Source: an uncultured delta proteobacterium (GTDB taxonomy: Bacteria > Myxococcota > Myxococcia > Myxococcales > Anaeromyxobacteraceae). From it: a DNA stretch of 64,000 nucleotides. A program made the position numbers and the translations under genes. The notes under the pieces are model-generated. The model saw only the letters and a list, made by a program, of their open reading frames with translations. It had not been told where the DNA came from and made no database searches. The stretch covers positions 72,638-136,637 of the forward strand of contig CAWHDZ010000018.1 of the NCBI GenBank assembly GCA_963828255.1, in the 5' to 3' direction. How positions within the stretch are numbered: the first letter of the stretch is position 1; each line of letters opens with the position of its first letter. Shown piece by piece: positions 1-64,000 of the stretch.

Positions 1-1270
1 CCACCTCGCGTGCGCCCTTCGCCGGAGGGTCGAACCCGAGACGCCCGCCGTCGCCCAGGTACACGCTCCGTGACTGGCCTCCCCGGGGCGGCCAGGCCGG
101 GAGGCGCTGCCAGACGTTCGAGCCGGTCTGGAAGACCAGCGCCTCGGGGAGCGGCGCGCCGCAGCGCCCCTTCAGGTGGCAGGCGAAGAACGGGGCCTGC
201 ACCTCCTCCCGGAAGAACCTGGCCGTCGCGCTTCCGAACGCGATCCTCCCCAGCCCGTCGCCGTCGGCCAGGCGCCAGGTCCGGTGGGCCCAGGGCCCCT
301 GCACGAGGAAGTTCCAGCCCTCCGCGTCGTTCCGCTCCATGGCCTGGTAGAGGGCGACCGGGCCGCGCCGGTCCTCCTGGTCGAAGGCGCCGCCCACGTG
401 CAGCGTGGGGGCCGGGGCGTGGGTGAGCACGGACGGGAGGGAGCGGCGCTTCCAGTAGTCGTCGTAGGTGGGGTGGGCGACGATGGCGTTCCACATGGGG
501 AAGCGGCCGTGGAAGTGGCGGGCGTCCACGTTGGCGAGCGAGCCCAGCCCAAGGAACCAGTCGTAGAGGTCCAGCCGGTCGAAGACGAAGTCGGTGAACC
601 CCGGCCCGCTCTCCATGGCGGGGATGAACTCGAACATCTGCGAGAGCCGGAAGGCGCCCTGGTGGAAGAGGTCGTCGCCGAGGAAGTTGTCGGCCGGCGT
701 GGCCTGGGGCGAGTAGGCCTTCACCGCCGGGTGGTGCTCCAGCATGGCCATGGCGGTGAGGCGCCCCGGGATGGAGACGCCGAGGATGCCCACCTTGCCG
801 CTCGACGGGACGTTCGCAATGAGCCACTCGACCGTGTCGAAGGCGTCGGTACCCTCGTCCACCGAGCGTGGGTCAGCCCGGTCCCGGGGCACGCTTTCCA
901 TGACGTAGGCGCCCTCCGAGCCGAACCGTCCGCGGACGTTCTGCATGACGAGCAGGTAGCCGTCGTCGAGCAGGGGCCGGAGCCAGGGTGCGGTGAGCCA
1001 CATCGAGGGCGTCCTCTCGCCCCTCCCCTCCCCCTCACCGAATCCGTAGGGGGTCCGCATGAGGAGGATGGGGAGCCTCTCGCCGGAAACCTGCGCGGCG
1101 CGGGGCGCGTAGACGACGGTCTGGAGGCGGACCCCGTCGCGCATCGGCACCATGTGCTCGGTGCGGTCCCAGGCGCTGGCGGGGTCGGCGGCGGCAGGCC
1201 CCGCAGCGGTGGCGGTGACTGGCCCGGGGGAGGCGACGAGAAGGAGAACGAGGAACGTCCGGAAATTCAT
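1..1270 (-). CDS. CocE/NonD family hydrolase (alpha-amino acid ester hydrolase-like); runs off the window at its 3' end
   Basis: Manual minus-strand translation from ATG at 1270: signal peptide, then MVPMRDGVRLQTVVYAP, LLMRTPYG, QNVRGRFGSEG, GILGVSIPG, HVGGAFDQED and GPWAH. Confidence 0.85.
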   Translation of the reverse strand, partial: MNFRTFLVLLLVASPGPVTATAAGPAAADPASAWDRTEHMVPMRDGVRLQTVVYAPRAAQVSGERLPILLMRTPYGFGEGEGRGERTPSMWLTAPWLRPLLDDGYLLVMQNVRGRFGSEGAYVMESVPRDRADPRSVDEGTDAFDTVEWLIANVPSSGKVGILGVSIPGRLTAMAMLEHHPAVKAYSPQATPADNFLGDDLFHQGAFRLSQMFEFIPAMESGPGFTDFVFDRLDLYDWFLGLGSLANVDARHFHGRFPMWNAIVAHPTYDDYWKRRSLPSVLTHAPAPTLHVGGAFDQEDRRGPVALYQAMERNDAEGWNFLVQGPWAHRTWRLADGDGLGRIAFGSATARFFREEVQAPFFACHLKGRCGAPLPEALVFQTGSNVWQRLPAWPPRGGQSRSVYLGDGGRLGFDPPAKGAREV

Positions 1271-1357
1271 GGGGCGGCAGTCTACCCGGACAGCCCCCGG
1301 CCTATCTGCGAAGATGCGCCGCGAGCCGGCCACCCTTGCCCCCTGCCCGGAGCACAC

Positions 1358-3061
1358 ATGTTCCTCCTCAATCCCAGGACCCCCTCCCGCCACTGCCCCG
1401 ACGCCCGCTCCCGCGAGCTCGTCGAGAAGACCGTCGCCTTCTTCGAGGCCAAGGGGAAGGCGCGGCTCCGGGAGGACGACCTCGCCCGGGCCTGGTACGC
1501 CGACTTCCTCGCCTTCTCCGCGCGCGAGAAGCTCTTCGCCACCTTCCTCTCGCCCGCGCCGCTGGGAGGCGAGGGCGCGCGCTGGGACACCTGGCGGAAC
1601 TGCGCGCTCAACGAGGTGCTGGGATTCTACGGGCTTCCCTACTGGTACACCTGGCAGGTCACCATCCTCGGCCTCGGCCCCATCTGGATGAGCGGGAACG
1701 AGGCGGCCCGGGCCCGCACCGCGAAGTTCCTCCAGTCGGGCGGCATCTTCGGCTTCGGCCTCTCCGAGAAGGAGCACGGGGCCGACATCTACTCCACCGA
1801 CATGGAACTCGTCCCCGCCGGTGACGGCACGTACCTGGCCCGCGGCGACAAGTACTACATCGGCAACGGAAACGAGGCCGCGCTCCTGTCGGTCTTCGGG
1901 AAGATCGCCGGAACGAAGGACTACGTCTTCTTCCTGGTGGACCCGAAGCGCCCCGGGTACGAGCTGGTCAAGAACGTGGTGGCGAGCCAGTCCTACGTGG
2001 CCGAGTTCGTCCTCCACGACTACCCGGTGACCGAGGCCGACATCCTCTCCCGCGGGCAGGCCGCCTGGGACGCGGCGCTCAACACCGTCAACGTGGGCAA
2101 GTACAACCTGGGCTGGGGCTCCATCGGCATCTGCACCCACGCCATGTACGAGGCGGTGCGCCACGCCGCCAACCGCCGCCTCTACGGGATGGCGGTCACC
2201 GACTTCCCCCACGTGCGGCGGCTCTTCACAGATGGATACGCGCGGCTGGTGGCCATGAAGCTCTTCGCGTTGCGGGCCTCCGACTACTTCCGCTCCGCCT
2301 CGCGCGAGGACCGCCGCTACCTGCTCTTCAACCCGGTCATGAAGATGAAGGTCACCACCGAGGGCGAGAAGGTCGTCGACCACCTGTGGGACGTGATCGC
2401 CGCCAAGGGCTTCGAGAAGGACACCTACTTCGAGATGGCGGCCCGCGACATCCGGGCGCTCCCCAAGCTGGAGGGAACGGTCCACGTCAACATCGCGCTC
2501 ATCGTGAAGTTCATGAAGAACTACCTCTTCGCGCCCGCGCCCTTCCCTCCGGTTCCCCGGCGCAACGACCCGGCCGACGACACCTTCCTCTGGGACCAGG
2601 GGCCGGCGAGCGGCCTCTCGAAGATCCGGTTCCACGACCCGGCGCCGGTCTTCGCGGCATGGCCGCAATCCAACGTGGCGCTCTTCCGGGAGCAGATCGC
2701 CGCCCTGAAGGATTTCCTGATGCGGGCCACGCCCACCGAGGAGCAGGCCAAGGACGTGGACTTCCTGCTCGTGGTCGGCGAGCTCTTCACGCTGGTGGTC
2801 TACGCCCAGCTGGTGCTCGAGTCGGCGGCCCTCTCCGCGGCGGAGGGGATCGACGGGGACACGGTGGACCAGATCTTCGACGTCCTGGTGCGCGACTTCT
2901 CGCGCCACGCGCTCGACCTGCACGCGAAGCCGGCGGCGACCCCGGTCCAGGCGGAACTGGCGCTGGCGATGATCCGCCGGCCGGCGTTCGACGCCGGGCG
3001 TGCGGGCAGGGTCTGGAAGACCGTGCACGCGCTCAAGGACGCCTACGAGATGAACCCGTAG
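1358..3061 (+). CDS. Acyl-CoA dehydrogenase family protein
   Basis: C-terminal part of ORF 176..3061, from MFLLNP. Motifs FGLSEKEHGAD, GDKYYIGNG and LEGTVHVN. Confidence 0.9.
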   Translation: MFLLNPRTPSRHCPDARSRELVEKTVAFFEAKGKARLREDDLARAWYADFLAFSAREKLFATFLSPAPLGGEGARWDTWRNCALNEVLGFYGLPYWYTWQVTILGLGPIWMSGNEAARARTAKFLQSGGIFGFGLSEKEHGADIYSTDMELVPAGDGTYLARGDKYYIGNGNEAALLSVFGKIAGTKDYVFFLVDPKRPGYELVKNVVASQSYVAEFVLHDYPVTEADILSRGQAAWDAALNTVNVGKYNLGWGSIGICTHAMYEAVRHAANRRLYGMAVTDFPHVRRLFTDGYARLVAMKLFALRASDYFRSASREDRRYLLFNPVMKMKVTTEGEKVVDHLWDVIAAKGFEKDTYFEMAARDIRALPKLEGTVHVNIALIVKFMKNYLFAPAPFPPVPRRNDPADDTFLWDQGPASGLSKIRFHDPAPVFAAWPQSNVALFREQIAALKDFLMRATPTEEQAKDVDFLLVVGELFTLVVYAQLVLESAALSAAEGIDGDTVDQIFDVLVRDFSRHALDLHAKPAATPVQAELALAMIRRPAFDAGRAGRVWKTVHALKDAYEMNP

Positions 3062-3076
3062 CGCCGTGGCCGCCTT

Positions 3077-6043
3077 TCACCTCCCGAAGCTCCGCCCCAC
3101 GTGCAGGCGGACCGCGTCCTCCAGCTCGGCCTCCCGGTCGCCCCGGTAGACCATCGAGGAGCCGATCTCGGCCGCCAGGATGGCGGAGCGGTACTTGGGG
3201 GGCAGGCGCCCGATGCGGCGCCGGAACCGGGCCGACTGCCGCATCATGGCCGGGAGGTGGGCCAGGATCACCCGCTGGAAGTCCGGCTCCATGGTGAGCG
3301 CCGGGCGCGCCTGGAAGAACTTGAAGAGCCGGGCGTAGTGGCCGTTGATCTCCCGGCTGATGGCGTCGGAGATCTCGGTGCAGAGCTGCCCGGTCTCGCG
3401 GCGACGCCTCAGGATGAGGTTGGCCTCGTCGGCGGCACGCCGCTCCAGGATCTCGAGCACGCCCTTCACGTAGCGGCTCTTGCTGGCCAGGAACTCCTTC
3501 TCGTCGAGCGTGAGGTTGGCGATGATCTCGTACGACGACGAGATGACCCCGCACTTGTTGGCCGAGGCGTCGCGCATGATGATCACGCCCTTGCGCTGCA
3601 GCTGCACGCGGGCCTCGGGGGTGATGAAGGAGTTGGCGCCCTCCACGATGGCCCGCGCCGAGGGGGTCCCGTCGGGCAGGAGGTAGCGCTCCCAGTTCTG
3701 CCTGTCGATGGTCTCGGGCCGGCCGCCTCCGGGGATGAAGAGGTCGGCGGGAACGGTGAAGGCCAGCGACCCGAACTCCCGGGAGAACTCGTCCAGGGAG
3801 AGCCAGCGCTCCTCCAGGCCGCGGGGCGTCCTCGTCACCTTCCGGAAGAGCTCGCGGAGCCCCTCCTTGCGCCGTCCGGTGCGGAAGAGGAGCGAGCCAC
3901 CGACGTGCAGCGCCTTCGGGTCGAAGGCGTCGAGGTCGCGGCGCAGCAGGATCCGCTTCATCTCGGTGCGGGAGGCGCCCTCCGGGTCCACCAGCGCCGC
4001 CGTGCCGTCGAGGACGAGCACGAGCTTCATCCTGGGACAGCGGGCGAACAGGATCTGCATGGCGTTGCCGGCCACGTCGCCGTTCGGCCCGCCGGTCAGC
4101 TTCACGGAGAAGGCGTCCCGGCGCATGTCCACGCCGAGATCCTTCATGGTGATCTCGGCGAACTTCACCACGCCGGTGGAGGTGACGCCGTACTCCTTGT
4201 GGTTGATGCCCACCCGCTTGCTCGACATGACCCCGATGCCGAGGATGTAGCCGCGCCGCTTCGAGACCTCGGCGATCTCCTCGATCATGTCGTCGTGCAT
4301 GTTCTCGTCGGGGCCGAGCTCGATGGGCTCGTCCTCGCGGTAGTAGTCCACCACCCTGGGGTGGCGGGCCACGCCGTCCTTGGTGACGAAGACGTCGAGG
4401 AAGGCGTCGATGACCCCGCGCTGGAGCTTGTGGAGGCGCCGGGTCTCCTGGTCCTGCTCCTCCTTCTGCAGGGCCGAGGCGTCCATGATCATGACGAGCT
4501 TGGAGCCGCCCTCGTAGATGTCCTTGTTCTTGAGGTGCTGGGTGTGGGCCAGCACGTAGTTCTCGCGGAACAGGGTGGAGGCGTTGGTGCGGAAGTCGTC
4601 GGCGCTCCGGCAGATCACCGTGCGCCAGCCGCCGCGGGCGATGTCGGAGAAGCCGATGTGGAAGCCGAAGCCCGCCCGGGTGAAGAAGAAGGTCACCCGG
4701 AACGGGCGCTCGGCCGGGAGGTCGGCGATGAAGCCCGGGCCCAGGTCGGCCAGGTAGGCCGGATCGAGCCGGAAGGCGAAGGCCTGCTTCTCCCTCACGA
4801 AGAAGTTGGTCTTCAGGGTGTGGCGGATGAAGGCCAGGGTGCAGCGGAAGACGTCGCGCCGCAGGTCGTCGAGGTGCCGGTGGCCGGTGTCGTAGTCGCG
4901 CACCACCCGCTCGGCCTCGGCCAGGTCCCGGGCCCAGGCCTTCCTGCGGCCCCGCACCGACGGGTCGAAGCGGGTGCGGAAGAGCCGGACCAGCCGGGCC
5001 GCCAGGTCCGGGTCGGAGAGGAAGCAGTCGTGGACGTCGTCCCACCCGAAGCGTCCGGGCTCGGCGTGCGCCAGGTTGGTGTGGCAGAAGGCGGCGAAGG
5101 CGTCCACCAGCGAGGCGTCCTCCCCGCTCATCACGCCGCTGCGCACCAGGTCGGTATAGAGCGACGAGGAGGTGTCGAGGATCTGGGTGTTGAAGAGCTC
5201 GTGCTCCAGCGTGCGGTGCAGCGCCGAGCCGCTCCGGAGCGGCGCGCCCTTCCGGGGCCGGACGTAGAACATGAAGAGGGCGACGGGCTGGACCCCGTTC
5301 GAGACGTCGAGCACGTAGGCCCGGTTCACTCCCAGGTTGAGCCGGTTCAGCACCTCCATCACCTGGGCGAGGAAGCCCCGGTGCGGGGCGCTGGCCACGG
5401 CGAAGGAGACGCGGGTCAGGCCGGAGCCGTCGGTCATGGGCTCGACGTCCAGGAAGAGGCCGCCGGTCCGGGCGCCGAACTGGAGCAGGCGCAGCGTCTG
5501 GGCCACCCGCCGGGGCGGCGAGATCCGGACGTAGCTCGGGTTGTTGAGCCAGAGGATGGAGAGGAGCCGGTCGAGCTCGCCGGTGTCCACGTCGGGGTAG
5601 TCGTGCTCCACCGCCGCGGCGACCGAGCGGCGGACGTCGGCCGGGACGCGCACCCCGGCCTCGAGGCCGCGCGCGATCTCGGCGTCCGTCTTGCACTCGA
5701 AGTCGAAGCGCTGGATCTCCAGGGAGTCCTCCATCCCCGGCATGAATCCGCTGGAGTGGGCGAACATGGCGTAGGAGATGGCGGGCTGGGCCATGCGGCC
5801 GAGGACCAGCGAGCGGTAGAGCGAGCCGGGCGCGTTGCGCGTGGCCAGCACGAACCGGGTGGGGCGGTCGGCCAGGACGAGGTGCTCGTTCACGGCCAGG
5901 GTCCCGAGCTCGCGGGCCAGGATGGCCATGGCCTCGGGCTCGTCGGTCATGGCGTCGAAGAAGTAGGGCGGCATGGCCGTCTCGAGCCAGGCCTGGTTCT
6001 CCGCCGCCGTGGGGGTGCCGCGCCCGCTGGGTATCTTGCTCAT
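3077..6043 (-). CDS. Large NAD-specific glutamate dehydrogenase
   Basis: GFHIGFSDIARGGWR, KNKDIYEGGSK, ELGPDENM, GINHKEYGVTSTGV, GGPNGDVAGN, IVEGANSF and DASANKCGVISSSYE. Confidence 0.9.
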   Translation of the reverse strand: MSKIPSGRGTPTAAENQAWLETAMPPYFFDAMTDEPEAMAILARELGTLAVNEHLVLADRPTRFVLATRNAPGSLYRSLVLGRMAQPAISYAMFAHSSGFMPGMEDSLEIQRFDFECKTDAEIARGLEAGVRVPADVRRSVAAAVEHDYPDVDTGELDRLLSILWLNNPSYVRISPPRRVAQTLRLLQFGARTGGLFLDVEPMTDGSGLTRVSFAVASAPHRGFLAQVMEVLNRLNLGVNRAYVLDVSNGVQPVALFMFYVRPRKGAPLRSGSALHRTLEHELFNTQILDTSSSLYTDLVRSGVMSGEDASLVDAFAAFCHTNLAHAEPGRFGWDDVHDCFLSDPDLAARLVRLFRTRFDPSVRGRRKAWARDLAEAERVVRDYDTGHRHLDDLRRDVFRCTLAFIRHTLKTNFFVREKQAFAFRLDPAYLADLGPGFIADLPAERPFRVTFFFTRAGFGFHIGFSDIARGGWRTVICRSADDFRTNASTLFRENYVLAHTQHLKNKDIYEGGSKLVMIMDASALQKEEQDQETRRLHKLQRGVIDAFLDVFVTKDGVARHPRVVDYYREDEPIELGPDENMHDDMIEEIAEVSKRRGYILGIGVMSSKRVGINHKEYGVTSTGVVKFAEITMKDLGVDMRRDAFSVKLTGGPNGDVAGNAMQILFARCPRMKLVLVLDGTAALVDPEGASRTEMKRILLRRDLDAFDPKALHVGGSLLFRTGRRKEGLRELFRKVTRTPRGLEERWLSLDEFSREFGSLAFTVPADLFIPGGGRPETIDRQNWERYLLPDGTPSARAIVEGANSFITPEARVQLQRKGVIIMRDASANKCGVISSSYEIIANLTLDEKEFLASKSRYVKGVLEILERRAADEANLILRRRRETGQLCTEISDAISREINGHYARLFKFFQARPALTMEPDFQRVILAHLPAMMRQSARFRRRIGRLPPKYRSAILAAEIGSSMVYRGDREAELEDAVRLHVGRSFGR

Positions 6044-6104
6044 GGTGACCGAGCCTAGATCCCTTCGGGCCCGCACCCAAGGACCGTGACGGGGCGTGAG
6101 GCGG

Positions 6105-7271
6105 TCAATCCCGGAACTGGAGGAGCTTCCCACCGTCGGTGAGGAGGTAGAGGAAGCCGTCCGGTCCCTGCTCGACGTCGCGGATGCGCTCTCCCAGGTC
6201 GCCGAGGAGACGCTCCCGCGCCACCTCCACGTCTCCCCGGAGCTCGACCCGCCAGAGGGCCTTCCCCGCCAGAGCCCCCATGAAGGCATTTCCCTGCCAG
6301 GCCGGGAAGCGCGCCCCGGTGTAGAAGACGAGCCCGGCCGGCGCAATGGAGGTCGGGCCCCAGAAGCCGACCGGCTCGACGAAGCGCGGCGCGTGGGTTC
6401 CGCCGCCGATGCGGCAGGAGTCGCCCACCGGGTCCCCGTAGTTGCAGCCGTAGCTCACGAGGGGCCAGCCGTGGTTGCCGCCGGGGACGATGCGGTTGAG
6501 CTCGTCGCCGCCCTGGGGCCCGTGCTCGTTCACCCAGAGCTCGCCGGTGCCCGGCCGGATCGCGGCCCCCTGCGGGTTGCGGTGGCCGTAGCTCCAGATC
6601 TCCGGCCGCGCCCCGGGGATGCCTGGATTGTCGGAGGGAATCGTTCCGTCGCGCCCGATGCGGATGACCTTTCCGAGCGTCGTCGCGAGGTCCTGGGCCG
6701 GGCTGCCCTTCTGCCGCTCGCCCAGCGTCACGAAGAGCGTCCGGTCGCCGCGGAAGGCGATGCGCGATCCGAAATGGCCCGATCCCGACACCTTGGGCGC
6801 CTGGCGGAAGATGACGGCGACGTCCTGGAGGGCGTTTCCGACGAGCCGGCCTCGCGCCACCGCGGTCCCGGAAAGGCCTGCCTCGGCTCCCGTTCCGGGC
6901 TCGGAGTAGGTCCAGTACACGAAGGGGTCGGACGCGAAGTCCGGGTCGAGCGCCACGTCCATCAGACCACCCTGCCCGTCGCTCACCACCGCGGGCAGCC
7001 CGCTCACCGTGGCCTGCACCGACGCGCCGTCGGAGGAGAGCACGACCATGGTGCCGCCCTTCTGGGTCACGAGCATCCGGCCGTCGGGCAGGAAGGCGAG
7101 CCCCCAGGGGGAGGAGAGCGAGGAGTTGAGGGTGACGGTTCGCGGGGTCGTGGCGGGGCCGGACGGGGTCGCCGGGTCGCCTCCACCGCAGCCGCCGCAC
7201 GCCGAGAGCATCGCGCACGCCAGGAGGAAGGCGAGGAATCGGGAGCGGGTGACGCGGGTCCTGACCTTCAT
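6105..7271 (-). CDS. PQQ-dependent sugar (glucose/sorbosone) dehydrogenase, probable lipoprotein
   Basis: PWGLAFLPDG, GQGGLMDV, HFGSRI, WSYGHRNPQG and EHGPQGGDELN; lipobox-like LSAC. Confidence 0.9.
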   Translation of the reverse strand: MKVRTRVTRSRFLAFLLACAMLSACGGCGGGDPATPSGPATTPRTVTLNSSLSSPWGLAFLPDGRMLVTQKGGTMVVLSSDGASVQATVSGLPAVVSDGQGGLMDVALDPDFASDPFVYWTYSEPGTGAEAGLSGTAVARGRLVGNALQDVAVIFRQAPKVSGSGHFGSRIAFRGDRTLFVTLGERQKGSPAQDLATTLGKVIRIGRDGTIPSDNPGIPGARPEIWSYGHRNPQGAAIRPGTGELWVNEHGPQGGDELNRIVPGGNHGWPLVSYGCNYGDPVGDSCRIGGGTHAPRFVEPVGFWGPTSIAPAGLVFYTGARFPAWQGNAFMGALAGKALWRVELRGDVEVARERLLGDLGERIRDVEQGPDGFLYLLTDGGKLLQFRD

Positions 7272-7312
7272 GACGGGGTCCTATGACCGCGTCGGTTCCA
7301 GGGCAACGCCGC

Positions 7313-8521
7313 CTACTCCCCGCCCGGTCCACCGCCTGGCCTGCCGCCCCGCCTCCTGCGCCGCCGCCGCCTTCGTCCCGGCGTGCCACCGGCCGGGGCC
7401 GGGGCGCCCGCGGGCGGGGGTTGCACCCCTTGCCTGGGCTGCTGCGGCGGCCTGGGCTGCTGCGGCGGCCTGGCCTGCTGGGGCCTGCCCTTCTGCGGCC
7501 TGGCGACGGCGACCGAACCGTGCGGGAGCCGCTCGACGCGGATCACCTCGGGAAGGGGTGCGTTCCTGGGACCGCGTGGTTCAGGGCGCCTGGGCCCGGC
7601 GGGGCGCTCCGGCCTTCGCTCCTGCCTCCGCTGCGGCTGCTGCTGCGGCTGAGGCTGAGGAGGCTGCTGCGCCTTCTGCGGCTTCTGCGCGTGCCCTCCC
7701 CCGTGCGGCCGTGCGGGTCCGCCACGCTGGGCTTGCTGCGGGTGGCTGGCGCCGGCGGGACGTTCCTGCCTCCGCGGCTCCGGTGCACGGCCGGTGGGCA
7801 CGAAGCCTGCGGTCAGCTCGCGCCGGACGTAGGCCCGCCAGATCTCGCGCCCGTCGCCCTCACCGCCCACCGCGGGGTCGAGCGCTGCGCAGAAGCGGCG
7901 GACGTTCTCGAGGTCGCGCAGGAAGAAGGCCTCGGACTGGCTGTTGTGCGCGGCGTCGACGACCTGGGGAAGATCGATCACCACCGGCCCGTGCCCGCCC
8001 AGGAGGACGTTGTACGGCGAGAGGTCGCCGTGGATGAGGCCGCAGGCGAGCATCCCGACCGCCTGCCTCCGGAGGTCGGCGTAGATCCCCGCCGCCTGCT
8101 CCCGGGCGATCCGCGCGTCCACGAGGCGCGGCGCCGGGTGGCCGTGGGCGTCGAGCACGAGCTCCATGAGGAGCACCCCCTCGTGGAACAGCACGGGCCG
8201 CGGCACCCGGACTCCGGCGGCGTGCAGCCGGAACATCGCGTCGGACTCCCTGGCCTTCCAGGCTTCCTCGGAGGCGGCCTGGCCGAAGCGGCTGCCGCGG
8301 TCCATGGCACGCTGGGTGCGGGTGTTCCGGACCTTCCGCCCTTCCTTGTAGGCGGCGTCGTTCTTGAAGCTCCGGGTCTGCCGGGCCTTGTAGACCTTGG
8401 CCGCGACGACGTGGCCGCCGGCCCGGACCAGCCAGACGTCGGCCTCCTTGCCACCCTTCAGCCGCGAGACGACCTCGTCGATGACGCCGTCGGTGAGGAG
8501 CGGGGCGAGGGGATCGTGCAT
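7313..8521 (-). CDS. RIO1 family protein kinase with a Q/P/R-rich C-terminal tail
   Basis: GGKEADV, AAKVYK, IHGDLSPYNVL and VIDLPQ. Confidence 0.9.
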   Translation of the reverse strand: MHDPLAPLLTDGVIDEVVSRLKGGKEADVWLVRAGGHVVAAKVYKARQTRSFKNDAAYKEGRKVRNTRTQRAMDRGSRFGQAASEEAWKARESDAMFRLHAAGVRVPRPVLFHEGVLLMELVLDAHGHPAPRLVDARIAREQAAGIYADLRRQAVGMLACGLIHGDLSPYNVLLGGHGPVVIDLPQVVDAAHNSQSEAFFLRDLENVRRFCAALDPAVGGEGDGREIWRAYVRRELTAGFVPTGRAPEPRRQERPAGASHPQQAQRGGPARPHGGGHAQKPQKAQQPPQPQPQQQPQRRQERRPERPAGPRRPEPRGPRNAPLPEVIRVERLPHGSVAVARPQKGRPQQARPPQQPRPPQQPRQGVQPPPAGAPAPAGGTPGRRRRRRRRRGGRPGGGPGGE

Positions 8522-8609
8522 CTGGATCGGGTGTAGAGCGGAGACGACGCGGGGTCAAGGGTGAAGCCTGTTCGCGGCTTTCGCGTCGTCGCGGTCCCCG
8601 GAGGGCGAT

Positions 8610-8813
8610 TCAGCTCGGGGCGGGCCCGGCCGGGGCCCGGTGCTCGGTGTAGCTCGGGTTCCGGTGGTTCTGGTCCGGGTTGTGGGCGTCCCAGCAGGAG
8701 TCGGAGCAGAAGTAGAGCTGGAAGCGCTTCCGGTTGCAGGTTGAGACGCCGCACCTGAGGTAGGCGCCGCCGAAGGCGATGGGCTTCTTGCAGACGCTGC
8801 ACTTCTGCCACAT
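8610..8813 (-). CDS. Small Cys/His-rich, probably Zn-binding protein
   Basis: 67 aa: CSVCKKPI, CGVSTC and FCSDSCWDAH. Confidence 0.65.
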   Translation of the reverse strand: MWQKCSVCKKPIAFGGAYLRCGVSTCNRKRFQLYFCSDSCWDAHNPDQNHRNPSYTEHRAPAGPAPS

Positions 8814-8903
8814 GGGGCAATCCTAGCGCGGCGGAGGGCGGGATGCCCGGCCGGGGCGCGAAGGTAGCCTCCCGACGCGTTCGCAATCCACCACGCGTAC
8901 CGT

Positions 8904-8951
8904 CGCGACACCGATGTCGTGGTTCAGCCGGTTGAACCACTCCTTCGGGTG
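8904..8951. repeat. 48-bp palindromic element, copy 1 (copy 2 at 31177-31224)
   Basis: CGCGACAccgaTGTCGTGGTTCAgCCgGTTGAACCACTCCTTCGGGTG. It differs from copy 2 only in the first loop and at two positions near the centre of the second palindrome. Confidence 0.9.
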
Positions 8952-8962
8952 GGCGACCAAGG

Positions 8963-8985
8963 TCCCCGAGCCACCTTCGAAGCCG
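8963..8985. repeat. Degenerate copy of the rnpB 3' end (putative leftmost att site)
   Basis: tccccgagccaccttcgaagccg vs tgccggagccgccctgtaagccg (17/23). Same offset from the 48-bp element as the 31234 copy. Its right flank matches the flank of the 54321 copy. Confidence 0.65.
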
Positions 8986-9545
8986 AGGTTGAATCACTTT
9001 CGGTATGGGTCACTCATTGTCCCAGAGACAACGGCCGATTCCATCATCGGTCTACCCGTCGCGCGTGAAGGAGACCACGGCGGTATCGGTGATGACCATC
9101 CTCGGCCTCGACTCGCACGGCCGCGACCAACCAGGTCGCGTCGCTGGCCTGCCGTCGGGGCGAGTCACGCTCCCGGACAGCGCGGTCGTCAGCCTGGCGG
9201 CGACGCGAGCGTGCATTTTATTGCCTACATCGACCCACCCCCATGAGGGGCGCTGCAGGATTTGTGGCTCCATGCGTCAAGACGTGGGGATCCCGCCATT
9301 TTGGTCCCCACGTTCCTTACAGATGACTACACCTCGTTCGACCATCACCCCGACAGGCGACCCTCCAATGGGTCTACTGCGTACCTCGTTCATGGTACAG
9401 AAGCGTGCCTGATTCTGGATGGTCGGGAGGGATCAACAAGGTGGCAAGGAGCAAACATGAGAACGACGAGACAGCGCCCACTCACCAGGAAGGCCTTCAG
9501 CAAGTCGACCGCCGGCCGCCTGGCCGTGACACGAAGGGTGGAGAC

Positions 9546-9767
9546 ATGAGCGGCATCCGGACGGGACGGTCGCGGGGCGAGAAGATGAGCCTGTACATCC
9601 CTGGCGAGGTCCTCGCGGACATCCGGGCAGAAGCCCGCCGGCAGCAGCGAAGCGTGTCCTGGCTGATCCGTCAGGCATGGCGGCTCGCGCGGAAAGGCAT
9701 GGATGCCCTTCCGGCAGCGCAGGAATGGAACCCCGAAGAGGGCCCTGGCGCCCTGCCGAACTCCTAG
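9546..9767 (+). CDS. Myxobacterial small ribbon-helix-helix protein (TIGR04563-like)
   Basis: KMSLYIPGEVLADIRAEARRQQRSVSWLIRQAWRLAR; GGAG RBS upstream. Confidence 0.75.
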   Translation: MSGIRTGRSRGEKMSLYIPGEVLADIRAEARRQQRSVSWLIRQAWRLARKGMDALPAAQEWNPEEGPGALPNS

Positions 9768-9795
9768 GGAGCAACAGCGGTGCGGCCCCAGGCCC

Positions 9796-10287
9796 GTGCT
9801 AACGTTTCCCTTCGTGCACTCCCGGGGCACAGGCGGACGCGACGACGCGGGGTCCTCGCCGAAGCGCACGGGCCTCGAGGCCCGGATCGCCGATGCCCTG
9901 GTGACACGCCTCGTCGAGTCGCGGTTCTCCGAGGCGCTCATGGAGCAGATCCTCCAGGCGCTCACCGAGAGCCGCGACGTCGAGAAGCTGGTCGTCCACC
10001 TGCTCGAGCAGCCAGACGTGAGCGGCGCCGTCGATGCGCTGGTGGACCGGCAGCTCGGGCGGGTGATCGAGTCGCTGCGGGACAGCGAGGCACTCCGCGA
10101 GCTGGTGCGCGAGCAGGTCGACCTCTACCTGAGGCACCTCACCGAGAATCCGGAGGCCGTCCGGCAGCTCATCCAGGACCAGAGCCGCGGGATGGTCCGC
10201 GAGGTCCAGGCCACCCTGCGCGCCCGCGCGTACCTCGCCGACGACGCGGTCGACGCCTGGGTCCACCGCGTGCTGGGGCGACCGTGA
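9796..10287 (+). CDS. Hypothetical helical protein, start uncertain
   Basis: ORF 9703..10287 gives an amphipathic helical sequence; its stop overlaps the next GTG start. Confidence 0.6.
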   Translation: MLTFPFVHSRGTGGRDDAGSSPKRTGLEARIADALVTRLVESRFSEALMEQILQALTESRDVEKLVVHLLEQPDVSGAVDALVDRQLGRVIESLRDSEALRELVREQVDLYLRHLTENPEAVRQLIQDQSRGMVREVQATLRARAYLADDAVDAWVHRVLGRP

Positions 10288-10793
10288 CGCTGCGCTACGC
10301 CGGCCCGGTGAGTCGCGGGGGCGGCCGGGCCCTCGACATGGTCTCGCTCGCCGTCCTCGTCGCCGGTACGGGATGGCTCGCGCAGCAGTTCCTCGGGATC
10401 GACCCGGAACACTGTCCCCCTGCGACCGCGTGGTGGCACCTGCGGGCGCACCTGTGCGGCTTCATGCCCTACGCCATCCCGGTGGCCGGGGTGGTCATCC
10501 CGCCCACGTACCGCATCCTCTTCTACGCCCTCGCCGGGCAGACTCCGGGCATGGCGGTGATGGGCCTGCGGCTGCGGCGGTCGGACGGCCGGAAGGTGGG
10601 CATCCGGCAGGCCGTGAAGCGCGTCCTGACCTTCTACGCCACGCTCGGCTTCGGTTCCTTCCTCATCCCCGTGACGGCGCGGCGGCGGGCGCTGCACGAC
10701 ATCGTGGCCGGGACGGTGGTCGTCTACGATTGGGGTGAACACGAGCTCGACTTCCGGCGCGCCCTGGAGCAGCTGCGGTCGACCGATCCGTGA
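10284..10793 (+). CDS. RDD family membrane protein
   Basis: GQTPGMAVMGLR and RRRALHDIVAGTVVV; hydrophobic segments. Confidence 0.8.
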   Translation: MTLRYAGPVSRGGGRALDMVSLAVLVAGTGWLAQQFLGIDPEHCPPATAWWHLRAHLCGFMPYAIPVAGVVIPPTYRILFYALAGQTPGMAVMGLRLRRSDGRKVGIRQAVKRVLTFYATLGFGSFLIPVTARRRALHDIVAGTVVVYDWGEHELDFRRALEQLRSTDP

Positions 10794-10806
10794 TCCGGCT
10801 GCCCGC

Positions 10807-12012
10807 TCACCCCTCGCTGGTCATGATGAACAAGGGCGTCATCTCGAAGCTCTTGTAGTGCGGCCGGTACCGGTCGGCGTTGTAGAACCGGTCGACGTTC
10901 ACGACCTTCTTGGTGCTCGTCACGATGTCGAGCGGGATGTTGTCGTACCGGCCGTTCTTCAGCACCACCAGGCGGCCGTGGATTCCGGCGAGCAGCAGGT
11001 CGAGCGCGAGGTTGCCGTAGGCCATCGGCACGATGGAGTCGACCGCGTCCGGATCGCCGCCGCGCACCAGGTAGCCCAGCTTCTGGTTGATGATGTGAAC
11101 TTCCTTGCCCTTGTTGTGCTGCGCGGTGCGCTTCTGGATCTCGGCCGAGACCAGGTCCCCGATGCCGCCGAGCTTGGCGTGGCCGAAGGCGTCGGTGGTG
11201 CTGCTCTGGAACACCATCTCGCCGCCCTCGTACATCGAGCCCTCCGAGACCAGGCAGATGGCGTACTTGCTGGGATTTCGGGCGCGGTCGTACATCAGCA
11301 GCTCGGCGAGCCGGTCCATGTCGAACTTGTACTCGGGGATCACGCAGCGGTTCGCGGCGCCCGCCATCGTGGGCAGCATCGCCGTGAAGCCCGCGTAGCG
11401 GCCGAACACCTCCAGCACGAGCAACCGCTCGTGGGATCCCGCCGACGTGCGCAGCCGGTTGGCCATCTCGATGGTGCGCGTGACGCAGGTGCTGAACCCG
11501 ATGCAGTAGTCGGTCCCGGGAACGTCGTTGTCCATCGTCTTCGGGATCGCGATGACCTTGACGCCCTCCTTGTACAGGCGCACGCCGTAGCTGAGCGTGT
11601 CGTCGCCGCCGATCGGGATGAGGTAGTCGACACCGAGCCAGTCGAGGTTCTTGAGGACCTCCGGCGTCAGGTCGTTCGTCTTCCCCCTGTACCGATCCTT
11701 CAGGTGCTCGGGCACCCCATCGGCCTTCACCGCGCTGGGGCGGGTTCGCGACGTGTGCAGGAACGTGCCGCCCGTGCGCCCGGCCCGGTTGACGATCTCC
11801 TCGGTCAGGTTCTGGAAGTTGTCGCTGTTGTCGTGATCGTGCTCGCGCACGATGTCGATCGCGCCCGCCCAGCCGCGTCTCAGCCCGATGACCTCCCAGC
11901 CCTCCCGCAACGCCCGGATCGTCACGGCGCGGATGGCCGGATTCAGGCCGGGCACGTCGCCGCCCCCGGTCAGGATGGCGATCCGCTTCTTGCCGGTGTT
12001 CACGTTGGCCAT
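10807..12012 (-). CDS. 6-phosphofructokinase, PfkA family, with PPi-type signature
   Basis: ILTGGGDVPGLN, GGTFLHTSRT, GGDDT, IPKTMDND and EVFGR. Confidence 0.9.
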   Translation of the reverse strand: MANVNTGKKRIAILTGGGDVPGLNPAIRAVTIRALREGWEVIGLRRGWAGAIDIVREHDHDNSDNFQNLTEEIVNRAGRTGGTFLHTSRTRPSAVKADGVPEHLKDRYRGKTNDLTPEVLKNLDWLGVDYLIPIGGDDTLSYGVRLYKEGVKVIAIPKTMDNDVPGTDYCIGFSTCVTRTIEMANRLRTSAGSHERLLVLEVFGRYAGFTAMLPTMAGAANRCVIPEYKFDMDRLAELLMYDRARNPSKYAICLVSEGSMYEGGEMVFQSSTTDAFGHAKLGGIGDLVSAEIQKRTAQHNKGKEVHIINQKLGYLVRGGDPDAVDSIVPMAYGNLALDLLLAGIHGRLVVLKNGRYDNIPLDIVTSTKKVVNVDRFYNADRYRPHYKSFEMTPLFIMTSEG

Positions 12013-12322
12013 GATGGGTTCCTCCCGTCGGACCGGTCCAGCTTACTCCCAATGGCCCGACGGGGAGGGTTTCCGGCTCATCCTCGGCCCGTTCCTCCCT
12101 GGCGTCGGGGCGGTACGAGTTGACCATTCGTGAACCGACGCTCCCGAAGGGCAAGCAGCCGCCCCGGTCGGAATCTGCTCGGCGCGAGGGCGCGGGTGAT
12201 CGGCTCGAAAGAGCGGGGTCGGATGCAAATTGGCCACGCAATGGCCAGGCGGCGTGGGCGCAGATGGTTCTCCCCGGCCTGACGGAGGAAGGGACTCGAA
12301 GGACGCGAACGTGATTCCGGAG

Positions 12323-12420
12323 ACGGTTCGACGGACCTCGCCGCACACCTCGATGATGTCCTCGGCGAAGAGGCGCCAGTCCTGCGTGACGAGGTCCACC
12401 TTCCGGCCCAGGAGGTCAGG
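12323..12420 (-). pseudogene. Collapsed remnant of an MNT-HEPN toxin-antitoxin pair
   Basis: DLLGRKVDLVT (MNT C-terminal motif) joined directly to QDWRLFAEDIIE (HEPN N-terminal-like). Confidence 0.5.
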
Positions 12421-12447
12421 CACCGTGGACGGGAAGCGTGCCGGCAT

Positions 12448-12951
12448 TCATCCCTCCCCAGACGAGAAGCTGCCAGCGCCCGCCAGCACGAGGAACTGAT
12501 CCTGCTGTCCGGGCGCGAAGAGGTACGCCGTCGCCGAGAGTTGCCAGAAGGAGACCCCGATCAGAGGGCCGCCCTGCACCTCGGTCGAGGCCTGGAAGGC
12601 CCGGGGCCGCTGCAACACCACTCCGACACGGAGCCATTCGGGCCCCGTGACGCTGAACTCGGTCCAGTCGTAGAAGAAGCCCTGGGACGAATCGGCCAGG
12701 TCGAACACGTACGCGCTCTGGGACCAGAGCGCGAGCGGGCCCCACTCGAGCGTGAAGGAAAGGTTCCAGCCGATCCAGGCCGATCCGGCATTGCGCGCCT
12801 CGTAGTCGTATCGCGCTCCCAGGTGAAGGGATCCACGGTCCACCGTCAGGGTCGGTTGCAGGTAGTCCCTCTCGTCGCGGAGGACGTACCACAGGACGGA
12901 GGGACCCCATTCCCAAGCAGGCGCGTCCGCCGAGTTCGCAAGACCCGTCAT
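12448..12951 (-). pseudogene. Outer-membrane beta-barrel-like protein, probably truncated or internally deleted
   Basis: Aromatic-rich alternating beta-strand sequence with no intact signal peptide. Confidence 0.45.
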
Positions 12952-13260
12952 GCTGTCACGACGGCGAGCAGGACGTTCACACGATGCTCGTCGCCGCCCT
13001 GACCTGCAACCTGGCCTGGGGCCTCGTCGATGGCGTCATGTACGTCCTCACCTCGGTCGCCGAACGGGCGCGCCGGGTGGCCGTCTTGCTGGGGATCCGC
13101 GCCGCCGATCCAGTGGCGTGCTGGTGGTGCTCGCCACCCTCCCCCCGACCATTCCGTTCATGCTCGTCGCCGATGCCCAGCGTGCGCTCCGGATCTCCAA
13201 CGGGGTGGCCGTGGCCAGCCTCTTCCTCGCGGGCTTCTGGCTGGGACGGGCCACCCGGTC
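12945..13260 (+). pseudogene. VIT1/CCC1-like membrane protein remnant
   Basis: AALTCNLAWGLVDGVMY in one frame and LATLPPTIPF...ALRISNGVAVASLFLAG in another; middle missing. Confidence 0.5.
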
Positions 13261-14587
13261 ACCAGTCGAAGAAGTAGGCGAGCCCCATCCCGACCTCGTA
13301 CTTGTAGAACTGGGCCGCCGCCGCCTGCGTGAGCGTGGCCTGGTACCACGCGGAGATCGACAGGGATTTCTGACGGTCGACGAAGAAGCCCGCCATGCCC
13401 TTCATGAGGGGGATGAAGGTCCCGGTGGCGAAGTTCCATCCCAGCCGCGTGTCGAGCGCGACGAACGACCTGCCGGGGAGGTTGGCCACCAGGATGGGCT
13501 CCAGCACGAGCAGGTTCAGCTCCGGGTAGGTCTCGCTTCCGCCCAGGGAGCGAAACCACTGGACCTGCGTCGTGATCGAGAACCACCGGGTCAGCGCGAT
13601 CCCGATCGCGTAGGAGGGCACGAGCGCCCACGGGCCCCCGATGACGGGCGTGGAGGCCGTCTCGATCTGCAGCCCGAGCGCCAGGAACTGCCGGACGCCC
13701 TTGCCGCTCATGAAGTTCCAGGCGAAGGCCGTGGAGACGGCTCCCAGGCCGAACTGGGTCGGTGCGTCGGCCGCGTAGGGAAAGAGCGCGGTGACGGGGA
13801 CCTTGAACTGGAGGGCGAACTCGCTCGAACTGCCGAAGACGAACTGCGGATTGAAGAGCATCCGGCCGGCGTTGCCCTTCCCGCCCAGCGACTGGAAGCT
13901 GTCCACCTGGAGGAGCACCTGGCTCCGGGAGAAGGCCACCGAGTCGAGCCCCTGGAGGATCTCGAGCGCCTCCCGGACCCGGTCCCGGCTCCCCATCTCC
14001 TCGACGGTCTCGGCGACCGCCGCTGCCTCGGCGACGACCTGGAAGTCGGTGGCCCTGCACTCCGGAGAGATGCGCGCCTCGTTGGCCTCGACGCACTCGA
14101 GTAGCGGGCCTGCCTGCTGCGGGACGTCGCTGCAGAGCCTCGCGAGGTCCTTCGTGCATGCACTGCGGAAGGCCTCCAGCCGTTCGCGCGCCACCCCGAT
14201 GCGTTCCACCTCCCCCTGGCAGGCGCGGGAGACCTCCAGCTGGTGCCGGCTCAGGCAGGCCAGCACCCTGCCCCCGCCCGGCTCCACGGCCGCGCAGTAC
14301 TGGTCCAGGTCGGTCTTGCACGCCTGGAGGAAGTCCCGGACGAACCTCCTCGCAGACACATCGTCGGCCTCGAGCTTGGCCCGGCAGGCCTCCCCGAGAG
14401 CGTCCTGGTTCGCCTTGAGACACTTCCGCACGGCCCCCTTGCCGAGACCGAAGCCGGGGCAGAGGCGAACGATGTCGTCCATGCAAGGATCCGCGGCCAT
14501 GGCCGGGGAGGCGAAGGCGGCGAGCAGGAGGACGGCGGCTGCGGCGGCGCGAACTCCGGCGCGCCCGGGGAATCGAGTCTCCTTCAC
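13259..14587 (-). CDS. Secreted protein with Cys-rich repeats fused to a C-terminal beta-barrel-like domain
   Basis: Signal peptide; three C-x2-D-x3-(L/Y)C...CL/V repeats; ends GMGLAYFFDW. Confidence 0.75.
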   Translation of the reverse strand: MKETRFPGRAGVRAAAAAVLLLAAFASPAMAADPCMDDIVRLCPGFGLGKGAVRKCLKANQDALGEACRAKLEADDVSARRFVRDFLQACKTDLDQYCAAVEPGGGRVLACLSRHQLEVSRACQGEVERIGVARERLEAFRSACTKDLARLCSDVPQQAGPLLECVEANEARISPECRATDFQVVAEAAAVAETVEEMGSRDRVREALEILQGLDSVAFSRSQVLLQVDSFQSLGGKGNAGRMLFNPQFVFGSSSEFALQFKVPVTALFPYAADAPTQFGLGAVSTAFAWNFMSGKGVRQFLALGLQIETASTPVIGGPWALVPSYAIGIALTRWFSITTQVQWFRSLGGSETYPELNLLVLEPILVANLPGRSFVALDTRLGWNFATGTFIPLMKGMAGFFVDRQKSLSISAWYQATLTQAAAAQFYKYEVGMGLAYFFDW

Positions 14588-16021
14588 CGGTCCTCCTCGA
14601 ACACCGCCTTCACGGTGCCCTTGCGAACCGCGCGCTCGAGGGCGGCGTGGTCCTTCTCGTTCTGGTCGGCGTAGGCCATGGAGAAGGCCGCGATGGCCTC
14701 GTCGAAGACCTCGCTCTTCCCCATGTAGCCGCTCAGCACCGCGGAAAGCCCGGACCGGGCATGGGAAAGCGCCAGGGCCTTGCCGCACCAGCTCGCGTAG
14801 AGGTCCATCAGGGTCTCGTCGAAGGTCTCCACCCGGACGCTGACCTTGATGTCCCGGAGCTGACGCACGAAGAAGTCGCGTTCCGGCCCCGCGTCCAACC
14901 GAGGAACATGTCGCTCGCCGGCTGCATGCGCCGATAACCGTCCACCACGCGCTGGCCGTGGTTCGGAAAGATGGTCTTTCCCGCATAGCGCTCCAGGACG
15001 GAAGGCCGTGCCTCCTTGACCTGGAGGAAGAGTGGATCGCCCTCTCCGGCCATGAAGAGCAGCACCCAGCAGGCGGTCCCCACGCTGCCGATCCCGACGA
15101 CCTTGATGGCGGCGTCCCGGAGCTCGTAGCGGTCGAACAGGGATTGATACGCGGAAGGGAGCGTGGCGCGGTAGCCAGCGATGGCGTCCCGCACGGCCTG
15201 CTGGATGTCGCCGGGGGGGTGATCCTTATGGTGGAAGATGGTCGGGAGCTGGTCCCGGATGAGAGGCATCTCGCCCTTCTGCTCGACGAGCTTCGGGAAG
15301 ATCTCCTCGGCCCTGCTCTTACCCCGCTCCTTCTCCAGCCGGTCGACGACCCGCCTGTGCACCACCGGGTCCTTGATGGTGCGCAGCAGGTCACGCGCCT
15401 CCACCGACTCGTACCAGAGCTCGAGGGTCCCGAGCTTGCTGTACCCGGCCATGACCTCGCGGTAGGTCCGCACGCAGGTGGTGACGACGCCCTTGGCCGC
15501 CGCGTCCTTCAGGCCGTTGTCCCGGCACGCCACGACGAAGCTCGCCGCCAGGCGCTTCACGTCCCATTCCCACGGCGCCGGCAGCGTCTCGTCGAGGTCG
15601 TTGATGGAGAAGATGACCCTCCGCTCCGGGGTGGCGAACCCGCCGAAGTTGGAGAGGTGCGCATCCCCGCAGCACTGGACGTGGATCCCGGACGCCGGCG
15701 TGGAGGCCAGGTCGGCCGCCATCGGGAGGGCCGAACCGCGATAGAACGTGAACGCCGAGCGGACCATGCGGCCGTGACGGAGGGGGAGCAGTTCCGGCAT
15801 CCGGCCCTTCTCCGCCGCCAGCACCATCTCGATGGGGTCCCGCGGCCGGCGGGCGGCTTCCAGACGCCGTGCGACTCCCGGGGCAGACCTTCCGCAGGGC
15901 CTTGCCCTCGGCATACCGCTCCTCTTGCGACAGGTCCAGGTGCGGTCGCGGCGGACCTTCGACACCGGGACGTCCTGCTTCGTCGGGGCTTCGCGTCGCC
16001 GTTCTTCTTCGTCTGCGCCAT
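14584..16021 (-). pseudogene. DUF2252 family protein with several frameshifts
   Basis: LRHGRMVRSAFTFYRGSA, CGDAHLSNFG, INDLDET, KVVGIGSVGT, LQVKEA and DFFVRQLRD split across frames (shifts near 14890 and 15840-15990). Confidence 0.8.
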
Positions 16022-16044
16022 CGGGAGAACTCCCTTCGCCGGAT

Positions 16045-17793
16045 TCAGGCACTTCGTGTGCTGCGCTGGAATTCGTCGACGACGTCGGCCACCGAGACCC
16101 TGCGGTCGATGGGTCCGACGTGCTCCTCCAGCTTCTCCGCGCGCAGGATGTCCCGGACCGCGGCGCGCGCCTCGACGAGCCGAAGCTTCGCCCCCGTCTC
16201 CGTCAGGGCGGACTGCATGGCGTCGAGCATGCGCACCCCGGCGAGGTCGACCATGGGGGAGGACGAGAGGTCGAGCACGACCACCCCCGGCGGCTCGGTG
16301 CAGGAGCGGATCTTCCCCCAGACGGTGTCCTGGACGTGCTCGGCGTTGAAGTACAGGATGGAGGCCTCGACGCGGACCACCAGCGCGCCCGGAACCTCCT
16401 CGTTGTCGGGGTTGCGCTCCAGGTCGGAGAAGACCCTGGTTCCTGGGATACGCCCGAGGAACGCGACGTTGGGGCGGGCTGCGCGCCGGATGAGCAGCAG
16501 GAGGGAGACCAGGACCGCCACCATCACGCCCTGGAGGATGCCGAGCAGCAACACCGCGGCGAATGCGACCATCGACACCACGAACTCGTAGCGGCTCACC
16601 CGCCAGACGTGGCGCAGCTCGCGGACGTCGACGAGCCCCTTCACGGCGACCAGCACGATGGCCGCGAGCACGACGGTGGGCAGGTTGGCGAGCATCCCCG
16701 TCAGGAACATCAGACACAGCCCGATGGTCACCGAGGCGAAGACCAGGGCCAGCGGCGTCCGGGCGCCCGCCTTGTCGTTCACCGAGGACTGCGACAGGCC
16801 GCCGGCCACCGGATAGGAGAGGAACAGCGCCGCCGCCAGGTTCGCGGCGCCCAGCCCGAGCAGTTCCTGGCGCGGATCGACCTCCTCGCGATGCGCCTGC
16901 GCCAGCGCCCGGGCCGCGGAGACGCTCTCCACGTAGGCGAGCAGCATGCAGGCGAACGCCAGCGGGACCACCCCCTCCACGTCCCGAAGCCTCAATGCCG
17001 GCAGGTGAAAGCCGGGCAGGCCCTGTGGCAGCGCGCCGACGATCTTGAAGCCGAGGTCTCCCAGCGAGGTCACCGACAGCAGGACGATGGAGACCGCGAC
17101 CACGAGCAGGGCGATCGGTCGCCCCGGCAGGAACTTCTCCCCCAGCAGGAGGACGGCGAGCGCGGCAAGGCCGAATCCCAGCACCGGGAGGCTGGTGTCG
17201 GGGAGCTGGGCCCAGAGGATCCCGGTGCGCTCGAAGAAGCTCTCCCCGCCGCCCTTCACGCCGAAGAGCTTGGGGAGCTGCGTCATCGCGATCGTGAGCG
17301 CCGCCCCGGCCTTGAATCCGAGGAGGATGGTCTCGCTGATGAAGTTCACGAGCGAGCTCAGGCGCAGGAGCCACGCCAGCAGGCACATGGCGGCGATCAC
17401 CAGGGCGGTCAGCGCCGCGATGTCGGCCCACCGGGCCGGATCGCCCCCCGCCATGCCTGCGACCGTGGCGCCGACGAGCATCGAGATCGCGGAGGTGGGA
17501 CCGATGGCGAGCTGGCGGGACGAACCGAGGAGCGCGTAGGCGAGGCCCCCCGCCAGGTAGCCGTAGATGCCGTACTGCGGCGGCAACCCGGCCAGCGAGG
17601 CGTAGGCGAGCGACACGGGGATGCCGTAGGCGGCCAGCGTCACGCCGGCGATGGCGTCATTGGTCAGCCACCGCGGCTGGTACGAAGCAAGCCACCGGGC
17701 CGGAGGGAAGACCGCGCGCCAGCCTGCGACGAGCCCCTCGCCCCCGGGTCCCTGCCTCGCCTGTGCCTCGCCAGGCGCGCGTCCTCGCGCCAT
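16045..17793 (-). CDS. SulP family anion permease with STAS domain
   Basis: DAIAGVTLA, LAYASLAGLPPQYG, GSSRQLAIGP, QELLGLG and VLDLSSSPMVD. Confidence 0.92.
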   Translation of the reverse strand: MARGRAPGEAQARQGPGGEGLVAGWRAVFPPARWLASYQPRWLTNDAIAGVTLAAYGIPVSLAYASLAGLPPQYGIYGYLAGGLAYALLGSSRQLAIGPTSAISMLVGATVAGMAGGDPARWADIAALTALVIAAMCLLAWLLRLSSLVNFISETILLGFKAGAALTIAMTQLPKLFGVKGGGESFFERTGILWAQLPDTSLPVLGFGLAALAVLLLGEKFLPGRPIALLVVAVSIVLLSVTSLGDLGFKIVGALPQGLPGFHLPALRLRDVEGVVPLAFACMLLAYVESVSAARALAQAHREEVDPRQELLGLGAANLAAALFLSYPVAGGLSQSSVNDKAGARTPLALVFASVTIGLCLMFLTGMLANLPTVVLAAIVLVAVKGLVDVRELRHVWRVSRYEFVVSMVAFAAVLLLGILQGVMVAVLVSLLLLIRRAARPNVAFLGRIPGTRVFSDLERNPDNEEVPGALVVRVEASILYFNAEHVQDTVWGKIRSCTEPPGVVVLDLSSSPMVDLAGVRMLDAMQSALTETGAKLRLVEARAAVRDILRAEKLEEHVGPIDRRVSVADVVDEFQRSTRSA

Positions 17794-17795
17794 CG

Positions 17796-18827
17796 CTAGT
17801 TCCAGTAGTACCGGAAGTTCACCCAGGCGAGCGTGGCCGTCGAGGTCTGCTGGGTCTCGAGCGTGCTCCACTTCCAGTCGATCTCGACGCCCAGGGCCAG
17901 GTTCGGACGGCCGGTGTAGTAGAACCCGAAGCCCGCCTCGTTGGCGGTCGGAACCTTGTTGCCGCCGACCCCGCTGGTGAGCTGGTAGGCCACGTTCACG
18001 CCAAGCGGCAGCCACCGCACGAGCGGCAGGAAGTCGAACTCCCCGGCCCCCGCGAAGGTCATGCCGTTCTGCGCGATGGAGGCGTCCCCGGTCTTGGTCG
18101 GCGCGATGAACTGCACGTTCCCGGTGAATCCCAGGTACGGGGTGGGCGCCCAGGACCCCGAGAGCCCTCCGAGCCAGGTCACCGTGTTGATGGTCTGGAA
18201 TCCCGAGCCGAGGTCGATGGTGCACTGGGACGGGTTGGCCCTGCAGTTGTTCAGGGCGTCGACGAGCCCGTTCACGAGGAGGAGGGAGTAGACCGGCCCG
18301 TAGCTCACGTCGAGGGTCGCCGCGAACCGCCAGTTGTCCCCCACGGGGAGGCTGCCCTTCACGCCCACCGCGCCGGTGATCCGCGCCGAGGTGCCGATCG
18401 TGAGCGCCGCGCCGCTGCCGGTGCCGAGATAGGCGGTCGTGTTGAGCAGGGCCCGCGCCGAGAGGTACTCGAGGATCCGGACGTTCATGAGCATTCCGAG
18501 CCCGAGCCCGGTGTAGCCGTACCACTTCTCCCCGATGATGGCGGGTGGCAGGAGCTGGACCTCCGGGCCGAGGGCATTCCCCGACCCCAGGCCGAAGAAC
18601 ATGGCGAAGGCCGTGTAGGAGAACGGGTCCTCGATGATGTGCGAGGGCATGAAGAGGTGCCCGTTCAGCTCGCGACCCAGCTTTTCGGCGGGCGCAGGTG
18701 CGGTTGCCGTGGTGGCAGAGGGAGCGGCTCGGGTGGGGACGGTTTCCTGCGCCTGGGCCGTCGGAGCGGAGAACACGAGGGCGACGGCTACCAGGGACAT
18801 CGAGATCTTCGGGTGGAAAGCGTTCAC
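17796..18827 (-). CDS. Hypothetical secreted or outer-membrane protein
   Basis: Signal peptide; beta-strand pattern; aromatic C-terminus NFRYYWN. Confidence 0.75.
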   Translation of the reverse strand: MNAFHPKISMSLVAVALVFSAPTAQAQETVPTRAAPSATTATAPAPAEKLGRELNGHLFMPSHIIEDPFSYTAFAMFFGLGSGNALGPEVQLLPPAIIGEKWYGYTGLGLGMLMNVRILEYLSARALLNTTAYLGTGSGAALTIGTSARITGAVGVKGSLPVGDNWRFAATLDVSYGPVYSLLLVNGLVDALNNCRANPSQCTIDLGSGFQTINTVTWLGGLSGSWAPTPYLGFTGNVQFIAPTKTGDASIAQNGMTFAGAGEFDFLPLVRWLPLGVNVAYQLTSGVGGNKVPTANEAGFGFYYTGRPNLALGVEIDWKWSTLETQQTSTATLAWVNFRYYWN

Positions 18828-18854
18828 GGTTTCTCCTGGTGTGGATGGTGTTGA

Positions 18855-20801
18855 CTAGTCGGACGACCCGCCGAAGTACTTGCGCGCGTCGAGGCGGAAG
18901 CGGAGGTAGATGTTCCAGCTCGGCCCCAGGCTGAAGGGCTCGCCGGTGGCTCTGTAGGTCACGTCCATCGGGAACTCGACGTTGAAACCAAGCTGGAACT
19001 CGGCCGCGAGCGCGAGCGTGGTCGCGAAGACCCGTGGCGGAACGAATTCGAGGACCGGAAAGTCGAGCTCCAGCGAGTTGTGGTTGATCACCTTCGCGTC
19101 GGCCGCGCTCGCGGTGGGCGTGTAGATGAACTGGTTCGTGTGGCCGGTGAAGCCCCACAGCGTGAAACCGACCTCACGCCCCGCCATGAACTGGAAGCTT
19201 CCGATGGCGGTCTCCCACTTGCGCTGGACCGGGAGGATCCCGCCTCCGGCGGCCGCGAAGACCACCTCGGTGAGCGTCTGCGGGGAGGTGAACATGAGCA
19301 CCGGACCGAGAACGATGAGGTCGAAGGGCAGCACGTAGAACGGCATCCGCATCGAGAGCTTCAGGGCCGACCGCGAGCCCACGCGCGGGATTGCCGGGTC
19401 GGTCCGCCTCCCGATCCCGGTGCAGGTCGTGCACCCGAGGTCGAGCTGGACAGGGCCCGCCACCAGCTCGCCCTGGAGCCAGATCTGCCCGTCCATGTTG
19501 CTCGTGATGACCCCCTCGAGCCCGATGCCGACCCGGGCGCCGATCTCGAACTCCGACCGGATGCGGGTGTTGTTCCAGCTGTCGTAGCCGCCCATGGCGA
19601 GCCCGAGGGTGTAGCCGGAGATCGCGCCCACGAAGGGCCCGATCTCGGCGCGGGAGCGCGGAGGGTGGATCTCGTCCTTGCCGCCCGCCGGGATCGGGGT
19701 GCCCTGGAGGACCATCTGGGTTGCGCTCCGGGCCACCGGCTGGTCCGGCGTAGGCGGCAGGTACTCCTCCTTGCAGAAGTTGAAGGCTACGATCGTCTTC
19801 TCGGCGGGGGAGAGCGGTTCGGCCGGGAGCGGGAAGCGCCCCTCGGCGGCGGTCGCGATCTGGGCCAGGCTCTGGCGCACGGTCGCCGCGGCCACCTTCA
19901 TGTCCTGCTCGCTCATGTGGCCGTCGCCGTGGCTGGCGAAGAGGTCGCCCTTCCATGTCATCGTCGTGAGGCCGATGGTGGAGTAGAGATCATGGGTGCC
20001 CTTCTGCCAGGCGGCCCCACCCCAGGTGGCGGCATAGTGGCCCGCGGAGAAGGAGTCCTCGAGGAAGTGGAGGGCCACCCCCTCGGCGAGGAGCGCCCGA
20101 GCGCCGAGTTCCGCCCGCTCGGCCTCCGGCGCCGCGTGGTACAGGGCGGCGTAGCGCAGGGCCAGCATGTGGTACAGGGCGTAGAGCCCGGTGGCGTTGA
20201 TCTCGGTGCCCGGCGAGAGCACCCGGTCGAGGTACTTGCCGAGGTCCTCCTTGGCCGCCACGGGCGCCCGGGGGAAGAGGAAGTGGGCGTTGTTGCCCTC
20301 GGCTCGCGTGAGGTATCGCGGGTCCACGTACTGCATGGCCAGGTGGGACAGGCTCAGGAAATCGGTGCGCTGGGCCTCGTCCTTCGAGCTCGCGAGGCGC
20401 TCCTTCGTCTTCGCCGCCACCCACACCACCTTCGCCGCCCACGGCTCCTTGGCGGCGTCGGACCACAGTTCCGCGGCGGTGCAGGAGTGGTCGCCCGCGA
20501 GCGCCGGGAAGGCGGCGAAGTCGACGCAGACCTTGTCCCACTCGCCTCTCGGGACGTTGGTCGGCTCGGACCCGGGGTCGACGACCTTCTCGCAGACCTG
20601 CTTGCCCCCGATCGCGCGAACCCCCACCCACATCTGGTCGATGGTCTTCTTCTGCGCAGCCGGGAGATCGCGGAGTGCCTCGGCGGCGATGTCCCGGTGC
20701 TCCGGCCAGATCCAGGCGGCCGCCGACGTCGGGAGCAGCGTCGCCGCAAGGAGGAACAGGACGGTGGCGGCGAATCCAGCTCCAGCAGTGCGCGGTTTCA
20801 C
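18855..20801 (-). CDS. Secreted protein with phospholipase C/P1-nuclease-like Zn-ligand motifs and a beta-rich C-terminal region
   Basis: Signal peptide ending AAA, then WIWPEH; later NNAHF, LHFLEDSFSAGH and THD. Confidence 0.65.
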   Translation of the reverse strand: MKPRTAGAGFAATVLFLLAATLLPTSAAAWIWPEHRDIAAEALRDLPAAQKKTIDQMWVGVRAIGGKQVCEKVVDPGSEPTNVPRGEWDKVCVDFAAFPALAGDHSCTAAELWSDAAKEPWAAKVVWVAAKTKERLASSKDEAQRTDFLSLSHLAMQYVDPRYLTRAEGNNAHFLFPRAPVAAKEDLGKYLDRVLSPGTEINATGLYALYHMLALRYAALYHAAPEAERAELGARALLAEGVALHFLEDSFSAGHYAATWGGAAWQKGTHDLYSTIGLTTMTWKGDLFASHGDGHMSEQDMKVAAATVRQSLAQIATAAEGRFPLPAEPLSPAEKTIVAFNFCKEEYLPPTPDQPVARSATQMVLQGTPIPAGGKDEIHPPRSRAEIGPFVGAISGYTLGLAMGGYDSWNNTRIRSEFEIGARVGIGLEGVITSNMDGQIWLQGELVAGPVQLDLGCTTCTGIGRRTDPAIPRVGSRSALKLSMRMPFYVLPFDLIVLGPVLMFTSPQTLTEVVFAAAGGGILPVQRKWETAIGSFQFMAGREVGFTLWGFTGHTNQFIYTPTASAADAKVINHNSLELDFPVLEFVPPRVFATTLALAAEFQLGFNVEFPMDVTYRATGEPFSLGPSWNIYLRFRLDARKYFGGSSD

Positions 20802-21934
20802 GGTTGCTCCTTCAGTTCGAGACGCTTCGGACCTCCATCGACGTCGCCGACCCAGGCGACGAGGAGCGTCCAGGTGACTGCCAGCAACACGGGCCCGATG
20901 AAGAGGCCGATGACCCCGAAACCGATCACCCCACCGATCACGCCGGAGAGGATGAGGATGAGGGGAAGGTCGGCCCCCTTCTTGATGAGCATGGGGCGAA
21001 GGACGTTGTCGAGCGTCAGGGCCACGATCGAGATCACGAGGAGCAGGGTTCCTCGCCCCACCGCCCCGGACGAGTAGAGCCAGATGGTCGCAGGCGCCAC
21101 CACGAGGATCGGTCCGATCTGGGCGATGCAGAGGACGAACACGATGGCCGTGAGGAGACCGGCGCCCGGGATGCCTGCGACGAAAAGCCCGACCCCTGCG
21201 AGCACCGTCTGCGCCACCGCGGTGACGATGACACCCAGCGCCACCGCCCGCACCGCCTTGGCAGCCAGCCGTCCAGAATTCTCCGTCCGCTCCCCGCCGA
21301 GGCGGCGCAGGAAGCGCAGGACACCCTTCGCCGCAGACTCTCCCGAAGCGTAGAGGATGCCGGCGACGATCACCATGAGCAGGAGCTGGACGATCACGCC
21401 GCCAAGATCCCCCGCTTCGGAGACGATCCACTGCACCGTCTGCCGTGCGTACGGCTGGAGCCGCGTGACGACCGCCTCTGGATTGCCGGTGAACCCTTGC
21501 CACCTCCCGGCCAGCCGCTCACCCAGGAGCGGCACCCGGTGCAGCCAGTCCGGTGGAGGCGGGAAGCCCTGGGTCGCGAGCGATCGCAAGGACTCGCCGA
21601 TCCGGTCCGCGTTGCTCACGACCGCTTCAACCCCGATCCAGATGGGCGTCACGACCAGCGCGAGAAGCGCGATGACCATGATCGCCACCGCTGGGCCCCG
21701 GCGTCCCCCGAGGCGGGCCTGGAAACCGGTGAGGATGGGCCAGGTCGCGATGACGATGGTCGCGGCCCACACCACCGAGAGGGCGAACGGACGCATCACC
21801 CAGATGCTTGCGCCGACCATCGCGCCCATGGCGAGGACGCCCAGCGTGATGCGGGGGAGGTCGTATGCCGGCGGGGAGGGATTCAGGGAGTGCCTCGTTG
21901 GTACAGGTGGACCAGCAATGAATCTCGCGCTCAC
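20798..21934 (-). CDS. AI-2E family transporter (YdiK-like), start uncertain
   Basis: WAATIVIATWP, IAQIGP, DNVLRP and ILSGVIGG. Confidence 0.88.
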   Translation of the reverse strand: MSARFIAGPPVPTRHSLNPSPPAYDLPRITLGVLAMGAMVGASIWVMRPFALSVVWAATIVIATWPILTGFQARLGGRRGPAVAIMVIALLALVVTPIWIGVEAVVSNADRIGESLRSLATQGFPPPPDWLHRVPLLGERLAGRWQGFTGNPEAVVTRLQPYARQTVQWIVSEAGDLGGVIVQLLLMVIVAGILYASGESAAKGVLRFLRRLGGERTENSGRLAAKAVRAVALGVIVTAVAQTVLAGVGLFVAGIPGAGLLTAIVFVLCIAQIGPILVVAPATIWLYSSGAVGRGTLLLVISIVALTLDNVLRPMLIKKGADLPLILILSGVIGGVIGFGVIGLFIGPVLLAVTWTLLVAWVGDVDGGPKRLELKEQP

Positions 21935-22980
21935 GCCTCGGCAAACTGGACGACGACCTTGATGTCACCCTCCCCGCGTTGCAGGGCCTCCGCGAATTCC
22001 TCGGGCCGCTCTCTTCGCGTCAGGAGTCGCCCGAGCCATGAGCGATCGGCGCGGGCCAGCGCCTCGCCGGCCTTGTACCAGTGGCGCTTGTTGGCGTTGA
22101 CGCTGCCGACCACCACGTTGTTCTGGAGCACCACCTCGGCGGCGACGTCGGCGGTGGTGAGCCCGGAGGTCCGACCACCGTGCCCCACCCCGGTGAGACA
22201 AACCACGCCACCGGCCCCGATTCCCCTGATCGAGTCGGCGATCACCTGTCCGGCTCCCGTACATTCGACAATGACGTCCGGTTCGAATCCGACGTCCTTC
22301 ACCGAGCCGGAGTGGTAGGTCGCGCCGAGGGCCTGCACGAGGTCGGGCTTCGGGCCCGACGTCTCCCGACTCAGGACGTGGACGTCGAGCCCGCGCTGCA
22401 TGCCGACCATCGCGGCCAGGAGCCCGATGGGCCCCGCGCCCGTCACCAGCGCCGTTCGTGGCTCCCAGAACGAACGCTGGCCGACCCGGGCGACCTGCTC
22501 CCAGGCCTTCGCCACCACCGTCGTGGGCTCGAGGAGGACGCCCAGGATGCCGAGGGATCGGTCGATCTTCATGGCGTACTCGGGCTCGATCCGCCATCGC
22601 TCCGACATGAAGCCGTCGATCTGCTTGATGCCGCGCTCGGTATACTGCCCGTTCCGGCACATGTCCCACTCCCCCACCGCGCAGTTGGGGCAAGGAACGG
22701 GATCGGGACGGCGGACGATCCCCACCACGAGATCGCCCTTCTGGAGGCCGCCGGACGGGCCGGGGTCGATGACCCGGCCGAGGGATTCGTGACCCAGCAC
22801 GAGATCCTTCTTTCCGGAGGGAGCCCAGCCGTACTTCCCCTCCACGATCTCGATGTCGGTGCCACAGACCCCGACGGCGATGGCTTCGACCAGCACCGAT
22901 CCGCTGGCCGGGTCTGGTTCCGGGACCTGCGCCAGTCGAGCAGACCCGGGGACTTTCGGCTCCACGGTGATCGCACGCAT
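21931..22980 (-). CDS. Zn-dependent (MDR) glucose 1-dehydrogenase
   Basis: GVCGTD, LGHESLG, CPNC...DMC, ERGIK, GAGPIG and GSVNAN. Confidence 0.9.
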   Translation of the reverse strand: MRAITVEPKVPGSARLAQVPEPDPASGSVLVEAIAVGVCGTDIEIVEGKYGWAPSGKKDLVLGHESLGRVIDPGPSGGLQKGDLVVGIVRRPDPVPCPNCAVGEWDMCRNGQYTERGIKQIDGFMSERWRIEPEYAMKIDRSLGILGVLLEPTTVVAKAWEQVARVGQRSFWEPRTALVTGAGPIGLLAAMVGMQRGLDVHVLSRETSGPKPDLVQALGATYHSGSVKDVGFEPDVIVECTGAGQVIADSIRGIGAGGVVCLTGVGHGGRTSGLTTADVAAEVVLQNNVVVGSVNANKRHWYKAGEALARADRSWLGRLLTRRERPEEFAEALQRGEGDIKVVVQFAEA

Positions 22981-22982
22981 GC

Positions 22983-25775
<2,793 letters not shown>

Positions 25776-25807
25776 CTGAAACCTCCTGCTGCGTTGGACC
25801 GGCCCGG

Positions 25808-26008
25808 TCATTTCGCAGTGTAGCCCTTCCCCTCCATGCAGGCCGAGAACCCTTTCTTGAACTGGTCCAGCTGGGCCTGCCCGGCCGCCTGCGCCTGCTG
25901 CTGGGCAGCGGCGGCGTCCTTCATCTGATCCCTTCGCCCCTTGACGGCGCCCACCGTGGCGCCGATCGCAGCGCCCTTCGCCGCACCCTTCACGGCGCCG
26001 CCCTTCAT
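25808..26008 (-). pseudogene. Glycine-zipper protein, C-terminal fragment
   Basis: GAAKGAAIGATVGAV...FSACMEGKGY; no N-terminal signal region. Confidence 0.5.
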
Positions 26009-26046
26009 TCTAGCTTCCAGCGATTCAGGGACGGATGTGTGATGGC

Positions 26047-26670
26047 CTACTTCTTCTTCGCCTTCTCCAGCTTGATGGCCACGGCCTCGACGTACGTGGC
26101 GAGGAGCCTGTCGCCGACCTTCAGCTTCTCGAGCTGGACCTTGGGGCCGGCCTTCACCTGGTAGACGTTCCCGCCAGGCCCCTCGAACGACACCAGCCGC
26201 TTCGCGGAGTCGATCTTGGTGACGGTCACCGTGCCCCGGACTCCTGCCGCGGCCACGGCGCCGGGCGCCTGGTCCTTCTCCGCTCGACCGCCGGTGGCGA
26301 TCGCAGTCACCGGGACGTTCTCCGACCCCGCGGGCTGGAACTCGAGCGCGAGCCCCTGCTCGTACTCGATCCTGATGACGTCGCCCACGGCGAACTCGGC
26401 GAATCGCTTCACGTCCGGTCCCACCTTGAAGGTCTGGGTCTCGCCGGACTTGGCCTTCAGGGTGACGGTGCGTGCCGCGGCGTCGATGGCCGAGATCGTG
26501 GCGGTGGCCTGGGCCGTCCGCTTGGCGGTGGCCTTGCCGGGCGTGCCGGTGTTGTCCACCTCGACAGGAGCCGGGGTGGCTGCGGCCGGGGCCGGCGCCC
26601 TGGCGGGGGCCTGGGCGCTGGCGAACGTGGCGACGAGGACTGCGACGAAGGACGCGAGCAACTTTCTCAT
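26047..26670 (-). CDS. Secreted protein with two OB-fold-like repeats
   Basis: Signal peptide; ATISAIDAAARTVTL...VGD and VTVTKIDSAKRLVSF...KVGD. Confidence 0.8.
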   Translation of the reverse strand: MRKLLASFVAVLVATFASAQAPARAPAPAAATPAPVEVDNTGTPGKATAKRTAQATATISAIDAAARTVTLKAKSGETQTFKVGPDVKRFAEFAVGDVIRIEYEQGLALEFQPAGSENVPVTAIATGGRAEKDQAPGAVAAAGVRGTVTVTKIDSAKRLVSFEGPGGNVYQVKAGPKVQLEKLKVGDRLLATYVEAVAIKLEKAKKK

Positions 26671-26702
26671 GTGGATCTCCAACCTGCGCGAGAGTGGTTC
26701 GA

Positions 26703-27341
26703 CTAGAAGTGGAACTCGGGGGAGGCCAGCAACTGGAGACCGCCGACCCAGTTGCCGTTGATGCCGCCGCCCTCCAGGACGATGTCGAGGCCGATGCCGA
26801 GCCGGTTCGCGTTCAGGAACGAGGCGCCCCCACCGATGCGAAAGACCCCGCCGATGCTGGAATTGGGACCGATGAGCATGCCGCCTCCGACACGGAAGCG
26901 TCCCACCGTGTCCTGGGACGGGGGCCCGAACTTGGCGACGTAGTCGATGGTCGGTTCCCAGACGGTGACGCTCTGGGACGCGTCCACGTAGGCGACGTTG
27001 TTGTAGTAGGTGGAGGTGACCGATCCCATGAGGACGGTGAATCCGACACTGATGTTGTTCATCCCGCCCAGGTTGAAGTCGATCTGCGGCCCCACGATGA
27101 AGGGGATGTAGCTCGTGTAGGAGCCCGTGGAGCAGTAGTAGCCCCAGTAGTAGTAGCAGTCGTAGTAGCCCGAGTTGTAGAACCCCACACCGAGGTTCAC
27201 GCGCGCCACGTTGTTCCAGAGCTGGAGCTGCTGGACCGGCTGCGGCTGCTGGCCGGGCTGGGTGAAGGTGTACTGCGCCGCCGCGGGCGCCGCGGAAGCC
27301 AGGGCCACTGCGAGGACTGCCATCCGGATCCAGGTACGCAT
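26703..27341 (-). CDS. Hypothetical outer-membrane beta-barrel protein
   Basis: Signal peptide; Tyr-rich loop; C-terminal PEFHF. Confidence 0.75.
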   Translation of the reverse strand: MRTWIRMAVLAVALASAAPAAAQYTFTQPGQQPQPVQQLQLWNNVARVNLGVGFYNSGYYDCYYYWGYYCSTGSYTSYIPFIVGPQIDFNLGGMNNISVGFTVLMGSVTSTYYNNVAYVDASQSVTVWEPTIDYVAKFGPPSQDTVGRFRVGGGMLIGPNSSIGGVFRIGGGASFLNANRLGIGLDIVLEGGGINGNWVGGLQLLASPEFHF

Positions 27342-27433
27342 CGTTGCTCCTTCGTTATGACTTCGGGTGAACCTACAGGTGGAACCGCATGAAGATGACC
27401 ACCAGCCTGGCCGATCCGAACCGCCGGCGTGGG

Positions 27434-27757
27434 GAGCTTGTCGTAGGCCTCGGTCGTGACCTCCCAGGTCTTCAAGTCCTTGAGCTGGACGGTCTTCTCC
27501 CTCGGCGAGACGGAGATGGCCTCGGTGCTCGTCCGGACGGCGATCCCGAAGTTCCCGCGGAAGACGGCCTCGTTCGCGACGAGCAGGCTCGCCTCCTTCG
27601 GGATCACGCCGGAGACGTGGTACGGCAGTCCGCAGTTCGCGTACGAAACGTAGGGGCCCCGCTCCACCATCAGGATCTGCGCCTTCTCATCCAGCCGACG
27701 CAATCGCGACGCACACGATGCTCCGCCCGCCACACCTCCCACGATCACGACCTTCAT
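27434..27757 (-). pseudogene. CoA-disulfide reductase / NADH oxidase family, N-terminal about 108 aa only
   Basis: MKVVIVGGVAGGASCASRLRRLDE and SYANCGLPY; similarity stops abruptly after YDKL. Confidence 0.85.
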
Positions 27758-28167
27758 GATTCGTCTCCTGCCTGGGTAGAAGGAACGCCCTGCTTCTCGG
27801 CGCGCACGCGCTCGACCGCTGGAAGCAGTTCGGTCGCGATCGCCCGCTTGATCACGAACTCGTCGGCGCCCGCCTGCAACGCTGCTCGCCGCACGGACTC
27901 CTCGTCGTGGACACTGAGGGCGATCACCTTGAGGCCGGGGCACCGGTCCCGTACGGCCCTCAGCCAGTCGAGGCCGCCGTCCCGGGCGAGCGACACGTCC
28001 ACGACCGCCACATCCGGCCGGAGCCGGTAGGCGACATCCTGGAGCGATGCCTTGTCGGCGACCATGACAACGGTCCCGAAGGCCGTCTCGAGCAGCCCGC
28101 GCACGCCTTCCACAAGGCCGTGGTGGCGGTCGGCGAGCAGGACGCAGCTGGTGGGCCCCCTGGACAC
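27754..28167 (-). CDS. Single-domain response regulator
   Basis: VLLADRH, PDVAVVDVSL, LSVHDE and FVIK. Confidence 0.8.
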   Translation of the reverse strand: MSRGPTSCVLLADRHHGLVEGVRGLLETAFGTVVMVADKASLQDVAYRLRPDVAVVDVSLARDGGLDWLRAVRDRCPGLKVIALSVHDEESVRRAALQAGADEFVIKRAIATELLPAVERVRAEKQGVPSTQAGDES

Positions 28168-28261
28168 GCGCGGAGGCTAGATGAAGCCCCGTGGGCTGTG
28201 ACCTGGGAAAACTACGAGGTCTGGTGCTGTGGATCTGCGAGGACCCAGAAGGGGTCGTTCA

Positions 28262-28912
28262 TCAGGAGCCGACGAGTCCATTCTTGATGGCGAAATGGAT
28301 CAGCTCGGCCCCAGTGTGAAGGCCGAGGGTCTCCATCATCTGATACTTGTGGAACTCCACTGTCCGGGAGGAGATAGCGAGACTGGCAGCGACCTCCTTC
28401 GCCGAGCGCCCCTCCGCCAGGAGCTGGAGGACCTCCAGCTGTCTCGGCGTGAGCGAGGCGACGGGATCATCGCCTCGCTTACGGACATCGTTCATGGCCT
28501 CGAGGACCTCCCCTGCGAGCTGCGGCGCGAGGTAGGTCTTGCCATCGAGCGCGGCGCGTATGGCGAGCACGAGCTCGACCGAGGCCGAGTGCTTCAGGAC
28601 GAACCCGGACGCCCCTGCCTCGAGTGCGCGCCGGGCGAAGCTCACGTCCCGGTGCATGGTCAGGAAGACGACAGGCACGCGGATCCCCTCCTGTCGCAGC
28701 CGCACCAGTGCGCCGATGCCATTCAGGCGGGGCATGGTGACGTCGGCGACGATCACGTCCGGCTGCAACGTCCGGGCGGCTTCGATCATCGCAACCCCGT
28801 CCTCCACCACTCCCACCAGCTCGAACTCCCCGGCCAGAAGGCTCTTCAGCGCCTCGGCCATCATGAGGTGATCGTCGGCGAGGAGCAGACGGGGCTTCCG
28901 AACGATGCTCAC
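28262..28912 (-). CDS. NarL/FixJ family response regulator (LuxR HTH)
   Basis: LLADDH, DVTMPRLNG, LTPRQLEVL and TVEFHK. Confidence 0.92.
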   Translation of the reverse strand: MSIVRKPRLLLADDHLMMAEALKSLLAGEFELVGVVEDGVAMIEAARTLQPDVIVADVTMPRLNGIGALVRLRQEGIRVPVVFLTMHRDVSFARRALEAGASGFVLKHSASVELVLAIRAALDGKTYLAPQLAGEVLEAMNDVRKRGDDPVASLTPRQLEVLQLLAEGRSAKEVAASLAISSRTVEFHKYQMMETLGLHTGAELIHFAIKNGLVGS

Positions 28913-30561
28913 GAGGAAGCCTCCCGTGCAGGCGTCCATGCAACGATCGCGGCGCCGTGGCCGGGCTCACTCTCGATGTCGAGGGTGCCGTTCACGAGAC
29001 GTAGACGCTCCCGCATACTTGCCAGACCGAGGCTCATTGGCGGCCGAGGACCAGCCGTGTCGAAGCCGACACCGTCATCCCGTATCGCAAGGAGGACGCC
29101 GCCATCGATCTGCCGAAGCGTCACGTTCGCCGTTTTCGCATGGGAATGGCGAGCCACATTGTTCAGGGCCTCCTGCGCCACCCGAAACAGGCAGAGTCCT
29201 GCGTCCTTGCCGGGATCGACGCCCGTCGGGTCGAGATCCAGCGAGACTTCAACGCTGCTCCGGCGCCTCAAGCGCTCGCAGGCGGTCCGGAGGGCTTCAC
29301 CCAGGCCCAGCTCCTCGAGGACGGACGAGTGAAGCTGATAGGCGAGCGAGTGGACGTCTTCACTGATGCGCGCGAGTCCCTCCCGGAGAGCCCTCAGGGT
29401 GTCGGCCTGCTTGCCGTCCGTCGCCGCATGCTCGGCACGTCCGGCGTCGATGGCCAGCACCGCGAGGCGTTGGGTCACGTCGTCGTGGAGCTCGCGAGCG
29501 ATCATCGCGCGCTCCTCCTCCTGGGCACGGATCAGGCGACGGCTGAGGTCGGCCAGATTCTCCTCCGCCCGCACGCGCTCCGTGATGTCGCGGAAGACGC
29601 CGTAGGAAACGGTCAGGCGACCACTGGCATCCCTCCTCGTGACTCCCGCAAGGTGGTGGATCCACCTCTGCTCCCCGCCTGGATGAAGGTAGCGGTACTC
29701 GGTCGAGAATCGTTCCAGGCGCCCGTCGTTCATCTGTTCGCGAATATCCAGGACCCGGGGGCGGTCATCCGGATGGAGATGGTCCATCCAGAAGGCGAGC
29801 GCCTCGAGGCCGCCCCGGGCATCCCGTGGAGTGCCGCAGATGTCGTAGAATCGGTCGTCGGCAACGGCAACCTTCCTGGCGTAGTCCAGCTCGTAGTGGG
29901 CGAGGCCGGCCAGCTCGGCCCCAGACTTCAGGCGTGCCTCGGCGTCGCGGAGATCGACGAGCACGGCATTCCGTTCCAGGCATCCGACGAACAGCTCCCC
30001 CAGCACACGGATTCGGGTGACGAGCTCGTCGGGCCAATCGTGCTCGAGATGGACGGTTTGTATGGCGATCAGGTGGCGAACCTCGCCACCCGTCTCGATG
30101 GGGAGCACCAGGCTGGATCGGATCCCCATCGCCTCCCAGTGGGGCCGTTCGGCCCTCGCCTCAGGCGGCAGGTCGTCGAGGCGTGAGATGCGGACCGGCA
30201 GGCGCTTGACGAGCAGCCGGTGGCTCGCCCACGGGAACACCTCGACCAGGTTGACTTCGGGGGGCACCGGGGCGACTCCGTCCGAATAGGACGCCAGGCG
30301 AACGCTCGCTGCCTGCCGCGGAGAACTGACCAAGAGGAGGGCGCATCGGTCGGCATCGAAGAACCTGCGGACGCGATCCAGGGCTTGCTCGATCTCGCGC
30401 TCGGCCTGCTCAGGAGACGCCTTCATGAGCGCGGCGGACGTATCGGCGATGAGCGACTCGAACTCGAGCCGCTCTTCGTAGTTCACCTTGGCTTGGCGCT
30501 CGTACATGTCGTCCCGGTTCACATCATAGTCCACGGGCTCGCCCGAGAGGCGCGAGGTCAA
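28909..30561 (-). CDS. GAF/PAS sensor histidine kinase (HisKA_3)
   Basis: HPDD PAS motif, ARELHDD, QEALNN, DDGVGF and LGL..MRER. Confidence 0.9.
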   Translation of the reverse strand: MTSRLSGEPVDYDVNRDDMYERQAKVNYEERLEFESLIADTSAALMKASPEQAEREIEQALDRVRRFFDADRCALLLVSSPRQAASVRLASYSDGVAPVPPEVNLVEVFPWASHRLLVKRLPVRISRLDDLPPEARAERPHWEAMGIRSSLVLPIETGGEVRHLIAIQTVHLEHDWPDELVTRIRVLGELFVGCLERNAVLVDLRDAEARLKSGAELAGLAHYELDYARKVAVADDRFYDICGTPRDARGGLEALAFWMDHLHPDDRPRVLDIREQMNDGRLERFSTEYRYLHPGGEQRWIHHLAGVTRRDASGRLTVSYGVFRDITERVRAEENLADLSRRLIRAQEEERAMIARELHDDVTQRLAVLAIDAGRAEHAATDGKQADTLRALREGLARISEDVHSLAYQLHSSVLEELGLGEALRTACERLRRRSSVEVSLDLDPTGVDPGKDAGLCLFRVAQEALNNVARHSHAKTANVTLRQIDGGVLLAIRDDGVGFDTAGPRPPMSLGLASMRERLRLVNGTLDIESEPGHGAAIVAWTPAREASS

Positions 30562-30599
30562 TGGTGACCTGCACGGGCGCGAGCGTCAGTGACGTGCCG

Positions 30600-30949
30600 C
30601 GGGGACATCCATCGCGCGAAAAGCCTCGCCCATGCCTCCCTGCGAGCCTGCGATGCCTCGATCTCGGAAAGCCTGGCAAGTCCTAGCCTCGGGAGCGCAT
30701 CCAGAGCACCGGAACCTCGTCTTGGGCCCACCGGACGGCCTCGCGCAGTAGCTGACTGGGCTTCAGGAACACACCACGCTCGATACCGTAGAGCCCGGCG
30801 GCCTTCTCGCGCAGCGCCTCCGGATCGAGAAGCGCCTTGCCCTGAGCGAACGCCAAGGCGAGCGCACGCCCGACTCCGTTCTTCTGGAGCCGCTGCGCGA
30901 GCAGAAGGATCTCCGTCTCCGTCGCCGGCCGCTGCTTCACCTCTGCCAA
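30600..30949 (-). pseudogene. Unidentified gene fragment
   Basis: 88-aa ORF 30683..30949 with protein-like composition that seems to continue in another frame; it abuts the integrase remnant. Confidence 0.3.
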
Positions 30950-30981
30950 CTGGAGGAGCGTGTGCTCGACGAAGACACCGA

Positions 30982-31107
30982 CGTCGGAACACCTTCGCGT
31001 CTCAACGGGTCATGCACGGGGGCTTGATCGAGAAGCTGAAGGAAATCCTTGGGCACGACTCGGTGGTCATGACCGATCGATGCGCCCACCTCCGACCCGA
31101 CCTCTGG
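30982..31107 (+). pseudogene. Tyrosine integrase C-terminal (box II) remnant
   Basis: RNTFASQRVMHGGLIEKLKEILGHDSVVMTDRCAHLRPD matches the RHTFAS...LGH...T..Y.H pattern, with the catalytic Tyr changed to Cys. Confidence 0.85.
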
Positions 31108-31176
31108 GGCGTGATCGCGGGAAGGCACATCCCCCGACCTATTTCGCGGACGGATCGGTATTCAACCCACGTGAAA

Positions 31177-31224
31177 CGCGACATCCGTGTCGTGGTTCAA
31201 CCAGTTGAACCACTCCTTCGGGTG
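31177..31224. repeat. 48-bp palindromic element, copy 2
   Basis: CGCGACAtccgTGTCGTGGTTCAACCAGTTGAACCACTCCTTCGGGTG, containing the perfect inverted repeat GTGGTTCAAC-CA-GTTGAACCAC. Confidence 0.9.
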
Positions 31225-31233
31225 ACAAGTATG

Positions 31234-31262
31234 AATGCCGGAGCCGCCCTGCAAGCCGGGTC
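31234..31262. repeat. Direct repeat of the rnpB 3' end (att site)
   Basis: aatgccggagccgccctgcaagccgggtc, 28/29 identical to 56062-56090. Confidence 0.95.
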
Positions 31263-31366
31263 GGTAGTTCACGGTCCGTCAGGGTGCTCCCTGCGTGGCC
31301 AGGACACGACAATCCACGGGTTTAGGGAGACCCTGTCGGACCCCGAGTGTCCCGGGTGGACAGAGT

Positions 31367-31388
31367 TATGCCACCCATATGCCACCCA
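31367..31388. repeat. Tandem 11-bp repeat, putative integrase arm-type sites
   Basis: TATGCCACCCA twice, about 105 bp inside the att repeat. Confidence 0.6.
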
Positions 31389-31818
31389 ACTTCCCGGGCG
31401 CGTCAGTCCAGATCATCGCCCCGGGTTCAGGCCGGCGGTACTTGTGCCAATGCGAGACGCACTGGCAGCAGCCGTGGGACTCGACGAACCTGATGACGAT
31501 CCGAAGGTCGCTGTCGTCGAGCCGACGGTGCTCCTTGAGGGCCCAGAACTTCACGCGCCGAACCCATCGGGATCGAACCCGAACGGCCTGACGGCGGTTC
31601 TCGGCGCGGGGCATCGACAAGCACTCCACGCCGGGCGCGGCCACCTCGCGACGGAAGCGGGCGCGGGGAGCATGTGGGTCCCAGGGTTCACGGGAGCGAC
31701 GACGGCTTCAGCCTCGTCAGACCCAGCACCTGCAAGAGGGAATGGAACTGCTCCCGATGGGCTTCGTGCGCCGAAGCATGCTGCACTGCGGGGACCCGGC
31801 GGCGAAATGTGCCCGACG

Positions 31819-32409
31819 CTACTCGTCGCGGCAAATCTCGTAGTTGGTGAAGAGGTAGTCGACGACGACCGTGGAACTGCCCCTTGAATTCTTCGACTCG
31901 TATACCCAGATCGCGCTTCCCGGGCCGAACGGTTCCTCCCATACGGCCCGCGCGGTGGGGTCCTTCCCGACATCCGTCTCCGGGGTTCCGTGCCGAACGA
32001 CAAGCTCTTGCAAAACCGCCTCAAGCAGGGGGCCCGCCCGCTCCGCCTCCGTGGCCGGGGTCGACGCCATGACCCGACACAGGCCGACGTTCAGCGAGAT
32101 CTGGACCAGCACCTCGGAGAATGGGGGGTGCGGGACCGGCATCTTCCTCGCCGCGAAGGTGGCCGAGTTCCTGGGCACCAACCGGAGCGCGACGAGGGCG
32201 TTTGCCTGCGCCAGCGTCATGCCCTTCGAGAAGCCGAAGGCAACCTGATCCTTCGCTACAGGCTTCGCAGGCGGAGGTGTCGCCTTCGCGACCGGGCTTT
32301 CCTTCTGGACGGCAGCAACGGTTGGCGGCGGGTTCGTGACGGGCGTCGCGCAAGCCGTGAGGGTGAGCAGGCCGGCAACCAGACGACCGCGAACGGAGAT
32401 GGGCTGCAC
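31819..32409 (-). CDS. Hypothetical lipoprotein
   Basis: Lipobox LTAC after a hydrophobic stretch. Confidence 0.65.
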   Translation of the reverse strand: MQPISVRGRLVAGLLTLTACATPVTNPPPTVAAVQKESPVAKATPPPAKPVAKDQVAFGFSKGMTLAQANALVALRLVPRNSATFAARKMPVPHPPFSEVLVQISLNVGLCRVMASTPATEAERAGPLLEAVLQELVVRHGTPETDVGKDPTARAVWEEPFGPGSAIWVYESKNSRGSSTVVVDYLFTNYEICRDE

Positions 32410-32621
32410 GATGGACTCGCCCCCCTCCTCGACGGACCCGGCAGGCCGGATGGTGATTCTCAGCCCGAGGCTTCACCGAGCACTCTACGCCGGCCCTGCG
32501 AGGCGGTCACCGTCGAGGCCGGCGCGGCCTCCGGTCGCCGCCCTCACAAGCGCGAAGAGGCCAGCCCTTGCGGACCGGCCTCTCGTCCTGCTGGGCCTCT
32601 GGCCCGTAGTGAACTTGTCGC

Positions 32622-32924
32622 CTACGCCTTCGTCGCGGCGGCAGCGGCCTTCTTGGCGGGGGTCTCGGCAAGGACGCCCACCGCGGCGCCGGCCACCGCG
32701 CCACCGACCGCGAAGAGCGCGCCGACGCCGGTGACGCCCATCACCATCCCGAAGACGATCAGGGCCCGCACCGCGAAGGTCGGCACCACCGGCGTCCCGA
32801 AGATCCCACCGGCCAGCATGACGCCCGCGTAGCCACCGTAGAGGAGCGCGGGGAGCAGGGCGATGGCGAGGAAGAGGGCGAGTCCGACTGCGGCTCCAAC
32901 GATGCTGGGGGTCTTGCGGTTCAT
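32622..32924 (-). CDS. Small Gly/Ala-rich membrane protein
   Basis: AAGGAG RBS; MNRKTPSIVGAAVGLALF...YGGYAG; strongly GC3-biased codons. Confidence 0.8.
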   Translation of the reverse strand: MNRKTPSIVGAAVGLALFLAIALLPALLYGGYAGVMLAGGIFGTPVVPTFAVRALIVFGMVMGVTGVGALFAVGGAVAGAAVGVLAETPAKKAAAAATKA

Positions 32925-32969
32925 GGTGTTCTCCTTGGTCCGTCGAAGTTGGTAGACGGGAGGAGATAG

Positions 32970-32985
32970 TGCAGGCGGCTTGCCA
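32970..32985 (-). promoter_or_regulatory. Putative sigma54 promoter
   Basis: Minus strand TGGCAAGCCGCCTGCA has correct GG/GC (-24/-12) spacing; an imperfect palindrome GTCGGGAATCCCCGAC lies upstream at about 33027-33042. Confidence 0.6.
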
Positions 32986-33143
32986 AGATCGGGTACCTGG
33001 AGTTCCGGGGGGTTGGCGGAACGGGTGTCGGGAATCCCCGACTTGCCGCCGGGGAGCCCAGACCGACGAGCGGGCGCGGGCGTCATCGACGGGTAAGCCG
33101 TCCGCCTCTCCCCCGACACCCTGAGTGGGAGTGCTGCGCCGGG

Positions 33144-33540
33144 CTACTCTCGGGCGGCGGCGCCGATGCAGGTGAAGCTTGCGCTCTGGCCGGGGGCCAT
33201 CGACGGGCAGGTGGCCGCGACGGACCCGGGCGGGCAGAACGATCCCGCGAGGCAGCCCGCGCAGACCTCCACGGGAACCTGGAACCATGGAGTCGTGAAA
33301 CTGATCTGGGAGGCCAGAACTCCATGAGCCCTCACGCTTGCCACTATCCTCGTCCTGGTGCTGCCACTCGGGGGGGAGATGGACGCGAAGGACTGGAAGG
33401 GAATCAGGGGAAGCAGGGCTCCCGCAGAGCCGGCCGAGGGGACCGTGATAGCCGACAGGACAGTCCACGGTGGGAGGGAAGCACCCGTGTAGGTGATCTC
33501 GAAGGACTGGATGAACGCATCGTTCCGCATTTCAGCCGCA
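33144..33540 (-). pseudogene. C-terminal part of a Cys-containing hypothetical protein
   Basis: Protein-like second half of ORF 33144..33809 (RNDAFIQSFEITY...VEVCAGCL); the first half is unconvincing. Confidence 0.35.
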
Positions 33541-33805
33541 TGCACGTGGGTGATCGAATGGATGGCGCGAAGGCGCGGCCCGATGCTGGCCTCGGCGGTC
33601 TCTAGCTCGTGCTCGGCCTGCGGATTCGGCCGGTGCAGAGGAGACTGCTCGAAGGCCCGGCCAGCCAGCAGGGCCACTTCCTCGGTGCCCGGGCGCGCTC
33701 CTTCACGCCAGGCGTGGTCGCCAATGGCCTCGCAGATCCGGTGATCAGACGCTCTCGGCCGCCGAGAGACTCGCGGAGACGAAGAGCAGCCAACCGTGAT
33801 TGAAC

Positions 33806-34018
33806 TCACTTGGCATCGGGTGATGGCGGCGCCCCGTCAGGCATCTGCGCCCCACTGGGCCCCGTCGCTCCCTGGCCGTTCATCATCCCCTGACCGGAAC
33901 CCGCTCCGCGGTCGTGCATCGTACCTTGGCCGGGGGCGGTTCCCTGATCATGCATCGTTCCCGCCGCCAGGCTGGCGGCGACGCCAGCGGCGATGGATAG
34001 CGTGCGAAGTGCATTCAT
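33806..34018 (-). CDS. Small secreted Met/His/Gly repeat protein
   Basis: Signal-like N-terminus; 12-aa repeats GTMHDQGTAPGQ, GTMHDRGAGSGQ and GMMNGQG. Confidence 0.55.
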   Translation of the reverse strand: MNALRTLSIAAGVAASLAAGTMHDQGTAPGQGTMHDRGAGSGQGMMNGQGATGPSGAQMPDGAPPSPDAK

Positions 34019-34040
34019 GGCTCTCTCTTCTGTTTCTCCA

Positions 34041-34166
34041 TTACTTCCTGGAAACCTTGAAGATCACGGCACCGAGAAGGACCACCACCAGCGTGCCGGC
34101 CACCACCCAGATCCAATTCCCTCCGCCTGACCAGCCGTTCATCCCCGAGCCGATGTCGTTCATCAT
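34041..34166 (-). CDS. 41-aa single-TM protein with a Met/Gly-rich N-terminus
   Basis: MMNDIGSGMNGWSGGGNWIWVVAGTLVVVLLG; AGGTG RBS. Confidence 0.55.
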   Translation of the reverse strand: MMNDIGSGMNGWSGGGNWIWVVAGTLVVVLLGAVIFKVSRK

Positions 34167-34201
34167 GGTGTTCACCTTTGGTGTCGCGTCGACCAGCGCC
34201 G

Positions 34202-34657
34202 CTACTTCTGCGCCATGGGCCCGCAACCGTGCCGCTGCATGCGCTCAGCGCGGACGTTGATCGCCGACCGGAGCTCCTTGAGGTCGGTCGCGGCGCTCGG
34301 CGTCAGCGTCATGCAGGCGCCCTTGTCGACGTCGGCGACGGTTGCATGCGACTGCGGCATCGTCGTCCCGCCCTTCATGTGCTCGCCTCCCATCGCGGTT
34401 CCCTTCATGTGACCGCTCCCCATCATCCCGCCCATCATCTCGTCGCCCTCGGCGGGCGTGTTCGTGACGAAGGTCAGGGCCTCACCAGTCGTCGTACTGG
34501 CGGTCGACACCTGTGCGCCCGGAACGTTCATGGGACACGCCGCCATGGAGTTGCCGGAGTGGCCGTCCATCTTCGAAGAGGTGGGGGGCGACTGTGCATA
34601 CGCGGAACCGGAGAGCATCGTGAAGGCGGCAACTGCGATCAGCGCAAATCGATTCAT
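34202..34657 (-). CDS. Secreted Met-rich protein, possibly metal-binding
   Basis: GAGGAG RBS; signal peptide; CPMNVPG; EMMGGMMGSGHMKG...EHMKG. Confidence 0.7.
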   Translation of the reverse strand: MNRFALIAVAAFTMLSGSAYAQSPPTSSKMDGHSGNSMAACPMNVPGAQVSTASTTTGEALTFVTNTPAEGDEMMGGMMGSGHMKGTAMGGEHMKGGTTMPQSHATVADVDKGACMTLTPSAATDLKELRSAINVRAERMQRHGCGPMAQK

Positions 34658-34885
34658 TTGAGACTCCTCTGAAATTGTCGGGAAGGCGTGAGTGCTCGAT
34701 CCGTTTGCCCAGATCCACATTCCCCCCTCCGCGCCGCTCGTCATGCGATCCTTCTCTCCGGGGCCTCCACGAAATGTGCGTCCTTGGCTCCGCGCATTCG
34801 CTCGCTTACCGGGTCGTGACGTTCGCGAACGTTCTGGCCCGCCGTCGCGGCGCCGCCGGTGGAGCCCGGTCACCCGGCGACCGGA

Positions 34886-35128
34886 CTAGCGATAATCCTC
34901 GGGGTGAAGATCGATATTGCTCTGAACCTTCGGTTGCTTGACCACGACAGCCGTGACCTTCTCGGTCCTTCGCACCACCACGGGTGCGGGCGTCTCGTCG
35001 AGCGCGCACGTGCATGTCGTCGGCATCGTCGTGTCGTGGGAGACCGGATTCTTCTTCGCGGCCTCGCTCGCCAATCCTGCGGTGGCGAGGAGGGAGAATG
35101 CTGCTGCAACGATGAACTTCTTCGACAT
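34886..35128 (-). CDS. Small secreted protein
   Basis: GAGG RBS; MSKKFIVAAAFSLLATAGLA signal peptide; CTC motif. Confidence 0.6.
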   Translation of the reverse strand: MSKKFIVAAAFSLLATAGLASEAAKKNPVSHDTTMPTTCTCALDETPAPVVVRRTEKVTAVVVKQPKVQSNIDLHPEDYR

Positions 35129-35199
35129 CGGTCGACCTCTGCTTGCCCGGCGCGGGGACCAAACGGCGTCCCCTTGACTCCGGGCGCGAGAGAGATCGA

Positions 35200-35215
35200 T
35201 GCATGTGCAATGCCA
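35200..35215 (-). promoter_or_regulatory. Putative sigma54 promoter
   Basis: Minus strand TGGCATTGCACATGCA with correct -24/-12 spacing, about 70 bp upstream of the 35128 start. Confidence 0.6.
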
Positions 35216-35313
35216 TGACGTTCCTACATCCACGGAATGGCAGAAACAGTCGCGGAGATGTCCGGGATTACGCCTGGTGATCTCCGGGCGCCTCGTTTGC
35301 TCGCTCCGCTACG

Positions 35314-36153
35314 TCACCACGCGATGGCGATGCCACCCGGCGCGGGGAGGAGATCACCGGCCTGGGGCGGACCCTTCCTGCCCGGGCGGTGAAAGAGGTA
35401 GGGCACCGCCCAGCCGATGAGGCTGCCCACTCCCGCACCGACCAGGGTGTCGGACAGGTAGTGCTTGCCCGCGGCCATCCGCAGGTAGGCGGTGAACGAT
35501 GCCGCCGCAAGACCGACGCCGAGCACCCAGGGTGCGCCCGGCATGTCCTGCATGAAGAAGAGCGTGCTTCCAGACACCACCACGGCGAAGACGAACGTGG
35601 TGTGACCGCCGAAGAACGAGACGTTCGCGTCGGAGGTGGTCGCTGGATAGAGGTCCAGGGTTCCCTGCCAGACGTAGGGACGGGCCCGGCCCACCGAGTA
35701 CTTCACGATCACGTTCACGAGCATCGCCAGGCTCGTGGCCTCGGTGATGAGCAGCACGCTGGACCAGGCCGCAGCCGGATCGTCATGCAGGTAACCCTGG
35801 AGGAGCCCGAAGCCCATGACTCCCACCGGAATGGCGAACTGCATGACGTTCGAGACCGTGTTCGCAGCCGTGGGATTCGACCAGAGAACGGACCGGGAGA
35901 TGTCGCCGTCGATGGGACCGGGCTCGCACCACTTGCAGTCGAGCGGGGCCAACTGGTTGTTCAGCAGGAGCAGCGTGAGCGTGCTCACGGCTAGGCCGCC
36001 GGTGACGATGCCGTCGACGGTCCAGTCGTAGGAGAGCTTGGTGAGCTCCTGCGAGGACGCCGGCGTGGGGGCCTCAGGGGAGGCATCCGAGGCCTGGACG
36101 CTGGTCGCTGCCAGGCAAGAAGCAAGGAGGGCGGCACCGAGCACGGGGCGCAT
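35314..36153 (-). CDS. PAP2 family membrane phosphatase
   Basis: KYSVGRARP, SFFGGH and YLRMAAGKHYLSD. Confidence 0.88.
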   Translation of the reverse strand: MRPVLGAALLASCLAATSVQASDASPEAPTPASSQELTKLSYDWTVDGIVTGGLAVSTLTLLLLNNQLAPLDCKWCEPGPIDGDISRSVLWSNPTAANTVSNVMQFAIPVGVMGFGLLQGYLHDDPAAAWSSVLLITEATSLAMLVNVIVKYSVGRARPYVWQGTLDLYPATTSDANVSFFGGHTTFVFAVVVSGSTLFFMQDMPGAPWVLGVGLAAASFTAYLRMAAGKHYLSDTLVGAGVGSLIGWAVPYLFHRPGRKGPPQAGDLLPAPGGIAIAW

Positions 36154-36186
36154 TTGCAAACGCTACCACGAGCGCGGTGCTAGTGT

Positions 36187-36996
36187 GTGCATGTGCAGGG
36201 ACTGCGCGCCATCGCCTTGGTACTCCTTGTCGCCAACGCATCCTCCGCCCGAGGGGCAGAGGCGCCGATCCCCCTCCAGTACAACCTCGCGCTCGACCTC
36301 TCGATCACGGGCGCGATGGGGGCCTCGATCATCCTGCTCACGATCTACCAGCCCGAACTCCTGCCCGAGACCTGCCGCTGGTGCACCCCTCCGGGCATCG
36401 ACGTGGCAGCACGACACGCACTGGTCTGGAGGGGCGCGGAGCGCACGGCGGACGTACTATCCACGGTCATCGACGCGGTGATTCCAGCCTCCGCCGCGAC
36501 CTATTTGCTTCTCTCGGCGAATGGCGCAGGCGACGTCAATGCCGGCCTCGTCGACTGCTTGCTCGTGACGGAGGCTGCCGCTGCGGCCCTGCTGCTGAAC
36601 CAGGTCGTGAAGCTGCTCGTCGGCCGCAAGCGGCCCCACGTGTACTTCAAGAACGAGCTCGGCTATGCGGCGAGCGAGGACAACCTCTCCTTCTACGGTG
36701 GCCATACCTCGTTCGCGTTCTCGGTCGCCGCCGCCACGGTCACGGTGGCGGCGATGCGTGGATACGCAGGCGTCGGGATCGTCGCAGGCGTCGGGTTCAC
36801 TTTGTCGGCCGCCGTCGGCTACCTCCGCATCGCGGCGGACCAGCACTATCTGACCGACATCCTCATCGGGTCAGCCGTGGGGAGCCTCATCGGGTGGGCG
36901 ATCCCCCGAATCTTCCACTCACCGGTTCCGGGAAACCCGACGACGCCGGGGGCAGGAATGCGGATGCCTCCAGTCGGGCTCACGCTGGTCTTCTGA
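36187..36996 (+). CDS. PAP2 family membrane phosphatase (paralog)
   Basis: KLLVGRKRP, SFYGGH and YLRIAADQHYLTD. Confidence 0.88.
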   Translation: MHVQGLRAIALVLLVANASSARGAEAPIPLQYNLALDLSITGAMGASIILLTIYQPELLPETCRWCTPPGIDVAARHALVWRGAERTADVLSTVIDAVIPASAATYLLLSANGAGDVNAGLVDCLLVTEAAAAALLLNQVVKLLVGRKRPHVYFKNELGYAASEDNLSFYGGHTSFAFSVAAATVTVAAMRGYAGVGIVAGVGFTLSAAVGYLRIAADQHYLTDILIGSAVGSLIGWAIPRIFHSPVPGNPTTPGAGMRMPPVGLTLVF

Positions 36997-37010
36997 GCCA
37001 CCCTGCGCCT

Positions 37011-37450
37011 TCAGGTCTCCCCATCCCGCCTCACCAGGATGTCCGTCCGCAGCGTGAACGGCACGGCGCTCCCGACGTCCCCTGTCCCATCCGATCGTCG
37101 CCCCTGATATGCGCGCAGCTTGGCCTTGACCGAGTAGGGGCCAGGCGCCAGGCAGCTTCCTCGAGGGCGCCAACGCTCCACAAACTCCAGCTGCGCCCCG
37201 GCTTCGAGCGTGGTGAGTTCCGGAAGGCCCACATTGCACGGGCCGATGTGGAGGCAGAGGACGGAGGCATGGACGACAGCGCCCCTGCCGTCCTTGACGA
37301 AGAACTCCGCTCCCGGGCGCTCGAGGAAGAATGACTGGCGCTGGTTGCTCACGTTCCGGAGGACGACCTTGAGAATGTCCTCGGCCTTCGCCTCCGCCGA
37401 TTGCGACACCGTCAATGAAGCCGTCAACGGGCCTCGCCTCACCTCGCCGG
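37011..37450 (-). pseudogene. Ig-like beta-sandwich hypothetical protein, probably 5'-truncated
   Basis: LKVVLRNVS...TLEAG...F.E.W...PGPYSVKAKL pattern; no clear start. Confidence 0.35.
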
Positions 37451-37509
37451 GTGATGGATTCGTCACGCTCACCGGACGATGTCGGGACGGGCACCCTGCA
37501 GCCATCGTT

Positions 37510-37807
37510 CACGGCGCAGGACCCGGCGAATCCCAGGAAGGTTCCGGCGGCGGCGAACGACGGTGAACCATGAACCTGGATCCGGTGCCACGTTCCATCG
37601 CGATGGAGCAGTCGCACTCCCATCTCGAATGGCACCCGCCTGCGGAAGGCGTCCAGGTAGACGGGGAGGAATCGGACGATGTCCTCGGGGTGCACTCCCT
37701 CCAGCCATCCATCGTCCAGTTCCTGGCCGAGCGTGCGGCCAGTGAAGTCGCACCATCCCTGGCTGAAACAGTCCCACTTGCCGTTGACGCCGCTGCTCCA
37801 GAAGATC
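37510..37807 (-). pseudogene. Isolated PAS domain fragment
   Basis: WCDFTGRTL.QE...GWLEGVHPED...RLLHRDGTWHRI...G.FLGFAGSC. Confidence 0.7.
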
Positions 37808-37840
37808 CGGCGCTCCTCCCCGGCCACCTGTGCACGACCG

Positions 37841-38275
37841 TCATCTCGACCAAGGTGCACGAGAACCCCTCTCGGTCTCGTCCGAGCTCCACCGCTCGAA
37901 TATCGCCTCCTTGCAGGGGCCTCTTCCCGCGGGAATCTTCTTCTCGACACGTATCGAACGAATCACCGACTCGCACCGGGCGGCCGTCGCGCACTCCCCG
38001 CATACCTTCGCGTACGCTTCGACTGCCCGCTCCAGCTCGGGCTCGACCCCGGTTGACGGCCCCTGCCTGGCGGCCTCCTCGACAGCGATCAGGAGCACTG
38101 GACGCGCCCGCTTCTCCGCCAGCGCCTTCGCGTCGAGGTTGACCTCGTACATCCCCGCCAGAAGCAGGGCGGCCAACGCCCCGATCTGGAGAAGTTGCCA
38201 GCCGATGGACTTCCCCTTGCGTTCTCCGGCTGTGGCGGGCTCCACCGTCCCCGGCCTGGTGGTTTCCGATGTCAT
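37841..38275 (-). CDS. Hypothetical membrane-anchored protein
   Basis: One TM segment and a CGEC motif; start overlaps the ClC stop. Confidence 0.55.
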   Translation of the reverse strand: MTSETTRPGTVEPATAGERKGKSIGWQLLQIGALAALLLAGMYEVNLDAKALAEKRARPVLLIAVEEAARQGPSTGVEPELERAVEAYAKVCGECATAARCESVIRSIRVEKKIPAGRGPCKEAIFERWSSDETERGSRAPWSR

Positions 38276-40068
38276 CCGAGTTCACCTCCAAGTGCCGTCT
38301 TCACGACGTCCGACAGGGACAGCATCCCGACCACCCTCCCCCGCTCCACGATTGGCGCATGGCTCAGCCCAGCATCGAGAATCCGGGCGACCGCGTCTCG
38401 CACGGGTTCACCCCGTTCGACGCCGACTGCCGGGCCCGCGAGATCGACCGCGATGATGCCGCGAAGGTCCTGATCGGCGGACAGCGCGAGAAGCGTCGTC
38501 GAGTCGATGAGGCCGGCATAGAGCCCCGCCGCGTCCACGACTGGAATGACCGGCTGCCCGTTCGCCGCAGCCGCCATGACCTCCAGCAGGGTCGCCGAGG
38601 GTTGGACTGTCGCCAGGGATGCGCGCTCTCCAGGCACGTCGACCCTGGGCTCGCCTTCCGCCGGCCTGGCGGTTCTTCCCCCAAGGTTTGCCCGCCTTCG
38701 GTTTGGCGGCTGGGATTCGTAGAGTTGAACGTTTCGGAGGAGGACGTGGGCTCCGACCGTTCCCAGCATCAGCGGCACGAGGAGGTCGTACGACGCCGCC
38801 AGTTCCGACACGAGCACGACCGCGCTGAGCGGCACATGGGCGACGCCGCCGTACAGCGTCGCCATGCCCACGAGCGCGAAGGAGGCTGGATGGATGTGGC
38901 TCTCCGGGAAGAGCGTCCCCGCGGCGTGACCGAACGCTGCGCCGACGAGAGCACCCACGACGAGGGCCGGGGCGAAGTCACCCGCGCTCCCGCCGCTCCC
39001 CACCGTGAAGGCCGTCGAGACGATCCGCAGCACTGCGAGGGCGAGAAACCAGCCCGCGATCGCCAGCGAGGGCCCCGTCACCTCCGCCACCGCGAGCTGG
39101 GCGAGCCCGTATCCACCTCCGAGGAATGCCGTCTCGATCGGGACGACGGGCCCGATCCGGTTCAATCCGACCGCGTAGACCGTGATGATCCCGGCCCCCA
39201 GCCCCAACCCTCCGAGAGCGGGGGTGAGCCACCGGGGCAGACCGCTATCCCGGGCAAGGTTTCGGATACCGTGCAGCGCCCAGACGAAGGCTGCCCCCGC
39301 GGCGGCGGCGATGATTGCGAGCGCTGCATAGAACGGGAGGTGTGCCGCCATGAAGGGGTGGGACGGCATCGCTCCGAAGAGCGGCCGCGTGCCCAGGATC
39401 GCGTTCGACACCGAGAACGAGACCACGCTTGCGAGAACGGACGGAACCAGCGCCTCGGCATCGAAGTCATCCCGATACAGGACCTCGACGGCAAGCAGTG
39501 CGGCTCCGAGAGGCGTGCGGAACACGGCAGAGATTCCGGCGCCGATCCCCGCCACGAAGAGGAGGCGCCGCTCCCGGGCTGTCGTGGGCAACCACTCGGC
39601 CAGGATGGCGCCCGCGGCGCTCCCGAGTTGCATGGCAGGACCCTCGCGCCCGCCGGCGCCTCCGGTGGCGAGCGTCGCGACCGACGCGAGGAACTTGATG
39701 GGCAGAAGCCGCGGACGGACCTTGGCCTGCGCCCCGTGGTAGGTGGCGATGGTCTGGTCGCCGCCGCCGCCGAAGGCCTCGGGTGCCCACCGGGACAGGA
39801 GCCCGCCGAGGAGCGCACCAGCGGCCGGCACGACGAGGAGGAACCACGGTACCCGCCCCTTCCGCAGGGCTTGCGATGCCGTCTCGCCCGAGGCGCTCAG
39901 GAGGTCCGCTCCGGCGAGATGCTCCAGGATCAGGTGTGTTCCGGCATCCACGCTCGCCACGAAGGCCGCGCCGACGAGCCCCGCCACGATGCCAACGCCT
40001 GCAGCGAGGAGGAGGGTTCGGCTGAACATGCCGAGTTCGAGCGGACCCGCCCCGGACCGGATCAGCAC
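38272..40068 (-). CDS. ClC chloride channel/antiporter with CBS domains
   Basis: GGREGP, FRTPLG, GGSAGDFAP and a C-terminal CBS pair. Confidence 0.9.
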   Translation of the reverse strand: MLIRSGAGPLELGMFSRTLLLAAGVGIVAGLVGAAFVASVDAGTHLILEHLAGADLLSASGETASQALRKGRVPWFLLVVPAAGALLGGLLSRWAPEAFGGGGDQTIATYHGAQAKVRPRLLPIKFLASVATLATGGAGGREGPAMQLGSAAGAILAEWLPTTARERRLLFVAGIGAGISAVFRTPLGAALLAVEVLYRDDFDAEALVPSVLASVVSFSVSNAILGTRPLFGAMPSHPFMAAHLPFYAALAIIAAAAGAAFVWALHGIRNLARDSGLPRWLTPALGGLGLGAGIITVYAVGLNRIGPVVPIETAFLGGGYGLAQLAVAEVTGPSLAIAGWFLALAVLRIVSTAFTVGSGGSAGDFAPALVVGALVGAAFGHAAGTLFPESHIHPASFALVGMATLYGGVAHVPLSAVVLVSELAASYDLLVPLMLGTVGAHVLLRNVQLYESQPPNRRRANLGGRTARPAEGEPRVDVPGERASLATVQPSATLLEVMAAAANGQPVIPVVDAAGLYAGLIDSTTLLALSADQDLRGIIAVDLAGPAVGVERGEPVRDAVARILDAGLSHAPIVERGRVVGMLSLSDVVKTALGGELG

Positions 40069-40121
40069 TGCAAGCCGGCCGGTGGTGCGACTGCTCCGAA
40101 TGCTGTCGAACCATCCCAGTT

Positions 40122-41714
40122 TCAGAGGACGTCCTTCCAGGCGGGCGACGCCTCGAATGCAGCGTGAATCAAGCCCACGTGCGAATACGCCTGCGGGTAG
40201 TTCCCCCAGAGCGCCACCCCAGGGGCGTAGTCCTCGGAGAGGAGCCCGAGCGGCGAGCGGGCGCGAAGCGCCTCGTCCATGGTGTTGCGGGCCACAGCGC
40301 CGCGCCCGATCCCTGCGAGCGCCTCGATGAGCCAGAACGTGCAGAGCACGAACGCAACCTGCGGCGTGCCCAACCCGTCATCCATTCGATAGCGGTCGAT
40401 CCAGCCGGAACGGCCCAGCCCCGACATGATGGCGTCGACCGTAGCCCCCAGTCGCGGGTCCGACCGGGGCAGGAACCGAAGCGGAACCATCTGGAGCAAC
40501 GACGCATCGAGCGTCTTGCCCAGGGGCGTCGCCGTGAACGATGCCACGTCCTTGTTCCAGCACGTGTCCAGGATGGATTCCCGTATTCGTTCGGCAGCTC
40601 CTCGGAACTCCTGGGACTTCTCCGGGTCCCGGGTTCCGAGGACGTGAGCGGAACGGTCGGCGGCCCAGGACATCAGCATGGAGAAGGTCTGGGGCTCCCA
40701 GGTCTTCCGGTACTCGCAGATGCCCGCGTCGGGCATCCCGGCGACGGCGATCGCCTTGCGGGTCAGGCGGACGAGCAGGTCGAGCGTCTGCGGCGTCTGC
40801 TCGTCCCGGAACCGATCGTCCGCGAACACCGGGGCCAGGGCGAGCGCGGTCTCCCCGTAGATGTCGAACTGGTGGTGGAGCGCCGCCCCGTTCCCGATCC
40901 GGACGGGACCGCTTCCGGCGAATCCAGCCCAGCCCGGAATGATCCGTTCCTCCAGGTCTTCCCGCCCGTCTACGCGGTAGAGCGGCGCGAGGTGCAGGTC
41001 GGGCCTCCCGCTGGCCACGTCGAGCAACCACTGCGTGAAGCGCTCGCGCTCCTCGAACTGACCGAGGAGGCGAAACGCCGTGAGGACATAGAAGGCGTCG
41101 CGAAGCCAGCAGTACCGGTAATCCCAGGTCCTGCCGCTCCCGGGTGCCTCCGGGATCGACGTGGTCGTCGCCGCGACGATGGCCCCCGTGTCAAGGACGA
41201 AGTGGCGTCTTCCGGTGAGCGCGAAGGGCTGCCCTTGCAGGTAGGAGAGCGGCACGTCGGTCGTCAGCCGGAGTTGCGAGGCGAAGCCCTCGAAGCGGAC
41301 GTGGTTGGAGCCCTGGATGTGGACCGGCTCGGCCTTCGACCAGCCGAGCCGCGGCTGGCATTCCACCCGGATGCGTGGCAAGCCGGAGATGGGCTCGACG
41401 ATGCGGTGGAACTGGGTGGGCCGGAACGAACGACCGTCCTGATCGAACCGTGGCGCGAAGTCGAGCACCCGGAAGGCGCCGTCCTCGTCGTCGAAGAACG
41501 TCTCGAGGACGTTCGTGTTCTCCACGTACTCCTGGGCTCCCACGACCCCGCTCACCGGCCGGATCGAGAAATGTCCCCCTGCTGGGTCGAGCAACTGGCC
41601 GAACACCGGCTCCGAGTCGAACCGCGGCAGGCAGCACCAGACCACCGACCCGCTGCGGGCAACGTGGGCGGCGAACTGACCGTTGCCGATGAGTCCGATC
41701 TCTTCGAGTCGCAT
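40122..41714 (-). pseudogene. GH15 glycoside hydrolase (trehalase/glucoamylase-like) with an apparent in-frame internal deletion
   Basis: GLIGNG, TGAIVAATTTSIPE, WDYRYCWLRDA and GNYPQAYSH are present. The usual W..W...RSAL.LKL segment before TGAIVAA is absent (junction RHFVL|DTGA, about 41193). Confidence 0.7.
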
Positions 41715-41763
41715 CCGGGGTGTTCCGCACTTGGCCGAGCGTGGTGAATCTGCCATGTTTATC

Positions 41764-41777
41764 GTTGCAAGTGCAAC
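41764..41777. promoter_or_regulatory. Palindromic operator (MarR-type candidate)
   Basis: GTTGCA-AG-TGCAAC between the divergent GH15 and otsA starts; the TTGCA-N2-TGCAA core recurs at 45305-45316. Confidence 0.55.
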
Positions 41778-41779
41778 TC

Positions 41780-44033
41780 ATGCGATTCGCGCTCCGATTC
41801 GTCATCCCCCTGCTCGTCCTCCTCGCGGTCGTCGCGCTGGGGGCATCGGCGTTCATGAGCGCGCAGGCGCATCGCTGGGCGGAGCGGGATCTCACCATGC
41901 GGGCCCAGGTCATCCTGGCCGGCGCAAGGGAAGGACTGACCGATCGCCTTGGCCGCAACGAACGCTCCCGGGCAGTGGCTCTCCTCGAGGAACTCGTGCG
42001 CGACGAGCGTCTCCTGGGAGCCGCGATCTGCGCCACCGGAGAGCACCCGACCAGGTCGACCACGGCCTTCCCGAAGGACTTGAAGTGCGACTCCGTGGTT
42101 CCGGGCAGCAGCACGTCCGGCAGCTCGGGTGTGTTCCGCCTGGTCGGCGGCACCGTTCACATGAGCGTGCTGCCCATCGTCGACGACGCCGGCGCGACCA
42201 TCGGCAGGCTGGCCCTGGTCCACGACATGAGTTACGTGGATCGACGCGCCTCGGAAACGCGGACGGCGACCTTCCTCGTGTTCGCGGTGGTCGGCCTCCT
42301 GGCCGCTGGCGCGACGATTCTCGCCTCTCGGTTTTCCTGGGTATCCTGGAGCAACGAACTCCGCCGGCACCTGGCCGCCCCGTTTCGGTCGGGCCAGGGC
42401 CCCTCCTCCGCGCCACAGCGAGCCTTCCTTCCCGTCCTCTCCGACGTCCGGGAACTGGTGCAACGATTGACGTCGGAGGAGTCAAGCGCTGCCGGCGGAC
42501 GGTGGACCCCCGAGCGGCTTCGCGGGGTTCTTCGCTCCCGCCTCCACGGTGAGGGCGTCGTGGTCGTGGCGAACCGAGAACCCTACATTCACGAGCGGAT
42601 GCCGGACCGGTCGGTCCGCGTGGTCTACCCCGCCAGCGGCCTCGTCACGGCGATGGAACCGGTCATGCGGGCGTGCTCGGGCACTTGGATCGCCCACGGC
42701 AGTGGCTCGGCCGACCACGACACCGTGGATGCCCACGACCGCGTCCGTGTTCCTCCCGGGGACGAGGCCTACAACCTGCGCCGACTGTGGCTCACCGAGG
42801 CCGAGGAGCGAGGCTACTACTACGGCTTCGCGAACGAGGGACTCTGGCCCCTCTGCCACATCGCGCACGCGCGCCCGGAGTTCCGCTCCGAGGACTTCGA
42901 GCAGTACCAGCGCGTCAATCTCCGGTTCGCCAGGGCCGTGGTCGAGGAGGCGACGGTCCCGGACCCGATCGTCCTCGTGCAGGACTACCACTTCGCCCTG
43001 CTCCCCAGGATGCTCCGGGAGTTGCTCCCCCGGGCGACGATCATCACGTTCTGGCACATTCCGTGGCCGAACGCGGAGCGGTACGGCATCTGCCCCTGGG
43101 CGCGCGAGCTCATGGAGGGACTTGCTCGGGTCGAGCATCCTCGGCTTCCACACCCAGGCCCACTGCAACAACTTCATGGAAAGCGCGGACCGTTACCTCG
43201 AGGCTCGCATCGATCGGGAAAGCCAGGCAGTGGTAATGGGCGGCCGGGAGACACTCGTTCGCCCCTACCCGATCTCCATCGAGTGGCCGAATCACTGGGC
43301 CGCCGGGGCTCCCTCCGTCGGCGAGTGCCGGCGAAAGGTCCGCGAGGATCTCGGCTTGCCCCCAGACTGCCTGCTCGGTGTCGGTGTCGATCGTCTCGAC
43401 TACACGAAAGGCATCCTGGAACGCTTCCTGGCAGTGGAGCGGCTGCTCGAGCGATTCCCCCAGTATCGGGGACGATTCTTCTTCCTCCAGGCCGCCGCGC
43501 CCAGCCGTACCGTGATCGAGACCTACCGCAGGCTCGGCGAGGACGTGGACCTCCTGGCGACGCGGATCAACGAGCGGTTCGGATTCGGGGGGCCGGGGCC
43601 GATCGTCCTGCACCACCAGCACACGGAGCCCGGGGCGATCATGGAAGCGTACCGTGCCGCAGACCTCTGCTACGTCTCCAGTCTCCACGACGGCATGAAC
43701 CTCGTCGCGAAGGAATTCGTGAGCGCCAGAGACGACCTCCGCGGCGTGCTCGTCCTGAGTCGATTCACCGGCGCTGGACGGGAACTGACCGAGGCGCTCG
43801 TGGTGAATCCCTATGACCTGAACGAGGCATCGAACGCGATGGCGGCGGCCTTGAGCATGCCGGGGGACGAGCAGGAGCACCGGATGCGCGCCCTCCGCAG
43901 CATGGTTTCGGAGTTCAACGTTTACAGATGGGCGGGGCGAATGCTGCTCGACGCAACCCGGGTTCGAGAGCATGACCGCCTGTCGCTACGCCTGGCGGAC
44001 GCTCGCCGTGCCGGGAGCGCGACCCTTCCGTGA
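41780..44033 (+). pseudogene. otsA: Trehalose-6-phosphate synthase with an N-terminal membrane domain; one frameshift near 43115
   Basis: VVANREP, SGLVTA, LWPLCH, QDYH and FWHIPWP in one frame; GFHT, GVDRLDYTKGI and DGMNLVAKE in another. Confidence 0.88.
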
Positions 44034-44800
44034 CCGACCTGCTGGGCGCCCCGGGGCTGGCCGAGCTGCGCGAGGTCGCCGGCTCCCACGCTCTGCTGGC
44101 ATTCGACTTCGATGGAACGCTCGCCCCCATCGTACGGAACTCCGAAGATGCGGCGATGAGACCCCGGACGAGGAAGCTCCTCGCCCAGATTTCCCTCCGC
44201 TTTCCCTGCGCCATCATCTCGGGTCGTCGGCTATCCGACCTCCGTGCACGGGTCGACGGGATTCCGATCCGCTGGTTCATAGGCAACCACGGAGCCGAGG
44301 GGGTAGTCCCCTTCCCAGGGGCGGGGAACCTCCGGCGAACCGTGATCGGCTGGCGCGACTCGCTCCAGGCGGAGGTCGGCCGTTGGGGGGGTGCCCAGAT
44401 AGAGGACAAGGGCTTCTCCCTGTCGGTCGACTACCGGAACGCGGCCAGCCGCAAGGAAGCGCGGCGAGCCATCCTCCGCTGCGCCCGGAGCCTGCCTGGG
44501 GTCCGGATCGTCCGTGGCAAGTGCGTTGTGAACCTCGTGCTGGAATCCGCCCCGAACAAGGGGACTGCGCTCGCACACCTCGTCGGCCTGCTGGACCCCG
44601 AGCGCGTCCTCTTTGCCGGAGACGACGATACCGACGAGGATGCGTTCGAGATGGACCTGGGCGTTCCCTCGACGACGATCCGGGTGGGCGGAGCCGGTCC
44701 CAGTCGTGCGAGATTCCGTCTCGAAGGGCAGGATGCGATCGACCGGCTTCTCCAGATCTTGCTGGACTCGAAGACAGGCGTCACGGAGGAAGAGGAATGA
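44030..44800 (+). CDS. otsB: Trehalose-6-phosphate phosphatase
   Basis: DFDGTLAPI, ISGR, GNHGAE, NKG and GDDDTDED. Confidence 0.92.
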   Translation: MTDLLGAPGLAELREVAGSHALLAFDFDGTLAPIVRNSEDAAMRPRTRKLLAQISLRFPCAIISGRRLSDLRARVDGIPIRWFIGNHGAEGVVPFPGAGNLRRTVIGWRDSLQAEVGRWGGAQIEDKGFSLSVDYRNAASRKEARRAILRCARSLPGVRIVRGKCVVNLVLESAPNKGTALAHLVGLLDPERVLFAGDDDTDEDAFEMDLGVPSTTIRVGGAGPSRARFRLEGQDAIDRLLQILLDSKTGVTEEEE

Positions 44801-45252
44801 GGCGGATGGATACGGCACCCGACGTCCTGGACGTCATGCAGGTTCTCTGGGCATTGGCCCACGCGCTCGAGGCCCGATCCAAGCGGATGCACCGCGACCT
44901 TGGAATCACGGGGCCCCAGAGACTCCTCCTCCGCGTCGTTGGCCAGTCGCCCGGGTGCGGGCCGGGAGAGGCGGCTCGCAGGTTGAGCCTCAACCCCGGG
45001 ACGGTGAGCAGGCTCGCCGCCGGCCTGGAGCGGCGAAAGCTGGTTCGACGGGAACTGGACCAGGTGGACAGGCGCAAGCAGCGACTGGTGCTGACCGCTC
45101 GCGGCAGGCTGCTCAACGGGCACCATCGCGGGACCGTCGAAGGAGCCGTTCGGGAGGCTCTCGCCGGGGCGACACCGAGCGAGGTCCCGCTGGCCCGGAA
45201 GTTCATCCGCCGGCTCACGGCGTCACTGACCGTCCCGGGCGCTGAACGGTAG
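44797..45252 (+). CDS. MarR family transcriptional regulator
   Basis: LGITGPQRLLL, GTVSRL..LE, DRR...LTARG. Confidence 0.88.
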   Translation: MRRMDTAPDVLDVMQVLWALAHALEARSKRMHRDLGITGPQRLLLRVVGQSPGCGPGEAARRLSLNPGTVSRLAAGLERRKLVRRELDQVDRRKQRLVLTARGRLLNGHHRGTVEGAVREALAGATPSEVPLARKFIRRLTASLTVPGAER

Positions 45253-45339
45253 CGCTTTCGCGTGCTCCTTGCGCGACGAGATGCCTCGGCCCAGGCTTCA
45301 TTTATTGCATCTGCAACTAAAAAGCTCCGCTCCACGATC

Positions 45340-45989
45340 TGCTGCTCCTTCCAGGGAGATGCCGTTGTGCGAAGCAGCCCGGTTTCGGCAAGGTCTGCTT
45401 CTAAGGCGAGTGCCGGGAGTGCGGCCTGGACAAGGACTGCAAGACCGGGTTCTGGTGCAGGGGCTTCCAGTGCGTGCCGCGCCCGGAGTGCGAGGTCCCC
45501 TTCGATTGCGGGAAGGGCAGGACCTGCGAGCTCGGGAAGTGCGTGGCAACTGCCCCGGCGCCACAATGCGGTCCTGGGTCCGGTGATCGCGTGTGCGATC
45601 CAGGCCAGGTTTGCGACGCGGGCACATGTCGGGTCGCGCCGCCTCCGCCGGACCCCTGCCGCGATCTCGGCAGCGTCTTCTTCTCCCCTGGTTCGACGTC
45701 ACTCACGGAGAAGTCGCGCGCTACGCTGGCCGAGGACGCGTCCTGTTTGGCGTCTGGGCCAAAGCGAGCGGTCATCGAAGGCAACTCCGACGACGGGAAG
45801 ACCCCTGAGGAGGGCGTGAATCTGGGCCTCCGAAGGGCAGCGGCAGTGAAGAAGTACCTCCTCAGCCTGGGCGTTCACCGTGCGCTCCTCTCCACCATCA
45901 GCTACGGCGACACGCGCCGCGTCTGCACGGAACCCACCGAGGACTGCCGGCAAGAGAATCGCAGGGTCGACCTGAACATCCACAAGTGA
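45340..45989 (+). pseudogene. Cys-rich OmpA/Pal-domain protein, 5'-truncated with a premature stop
   Basis: KQPGFGKVCF*GECREC..., then IEGNSD, LGLRRA..V..YL, ISYG and ENRRV. Confidence 0.7.
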
Positions 45990-46465
45990 CGGCCACGGCG
46001 CGGGCGGCGCGCCGCTTGGCCCTTCCAGGAGGTCCGCCAGATGAAGAGCCCGACGATACCTCGACGCAGGGGGAAGTGAGGCCGATAGGCACACGCCACT
46101 GCTCTCCTTCATCGCCCTCGGCCTGCTCGACATTGCGGCACTGGTCGCCTTCCTGGCAAAGCTTGCCTGGCAGACAACCTGCGCGCTGTAGAGTTCGCGC
46201 AGACCCGCCTTCCCTGGAGTGGGGTCGGGCAGCCCCGGGCAGGATGACCCCTACGATGACTGAACGGCACGCTCCAGTGCGTACAGGGTCTGAAGTACAT
46301 CCGTGAGCCCGAGAAAGTAGGTCATCGTTCCCGCAATCTCCGAGCGGGATTCCTGGACTTGGGCGCTGACAGCCAACGCCCGCTGGAGGCGCAATCATGG
46401 CCGAAGGCCGACTGGGTAGGAGATACCCACGGGAAGCCAAATGGATCTGCAGGCAAGCAATTGCG

Positions 46466-47104
46466 TCAGGGTTCCCATCGCACGGAGTCACCCACCGCGA
46501 TCTCGCCGCCCTCGATCACGAAGCAGTCGAGCGCGAGGGTGCCTCCGAAGCGGCGGAAGATGCTGCGGGTGACACCCTTGTCCTGGACCTGCGTGTCTGG
46601 ATCGAACGAGGTCATGATGCAGCGCTGGCGCAGGTCCTGGACGCCGATGAGCACCTTGCCGATGCGAAGGGTTCCGCCTGGCCATTCGCGTTCGGCCAGG
46701 CCATCGACGCCCCCGATCACGATGTTGGGGCGCAGGCGGCGGTGGTCGTAGCCAAATGCGGCGATGGCGCCATCCGTCGCCACGAGTAGCGGCAGCACAT
46801 CGAAACGCTCGGCTCCGTCGAAGCGAACCAGGCGTGACCCATCCCCGGCGATGTCGACGACGTCCGCCGCAACCTCCAGGCCTCGCCACGGCCGGCCGTC
46901 CACCAGGGGCTCCCCGTCGAGGCCCAGGGTGCCCTTGTGGGCCAGGAAGCGCGGGTGACTACGGGACGTGATCACCCTCCCGTGGGCGTCTTCCACGTGA
47001 ACGACACGGTCCCCTCCGACGCCAAGCGAGCCGATGTCGACACGCTGCAGCATCTCGCCCGCCATGGTCTTGACCGGATATCTCCAGATCTCCGCGACCG
47101 TCAT
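46466..47104 (-). CDS. MOSC domain protein
   Basis: IWRYPVKTMAGE, GDR, RRLRPNIVI, RC and IAVGD. Confidence 0.85.
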   Translation of the reverse strand: MTVAEIWRYPVKTMAGEMLQRVDIGSLGVGGDRVVHVEDAHGRVITSRSHPRFLAHKGTLGLDGEPLVDGRPWRGLEVAADVVDIAGDGSRLVRFDGAERFDVLPLLVATDGAIAAFGYDHRRLRPNIVIGGVDGLAEREWPGGTLRIGKVLIGVQDLRQRCIMTSFDPDTQVQDKGVTRSIFRRFGGTLALDCFVIEGGEIAVGDSVRWEP

Positions 47105-47241
47105 ACCGCGAAGGAGGCGATCGCCGTTCCGTTTCTGTCTGCTGGCAGCGGTGTCGGTCATTGTGGTTCGACATCCAATGCCGCGGATGCGGAAACATTT
47201 CCATGTCAAATCGACCCGTTGACCGGCCCCTCCTGATGCAC

Positions 47242-47772
47242 CTACCCCGCGCTTCCCGAGCCGTCTGGCGGGCCGCGCCCGATGGCGGCCGCCCCTGCGA
47301 ACCGAGAAATGACGAGCATCAGGTGCAGTTGCCCAGTCAGCGCCTCCACCACGGCGAGACTGCGCACGAGGGGGTTCACTGGCAGGACATCACCGTAGCC
47401 TACCGAGGTGAGCGTCGCGAAGCTGAAGTAGATGTATTCCGAGATCGGATGAAGCGCTCCCGGTAGCTCGAGAGCGCCGGGCCGGATGAGGTCGATGGCC
47501 TGGTAGGTATGCGCCCAGGCACCGCCGATCAGGATGTACGCGAGAAGGACGGCGAAGAGCCTGTCAGGCAACTACCGTGTTCCCCCAAGGGCTACGGCGG
47601 CCACGAGCAGCGTGACGGTGCCCCCGAGGGCGCCGAGCCACGGGGGAAGCACCCCCATCGTCGTGAGCGGTGGAACGACGAATATGTCCAGGGCCAGAGC
47701 CGCGAGCAGGATGTGGCTCGCCCGTCTCGTCCGGAGCATCGAAGGCTCGAACCATCCCATGCCGTTGATCAT
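47242..47772 (-). pseudogene. Two-TM potassium-channel family protein remnant
   Basis: YFSFATLTSVGYGDV.P...RSLAVVEALTGQ; N-terminal part in another frame, middle missing. Confidence 0.7.
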
Positions 47773-47984
47773 GGCCGTGCATCCCCTTCCGCGCGCCGGC
47801 GCCGTCCACCAGGGTCTGCCCAGAAACCTGGCGGATGGCCTCCCGCATCGTCACGCTTCCGTCTCGGGAATACGACCCATGGATGGAGGTCTGCGATCAG
47901 GCCCTCCCCGGGCGAAATGGCTTCCCGTCGGGCGGCTCGCACCCGATGCAGCGACCCCGCGAGTTCGTGGGGGGATCGTCAACG

Positions 47985-48705
47985 GGTCACCATTCTCGAG
48001 ACGTCTGATCTCCTGTCCCACGTCGGCGACGAAGCCCTCCGGGCCGAGCCAGGAACGGGCGGGGGTCACGAACCCGACAATGACTCCCGCGATGGTCGGA
48101 TGAACTCCCGCTGCGTAAATCCCGCCCCAGACCACGGCGGCAGGGACGGCGTAGACGAACCTGGAGCGGACGCCGAGCCACTGGAGCGCAAAGATGCAGG
48201 CCAGGCCTGCGACCGCGACGAGCAGCGCGGCAGGAACGACCCCCGCCGAGTAGAAGACGGCGAGCGCGAGCAGGAGGTAGGTTCAGGCGGGAACGACCAT
48301 CCCGGCGAGGGCCGCGAGGATGGGGAGGGCCGCCCGCCTGGCATCGGAGAGTTCTCCGTGGTGAATCTCCCGCCGGATCTCCAGACCGACGACGAAGAAG
48401 AACACCACCATCAGGACGTCGTTGACGAACCACTCCACGGGCCGCTCGAAGGCGAATGAGCCGATGCGGAGTCCGACAGGGGTATGCCAGAAGGAGGCGT
48501 ATGCGCCGGCCCAGGGCGAGTTCGCCCACCCGAGCGCCACGGCAGCGGCGGCAAGCAAGACGATTCCGCTCGCCGCCTCGATCCGCAGGAACTGCTCGAG
48601 CGGACGCCCAGCGAATCGCGCCATCCGCACGAGCGGGCCCCAGGCCCCGGGGGGATCGCTGGGCGCGCATTCGGACGCTCTTGCTCCGTGGAGTGCAAAG
48701 TCCAT
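47985..48705 (-). pseudogene. nhaA: Na+/H+ antiporter NhaA remnant
   Basis: EAASGIVLL, VNDVLMVVFFFVVGLEIRRE, ALP..AALAGMVVPA, then GVHPTIAGV in another frame; large parts missing. Confidence 0.8.
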
Positions 48706-48875
48706 CCCCGCCGGCGTCATCGCCGACCGGGATGGCGGCCCGCCCATCCAAGTTCCTGCAGCGGAGGTCCCGCCGCACCCTTTGAATCTGTGAGGAAGCA
48801 CGATGCCACGGCGCCATGGCCCCGTCGAGCGGCCGGTGTCAGGGGCTTCCACGTCCACGCCCGCCGTCCTGCTTC

Positions 48876-48980
48876 GAGGTTCGAAGGGTCTACCTCGCGA
48901 TCCGGGATCAGTCGGAGGGACTGGCAGTCGGGTTTGCCCTGGGAGCGTTTGGCGGCTTGCGCCCCGGTGAGGCATTCGGT
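48876..48980 (+). pseudogene. Tyrosine integrase box I fragment
   Basis: EVRRVYLAIRDQSEGLAVGFALGAFGGLRPGEAFG matches the G(L/M)R.GE catalytic-Arg motif. Confidence 0.65.
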
Positions 48981-49929
48981 CCTCGAGCAGGGCGTTGGGG
49001 TAGTTCTGCGGGAGCGTGGTCGGGTCGCCAGGCCGGGCGCGGAAGTGCTCGAACTCGCCGGTGTCGGGATGGTAGCGCTCCAGCCCCTCGCCCGAGGTCC
49101 CCATCCAGACGTTGCCCCTTCGATCCTCCAGCACCTGCACCACACCGTCGCGGATGACGCTCTTCGGGTCGAGCGGGTTGTGCCGGAACACCTCGAAGCG
49201 GTGGCCCTCGGGGTCGTGCTTGTCGACGCGGCCGCTCGTGTACCAGACCCACAGCCGGCCGTCCCGGAGCCGGACCATCTGGCGGATGTCGAACCTCGGC
49301 AGGCCGTGCTGCATGGTTCCCACCCAGATGCTGCCCCGGCGATAGGCGAGGACCGCCCGGATGTCGTTGCTGGGCAGGCTCCCGGCGTCGTCCGGCCGGT
49401 GGAAGTGGCTGGCAAACCGTCCGGTCTTCCGGTCGTAGCTGGAGAGCCCCTCCGAGGTGCCAAACCAGAACAGGCCGTCCTCGTCCTCGGCGATGGTGGT
49501 GGAGTAGTGGCTGAATCCGTTCCCGGCCAGGCTCGTGGCCGGTTCCGCTGGATTCTTGAAGAAGGACACGAAGCTGTCGTCACGCTTGTCGTAGCGGGTG
49601 AGGCCACGGTTCGTGCCCACCCAGATCATGCCCTGGCTGTCCTCGAAGACCTGGGTGACGTTGTCGGTGGCCAGCGCTCGAGGTCCGGCCCGGAAGTACT
49701 TCACGCCGCTGCCGTCGAAGCGCGCCAGGCCGTTGAACGCGGTCGTGAACCACAGGAACCCCTGCCGGTCCTGGATGGCGTTGTGCCAGGGCGTTCCGCC
49801 GACGTTGAACGCGAGCTCGAACTTGAGATCTCCGGGGCCGCCGGCGAAGGCGTCGCACGGCATCCAGAGCAGCAAGGCCAGCCAGCACACCAGCGGCCGC
49901 ATCCGGAACCCTGGCAGGCCGGGGCTCAT
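48981..49929 (-). pseudogene. Beta-propeller ligand-binding sensor domain, truncated
   Basis: Repeated QD..G.(L/I)W.GT..GL..YD units; ends abruptly at the integrase fragment. Confidence 0.75.
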
Positions 49930-50411
49930 GAGGAAAGGCGCCCCCCGGACGGCGGATCGGGACGCGGAAGGCCCGCGCGGACGCCGTCACACGCCTCGCG
50001 TGTCATTTCATCCCTCCCCGCCGCGGCATTGCCCACATCGGCCATCCGAGTCACGGCCGGTGGGGCGCCCCAAAGGGGTTCGTCCCCGGGTGCGGAGGGA
50101 CGAGGGGCCGGCAGGCCACGCGTGATGCACCGCGAAAGCGCGGGGCCGCCACGAACATGCCACCGATCGCCAACCGGAGAAGCAACCTCGACTCGATGGT
50201 TCCCGACATGACGGCGTCGAGTTCTTCGGGGTTTGGGCCATGACCTCGCGCCGACCGAAGGCGGCGCCGCGAGCAGGCGAAACGTGGCGCTTGCCGGACC
50301 CACGGCTTGCCACGCCGCCGATGGAAAAGGGTTCGGCAAACGATTCGGTGGCCGGAAACCGTCTAGTCTCGGTGGAGAACGTCCACTGCCAGCTGGAACG
50401 GGGTGCAACCC

Positions 50412-51752
50412 ATGAATAGGTTCAGGCGGTTCTGGGACTATCTGAGGTCGAGCTTCTGGTTCGTTCCCTCGCTGATGGTCGGCGGCAGCATCGTCCTCGC
50501 GGCCGGGTTGATCGAGCTGGACACGGCCCGGAGCCACGAGTGGTTCGCCCAGTGGCCGCGCCTCTTCGGGGCTGGGGCGGAAGGCGCACGCGGGATGATG
50601 TCGACGATCGCCACCTCGATGATGACCGTGGTGGGCGTCACGTTCTCCATGATCCTGGTGGTGCTGGCGCTGGCGTCGAGCCAATACACGTCGCGGGTCC
50701 TGAGAAACTTCATTCGCAGCCGCGTCACGCAGTTCGTACTCGGGACCTTCGCCGGCATCTTCACGTATTGTCTGATCGTGCTGCGAAGCATTCGCGGGAA
50801 CGAAGCGGGTGCCTTCGTTCCCGCCCTGGCGGTGTTCTTCGGCTTCGTGCTGGCGCTGGCCGGCGTGAGCGCGCTCATCTTCTTCATTCACCACGTCGCG
50901 ACCTCGATCCAGGCCTCGAGCATCATCGCCACTGTTGCCGACGAGACCATGTTGGCCATTGACCGACTCCTTCCAGGAGGACATGGGCAAGGGCCGACCG
51001 ACGACGATGAGCAATCCGCGACCCTTGCTCGGCCGGGGCGGAACTGGCAGTCGGTCCCCGCCAGGGAGAGTGGCTACATCCAGAACGTGGATGGCGAGGC
51101 GCTTCTACGTCTTGCGAGGAAGCACAGGACCACCGTGCGCATGGAACGGGGCATCGGTGAATTCGTGGTCGACCAAACCCCCCTCGTCTCGCTCGATCGG
51201 GAAGGTCCGCCGGACGGTGAGATCATCGGCGCACTGCAATCGGCCTACAGCATCGACCGCCGTCGCACGCTGGAACAGGATGTTGCATTCGGGATCAGGC
51301 AAATCGTGGACATCGCGTTGCGCGCGCTGTCTCCGAGCACCAACGACACCACGACCGCCGTGATGTGCTTGGACCATCTGACGGCCATCCTGTCCCGCGT
51401 GGCGTCCCGACGAATACCTCCGTCGCATCGCTACGAGGACGGCGACCTGCGGGTGATCACCATCGGGCCGACCTTCGCCACGTTGCTGGAGGAATCGTTC
51501 GATCAAATTCGAGGCAGCGCCGTCGGAAACGTCGGCGTCCTGCTACGGATGCTCGTCGCGCTTCAAACCATCGCCAGTCTCACGGCTAGCCCGAGTCGGC
51601 GGCGGTCGCTTCGTGAACAGGTGGAATGGATCGCCGAGTCGGCCGAGCGCACCGTCGAGTCCTTGCACGATCGTTCGAGGATCGACGTGCGGCTGAAGAG
51701 CGTGCGTGAAGCGCTCGAAGGGGAGCCGGCGTCTCATGAAATCGGCCCATGA
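50412..51752 (+). CDS. DUF2254 family membrane protein
   Basis: SSFWFVP, ASSQYTSR, SGYIQ, RTLEQD..FG.RQ..DIALRALSPSTNDTTTA. Confidence 0.88.
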   Translation: MNRFRRFWDYLRSSFWFVPSLMVGGSIVLAAGLIELDTARSHEWFAQWPRLFGAGAEGARGMMSTIATSMMTVVGVTFSMILVVLALASSQYTSRVLRNFIRSRVTQFVLGTFAGIFTYCLIVLRSIRGNEAGAFVPALAVFFGFVLALAGVSALIFFIHHVATSIQASSIIATVADETMLAIDRLLPGGHGQGPTDDDEQSATLARPGRNWQSVPARESGYIQNVDGEALLRLARKHRTTVRMERGIGEFVVDQTPLVSLDREGPPDGEIIGALQSAYSIDRRRTLEQDVAFGIRQIVDIALRALSPSTNDTTTAVMCLDHLTAILSRVASRRIPPSHRYEDGDLRVITIGPTFATLLEESFDQIRGSAVGNVGVLLRMLVALQTIASLTASPSRRRSLREQVEWIAESAERTVESLHDRSRIDVRLKSVREALEGEPASHEIGP

Positions 51753-51807
51753 TCCCGAGGGCGTACCGTTCCTCGAAAGGACGAGAAGCCGGAGAAGACG
51801 CCGAGCC

Positions 51808-51990
51808 TCACTTCGTGTGGTCGGCGTGGCACATGCGGCACTCCATGTGCCCCTGCTGGTGGTTCATGCCCTCCTTCGTCTGCCACATGTCGTCCGGCCC
51901 GTGGCATCGGACGCAGTGCTCGATCTCCGCCGAGGGCTTCCGGACCGGTGGCGACCACTTGCCGTCGAAGTACTCGTTCATCGCGAGCGT
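51808..51990 (-). pseudogene. C-terminal fragment of a multiheme cytochrome c
   Basis: CVRCH and CRMCH motifs; no N-terminal signal peptide. Confidence 0.55.
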
Positions 51991-52357
51991 CACCGTGTAG
52001 ACGACCTCGCCCGTCACCTTGGCGCACCGGCGGATCGACGGCTTGCTCGACGACGACGGCAACTTCACGCGGGAGTGCGACAACCTGCTTCAGGTCGCCT
52101 GGTTGGCCGCTACGTCGCTCGACCCGGCCGACCGGCTCGCGTCGGCCATCGACGTCGACACCTGGCTCGCCTTCAACATCTCCGAGGGGTGCCTGGCGCC
52201 CACCCGGCCAGTCGTGGCGGCTGGCGTGGGAGCATCGGGCTGAGGCCCCACTGTCGTTGAAGGGATTCCGATGCGAGCGGGATCGAAGCTGACGGCGGTG
52301 GACTTGTTCTGCGCTGACGCCGGCTTGGCCATGGTTCCCGGTCGATGAGCTTGCAAG

Positions 52358-52377
52358 ATATAATGATATAGTTATAT
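52358..52377. promoter_or_regulatory. AT-rich inverted repeat, candidate ArsR/SdpR operator overlapping a promoter
   Basis: ATATAA-N8-TTATAT, directly after a TTGCAA -35-like hexamer and about 10 bp before the ATG at 52387. Confidence 0.5.
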
Positions 52378-52386
52378 ACGCACGTC

Positions 52387-53193
52387 ATGGACGCCCCGGA
52401 CGCTGCCTCATCCCCTCTTGCCCCCCATCCCGCGGCCCCGCGCCCGGCGAGGATGTGGCTGGGCCTCATGCTTCTCGCCGTCGTCGGCGTGGTCGGCTCC
52501 TCGCCGTTCTTCGCGAAGGTCCTCCCCGGGATGATCGGTGCGCGCGCTGTCGCGATCCCCCTGACCCCGGTGCAGTTGGTTGCCGTTCAGGGCCTCCAAA
52601 GCCTGGTTCTCTCCGCGCTTGCCGCGGTCGCGGGTCTGTGGGCGAGCCGCTGGACGGGCCTCGACGCTCCGCTGGTGCGGGCGCGCCTCTCGGGTCGGCC
52701 GGTGGGCCGCCGCCTTCTCGGACTGATGCCGGTCGCGCTCGTCGCTGGCACGATCTCCTCCCTCGCGGTCGTCGGGCTCTCTCTGGCCGCGGGCTCCCGC
52801 ATCCCGGCGGGCGGGAAGCTCCCACCCATGAGCCCGTGGATCGCCGCGACCGGCGCATTCTACGGCGGCATCATCGAGGAGTTGCTCCTGCGATGGGGGC
52901 TGCTCGGGCTGCTGGCGATGCTCCTCGTCCGCGTCGGGCTGCGGAATGGCTTGGCCTTCTGGATCGCGAACATCGGCGCGGCCCTGATCTTCGGGGTCGG
53001 CCACCTGCCAGCCGCGAAGGCGCTTGGGATGACGCTCACCCCGTTCGTCATCTCCTACCTGCTCGTGGCGAATGGCCTCGTGGGTGTGGTCTGCGGGTGG
53101 CTATTCCGGAAGCGGGGCCTGGAGTCGGCGATGATGGCCCACGGCACCGCCGACATCTGGCTGCACGTGGCAGCGCCGTTCTTCGGGGCGTGA
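52387..53193 (+). CDS. CPBP/Abi (CAAX protease-like) intramembrane metalloprotease
   Basis: EELLLRWG, FGVGH and GLESAMMAH. Confidence 0.88.
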   Translation: MDAPDAASSPLAPHPAAPRPARMWLGLMLLAVVGVVGSSPFFAKVLPGMIGARAVAIPLTPVQLVAVQGLQSLVLSALAAVAGLWASRWTGLDAPLVRARLSGRPVGRRLLGLMPVALVAGTISSLAVVGLSLAAGSRIPAGGKLPPMSPWIAATGAFYGGIIEELLLRWGLLGLLAMLLVRVGLRNGLAFWIANIGAALIFGVGHLPAAKALGMTLTPFVISYLLVANGLVGVVCGWLFRKRGLESAMMAHGTADIWLHVAAPFFGA

Positions 53194-53197
53194 GCGG

Positions 53198-53467
53198 ATG
53201 AGCGACCCCGCCTTCAAGGCGCTGGCCGACCCGACCCGACGGGAGATACTCCGTTTGCTTGGAGCGAGCGAGATGTCGGTGAACGACATCGTCGAGCGTT
53301 TCTCGGTCTCGCAGCCCGCCATCTCCCGGCACCTCGCCGTGCTCCGGCACGCGGGGTTGGTCACCTCCAGGCGCGAAGGGCAAAGCGTGATCTACGCCCT
53401 CGACACCACGGTGATGCAGGACGTGGTGAGGGCCCTGCTGGACCTCCGAGGAGGAACGAAGCGATGA
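53198..53467 (+). CDS. ArsR family repressor (SdpR-like)
   Basis: FKALADPTRREIL, SQPAISRHL, RREGQ and Y.LDTTV. Confidence 0.9.
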   Translation: MSDPAFKALADPTRREILRLLGASEMSVNDIVERFSVSQPAISRHLAVLRHAGLVTSRREGQSVIYALDTTVMQDVVRALLDLRGGTKR

Positions 53468-54177
53468 CTCGATACGGCCGATTGCTTCCAGGAGTTGCGC
53501 TTCTCGCGGACGTGATCGCCTCGGTGGTGCTCTATCCGAATCTCCCCGCAACCGTGCCCGTGCACTGGAACCTCCTGGGCCAGCCGAACGGCTACGGGAG
53601 CCGCCTTCAACTCGTGCTAGGTGGCCCCCTGCTCGTCGCTGCCATCTGGCTGCTCCTGGTATGGCTTTCCCGTCTCGATCCTCGCCGAGTGCGGGGGCCG
53701 GCGGTGGAGGCCGGGGAGCACTCACACGATGACCAGGACGGCTCGTACTGGACCGTGATCCAGACCGTGGTCGCGCTGCTGGCGGTGCTCCACGTCGCTG
53801 TGCTGCTCGTCGCCGCGGGGCTCCTGCAAGGAATCAATCGGATCGCCGCGCTCTGCCTGGCGCTACTCCTCATCCTGCCCGGGAACTTCATCGGTCGCGT
53901 CCGGCCCAACTGGTTCGTCGGAGTCCGGACGCCTTGGACGCTTGCGTCCGACACGGTGTGGCGGAGGACGCACCGGCTGGCCGCCCGGATGATGGTCGGC
54001 GGTGGTCTCGTACTGCTGCCGCTCGCGCTCCTCCTTCCTCCCGCGGGCGCCCTCGTTGCGGCGCTGGTCATCTTTGGTGTCGCCGTGCTCGGCCCCACGG
54101 TGTGGAGCTACTTCGCGTGGAGGCAGGAGCAAAGAGCCCGGCTCTCGGGTGATTCCCGGGGGAACCGGCCTGGATGA
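53464..54177 (+). CDS. SdpI family immunity protein
   Basis: YPNLP..VPVHWN..G.PNGY and PNWFVGVRTPWTL.SD.VW.RTH. Confidence 0.9.
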   Translation: MTRYGRLLPGVALLADVIASVVLYPNLPATVPVHWNLLGQPNGYGSRLQLVLGGPLLVAAIWLLLVWLSRLDPRRVRGPAVEAGEHSHDDQDGSYWTVIQTVVALLAVLHVAVLLVAAGLLQGINRIAALCLALLLILPGNFIGRVRPNWFVGVRTPWTLASDTVWRRTHRLAARMMVGGGLVLLPLALLLPPAGALVAALVIFGVAVLGPTVWSYFAWRQEQRARLSGDSRGNRPG

Positions 54178-54257
54178 CGAGCTCGGCGACCCTGTCTGGG
54201 AGGGGAGAAGCTGGCAGTCCGGCCCTCGACGTCACGTGCGACGTCGTTCCCGTGCGG

Positions 54258-54277
54258 GTTGGGCAGTCGTTGGGCAG
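54258..54277. repeat. 11-bp-period direct repeat, putative arm-type sites
   Basis: GTTGGGCAG-TC-GTTGGGCAG, about 45 bp from the att repeat. Confidence 0.5.
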
Positions 54278-54320
54278 GGCCGAGCGGACCCTGGGGCCTA
54301 AGTAGTCGAAGTCAGGACAA

Positions 54321-54349
54321 AAATGCCGGAGCCGCCCTGTAAGCCGGGT
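54321..54349. repeat. Direct repeat of the rnpB 3' end (att site)
   Basis: aaatgccggagccgccctgtaagccgggt, 29/29 identical to 56061-56089. Confidence 0.97.
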
Positions 54350-54463
54350 TCGAAACGCTGTCGGTATGGGTCGCGATCCCGAGCGACTGGGCGCGACAAG
54401 GGGGCGGAAGTACTCGAGGCAGCGCGACCGGCGGCGACGGGGCGTGCCACCGGAGCGACACCG

Positions 54464-54482
54464 TAAGTCAGATTAAGTCAGA
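54464..54482. repeat. TAAGTCAGA tandem pair, with an inverted copy at 55998-56006
   Basis: TAAGTCAGA-T-TAAGTCAGA; TCTGACTTA at the opposite end of the element. Confidence 0.7.
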
Positions 54483-54550
54483 ACAACGTCACGTGTGGTG
54501 AACTACCCGTTCCGGACGCACTCCGGGTGGCAATGCGTCGACCGTCGCCC

Positions 54551-55036
54551 CTACTCCCCTGCCCCCAGCAGCTCGACTGCCACGGTCGCCGGACAGCCCA
54601 TCCTGAGCGGACCGCAGGGGGTGTCGGCCAGGCGCAGCGACTCGTGGACCAGGTCACCCGTCCACTCCCTCCGGGCCCCCAGGAGGAACGCGAACTCGTT
54701 CACGCTGCCCAAGACGACGCGGCTCCGGGTGGCCGCGAGTTGCACCTCCGCCATCGCCTCGAGTTCCCTCTCGATTGTGACGGGAACAACCCCCAGCCGG
54801 GCCAACATCTCCGAGAGCGCCTCCCGGAACCTGGGTACGAACGTCTTCCCCGGTTTCGCCGGGACGAGCACGGGTAGCAGCGTGCGGTCGTTGACCGCCA
54901 GGATGACCTGCCCTCCGGACAGGTAGAGCAGGTTCGCGTGCCAGTCCCCGAGGCGCGCTGTGGGCGGGCGCTCCTTCTTGGAGGGCTCAACTCGAAGGCG
55001 GGCGAGGAGTTTACGGGTGCAGCGAAGGGTGACCAC
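54551..55036 (-). CDS. DUF6933-like protein
   Basis: LRCTRKLL, LGDWHANL, VNDRTLLPV, TRSRVVLGSVNEF and LADTPCGPL. Confidence 0.75.
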   Translation of the reverse strand: MVTLRCTRKLLARLRVEPSKKERPPTARLGDWHANLLYLSGGQVILAVNDRTLLPVLVPAKPGKTFVPRFREALSEMLARLGVVPVTIERELEAMAEVQLAATRSRVVLGSVNEFAFLLGARREWTGDLVHESLRLADTPCGPLRMGCPATVAVELLGAGE

Positions 55037-55196
55037 GGGCAGGGAGTGTAACCCGCGCACCCCTGTCCGGCGTCGTGCAGTAGCGACCACTCCCGCTTCC
55101 ACTCCAGGAACGGGGCTCCAGAGGCCCCCCCTCGTTCGACGGCAGGCGACGCGTCCGAGGGCCGGGTGTCCTGGATGACATGCCCCTCGACGGTGA

Positions 55197-55469
55197 TCAG
55201 AGCCTCGCATTCACGTACTTCGCGAGGATCATCTTGGCTGCGGTCTGGTACCCGACTCCCAGCTCGCGGCCACGCCGTCGAAGGGCATCCTTCAACTCGT
55301 CGCTGAGCAGGATGGACGTCGGCCTCTGGGGACGGACGACGACGGCTGCTCCCGCCGACGCGATGTCGCCACCGAGGTCCTGCTGTTCGAATTCGCGCAG
55401 TGTCGCGTCACGGCGAGTGGTCGCGTTCTTCATCTTCCGCGCACCGGCGGTCTTCTTACGTCCCTGCAT
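55197..55469 (-). CDS. BrnA/CopG-like antitoxin
   Basis: PTSILLSDEL...LRRRG.ELGVGYQT RHH-type C-terminus; overlaps the toxin stop. Confidence 0.75.
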   Translation of the reverse strand: MQGRKKTAGARKMKNATTRRDATLREFEQQDLGGDIASAGAAVVVRPQRPTSILLSDELKDALRRRGRELGVGYQTAAKMILAKYVNARL

Positions 55470-55779
55470 CGTACGCCTCCTTCTCCTTCTTCCGCATCGC
55501 TCGGCAACTGATCGGGCGGAGCTTCTCGCCACGCCGCGCGAAGACCAATGCCGCACCGCGACCATCCGCCGTCACTCCGAGGAGCAGGTACCGTGGCTCC
55601 TCGTGTGCCGGCTCGACGATGCGCCCGGCGAACAGCACGGGCGCGTCGAGCAGTGAGTCAACGTCCGCGATGCTGAACCCATGCTTCGCCTCGCTCTTCG
55701 AGCTGTTGCCGGCGTCCCACTCCGTCGCGGGACGCGTTCCTAGCCAGGCAGCGACGTCTGGGTCGACGGTCAGCTTCAC
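55456..55779 (-). CDS. BrnT family toxin
   Basis: EWDAGNSSK..KHG, EPRYLLLG and LVF..RG..LRPISCR.M.KKE...Y. Confidence 0.88.
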   Translation of the reverse strand: MKLTVDPDVAAWLGTRPATEWDAGNSSKSEAKHGFSIADVDSLLDAPVLFAGRIVEPAHEEPRYLLLGVTADGRGAALVFARRGEKLRPISCRAMRKKEKEAYDAGT

Positions 55780-55790
55780 CGGACCGAAGT

Positions 55791-55809
55791 ATAGCTATGT
55801 CATAGCTAT
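55791..55809. promoter_or_regulatory. Perfect palindromic operator upstream of brnT
   Basis: ATAGCTATG-T-CATAGCTAT, 11 bp upstream of the GTG start. Confidence 0.7.
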
Positions 55810-56038
55810 TCGTCCATCAGGGCGGACCGCGGGCGGCGGCCCCGTCGTCGTTGCGCTCGCAGAGCACGGTGCCCGCCGGGCAAAGGATCGTCGCCGGGAG
55901 AGGGCGCCAGGTCTGGAAAGAGTTCACAGCCCGACTGGAGCAAGTCCCCTGTGATCTCTGGATGTTGACGGGCCCGTGAGCGGTTTGCCGGCGCTTTTCT
56001 GACTTACCGACGGTCGAGATCGGCGGCACAGACGCCGT

Positions 56039-56051
56039 CAAAATATTGATA
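56039..56051 (-). promoter_or_regulatory. IHF consensus site next to att
   Basis: Minus strand TATCAA-TATT-TTG matches WATCAA-N4-TTR exactly in high-GC DNA. Confidence 0.6.
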
Positions 56052-56063
56052 ATACTGCACAAA

Positions 56064-56461
56064 TGCCGGAGCCGCCCTGTAAGCCGGGTCCTGTCCCGCC
56101 GGAAAACCGGCGGTGACGAACATTCCTCTCGGACGCGCGTTGCCGCGCGTCTCTAGCGAGCCGTACCCGGAGGCTGGGGCGAGCCGCCCGACACCCCGTC
56201 TTGCGACGGAGACGCCTCCCTATTTGCTCTTGCACCGGGTGGGGTTTGCCTTGCCGCTCCGGTTACCCGGAGCGCGGTGCGCTCTTACCGCACCGTTTCA
56301 CCCTTGCCACGCACGCCTCGCGGCGCCGTTCGGCGGTCTGTTCTCTGTGGCACTTTCCCGCGGGTCACCCCGGCCGGTCGTTGACCGGCACCCTGCCCTG
56401 TGGTGCCCGGACTTTCCTCGGCGGACACGAGTTCCGACGCGTTCGTCCGGACGGCTCCGGC
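56064..56461 (-). ncRNA. rnpB: RNase P RNA (bacterial type A)
   Basis: Minus strand has GAGGAAAGTCCGGGC, GAAAGTGCCACAGA, GGTGAAACGGTGCGGTAAGAGCGCACC, GGCAAACCCCACCCGGTGCAAG and ACAGGACCCGGCTTAC; P1 ends GCCGGAGCCG/CGGCTCCGGC pair. Confidence 0.97.
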
Positions 56462-56512
56462 GAGGGGGATGTAACACGCAGGGACGGGGGCGGCAAACGG
56501 GGCCATCCCCGC

Positions 56513-56917
56513 TCAATGCGCGACGAAGGCTTCGGGGGAGACCGCGACCTCCGGGAAGGCCGCGAGAACATGGCGGTCGCTCGTGACGAGCGTTGCCTCG
56601 AGGTCCTTCGCGACCGCGACGAACTCGCAGTCATAGGCGGTGCAGCCGGATCGCATCGCCAACTCCAGGACGTCGGGAGTGGCGGCCGGCACCTGGTCCC
56701 CCTTCATGACGATCACGGCCTCCGTTGCCGCTGCGATGGCCTGCTCCTTCCTGAGCTCACCATGCCGGATCATCGTCACGAGGACGTTCCGGATCTCGGA
56801 GTAGAGAAGTGGTGGCGCGACCCAGTCCGGGTCGCGGCGATGAACGGCTTCGGCGAGGGCAGTGCCCACGCCCGGGAGAACCAGGCGCGCCAGGACGTTG
56901 GTGTCCACCACGATCAC
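56513..56917 (-). CDS. PIN domain (VapC) toxin
   Basis: IVVDTNVL, SEIRNVL, TAYDCEFVAVA and LVTSD. Confidence 0.92.
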   Translation of the reverse strand: MIVVDTNVLARLVLPGVGTALAEAVHRRDPDWVAPPLLYSEIRNVLVTMIRHGELRKEQAIAAATEAVIVMKGDQVPAATPDVLELAMRSGCTAYDCEFVAVAKDLEATLVTSDRHVLAAFPEVAVSPEAFVAH

Positions 56918-57174
56918 GGGCGTCCCTTCCGCTTGGCCGCGTCGATCTGCTCGTTCGTGACCGAAAGGCCGGTCGTCGCCGCGATCTCCTCGCGAAGCTT
57001 CCGGATCCCTGCCAGCAGCTTCTCCTCCTGGGCGGTGCTCTGTTCCGGCAGCCCGACGACCGACTCGAGACAGGCGATCACCTCGCCGCTCACGCTGCGC
57101 CCGCTCGCACGGGCGCGCTGTTCCAGCCGCCTGTGCAACTCCGCGGAAATCCCCTTCAGCACGATCGTGGCCAT
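56914..57174 (-). CDS. Arc/FitA-like ribbon-helix-helix antitoxin
   Basis: MATIVLKGIS.ELH..L..RA..SGRSVSGEV; stop overlaps the PIN start. Confidence 0.85.
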   Translation of the reverse strand: MATIVLKGISAELHRRLEQRARASGRSVSGEVIACLESVVGLPEQSTAQEEKLLAGIRKLREEIAATTGLSVTNEQIDAAKRKGRP

Positions 57175-57314
57175 GTCCGTTTCCATATCAGGACACGAAC
57201 ACTGCACAAGCCAGGCCCTCGCGTGCGGCCCGAAATTCCTGGCTGATTGGCGAATCATGGTCCGCGCCGCGGACCATCCAGCCGGGGGGACCGTGCCGTG
57301 GACCCGCTATTGGA

Positions 57315-58073
57315 CTACAACCGCAGGTCGATGGCCCGGTTCGACATCTCGTCCGCGGCGGTGTTCTCCTCGCGCGGGATGTGCCGGATCTCGATCTGCT
57401 CGAAGCCCTTGATGAGCGCGGCGGCCTCGTCGTAAAGCGGCTTGAGGTGGTCGGCCTTCACCTGGTACTCGCCGTTCAGCTGCCGCACCATGAGCTCGCT
57501 GTCGGCCAGCACGTCGAGCTCGCGCAGCCCCATGGCCTTGGCCCGCTTCAGCCCCAGGATGAGCCCGGTGTACTCGGCCACGTTGTTGGTGGTCTCGCCC
57601 AGGTACTTGCCCATCTTGGCGACGACGTGCCCCTCGGGGCTGATGATCACGGCGCCGGCGCCGGCCGGTCCGGGATTGCCCCGGGCCGCACCATCGGTGA
57701 ATAGACGTGTGCGCACCGGACGGGCCTCTACGACGCGCTCGGCCTCGCGCTCGGCGGCGACGGCCACGGCGCGCTCCTTCTTCTTGCGGTCGCGCACCAC
57801 CTTCGACTCGTTCATGGCCGCGTCGAGCTCCTCGGCCGACTCCCGCGCGGCCCGCTCGACCTCGGTCACCTTGCGGACCTTCAGGCCCCCCTTCACCGCC
57901 GCGGCGGTGGCCCCGGCGGCGGCCTCCTCGGCCTGCTCGATCCGGTCGGCGGCGGCGTTGATGAGCTTGCCGAGGACGTCGCGGTCGTAGCCCTTGTAGC
58001 GGGCCAGGCAGCGCGGCAGGTCCTCGTTGGCGGCGATGAAGCGGAGGAGCTCCGCCAGGACGGGCTTCGCCAC
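57315..58073 (-). CDS. rnhA: Ribonuclease HI family protein with an N-terminal extension
   Basis: FTDGAARGNPGPAGAG, TNNVAEY, DSEL and HIPREENTAAD. Confidence 0.88.
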   Translation of the reverse strand: MAKPVLAELLRFIAANEDLPRCLARYKGYDRDVLGKLINAAADRIEQAEEAAAGATAAAVKGGLKVRKVTEVERAARESAEELDAAMNESKVVRDRKKKERAVAVAAEREAERVVEARPVRTRLFTDGAARGNPGPAGAGAVIISPEGHVVAKMGKYLGETTNNVAEYTGLILGLKRAKAMGLRELDVLADSELMVRQLNGEYQVKADHLKPLYDEAAALIKGFEQIEIRHIPREENTAADEMSNRAIDLRL

Positions 58074-58081
58074 GGCGCGGC

Positions 58082-58822
58082 TCAGGGGGCCGGCGGCGAG
58101 GCCGGGCTCACCGCCTCCGGGACGTAGATGATGCGGTTGCAGTTCGGGCAGTTCTCGATGGTGTTGGCCCGGACCAGGATGATGGCCATCTGGGGCGGGA
58201 TCTGCCGGTTGCAGCCGCGGCAGGTCCCCCCGGTCACCTGCGTGACGGCGATGCCGCCGCGGCGCTTGCGGATGTTCTCGTAGCGCTGCAGCAGCGCCGG
58301 CTCGACGCGGGTGGCCAGCTCGGCCCGACGGGCGTCGAGCGAGGCGGTGCGCTCCACGAACTCGGCCTCGCGCTTCATGAGCCCCTCCAGCTCCTCCTGG
58401 GCGCCCGACTCCTTCTCGTCGAGCTTCTCCTGGAGCGCCTCGATGGAGAGGGCCAGCTCCTCGGCCTGGGCGGTGAGGACCTTGGTCTGCTCTCCCACCG
58501 ACTCGTTGGTCTTCCGGGCGATGTCGATCTCGCGGGAGAGGGCGGCGTACTCGCGGGGGGTGCGGATCTCGGCGAGGCGCCCCTCCCACTTCTTCACCTT
58601 GTCGCGCTCGGCGGCGATGGTCTGCTCCTGGCTGCGCTTCTCGCGCTCGATGCTGGCCAGCCGGTCCTGCTCGGCCTGCCAGGCCTTGCGGGCCACGGCC
58701 ACGCCGGCGTCGATCTCGGCCCGCCGCCGGGGCACCGCCTCGGCCTCGGCCCGGACCTCGGTCATGGCGATGTCGACCAGCTGCAGCTCTTCCAGCGCCT
58801 TCAGCTTCTCACGCAGCGACAA
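58082..58822 (-). CDS. Coiled-coil protein with C-terminal C4 zinc ribbon (DUF164-like)
   Basis: Long coiled coil, then CRGC...CPNCNRI. Confidence 0.88.
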   Translation of the reverse strand: MSLREKLKALEELQLVDIAMTEVRAEAEAVPRRRAEIDAGVAVARKAWQAEQDRLASIEREKRSQEQTIAAERDKVKKWEGRLAEIRTPREYAALSREIDIARKTNESVGEQTKVLTAQAEELALSIEALQEKLDEKESGAQEELEGLMKREAEFVERTASLDARRAELATRVEPALLQRYENIRKRRGGIAVTQVTGGTCRGCNRQIPPQMAIILVRANTIENCPNCNRIIYVPEAVSPASPPAP

Positions 58823-58841
58823 GGACGTCTCCTTGGGTGGT

Positions 58842-58913
58842 TGGGCCCACCAGGACTCGAACCTGGATCGAACCGGTTATGAGCCGGCCGCTCTGCCATT
58901 GAGCTATGGGCCC
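58842..58913 (-). tRNA. tRNA with CAT anticodon, probably tRNA-Ile2 (lysidine type)
   Basis: Cloverleaf GGGCCCA-TA-GCTC-AATGGCA-GAGC-G-GCCGG-CTCATAA-CCGGT-TCGAT-CCAGG-TTCGAGT-CCTGG-TGGGCCC-A; lacks initiator features; lies downstream of rpoD. Confidence 0.92.
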
Positions 58914-58964
58914 CCGGACCGTCAGGCCCTTCCTTAGCACGGCCGCGGTCCCGGGGGCGTTCAC

Positions 58965-61256
<2,292 letters not shown>

Positions 61257-61338
61257 CTGGGGGGGCTCCTCCGGTGGGTTCCCGGCCGGGCGTGGGGATC
61301 TCTAACGCGGTGGGGTGCGCCCATCTCGCAGTTTCTTT

Positions 61339-63168
61339 TCATGGCCGGCGCAGCTCCTCGCGCCGCTTCTCGAGGTCCTGGCGGCGGCGTTGCAGGACGA
61401 GCTGGTCGCGGGTCACGTCTTCGGAGGGGGGGGAGCCCTCCCTGGCCACCAGGGCCAGGAGGCGGGACTGCTCCCGCCGGATGGCCTCCAGCTTGGCCTC
61501 GACCACGGCGCGGCGGAGCTCCCGCTCGGCCAGGTCGGCGCGGGGCGTGGCGGGACCGGCCAGGGCCCGGACACGCTCCACGGCGCGGGCGTCGGCGGCC
61601 GGCCCGAGCCGGACGAGCAGCTCGGCGAGGGGAATGGGATCGCGGCAGAGGGCGCGCACCAGCTCGGCGAGGGGCCCCTCCGGGAAGAGGCGGGCCAGGT
61701 CCTCCTCGGCGGCGACGGCCCCGAGCCCGGGGTGGCCGGCCAGGATGCCCAGCGCGTCCACGGCCGGACCGGGCAGGAGCACGCTGGCGCGCGGGCCGGG
61801 CGCGGCGGGGCGGGGGCGCGGCGCGGCGCCGGGAGCATGGGGCTGGCTGCGGGGACGGCCCTGGATTTCCTCGCGGAGGGCCTGGAGGTCGAGCTCGATC
61901 CGGCGGGCGATGCGCTCCTCGAAGGTGGTCCGGGAGAGCCCCTCGGGCGCGAGCCGGACGAGCGGCGCCAGCTCGCGGACCGCGGCCAGCTTGGCCTCCA
62001 CCGGGGCGTCGGGCGCGCCGCCCGGGCAGTGTCGCTCCACGGCCCGGAGGATGAGGAAGTCGGTGAGCGGCATGGCCGCGGCGAGCAGCGCGTCCACCCC
62101 CTCCTTGCCGTGGGCCCGGGCGAAGTCGTCGGGGTCCACCTTGCCGGCCCCGGAGGGGAGCACGGCCACCTTCCCGGAGACGGCCGACGGCAGCAGCACC
62201 TGCGCCGCCTTGGCGGGCGCGGCCTGCCCGGCCTGGTCACCGTCGAAGAGGATCACCACCTCGCGGCAGTCGCAGCGCTCGAGGAGCTCGAGGTGCTCGG
62301 GCGTGAGCGCGGTGCCGCAGACGGCGACGGCGTTCTTCACGCCGGCCTGGTGCAGCCCGATGACGTCGAAGTACCCCTCGACGAGCACCGCCGAGCGGGT
62401 CTTGCGGATCGACTCGCGGGCCAGGTCGAGGCCGTAGAGAACGCGGCTCTTCTTGTAGAGGACGGTCTCCGGGGTGTTGATGTACTTGGCCCCCTTCTCC
62501 TCGCCCATGGCGCGGGCGCCGAAGCCGACGACCACCCCGTCGATGGCGGCGATGGGGAACATGAGCCGGCCGCGGAAGCGGTCATAGCCGCCGCGGTCGC
62601 TCTGGACGCGAAGTCCGGCGTTGTCGATGGACGTGAGCGAGATCTCCTTTGGCTCGAGCCGCGGCGGCAGGTCGTTCCACCCGTCGGCCGAGATGCCCAG
62701 GCGGAAGCGGCGCGACTCCTCCTCGGAGATGCCGCGCGAGGCGAGATAGGCGCGGCCGGCCTCGCCGTGGGGGCTCCACAGGCGGGCCTGCCAGTAGCGG
62801 GCGGCCGCGTCGCACGCCGCCAGGGCCTCCGCACGCTCCTTGCGCTTGCGGCGGGCCTCGACGGTGTCCTCGACGGTCTCCTCGGGGATCTCGATGCCGG
62901 CCTCGGCAGCCAAGGACCTCACCACGTCCGGGAACTCCTTCCCCTCGAGCTTCTGCAGGAACTTGAAGACGTCGCCGTACTCGCCGCAGCCGTAGCACTT
63001 GAAGTGCTTGTCCTCCGGGTAGACGTGGAAGCTCGGCGTCCTCTCCCCGTGGAACGGGCAGCAGCCCTTCCACGTCCGTCCCGATCTCTGGAGCTCGACG
63101 TGGCGACCGATCACCGCCACCACGTCCGTCCGGTTCCGGATCTCCTCGATGATGGAATCCGGGATCAT
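61339..63168 (-). CDS. dnaG: DNA primase
   Basis: CPFHGERTPSF, CYGC, KYINTPET, VEGYFD and FDGD.AG. Confidence 0.97.
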   Translation of the reverse strand: MIPDSIIEEIRNRTDVVAVIGRHVELQRSGRTWKGCCPFHGERTPSFHVYPEDKHFKCYGCGEYGDVFKFLQKLEGKEFPDVVRSLAAEAGIEIPEETVEDTVEARRKRKERAEALAACDAAARYWQARLWSPHGEAGRAYLASRGISEEESRRFRLGISADGWNDLPPRLEPKEISLTSIDNAGLRVQSDRGGYDRFRGRLMFPIAAIDGVVVGFGARAMGEEKGAKYINTPETVLYKKSRVLYGLDLARESIRKTRSAVLVEGYFDVIGLHQAGVKNAVAVCGTALTPEHLELLERCDCREVVILFDGDQAGQAAPAKAAQVLLPSAVSGKVAVLPSGAGKVDPDDFARAHGKEGVDALLAAAMPLTDFLILRAVERHCPGGAPDAPVEAKLAAVRELAPLVRLAPEGLSRTTFEERIARRIELDLQALREEIQGRPRSQPHAPGAAPRPRPAAPGPRASVLLPGPAVDALGILAGHPGLGAVAAEEDLARLFPEGPLAELVRALCRDPIPLAELLVRLGPAADARAVERVRALAGPATPRADLAERELRRAVVEAKLEAIRREQSRLLALVAREGSPPSEDVTRDQLVLQRRRQDLEKRREELRRP

Positions 63169-63196
63169 CCGCGCAGGTCGCGCTCCGCCGGGGGAC

Positions 63197-63646
63197 CTAA
63201 GGCCCCGCCAGGCGTCGCTTGACGAGCTCGCTCACCACCTTGCCGTCGGCGCGCCCCTGCACGTCCGGAAGGAGCGCCTTCATGACCGTCCCCATGTCCT
63301 TCGGCCCCTTCGCGCCGACCCGGGCGATGACCTCGGCCACCTTGGCCTCGACCTCCTCCGGGGTGAGCTGCTGGGGCAGGAACTCCATGAAGATCTTGAT
63401 CTCGGCCTCTTCCTTGTCGGCCAGGTCTGGGCGGTTGCCGGCCCGGTACTGCTCCACGGAGTCGCGGCGCCGCTTGATCTCGGTGGCCATGACCCCGAGG
63501 ATCCCGGCGTCGTCGAGCGGGTTCATGAGCTCGATCTCGCGGTACTTCACGGCGCTCTTGAGCGCGCGCACGGTGTTCATGCGCAGGGAGTCCTTGGCCC
63601 GCATGGCGGACTTCAGGTCCTCGTCGAGCTTCTCGCGGAGCGCCAT
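63197..63646 (-). CDS. GatB/YqeY domain protein
   Basis: DLKSAMRAKD, KRRRDSVEQY, LPQQL and DMGTVM. Confidence 0.92.
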   Translation of the reverse strand: MALREKLDEDLKSAMRAKDSLRMNTVRALKSAVKYREIELMNPLDDAGILGVMATEIKRRRDSVEQYRAGNRPDLADKEEAEIKIFMEFLPQQLTPEEVEAKVAEVIARVGAKGPKDMGTVMKALLPDVQGRADGKVVSELVKRRLAGP

Positions 63647-63669
63647 GATCACCGTTCCGGGTGCGGGCG

Positions 63670-63864
63670 CTAGTAGGACTTGCGGCTCTTCTTCATCGCG
63701 CGCTTCTTGGCGGCGAGAGCCTTCTTCTTGCGCTTCACGCTGGGCTTCTCGTAGTGCTCGCGCTTGCGCACCTCGGAGAGGATCCCGGCCTTCTCGCAAG
63801 CCTTCTTGAAACGCTTCATGGCGTTCTCGAAGGACTCACCCTCCTTGACTCGTACTCCCGTCAT
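63670..63864 (-). CDS. rpsU: 30S ribosomal protein S21
   Basis: [17 protein letters not shown]...[12 protein letters not shown]. Confidence 0.97.
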
Positions 63865-64000
63865 GCATTCCTCGCGCGATACGACCGAATGGGGTCTCTT
63901 GAAAGACGTGGAGCCGGGCGGCGACCCACCCGGCTCGGACTTGGCTGAATGCGCTCGTTTATGGGGAAAACCCCTGAGTGTCAAGGGACTTTGAGCGGCG

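Follow-up and report, generated by a model that had tools for sequence, protein, structure and literature searches.

The window, by which we mean the whole 64,000-nucleotide stretch analyzed here, comes from an uncultured delta proteobacterium of the Anaeromyxobacteraceae and carries an intact RNase P RNA gene, rnpB. The initial annotation had named this gene from the letters alone, and the RF00010 model confirmed it. The features of the locus are listed below; G058, G059, G060 and G064 are related genomes.

8900-9014 (+), distal junction in decayed form, with hairpin (8904-8951), core (8960-8987) and arm (8991-9014); 79% identical to the G064 distal junction across 115 bp
9015-30617 (no strand), 22-kb block with PFK, sulfate permease, glucose dehydrogenase, GH63 and a two-component system; shared and shuffled across the genus
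12168-12284 (+), orphan right-hand arm without a core; 78% to a junction arm of G058, E 3e-22
30618-30985 (-), part of a restriction endonuclease gene of the SacI type; 82% at the nucleotide level to a G058 gene, Pfam RE_SacI
30979-31107 (+), C-terminal integrase fragment, catalytic Tyr changed to Cys; 75% at the amino acid level for 30988-31107
31171-31262 (+), REP-like hairpin 31171-31229 and core 31233-31262 (28/29); distal-junction layout as in G060, G064 and G058
31263-54237 (no strand), 23-kb composite segment with trehalose synthesis, CLC channel, PAP2, CAAX protease-ArsR-SdpI and an NhaA remnant (Pfam)
31367-31388 (+), tandem 11-bp arm-type repeat right of the core, read directly in the sequence; putative arm
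48876-48979 (+), integrase fragment fused to the remnant of a sensor kinase; retains the first catalytic Arg motif; 94 to 98% at the nucleotide level to intact rnpB-adjacent integrases
51703-51777 (+), mid-protein integrase fragment; 68% at the amino acid level over 25 residues, 84 to 87% at the nucleotide level
52031-52171 (+), fragment of a sigma-region-4-like gene known from intact rnpB elements; 87% (amino acids) and 92% (nucleotides) to the gene of a G059 element
54238-54487 (+), internal junction, by core match, made up of a left arm (54238-54320), the core (54321-54349, 29/29) and a right arm (54350-54487)
54349-56060 (-), 1.7-kb integrase-less cassette (Pfam) with the next three genes
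54551-55036 (-), DUF6933 gene (Pfam)
55197-55469 (-), putative antitoxin gene, by position only
55456-55779 (-), BrnT toxin gene (Pfam)
55990-56060 (no strand), element arm beside rnpB; contains an exact IHF consensus (56039-56051, -); resembles arms after intact integrases at loci L047 and L104-L106
56061-56088 (+), att core within the rnpB 3' end (gene-side junction), a 28-bp identity block delimited by the identity drop of non-gene copies
56064-56458 (-), intact class A RNase P RNA gene rnpB; matches RF00010 over the full model (1-367) with 283 bits

The 29-mer at 56061-56089 recurs, as had been claimed, at 54321 without a mismatch, at 31234-31262 with 28 of 29 positions and at 8963 with 17 of 23. 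All copies have the same orientation, with spacings of 1.74, 23.1 and 22.3 kb. A de novo repeat scan recovered the three good copies and missed the one at 8963, which we rejected as evidence by its core alone, a chance-level match that 13 genome sites equal on a 28-bp matrix. The junction there was accepted as real because together with its flanks it aligns with the G064 distal junction, so that hairpin, core and right arm line up. Elsewhere in the 4.3-Mb assembly, the 29-mer has a single near-copy, in the rnpB of contig C17, a second allele, and the best site after that differs at 6 positions; the core repeat is confined to the rnpB locus, contrary to the possibility of a genome-wide dispersed repeat. 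C17, from a second strain, diverges exactly at the core, being 99.6% identical up to that point and then continuing into a different arm and integrase end. The assembly bin contains strain duplicates, 6.6% contamination and many 99% contig overlaps. A 246-nt contig of sequencing run X1 spans the 54321 junction with 1 difference; run X1 may be the source sample of the assembly.

Arm-like repeats beside the cores had also been described, and tandem repeats of this kind are visible at 54259-54277 and 54463-54482 in addition to 31367-31388. The accompanying IHF box held at one site only: the exact consensus occurs at 56039-56051, and candidate boxes at the other three junctions were rejected with 2 to 3 mismatches each. 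The 48-bp hairpin was likewise rejected as an element arm, since it proved to be a REP-like repeat dispersed through the assembly, where a regex finds 7 copies; its predicted folding is strong at 8898 (z -3.0) and weak at 31171 (z -1.5). Integrase remnants claimed at 30982 and 48876 were both borne out by matches to rnpB-adjacent integrases, and the fragment at 51703-51777 is a third. The top 9 matches of the fragment at 30979-31107 belong to the rnpB-site clade described below, with a tRNA-site integrase near behind (62.4 versus 65.5 bits), and the best matches of the 48876-48979 fragment fall in the same clade. Judged by these matches, the window's dead integrases appear closest to that clade. 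The fragments represent at least two subtypes and are out of order. No intact integrase was found at the window locus, whereas relatives have them.

Among 79 family relatives with a match, 25 carry 2 to 6 copies of the rnpB core, some of which may reflect strain duplicates, as with C17; the control gave 0 of 92. Fifteen full-length integrases adjoin cores, and in 14 of these the catalytic Tyr lies 143 to 165 nt from the core. A protein search, its query built from rnpB-adjacent proteins, found rnpB or a core directly after the integrase at 29 of 79 genome loci, 17 of them absent from the query alignment. In a quick integrase tree, made without bootstrap, a 28-tip clade (SH-aLRT 100) takes in every rnpB-adjacent integrase of the tree; 26 of its 28 members have rnpB or its core, and none has an adjacent tRNA. 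The tree was built without L224 and L225, without 3 duplicates and without 13 integrases that were short or broken, of which 9 were rnpB-adjacent, and support for the sister group of the clade was low (65). In the viral-locus analysis, which excluded L226-L280, contigs L203, L204, L207 and L208 have an attP, in which a single core follows the integrase and is flanked on each side by arm repeats, and tail genes were confirmed in L203 and L207; this free form is that of relatives' viral contigs, not of the window segments. Among 50,697 GenBank phage records there was no close integrase, the best full-length matches being about 27%. The proposal that rnpB is an attB hit at least three times with the gene intact is thus supported by the relatives' copies, the target-specific clade and the phage attP, and the expectation that rnpB-adjacent integrases form one clade holding the window remnants agrees with the tree and with the fragments' best matches. 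Two other expectations found no such support. An empty site, with the hairpin directly beside the gene, was seen in 0 of 73 rnpB gene copies, and contigs of 4 runs held no clean excision joint of a circle, though contigs cannot prove absence.

The division of the accessory DNA into three att-bounded segments of 1.7, 23 and 22 kb held for the core spacing, but the two larger segments are composites rather than single elements: they hold fragments of at least two integrase subtypes and extra arms, and genes of the 22-kb block lie shuffled and outside any att site in G060, G062, G063 and G064. Draft genomes of the genus already show the block lacking cores at its sides; G058 holds the block between two cores. 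Parts of the 23-kb segment (GC 67.3%, against 71.4% for the genome) are common to G062, G064 and C17. The 54321-56088 cassette has att sites at both ends and no integrase and is stacked at one target, and the same BrnT pair lies between cores in G059, G060, G064 and G058. Because the segments are not clean single elements, the fall of core identity with distance is an unreliable age order.

We consider it very probable that one clade of myxobacterial tyrosine integrases uses the rnpB 3' end as its attB and that the window is a decayed stack of this clade's elements. A simpler history would have exactly three whole elements, one insertion each, with the oldest most distant from rnpB. It accords with the shared orientation of the four cores, with a 22-kb segment that has an integrase fragment and arms at either end, with the occurrence of the block between two cores in G058 and with a GC content 3.6 to 4.8 points below the genome in all three segments. 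Yet the mixed integrase subtypes, the orphan arm at 12168, the four relatives (drafts) whose block genes lie away from att sites and the double occurrence of the hairpin with core, which in relatives marks the distal junction, make this history unlikely. Very improbable is that the integrases truly target tRNA genes and use rnpB as a secondary look-alike; sister integrases do sit at tRNAs, and the 8963 core holds a 7-mer identical to the tRNA-Arg(UCG) loop, but the phage attP reproduces some 28 bp of rnpB, P1 strand included, and not a tRNA, and the clade lacks adjacent tRNAs. We give almost no credence to local duplication, a dispersed repeat or mixed-strain misassembly, despite the strain duplicates in the bin and a dispersed hairpin by two cores, given that the core itself is not dispersed, that the same junctions occur in independent genomes and that the X1 contig, with the reservation about its origin, crosses the 54321 junction.

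For a stack of elements at rnpB, the exchange site can be narrowed by the copies. In an alignment of 52 non-gene sites, which include at least two clipped gene copies (L011 and L289) and a likely chance match (L142), identity falls from at least 0.83 to 0.42 past 56088, and the exchange lies left of 56087. The 7-mer at 56076-56082, where P4 ends and P1 starts, is most likely the exchange region; inverted symmetry around it is weak (3/5 bases), and an 8-bp register at 56078-56085 may be an alternative. A recurrent CTGCAAG variant of the non-gene copies was not used for this placement, since the window and G060 may share one event. At sites of the sister integrases, duplicated tRNA halves end or begin at the anticodon loop, a 7-nt loop with inverted symmetry. 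Because these sisters cross over in anticodon loops, the rnpB clade probably arose when anticodon-loop integrases changed their target to a similar-looking 7-mer at the P4/P1 junction and came to read the antisense strand of rnpB.

We infer recombination activity, the exact crossover and the order of events from sequence comparison. Temperate phages and 9- to 14-kb nonphage elements would carry the clade integrases, each attP holding a 28-bp copy of the rnpB end. Exchange would keep the host-derived P4 strand, while the element copy would replace the outer P1 strand and the tail, and rnpB would therefore survive; P1 keeps 10 of 10 pairs in 71 of 73 rnpB gene copies. The rebuilt site could be used again, and older residents would shed their integrase and persist as att-bounded cassettes and composites, so that the window stack would record no fewer than three integration events and probably five or more. 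More tentatively, and with somewhat less than even confidence, we suggest that after the integrases had turned to the universally conserved P4/P1 junction of RNase P RNA, on its antisense strand, the Anaeromyxobacteraceae site became a cassette-stacking platform. There, integrases brought by phages or by a sister group of pipolins not yet described would insert, remove and reshuffle small integrase-less cassettes of toxin-antitoxin and stress genes in trans, while each newcomer would rewrite the outer P1 strand and 3' tail of this essential ribozyme.

The genomic islands and prophages in tRNA and tmRNA genes collected by Islander (PMC4383910) are described with the same tyrosine integrases, split and restored target, same-orientation displaced 3' fragment and tandem arrays, and the anticodon-loop crossover class recurs in the sisters of the rnpB integrases. 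The rnpB target is likewise intact, with displaced 3' fragments in matching orientation. The elements here differ in that they hit the RNase P ribozyme gene, outside the Islander search, with an integrase that faces the gene end; the sole tRNA of the window, at 58842, lies upstream. Phage phiEf11, which integrates into the 4.5S RNA gene ffs, similarly has a housekeeping non-tRNA RNA gene as attB and a 27-nt core near the integrase end, but in another gene and host phylum, and the RNA targets listed in that account are tRNA, tmRNA, csRNA and ffs, with rnpB not among them (PMC12540744). CIMEs and tandem accretion, described for ICEs and IMEs with streptococcal examples, resemble the rnpB stack in their integrase-less, att-bounded remnants, which successive integrations and decay have piled at one site, whereas no conjugation genes were seen at the rnpB stack (PMC5704250). 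Our literature search, with the 2020 TIGER paper outside it, found no rnpB attB.

Three related rnpB elements carry an integrase, an excisionase-like gene and a PolB of about 760 amino acids, whose nearest named matches are 865- to 866-amino-acid proteins of Aeromonas and E. coli with piPolB motifs. At other PolB loci that we fetched, tRNA-Pro lies nearby in 7 of 9, a swap of integrase and target. This gene set and the swap recall pipolins (PMC5695915, PMC11551731). In contrast to the pipolins described there, the PolC motif reads SVSTDAV, with STD rather than TTD (first Asp replaced, second kept; not exactly SxTTDG), and the KH-X8-KTRG motif is absent, the KH lysine missing from aligned columns that read xRxR. 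The PolB had no sequence match in the PDB, and the polymerase gene is absent from the window, with no match in G000 to the PolB query. The relatives' PolB appears piPolB-like. The 2024 pipolin survey, in its main text and one supplement, makes no mention of rnpB or myxobacteria.

The end of rnpB is very probably a docking site for a dedicated group of phage and island integrases of myxobacteria, and the decayed elements piled behind the intact gene resemble what is usual at tRNA genes. Island finders keyed on tRNA and tmRNA miss this target, even though extra copies turn up in roughly one in three family relatives that have a match. A core within a conserved essential gene could yield integration vectors for myxobacteria, and the related elements would extend piPolB-like polymerases to the Myxococcota. 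With one rnpB-site clade inside a tRNA-site family, these integrases lend themselves naturally to work on how such enzymes switch targets.

Infernal recovered rnpB, a complete RNase P RNA gene of class A, at 56064-56458 (minus strand; 283 bits), as the initial annotation had proposed. The last 29 bp of this gene recur at 54321 (29/29) and 31234 (28/29), with a 17/23 match at 8963. A scan of the 4.3-Mb assembly yielded one more near-copy, the second rnpB allele on contig C17, and the next best site had 6 mismatches; therefore, the 29-mer is not a genome-wide dispersed repeat. We scored the 8963 att core against a matrix derived from related sites. By itself, this core was discarded as evidence because 13 genome sites, four true copies and itself included, score as high. 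With its flanks, however, the site is real: the core follows a hairpin whose register matches that at 31234, it precedes an arm resembling that at 54350, and the full 115 bp are 79% identical to the distal junction of relative G064. The hairpin itself belongs to a REP-like repeat dispersed in the assembly (7 regex copies). An exact match to the IHF consensus was found at 56039-56051, and exact matches occurred in 7/125 sites versus 0/2,500 shuffles. The other three junctions of the window have no exact consensus, so an IHF box beside the repeats holds only at the gene. The smaller features of the window are as follows.

8904-8951 and 31171-31229: REP-like hairpin family, ~50-60 bp, dispersed (also on contigs C11, C17, C19, C26, and C31)
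12168-12284: orphan arm
30618-30985: SacI-type nuclease gene fragment
52031-52171: element-gene fragment

Directly upstream of rnpB is a PIN toxin and FitA-like antitoxin pair (56513-57186, minus strand) that is variable or doubled in relatives G062 and G064 and absent in G055. In G090, the intact gene is followed 2.3 kb downstream by a second rnpB copy, internally deleted and lying between cores (L044:15810-16042).

Contig C17, from the same bin, is 99.6% identical to the window from 56040 to the window end, with the differences clustered near rnpB. At the core the match ends, and C17 continues with a different arm, an integrase end of 97 aa, and different cargo. Because the bin holds several such strain overlaps, the two contigs are best read as coexisting strains differing in the rnpB-proximal element. 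On C17 (L001, oriented 1-6241), that element carries an integrase C-terminal remnant, MOSC, and OmpA-family genes, the last 88% like window 44795-47161.

The integrase remnants noted at 30982 and 48876 were confirmed by intact integrases of relatives, which match the window at 30988-31107 (75% amino acid identity), from 48876 onward, and at 51703-51777. The fragment at 48876-48979 shares 98% DNA identity with an intact integrase gene that lies beside rnpB in G058. The fragment at 30979, in which the catalytic Tyr is replaced by Cys, is 81-82% identical to another integrase subtype. All three fragments score best against the clade of rnpB-adjacent integrases described below, the short C-terminal one narrowly, as a tRNA-site integrase scores nearly as well. 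Just beside the 48876 fragment, an nhaA-I riboswitch-like RNA (48730-48780, minus strand; RF03057, 42 bits) precedes a truncated gene for an NhaA antiporter.

The segments between cores had been read as three elements ordered by age. The 1.7-kb segment is an integrase-less, att-bounded cassette with a BrnT pair, found between cores also in G058, G059, G060, and G064, and it fits the definition of a CIME (PMC5704250). The 23-kb segment is composite. Each end of the 22-kb segment carries att debris, and its genes lie between cores in G058; in G060, G062, G063, and G064, however, these genes are reordered, mixed with RIO1 and its neighbors, and outside any core. On these grounds, the three-element, age-ordered picture is too tidy. 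No true empty site was found among 73 rnpB gene copies; in G060, rnpB is only 6.1 kb from RIO1, the hairpin, and a core. Two further features were seen: a 110-bp inverted repeat (35382-35491 and 36816-36925) from two divergently oriented PAP2 paralogues, and a trehalose-6-phosphate synthase (41720-44033) split, probably by a frameshift, over two reading frames that both match Glyco_transf_20.

To survey relatives, we used a 21-nt core pattern, which matched 79/91 family relatives (2-6 copies in 25/79); the reversed pattern matched 0/92 genomes. In genomes of the order with ≥90% completeness, at least two copies occurred in 20/55 matching genomes of the window's family, 6/14 of a second, 1/1 of a third, and 9/138 of the largest. 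Copies on one contig share orientation and lie 0.75 to ~18 kb from each other. Fifteen full-length integrases adjoin cores, and in 14 of them 143-165 nt separate the catalytic Tyr from the core. A genome-collection search with 13 of these returned 79 loci, by title mostly Anaeromyxobacteraceae and other Myxococcota, and in 29 of them (12 being query members) the integrase is followed directly by rnpB (22) or by its core (7). We then placed 85 proteins in a quick maximum-likelihood tree (SH-aLRT, no bootstrap). One branch of 28 (SH-aLRT 100) takes in all 24 labelled rnpB- or core-adjacent integrases, two whose cores lie farther on, at 0.65 and 2.6 kb, and two truncated by contig ends; none of the 31 tRNA-adjacent integrases falls inside it. 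Thus, rnpB-adjacent integrases form a clade. In L046, L063, L103, L108, and L114, the integrase frame continues through the core, so that integration alters the C terminus, extending it in antisense into rnpB or into the arm that follows.

In viral contigs L203, L204, L207, and L208, a core lies 135-165 nt after the integrase Tyr without the rnpB gene body and is flanked on both sides by direct arm repeats. Our phage-gene scan of L203, L207, and L208 found, beyond the core, tail genes in L203 and L207, ejection proteins in L203, an endolysin in L207, and only families of unknown function in L208. These four contigs resemble temperate phages in unintegrated form, with an attP that copies the rnpB end. 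In other phage contigs, integrase and core are separated by 0.65 kb (L205; by eye, apparently an HNH-like ORF) or 2.6 kb (L202 and L209).

The shared att block spans 56061-56088 (73 gene and 52 nongene sites). Nongene copies match the gene consensus at ≥0.83 over 56069-56088 and at 0.42 at 56089. In G064 and G390, gene and distal copies differ at 56087; therefore, exchange occurs left of this position. Read along the integrase strand, the rnpB site is CCTGTAA then GCCG, much like tRNA-Lys (CTTTTAA) and tRNA-Arg (CTTCGAA) then GCCG. We somewhat favor placing the overlap at 56076-56082 and deriving the clade by a target switch. Symmetry flanking this overlap is weak, however, the nearest sisters of the rnpB clade in the quick tree are tRNA-Leu integrases with low support, and an 8-bp register may apply instead. 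Placed on the standard RNase P structure, with the Infernal model, exchange there would keep the P4 strand host-derived while the element supplied the outer P1 strand. P1 keeps 10/10 pairs (G-U allowed) in 71/73 gene copies. Sister integrases (L139, L147, L152, L155, L171, and L172; phage L210 likewise) duplicate tRNA 5' halves ending at 37-40 or 3' halves starting at 28-33, as in the anticodon-loop crossover class that Islander lists (PMC4383910). Most tRNA-site sisters surveyed (L139, L146-L148, L152-L156, L162, and L167-L173) sit on the upstream side of the tRNA, and those with an identified duplicate replace the tRNA 5' half; that arrangement is rare in Islander (159/3,919).

Complete elements lie between cores in G075 (9.4 kb) and G059 (14.4 kb), and a partial one lies in G050, with genes for an integrase, an excisionase-like protein, and a 760-aa family B polymerase. 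The polymerase's nearest named matches are ~866-aa Aeromonas and E. coli proteins (E ~1e-20 to 1e-28), which in alignment bear the piPolB motifs described in PMC5695915. Because it has STD where piPolB has TTD and lacks the KH-X8-KTRG motif, we place it, by sequence, as a piPolB-like sister group. It occurs in 13/401 phylum genomes and was not found in the window's own genome. tRNA-Pro lies close to seven of nine other loci retrieved, in every case alongside an unrelated integrase. This ~760-aa protein, on small Myxococcota integrative elements at rnpB or tRNA-Pro (loci L041, L037, L112, and L337-L345), has a C-terminal HTH; its exonuclease region is degenerate in protein P0001 and kept in P0002. 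It is undescribed, and the main text and one supplement of a pipolin survey (PMC11551731) contain no rnpB, RNase P, or Myxococc-.

No report of rnpB as an integration site was found in searches of a full-text collection made up mostly of non-subscription journals; the TIGER database, being independent of target type, may already contain such islands. In excerpts of PMC4524478, PMC2705793, PMC4256840, PMC10763512, PMC10383233, PMC12540744, and PMC12424338, rnpB is a marker, an annotation item, a reference, or absent; the closest known case is phage integration into ffs (PMC12540744). Taken together, these results show that the window holds a genuine stack of decayed integrative elements at rnpB. 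In its workings this stack resembles tRNA-site islands and CIME arrays, but it falls outside the tRNA/tmRNA class. Elements at rnpB are served by a clade of myxobacterial integrases dedicated to this site, with attP sites in phages.
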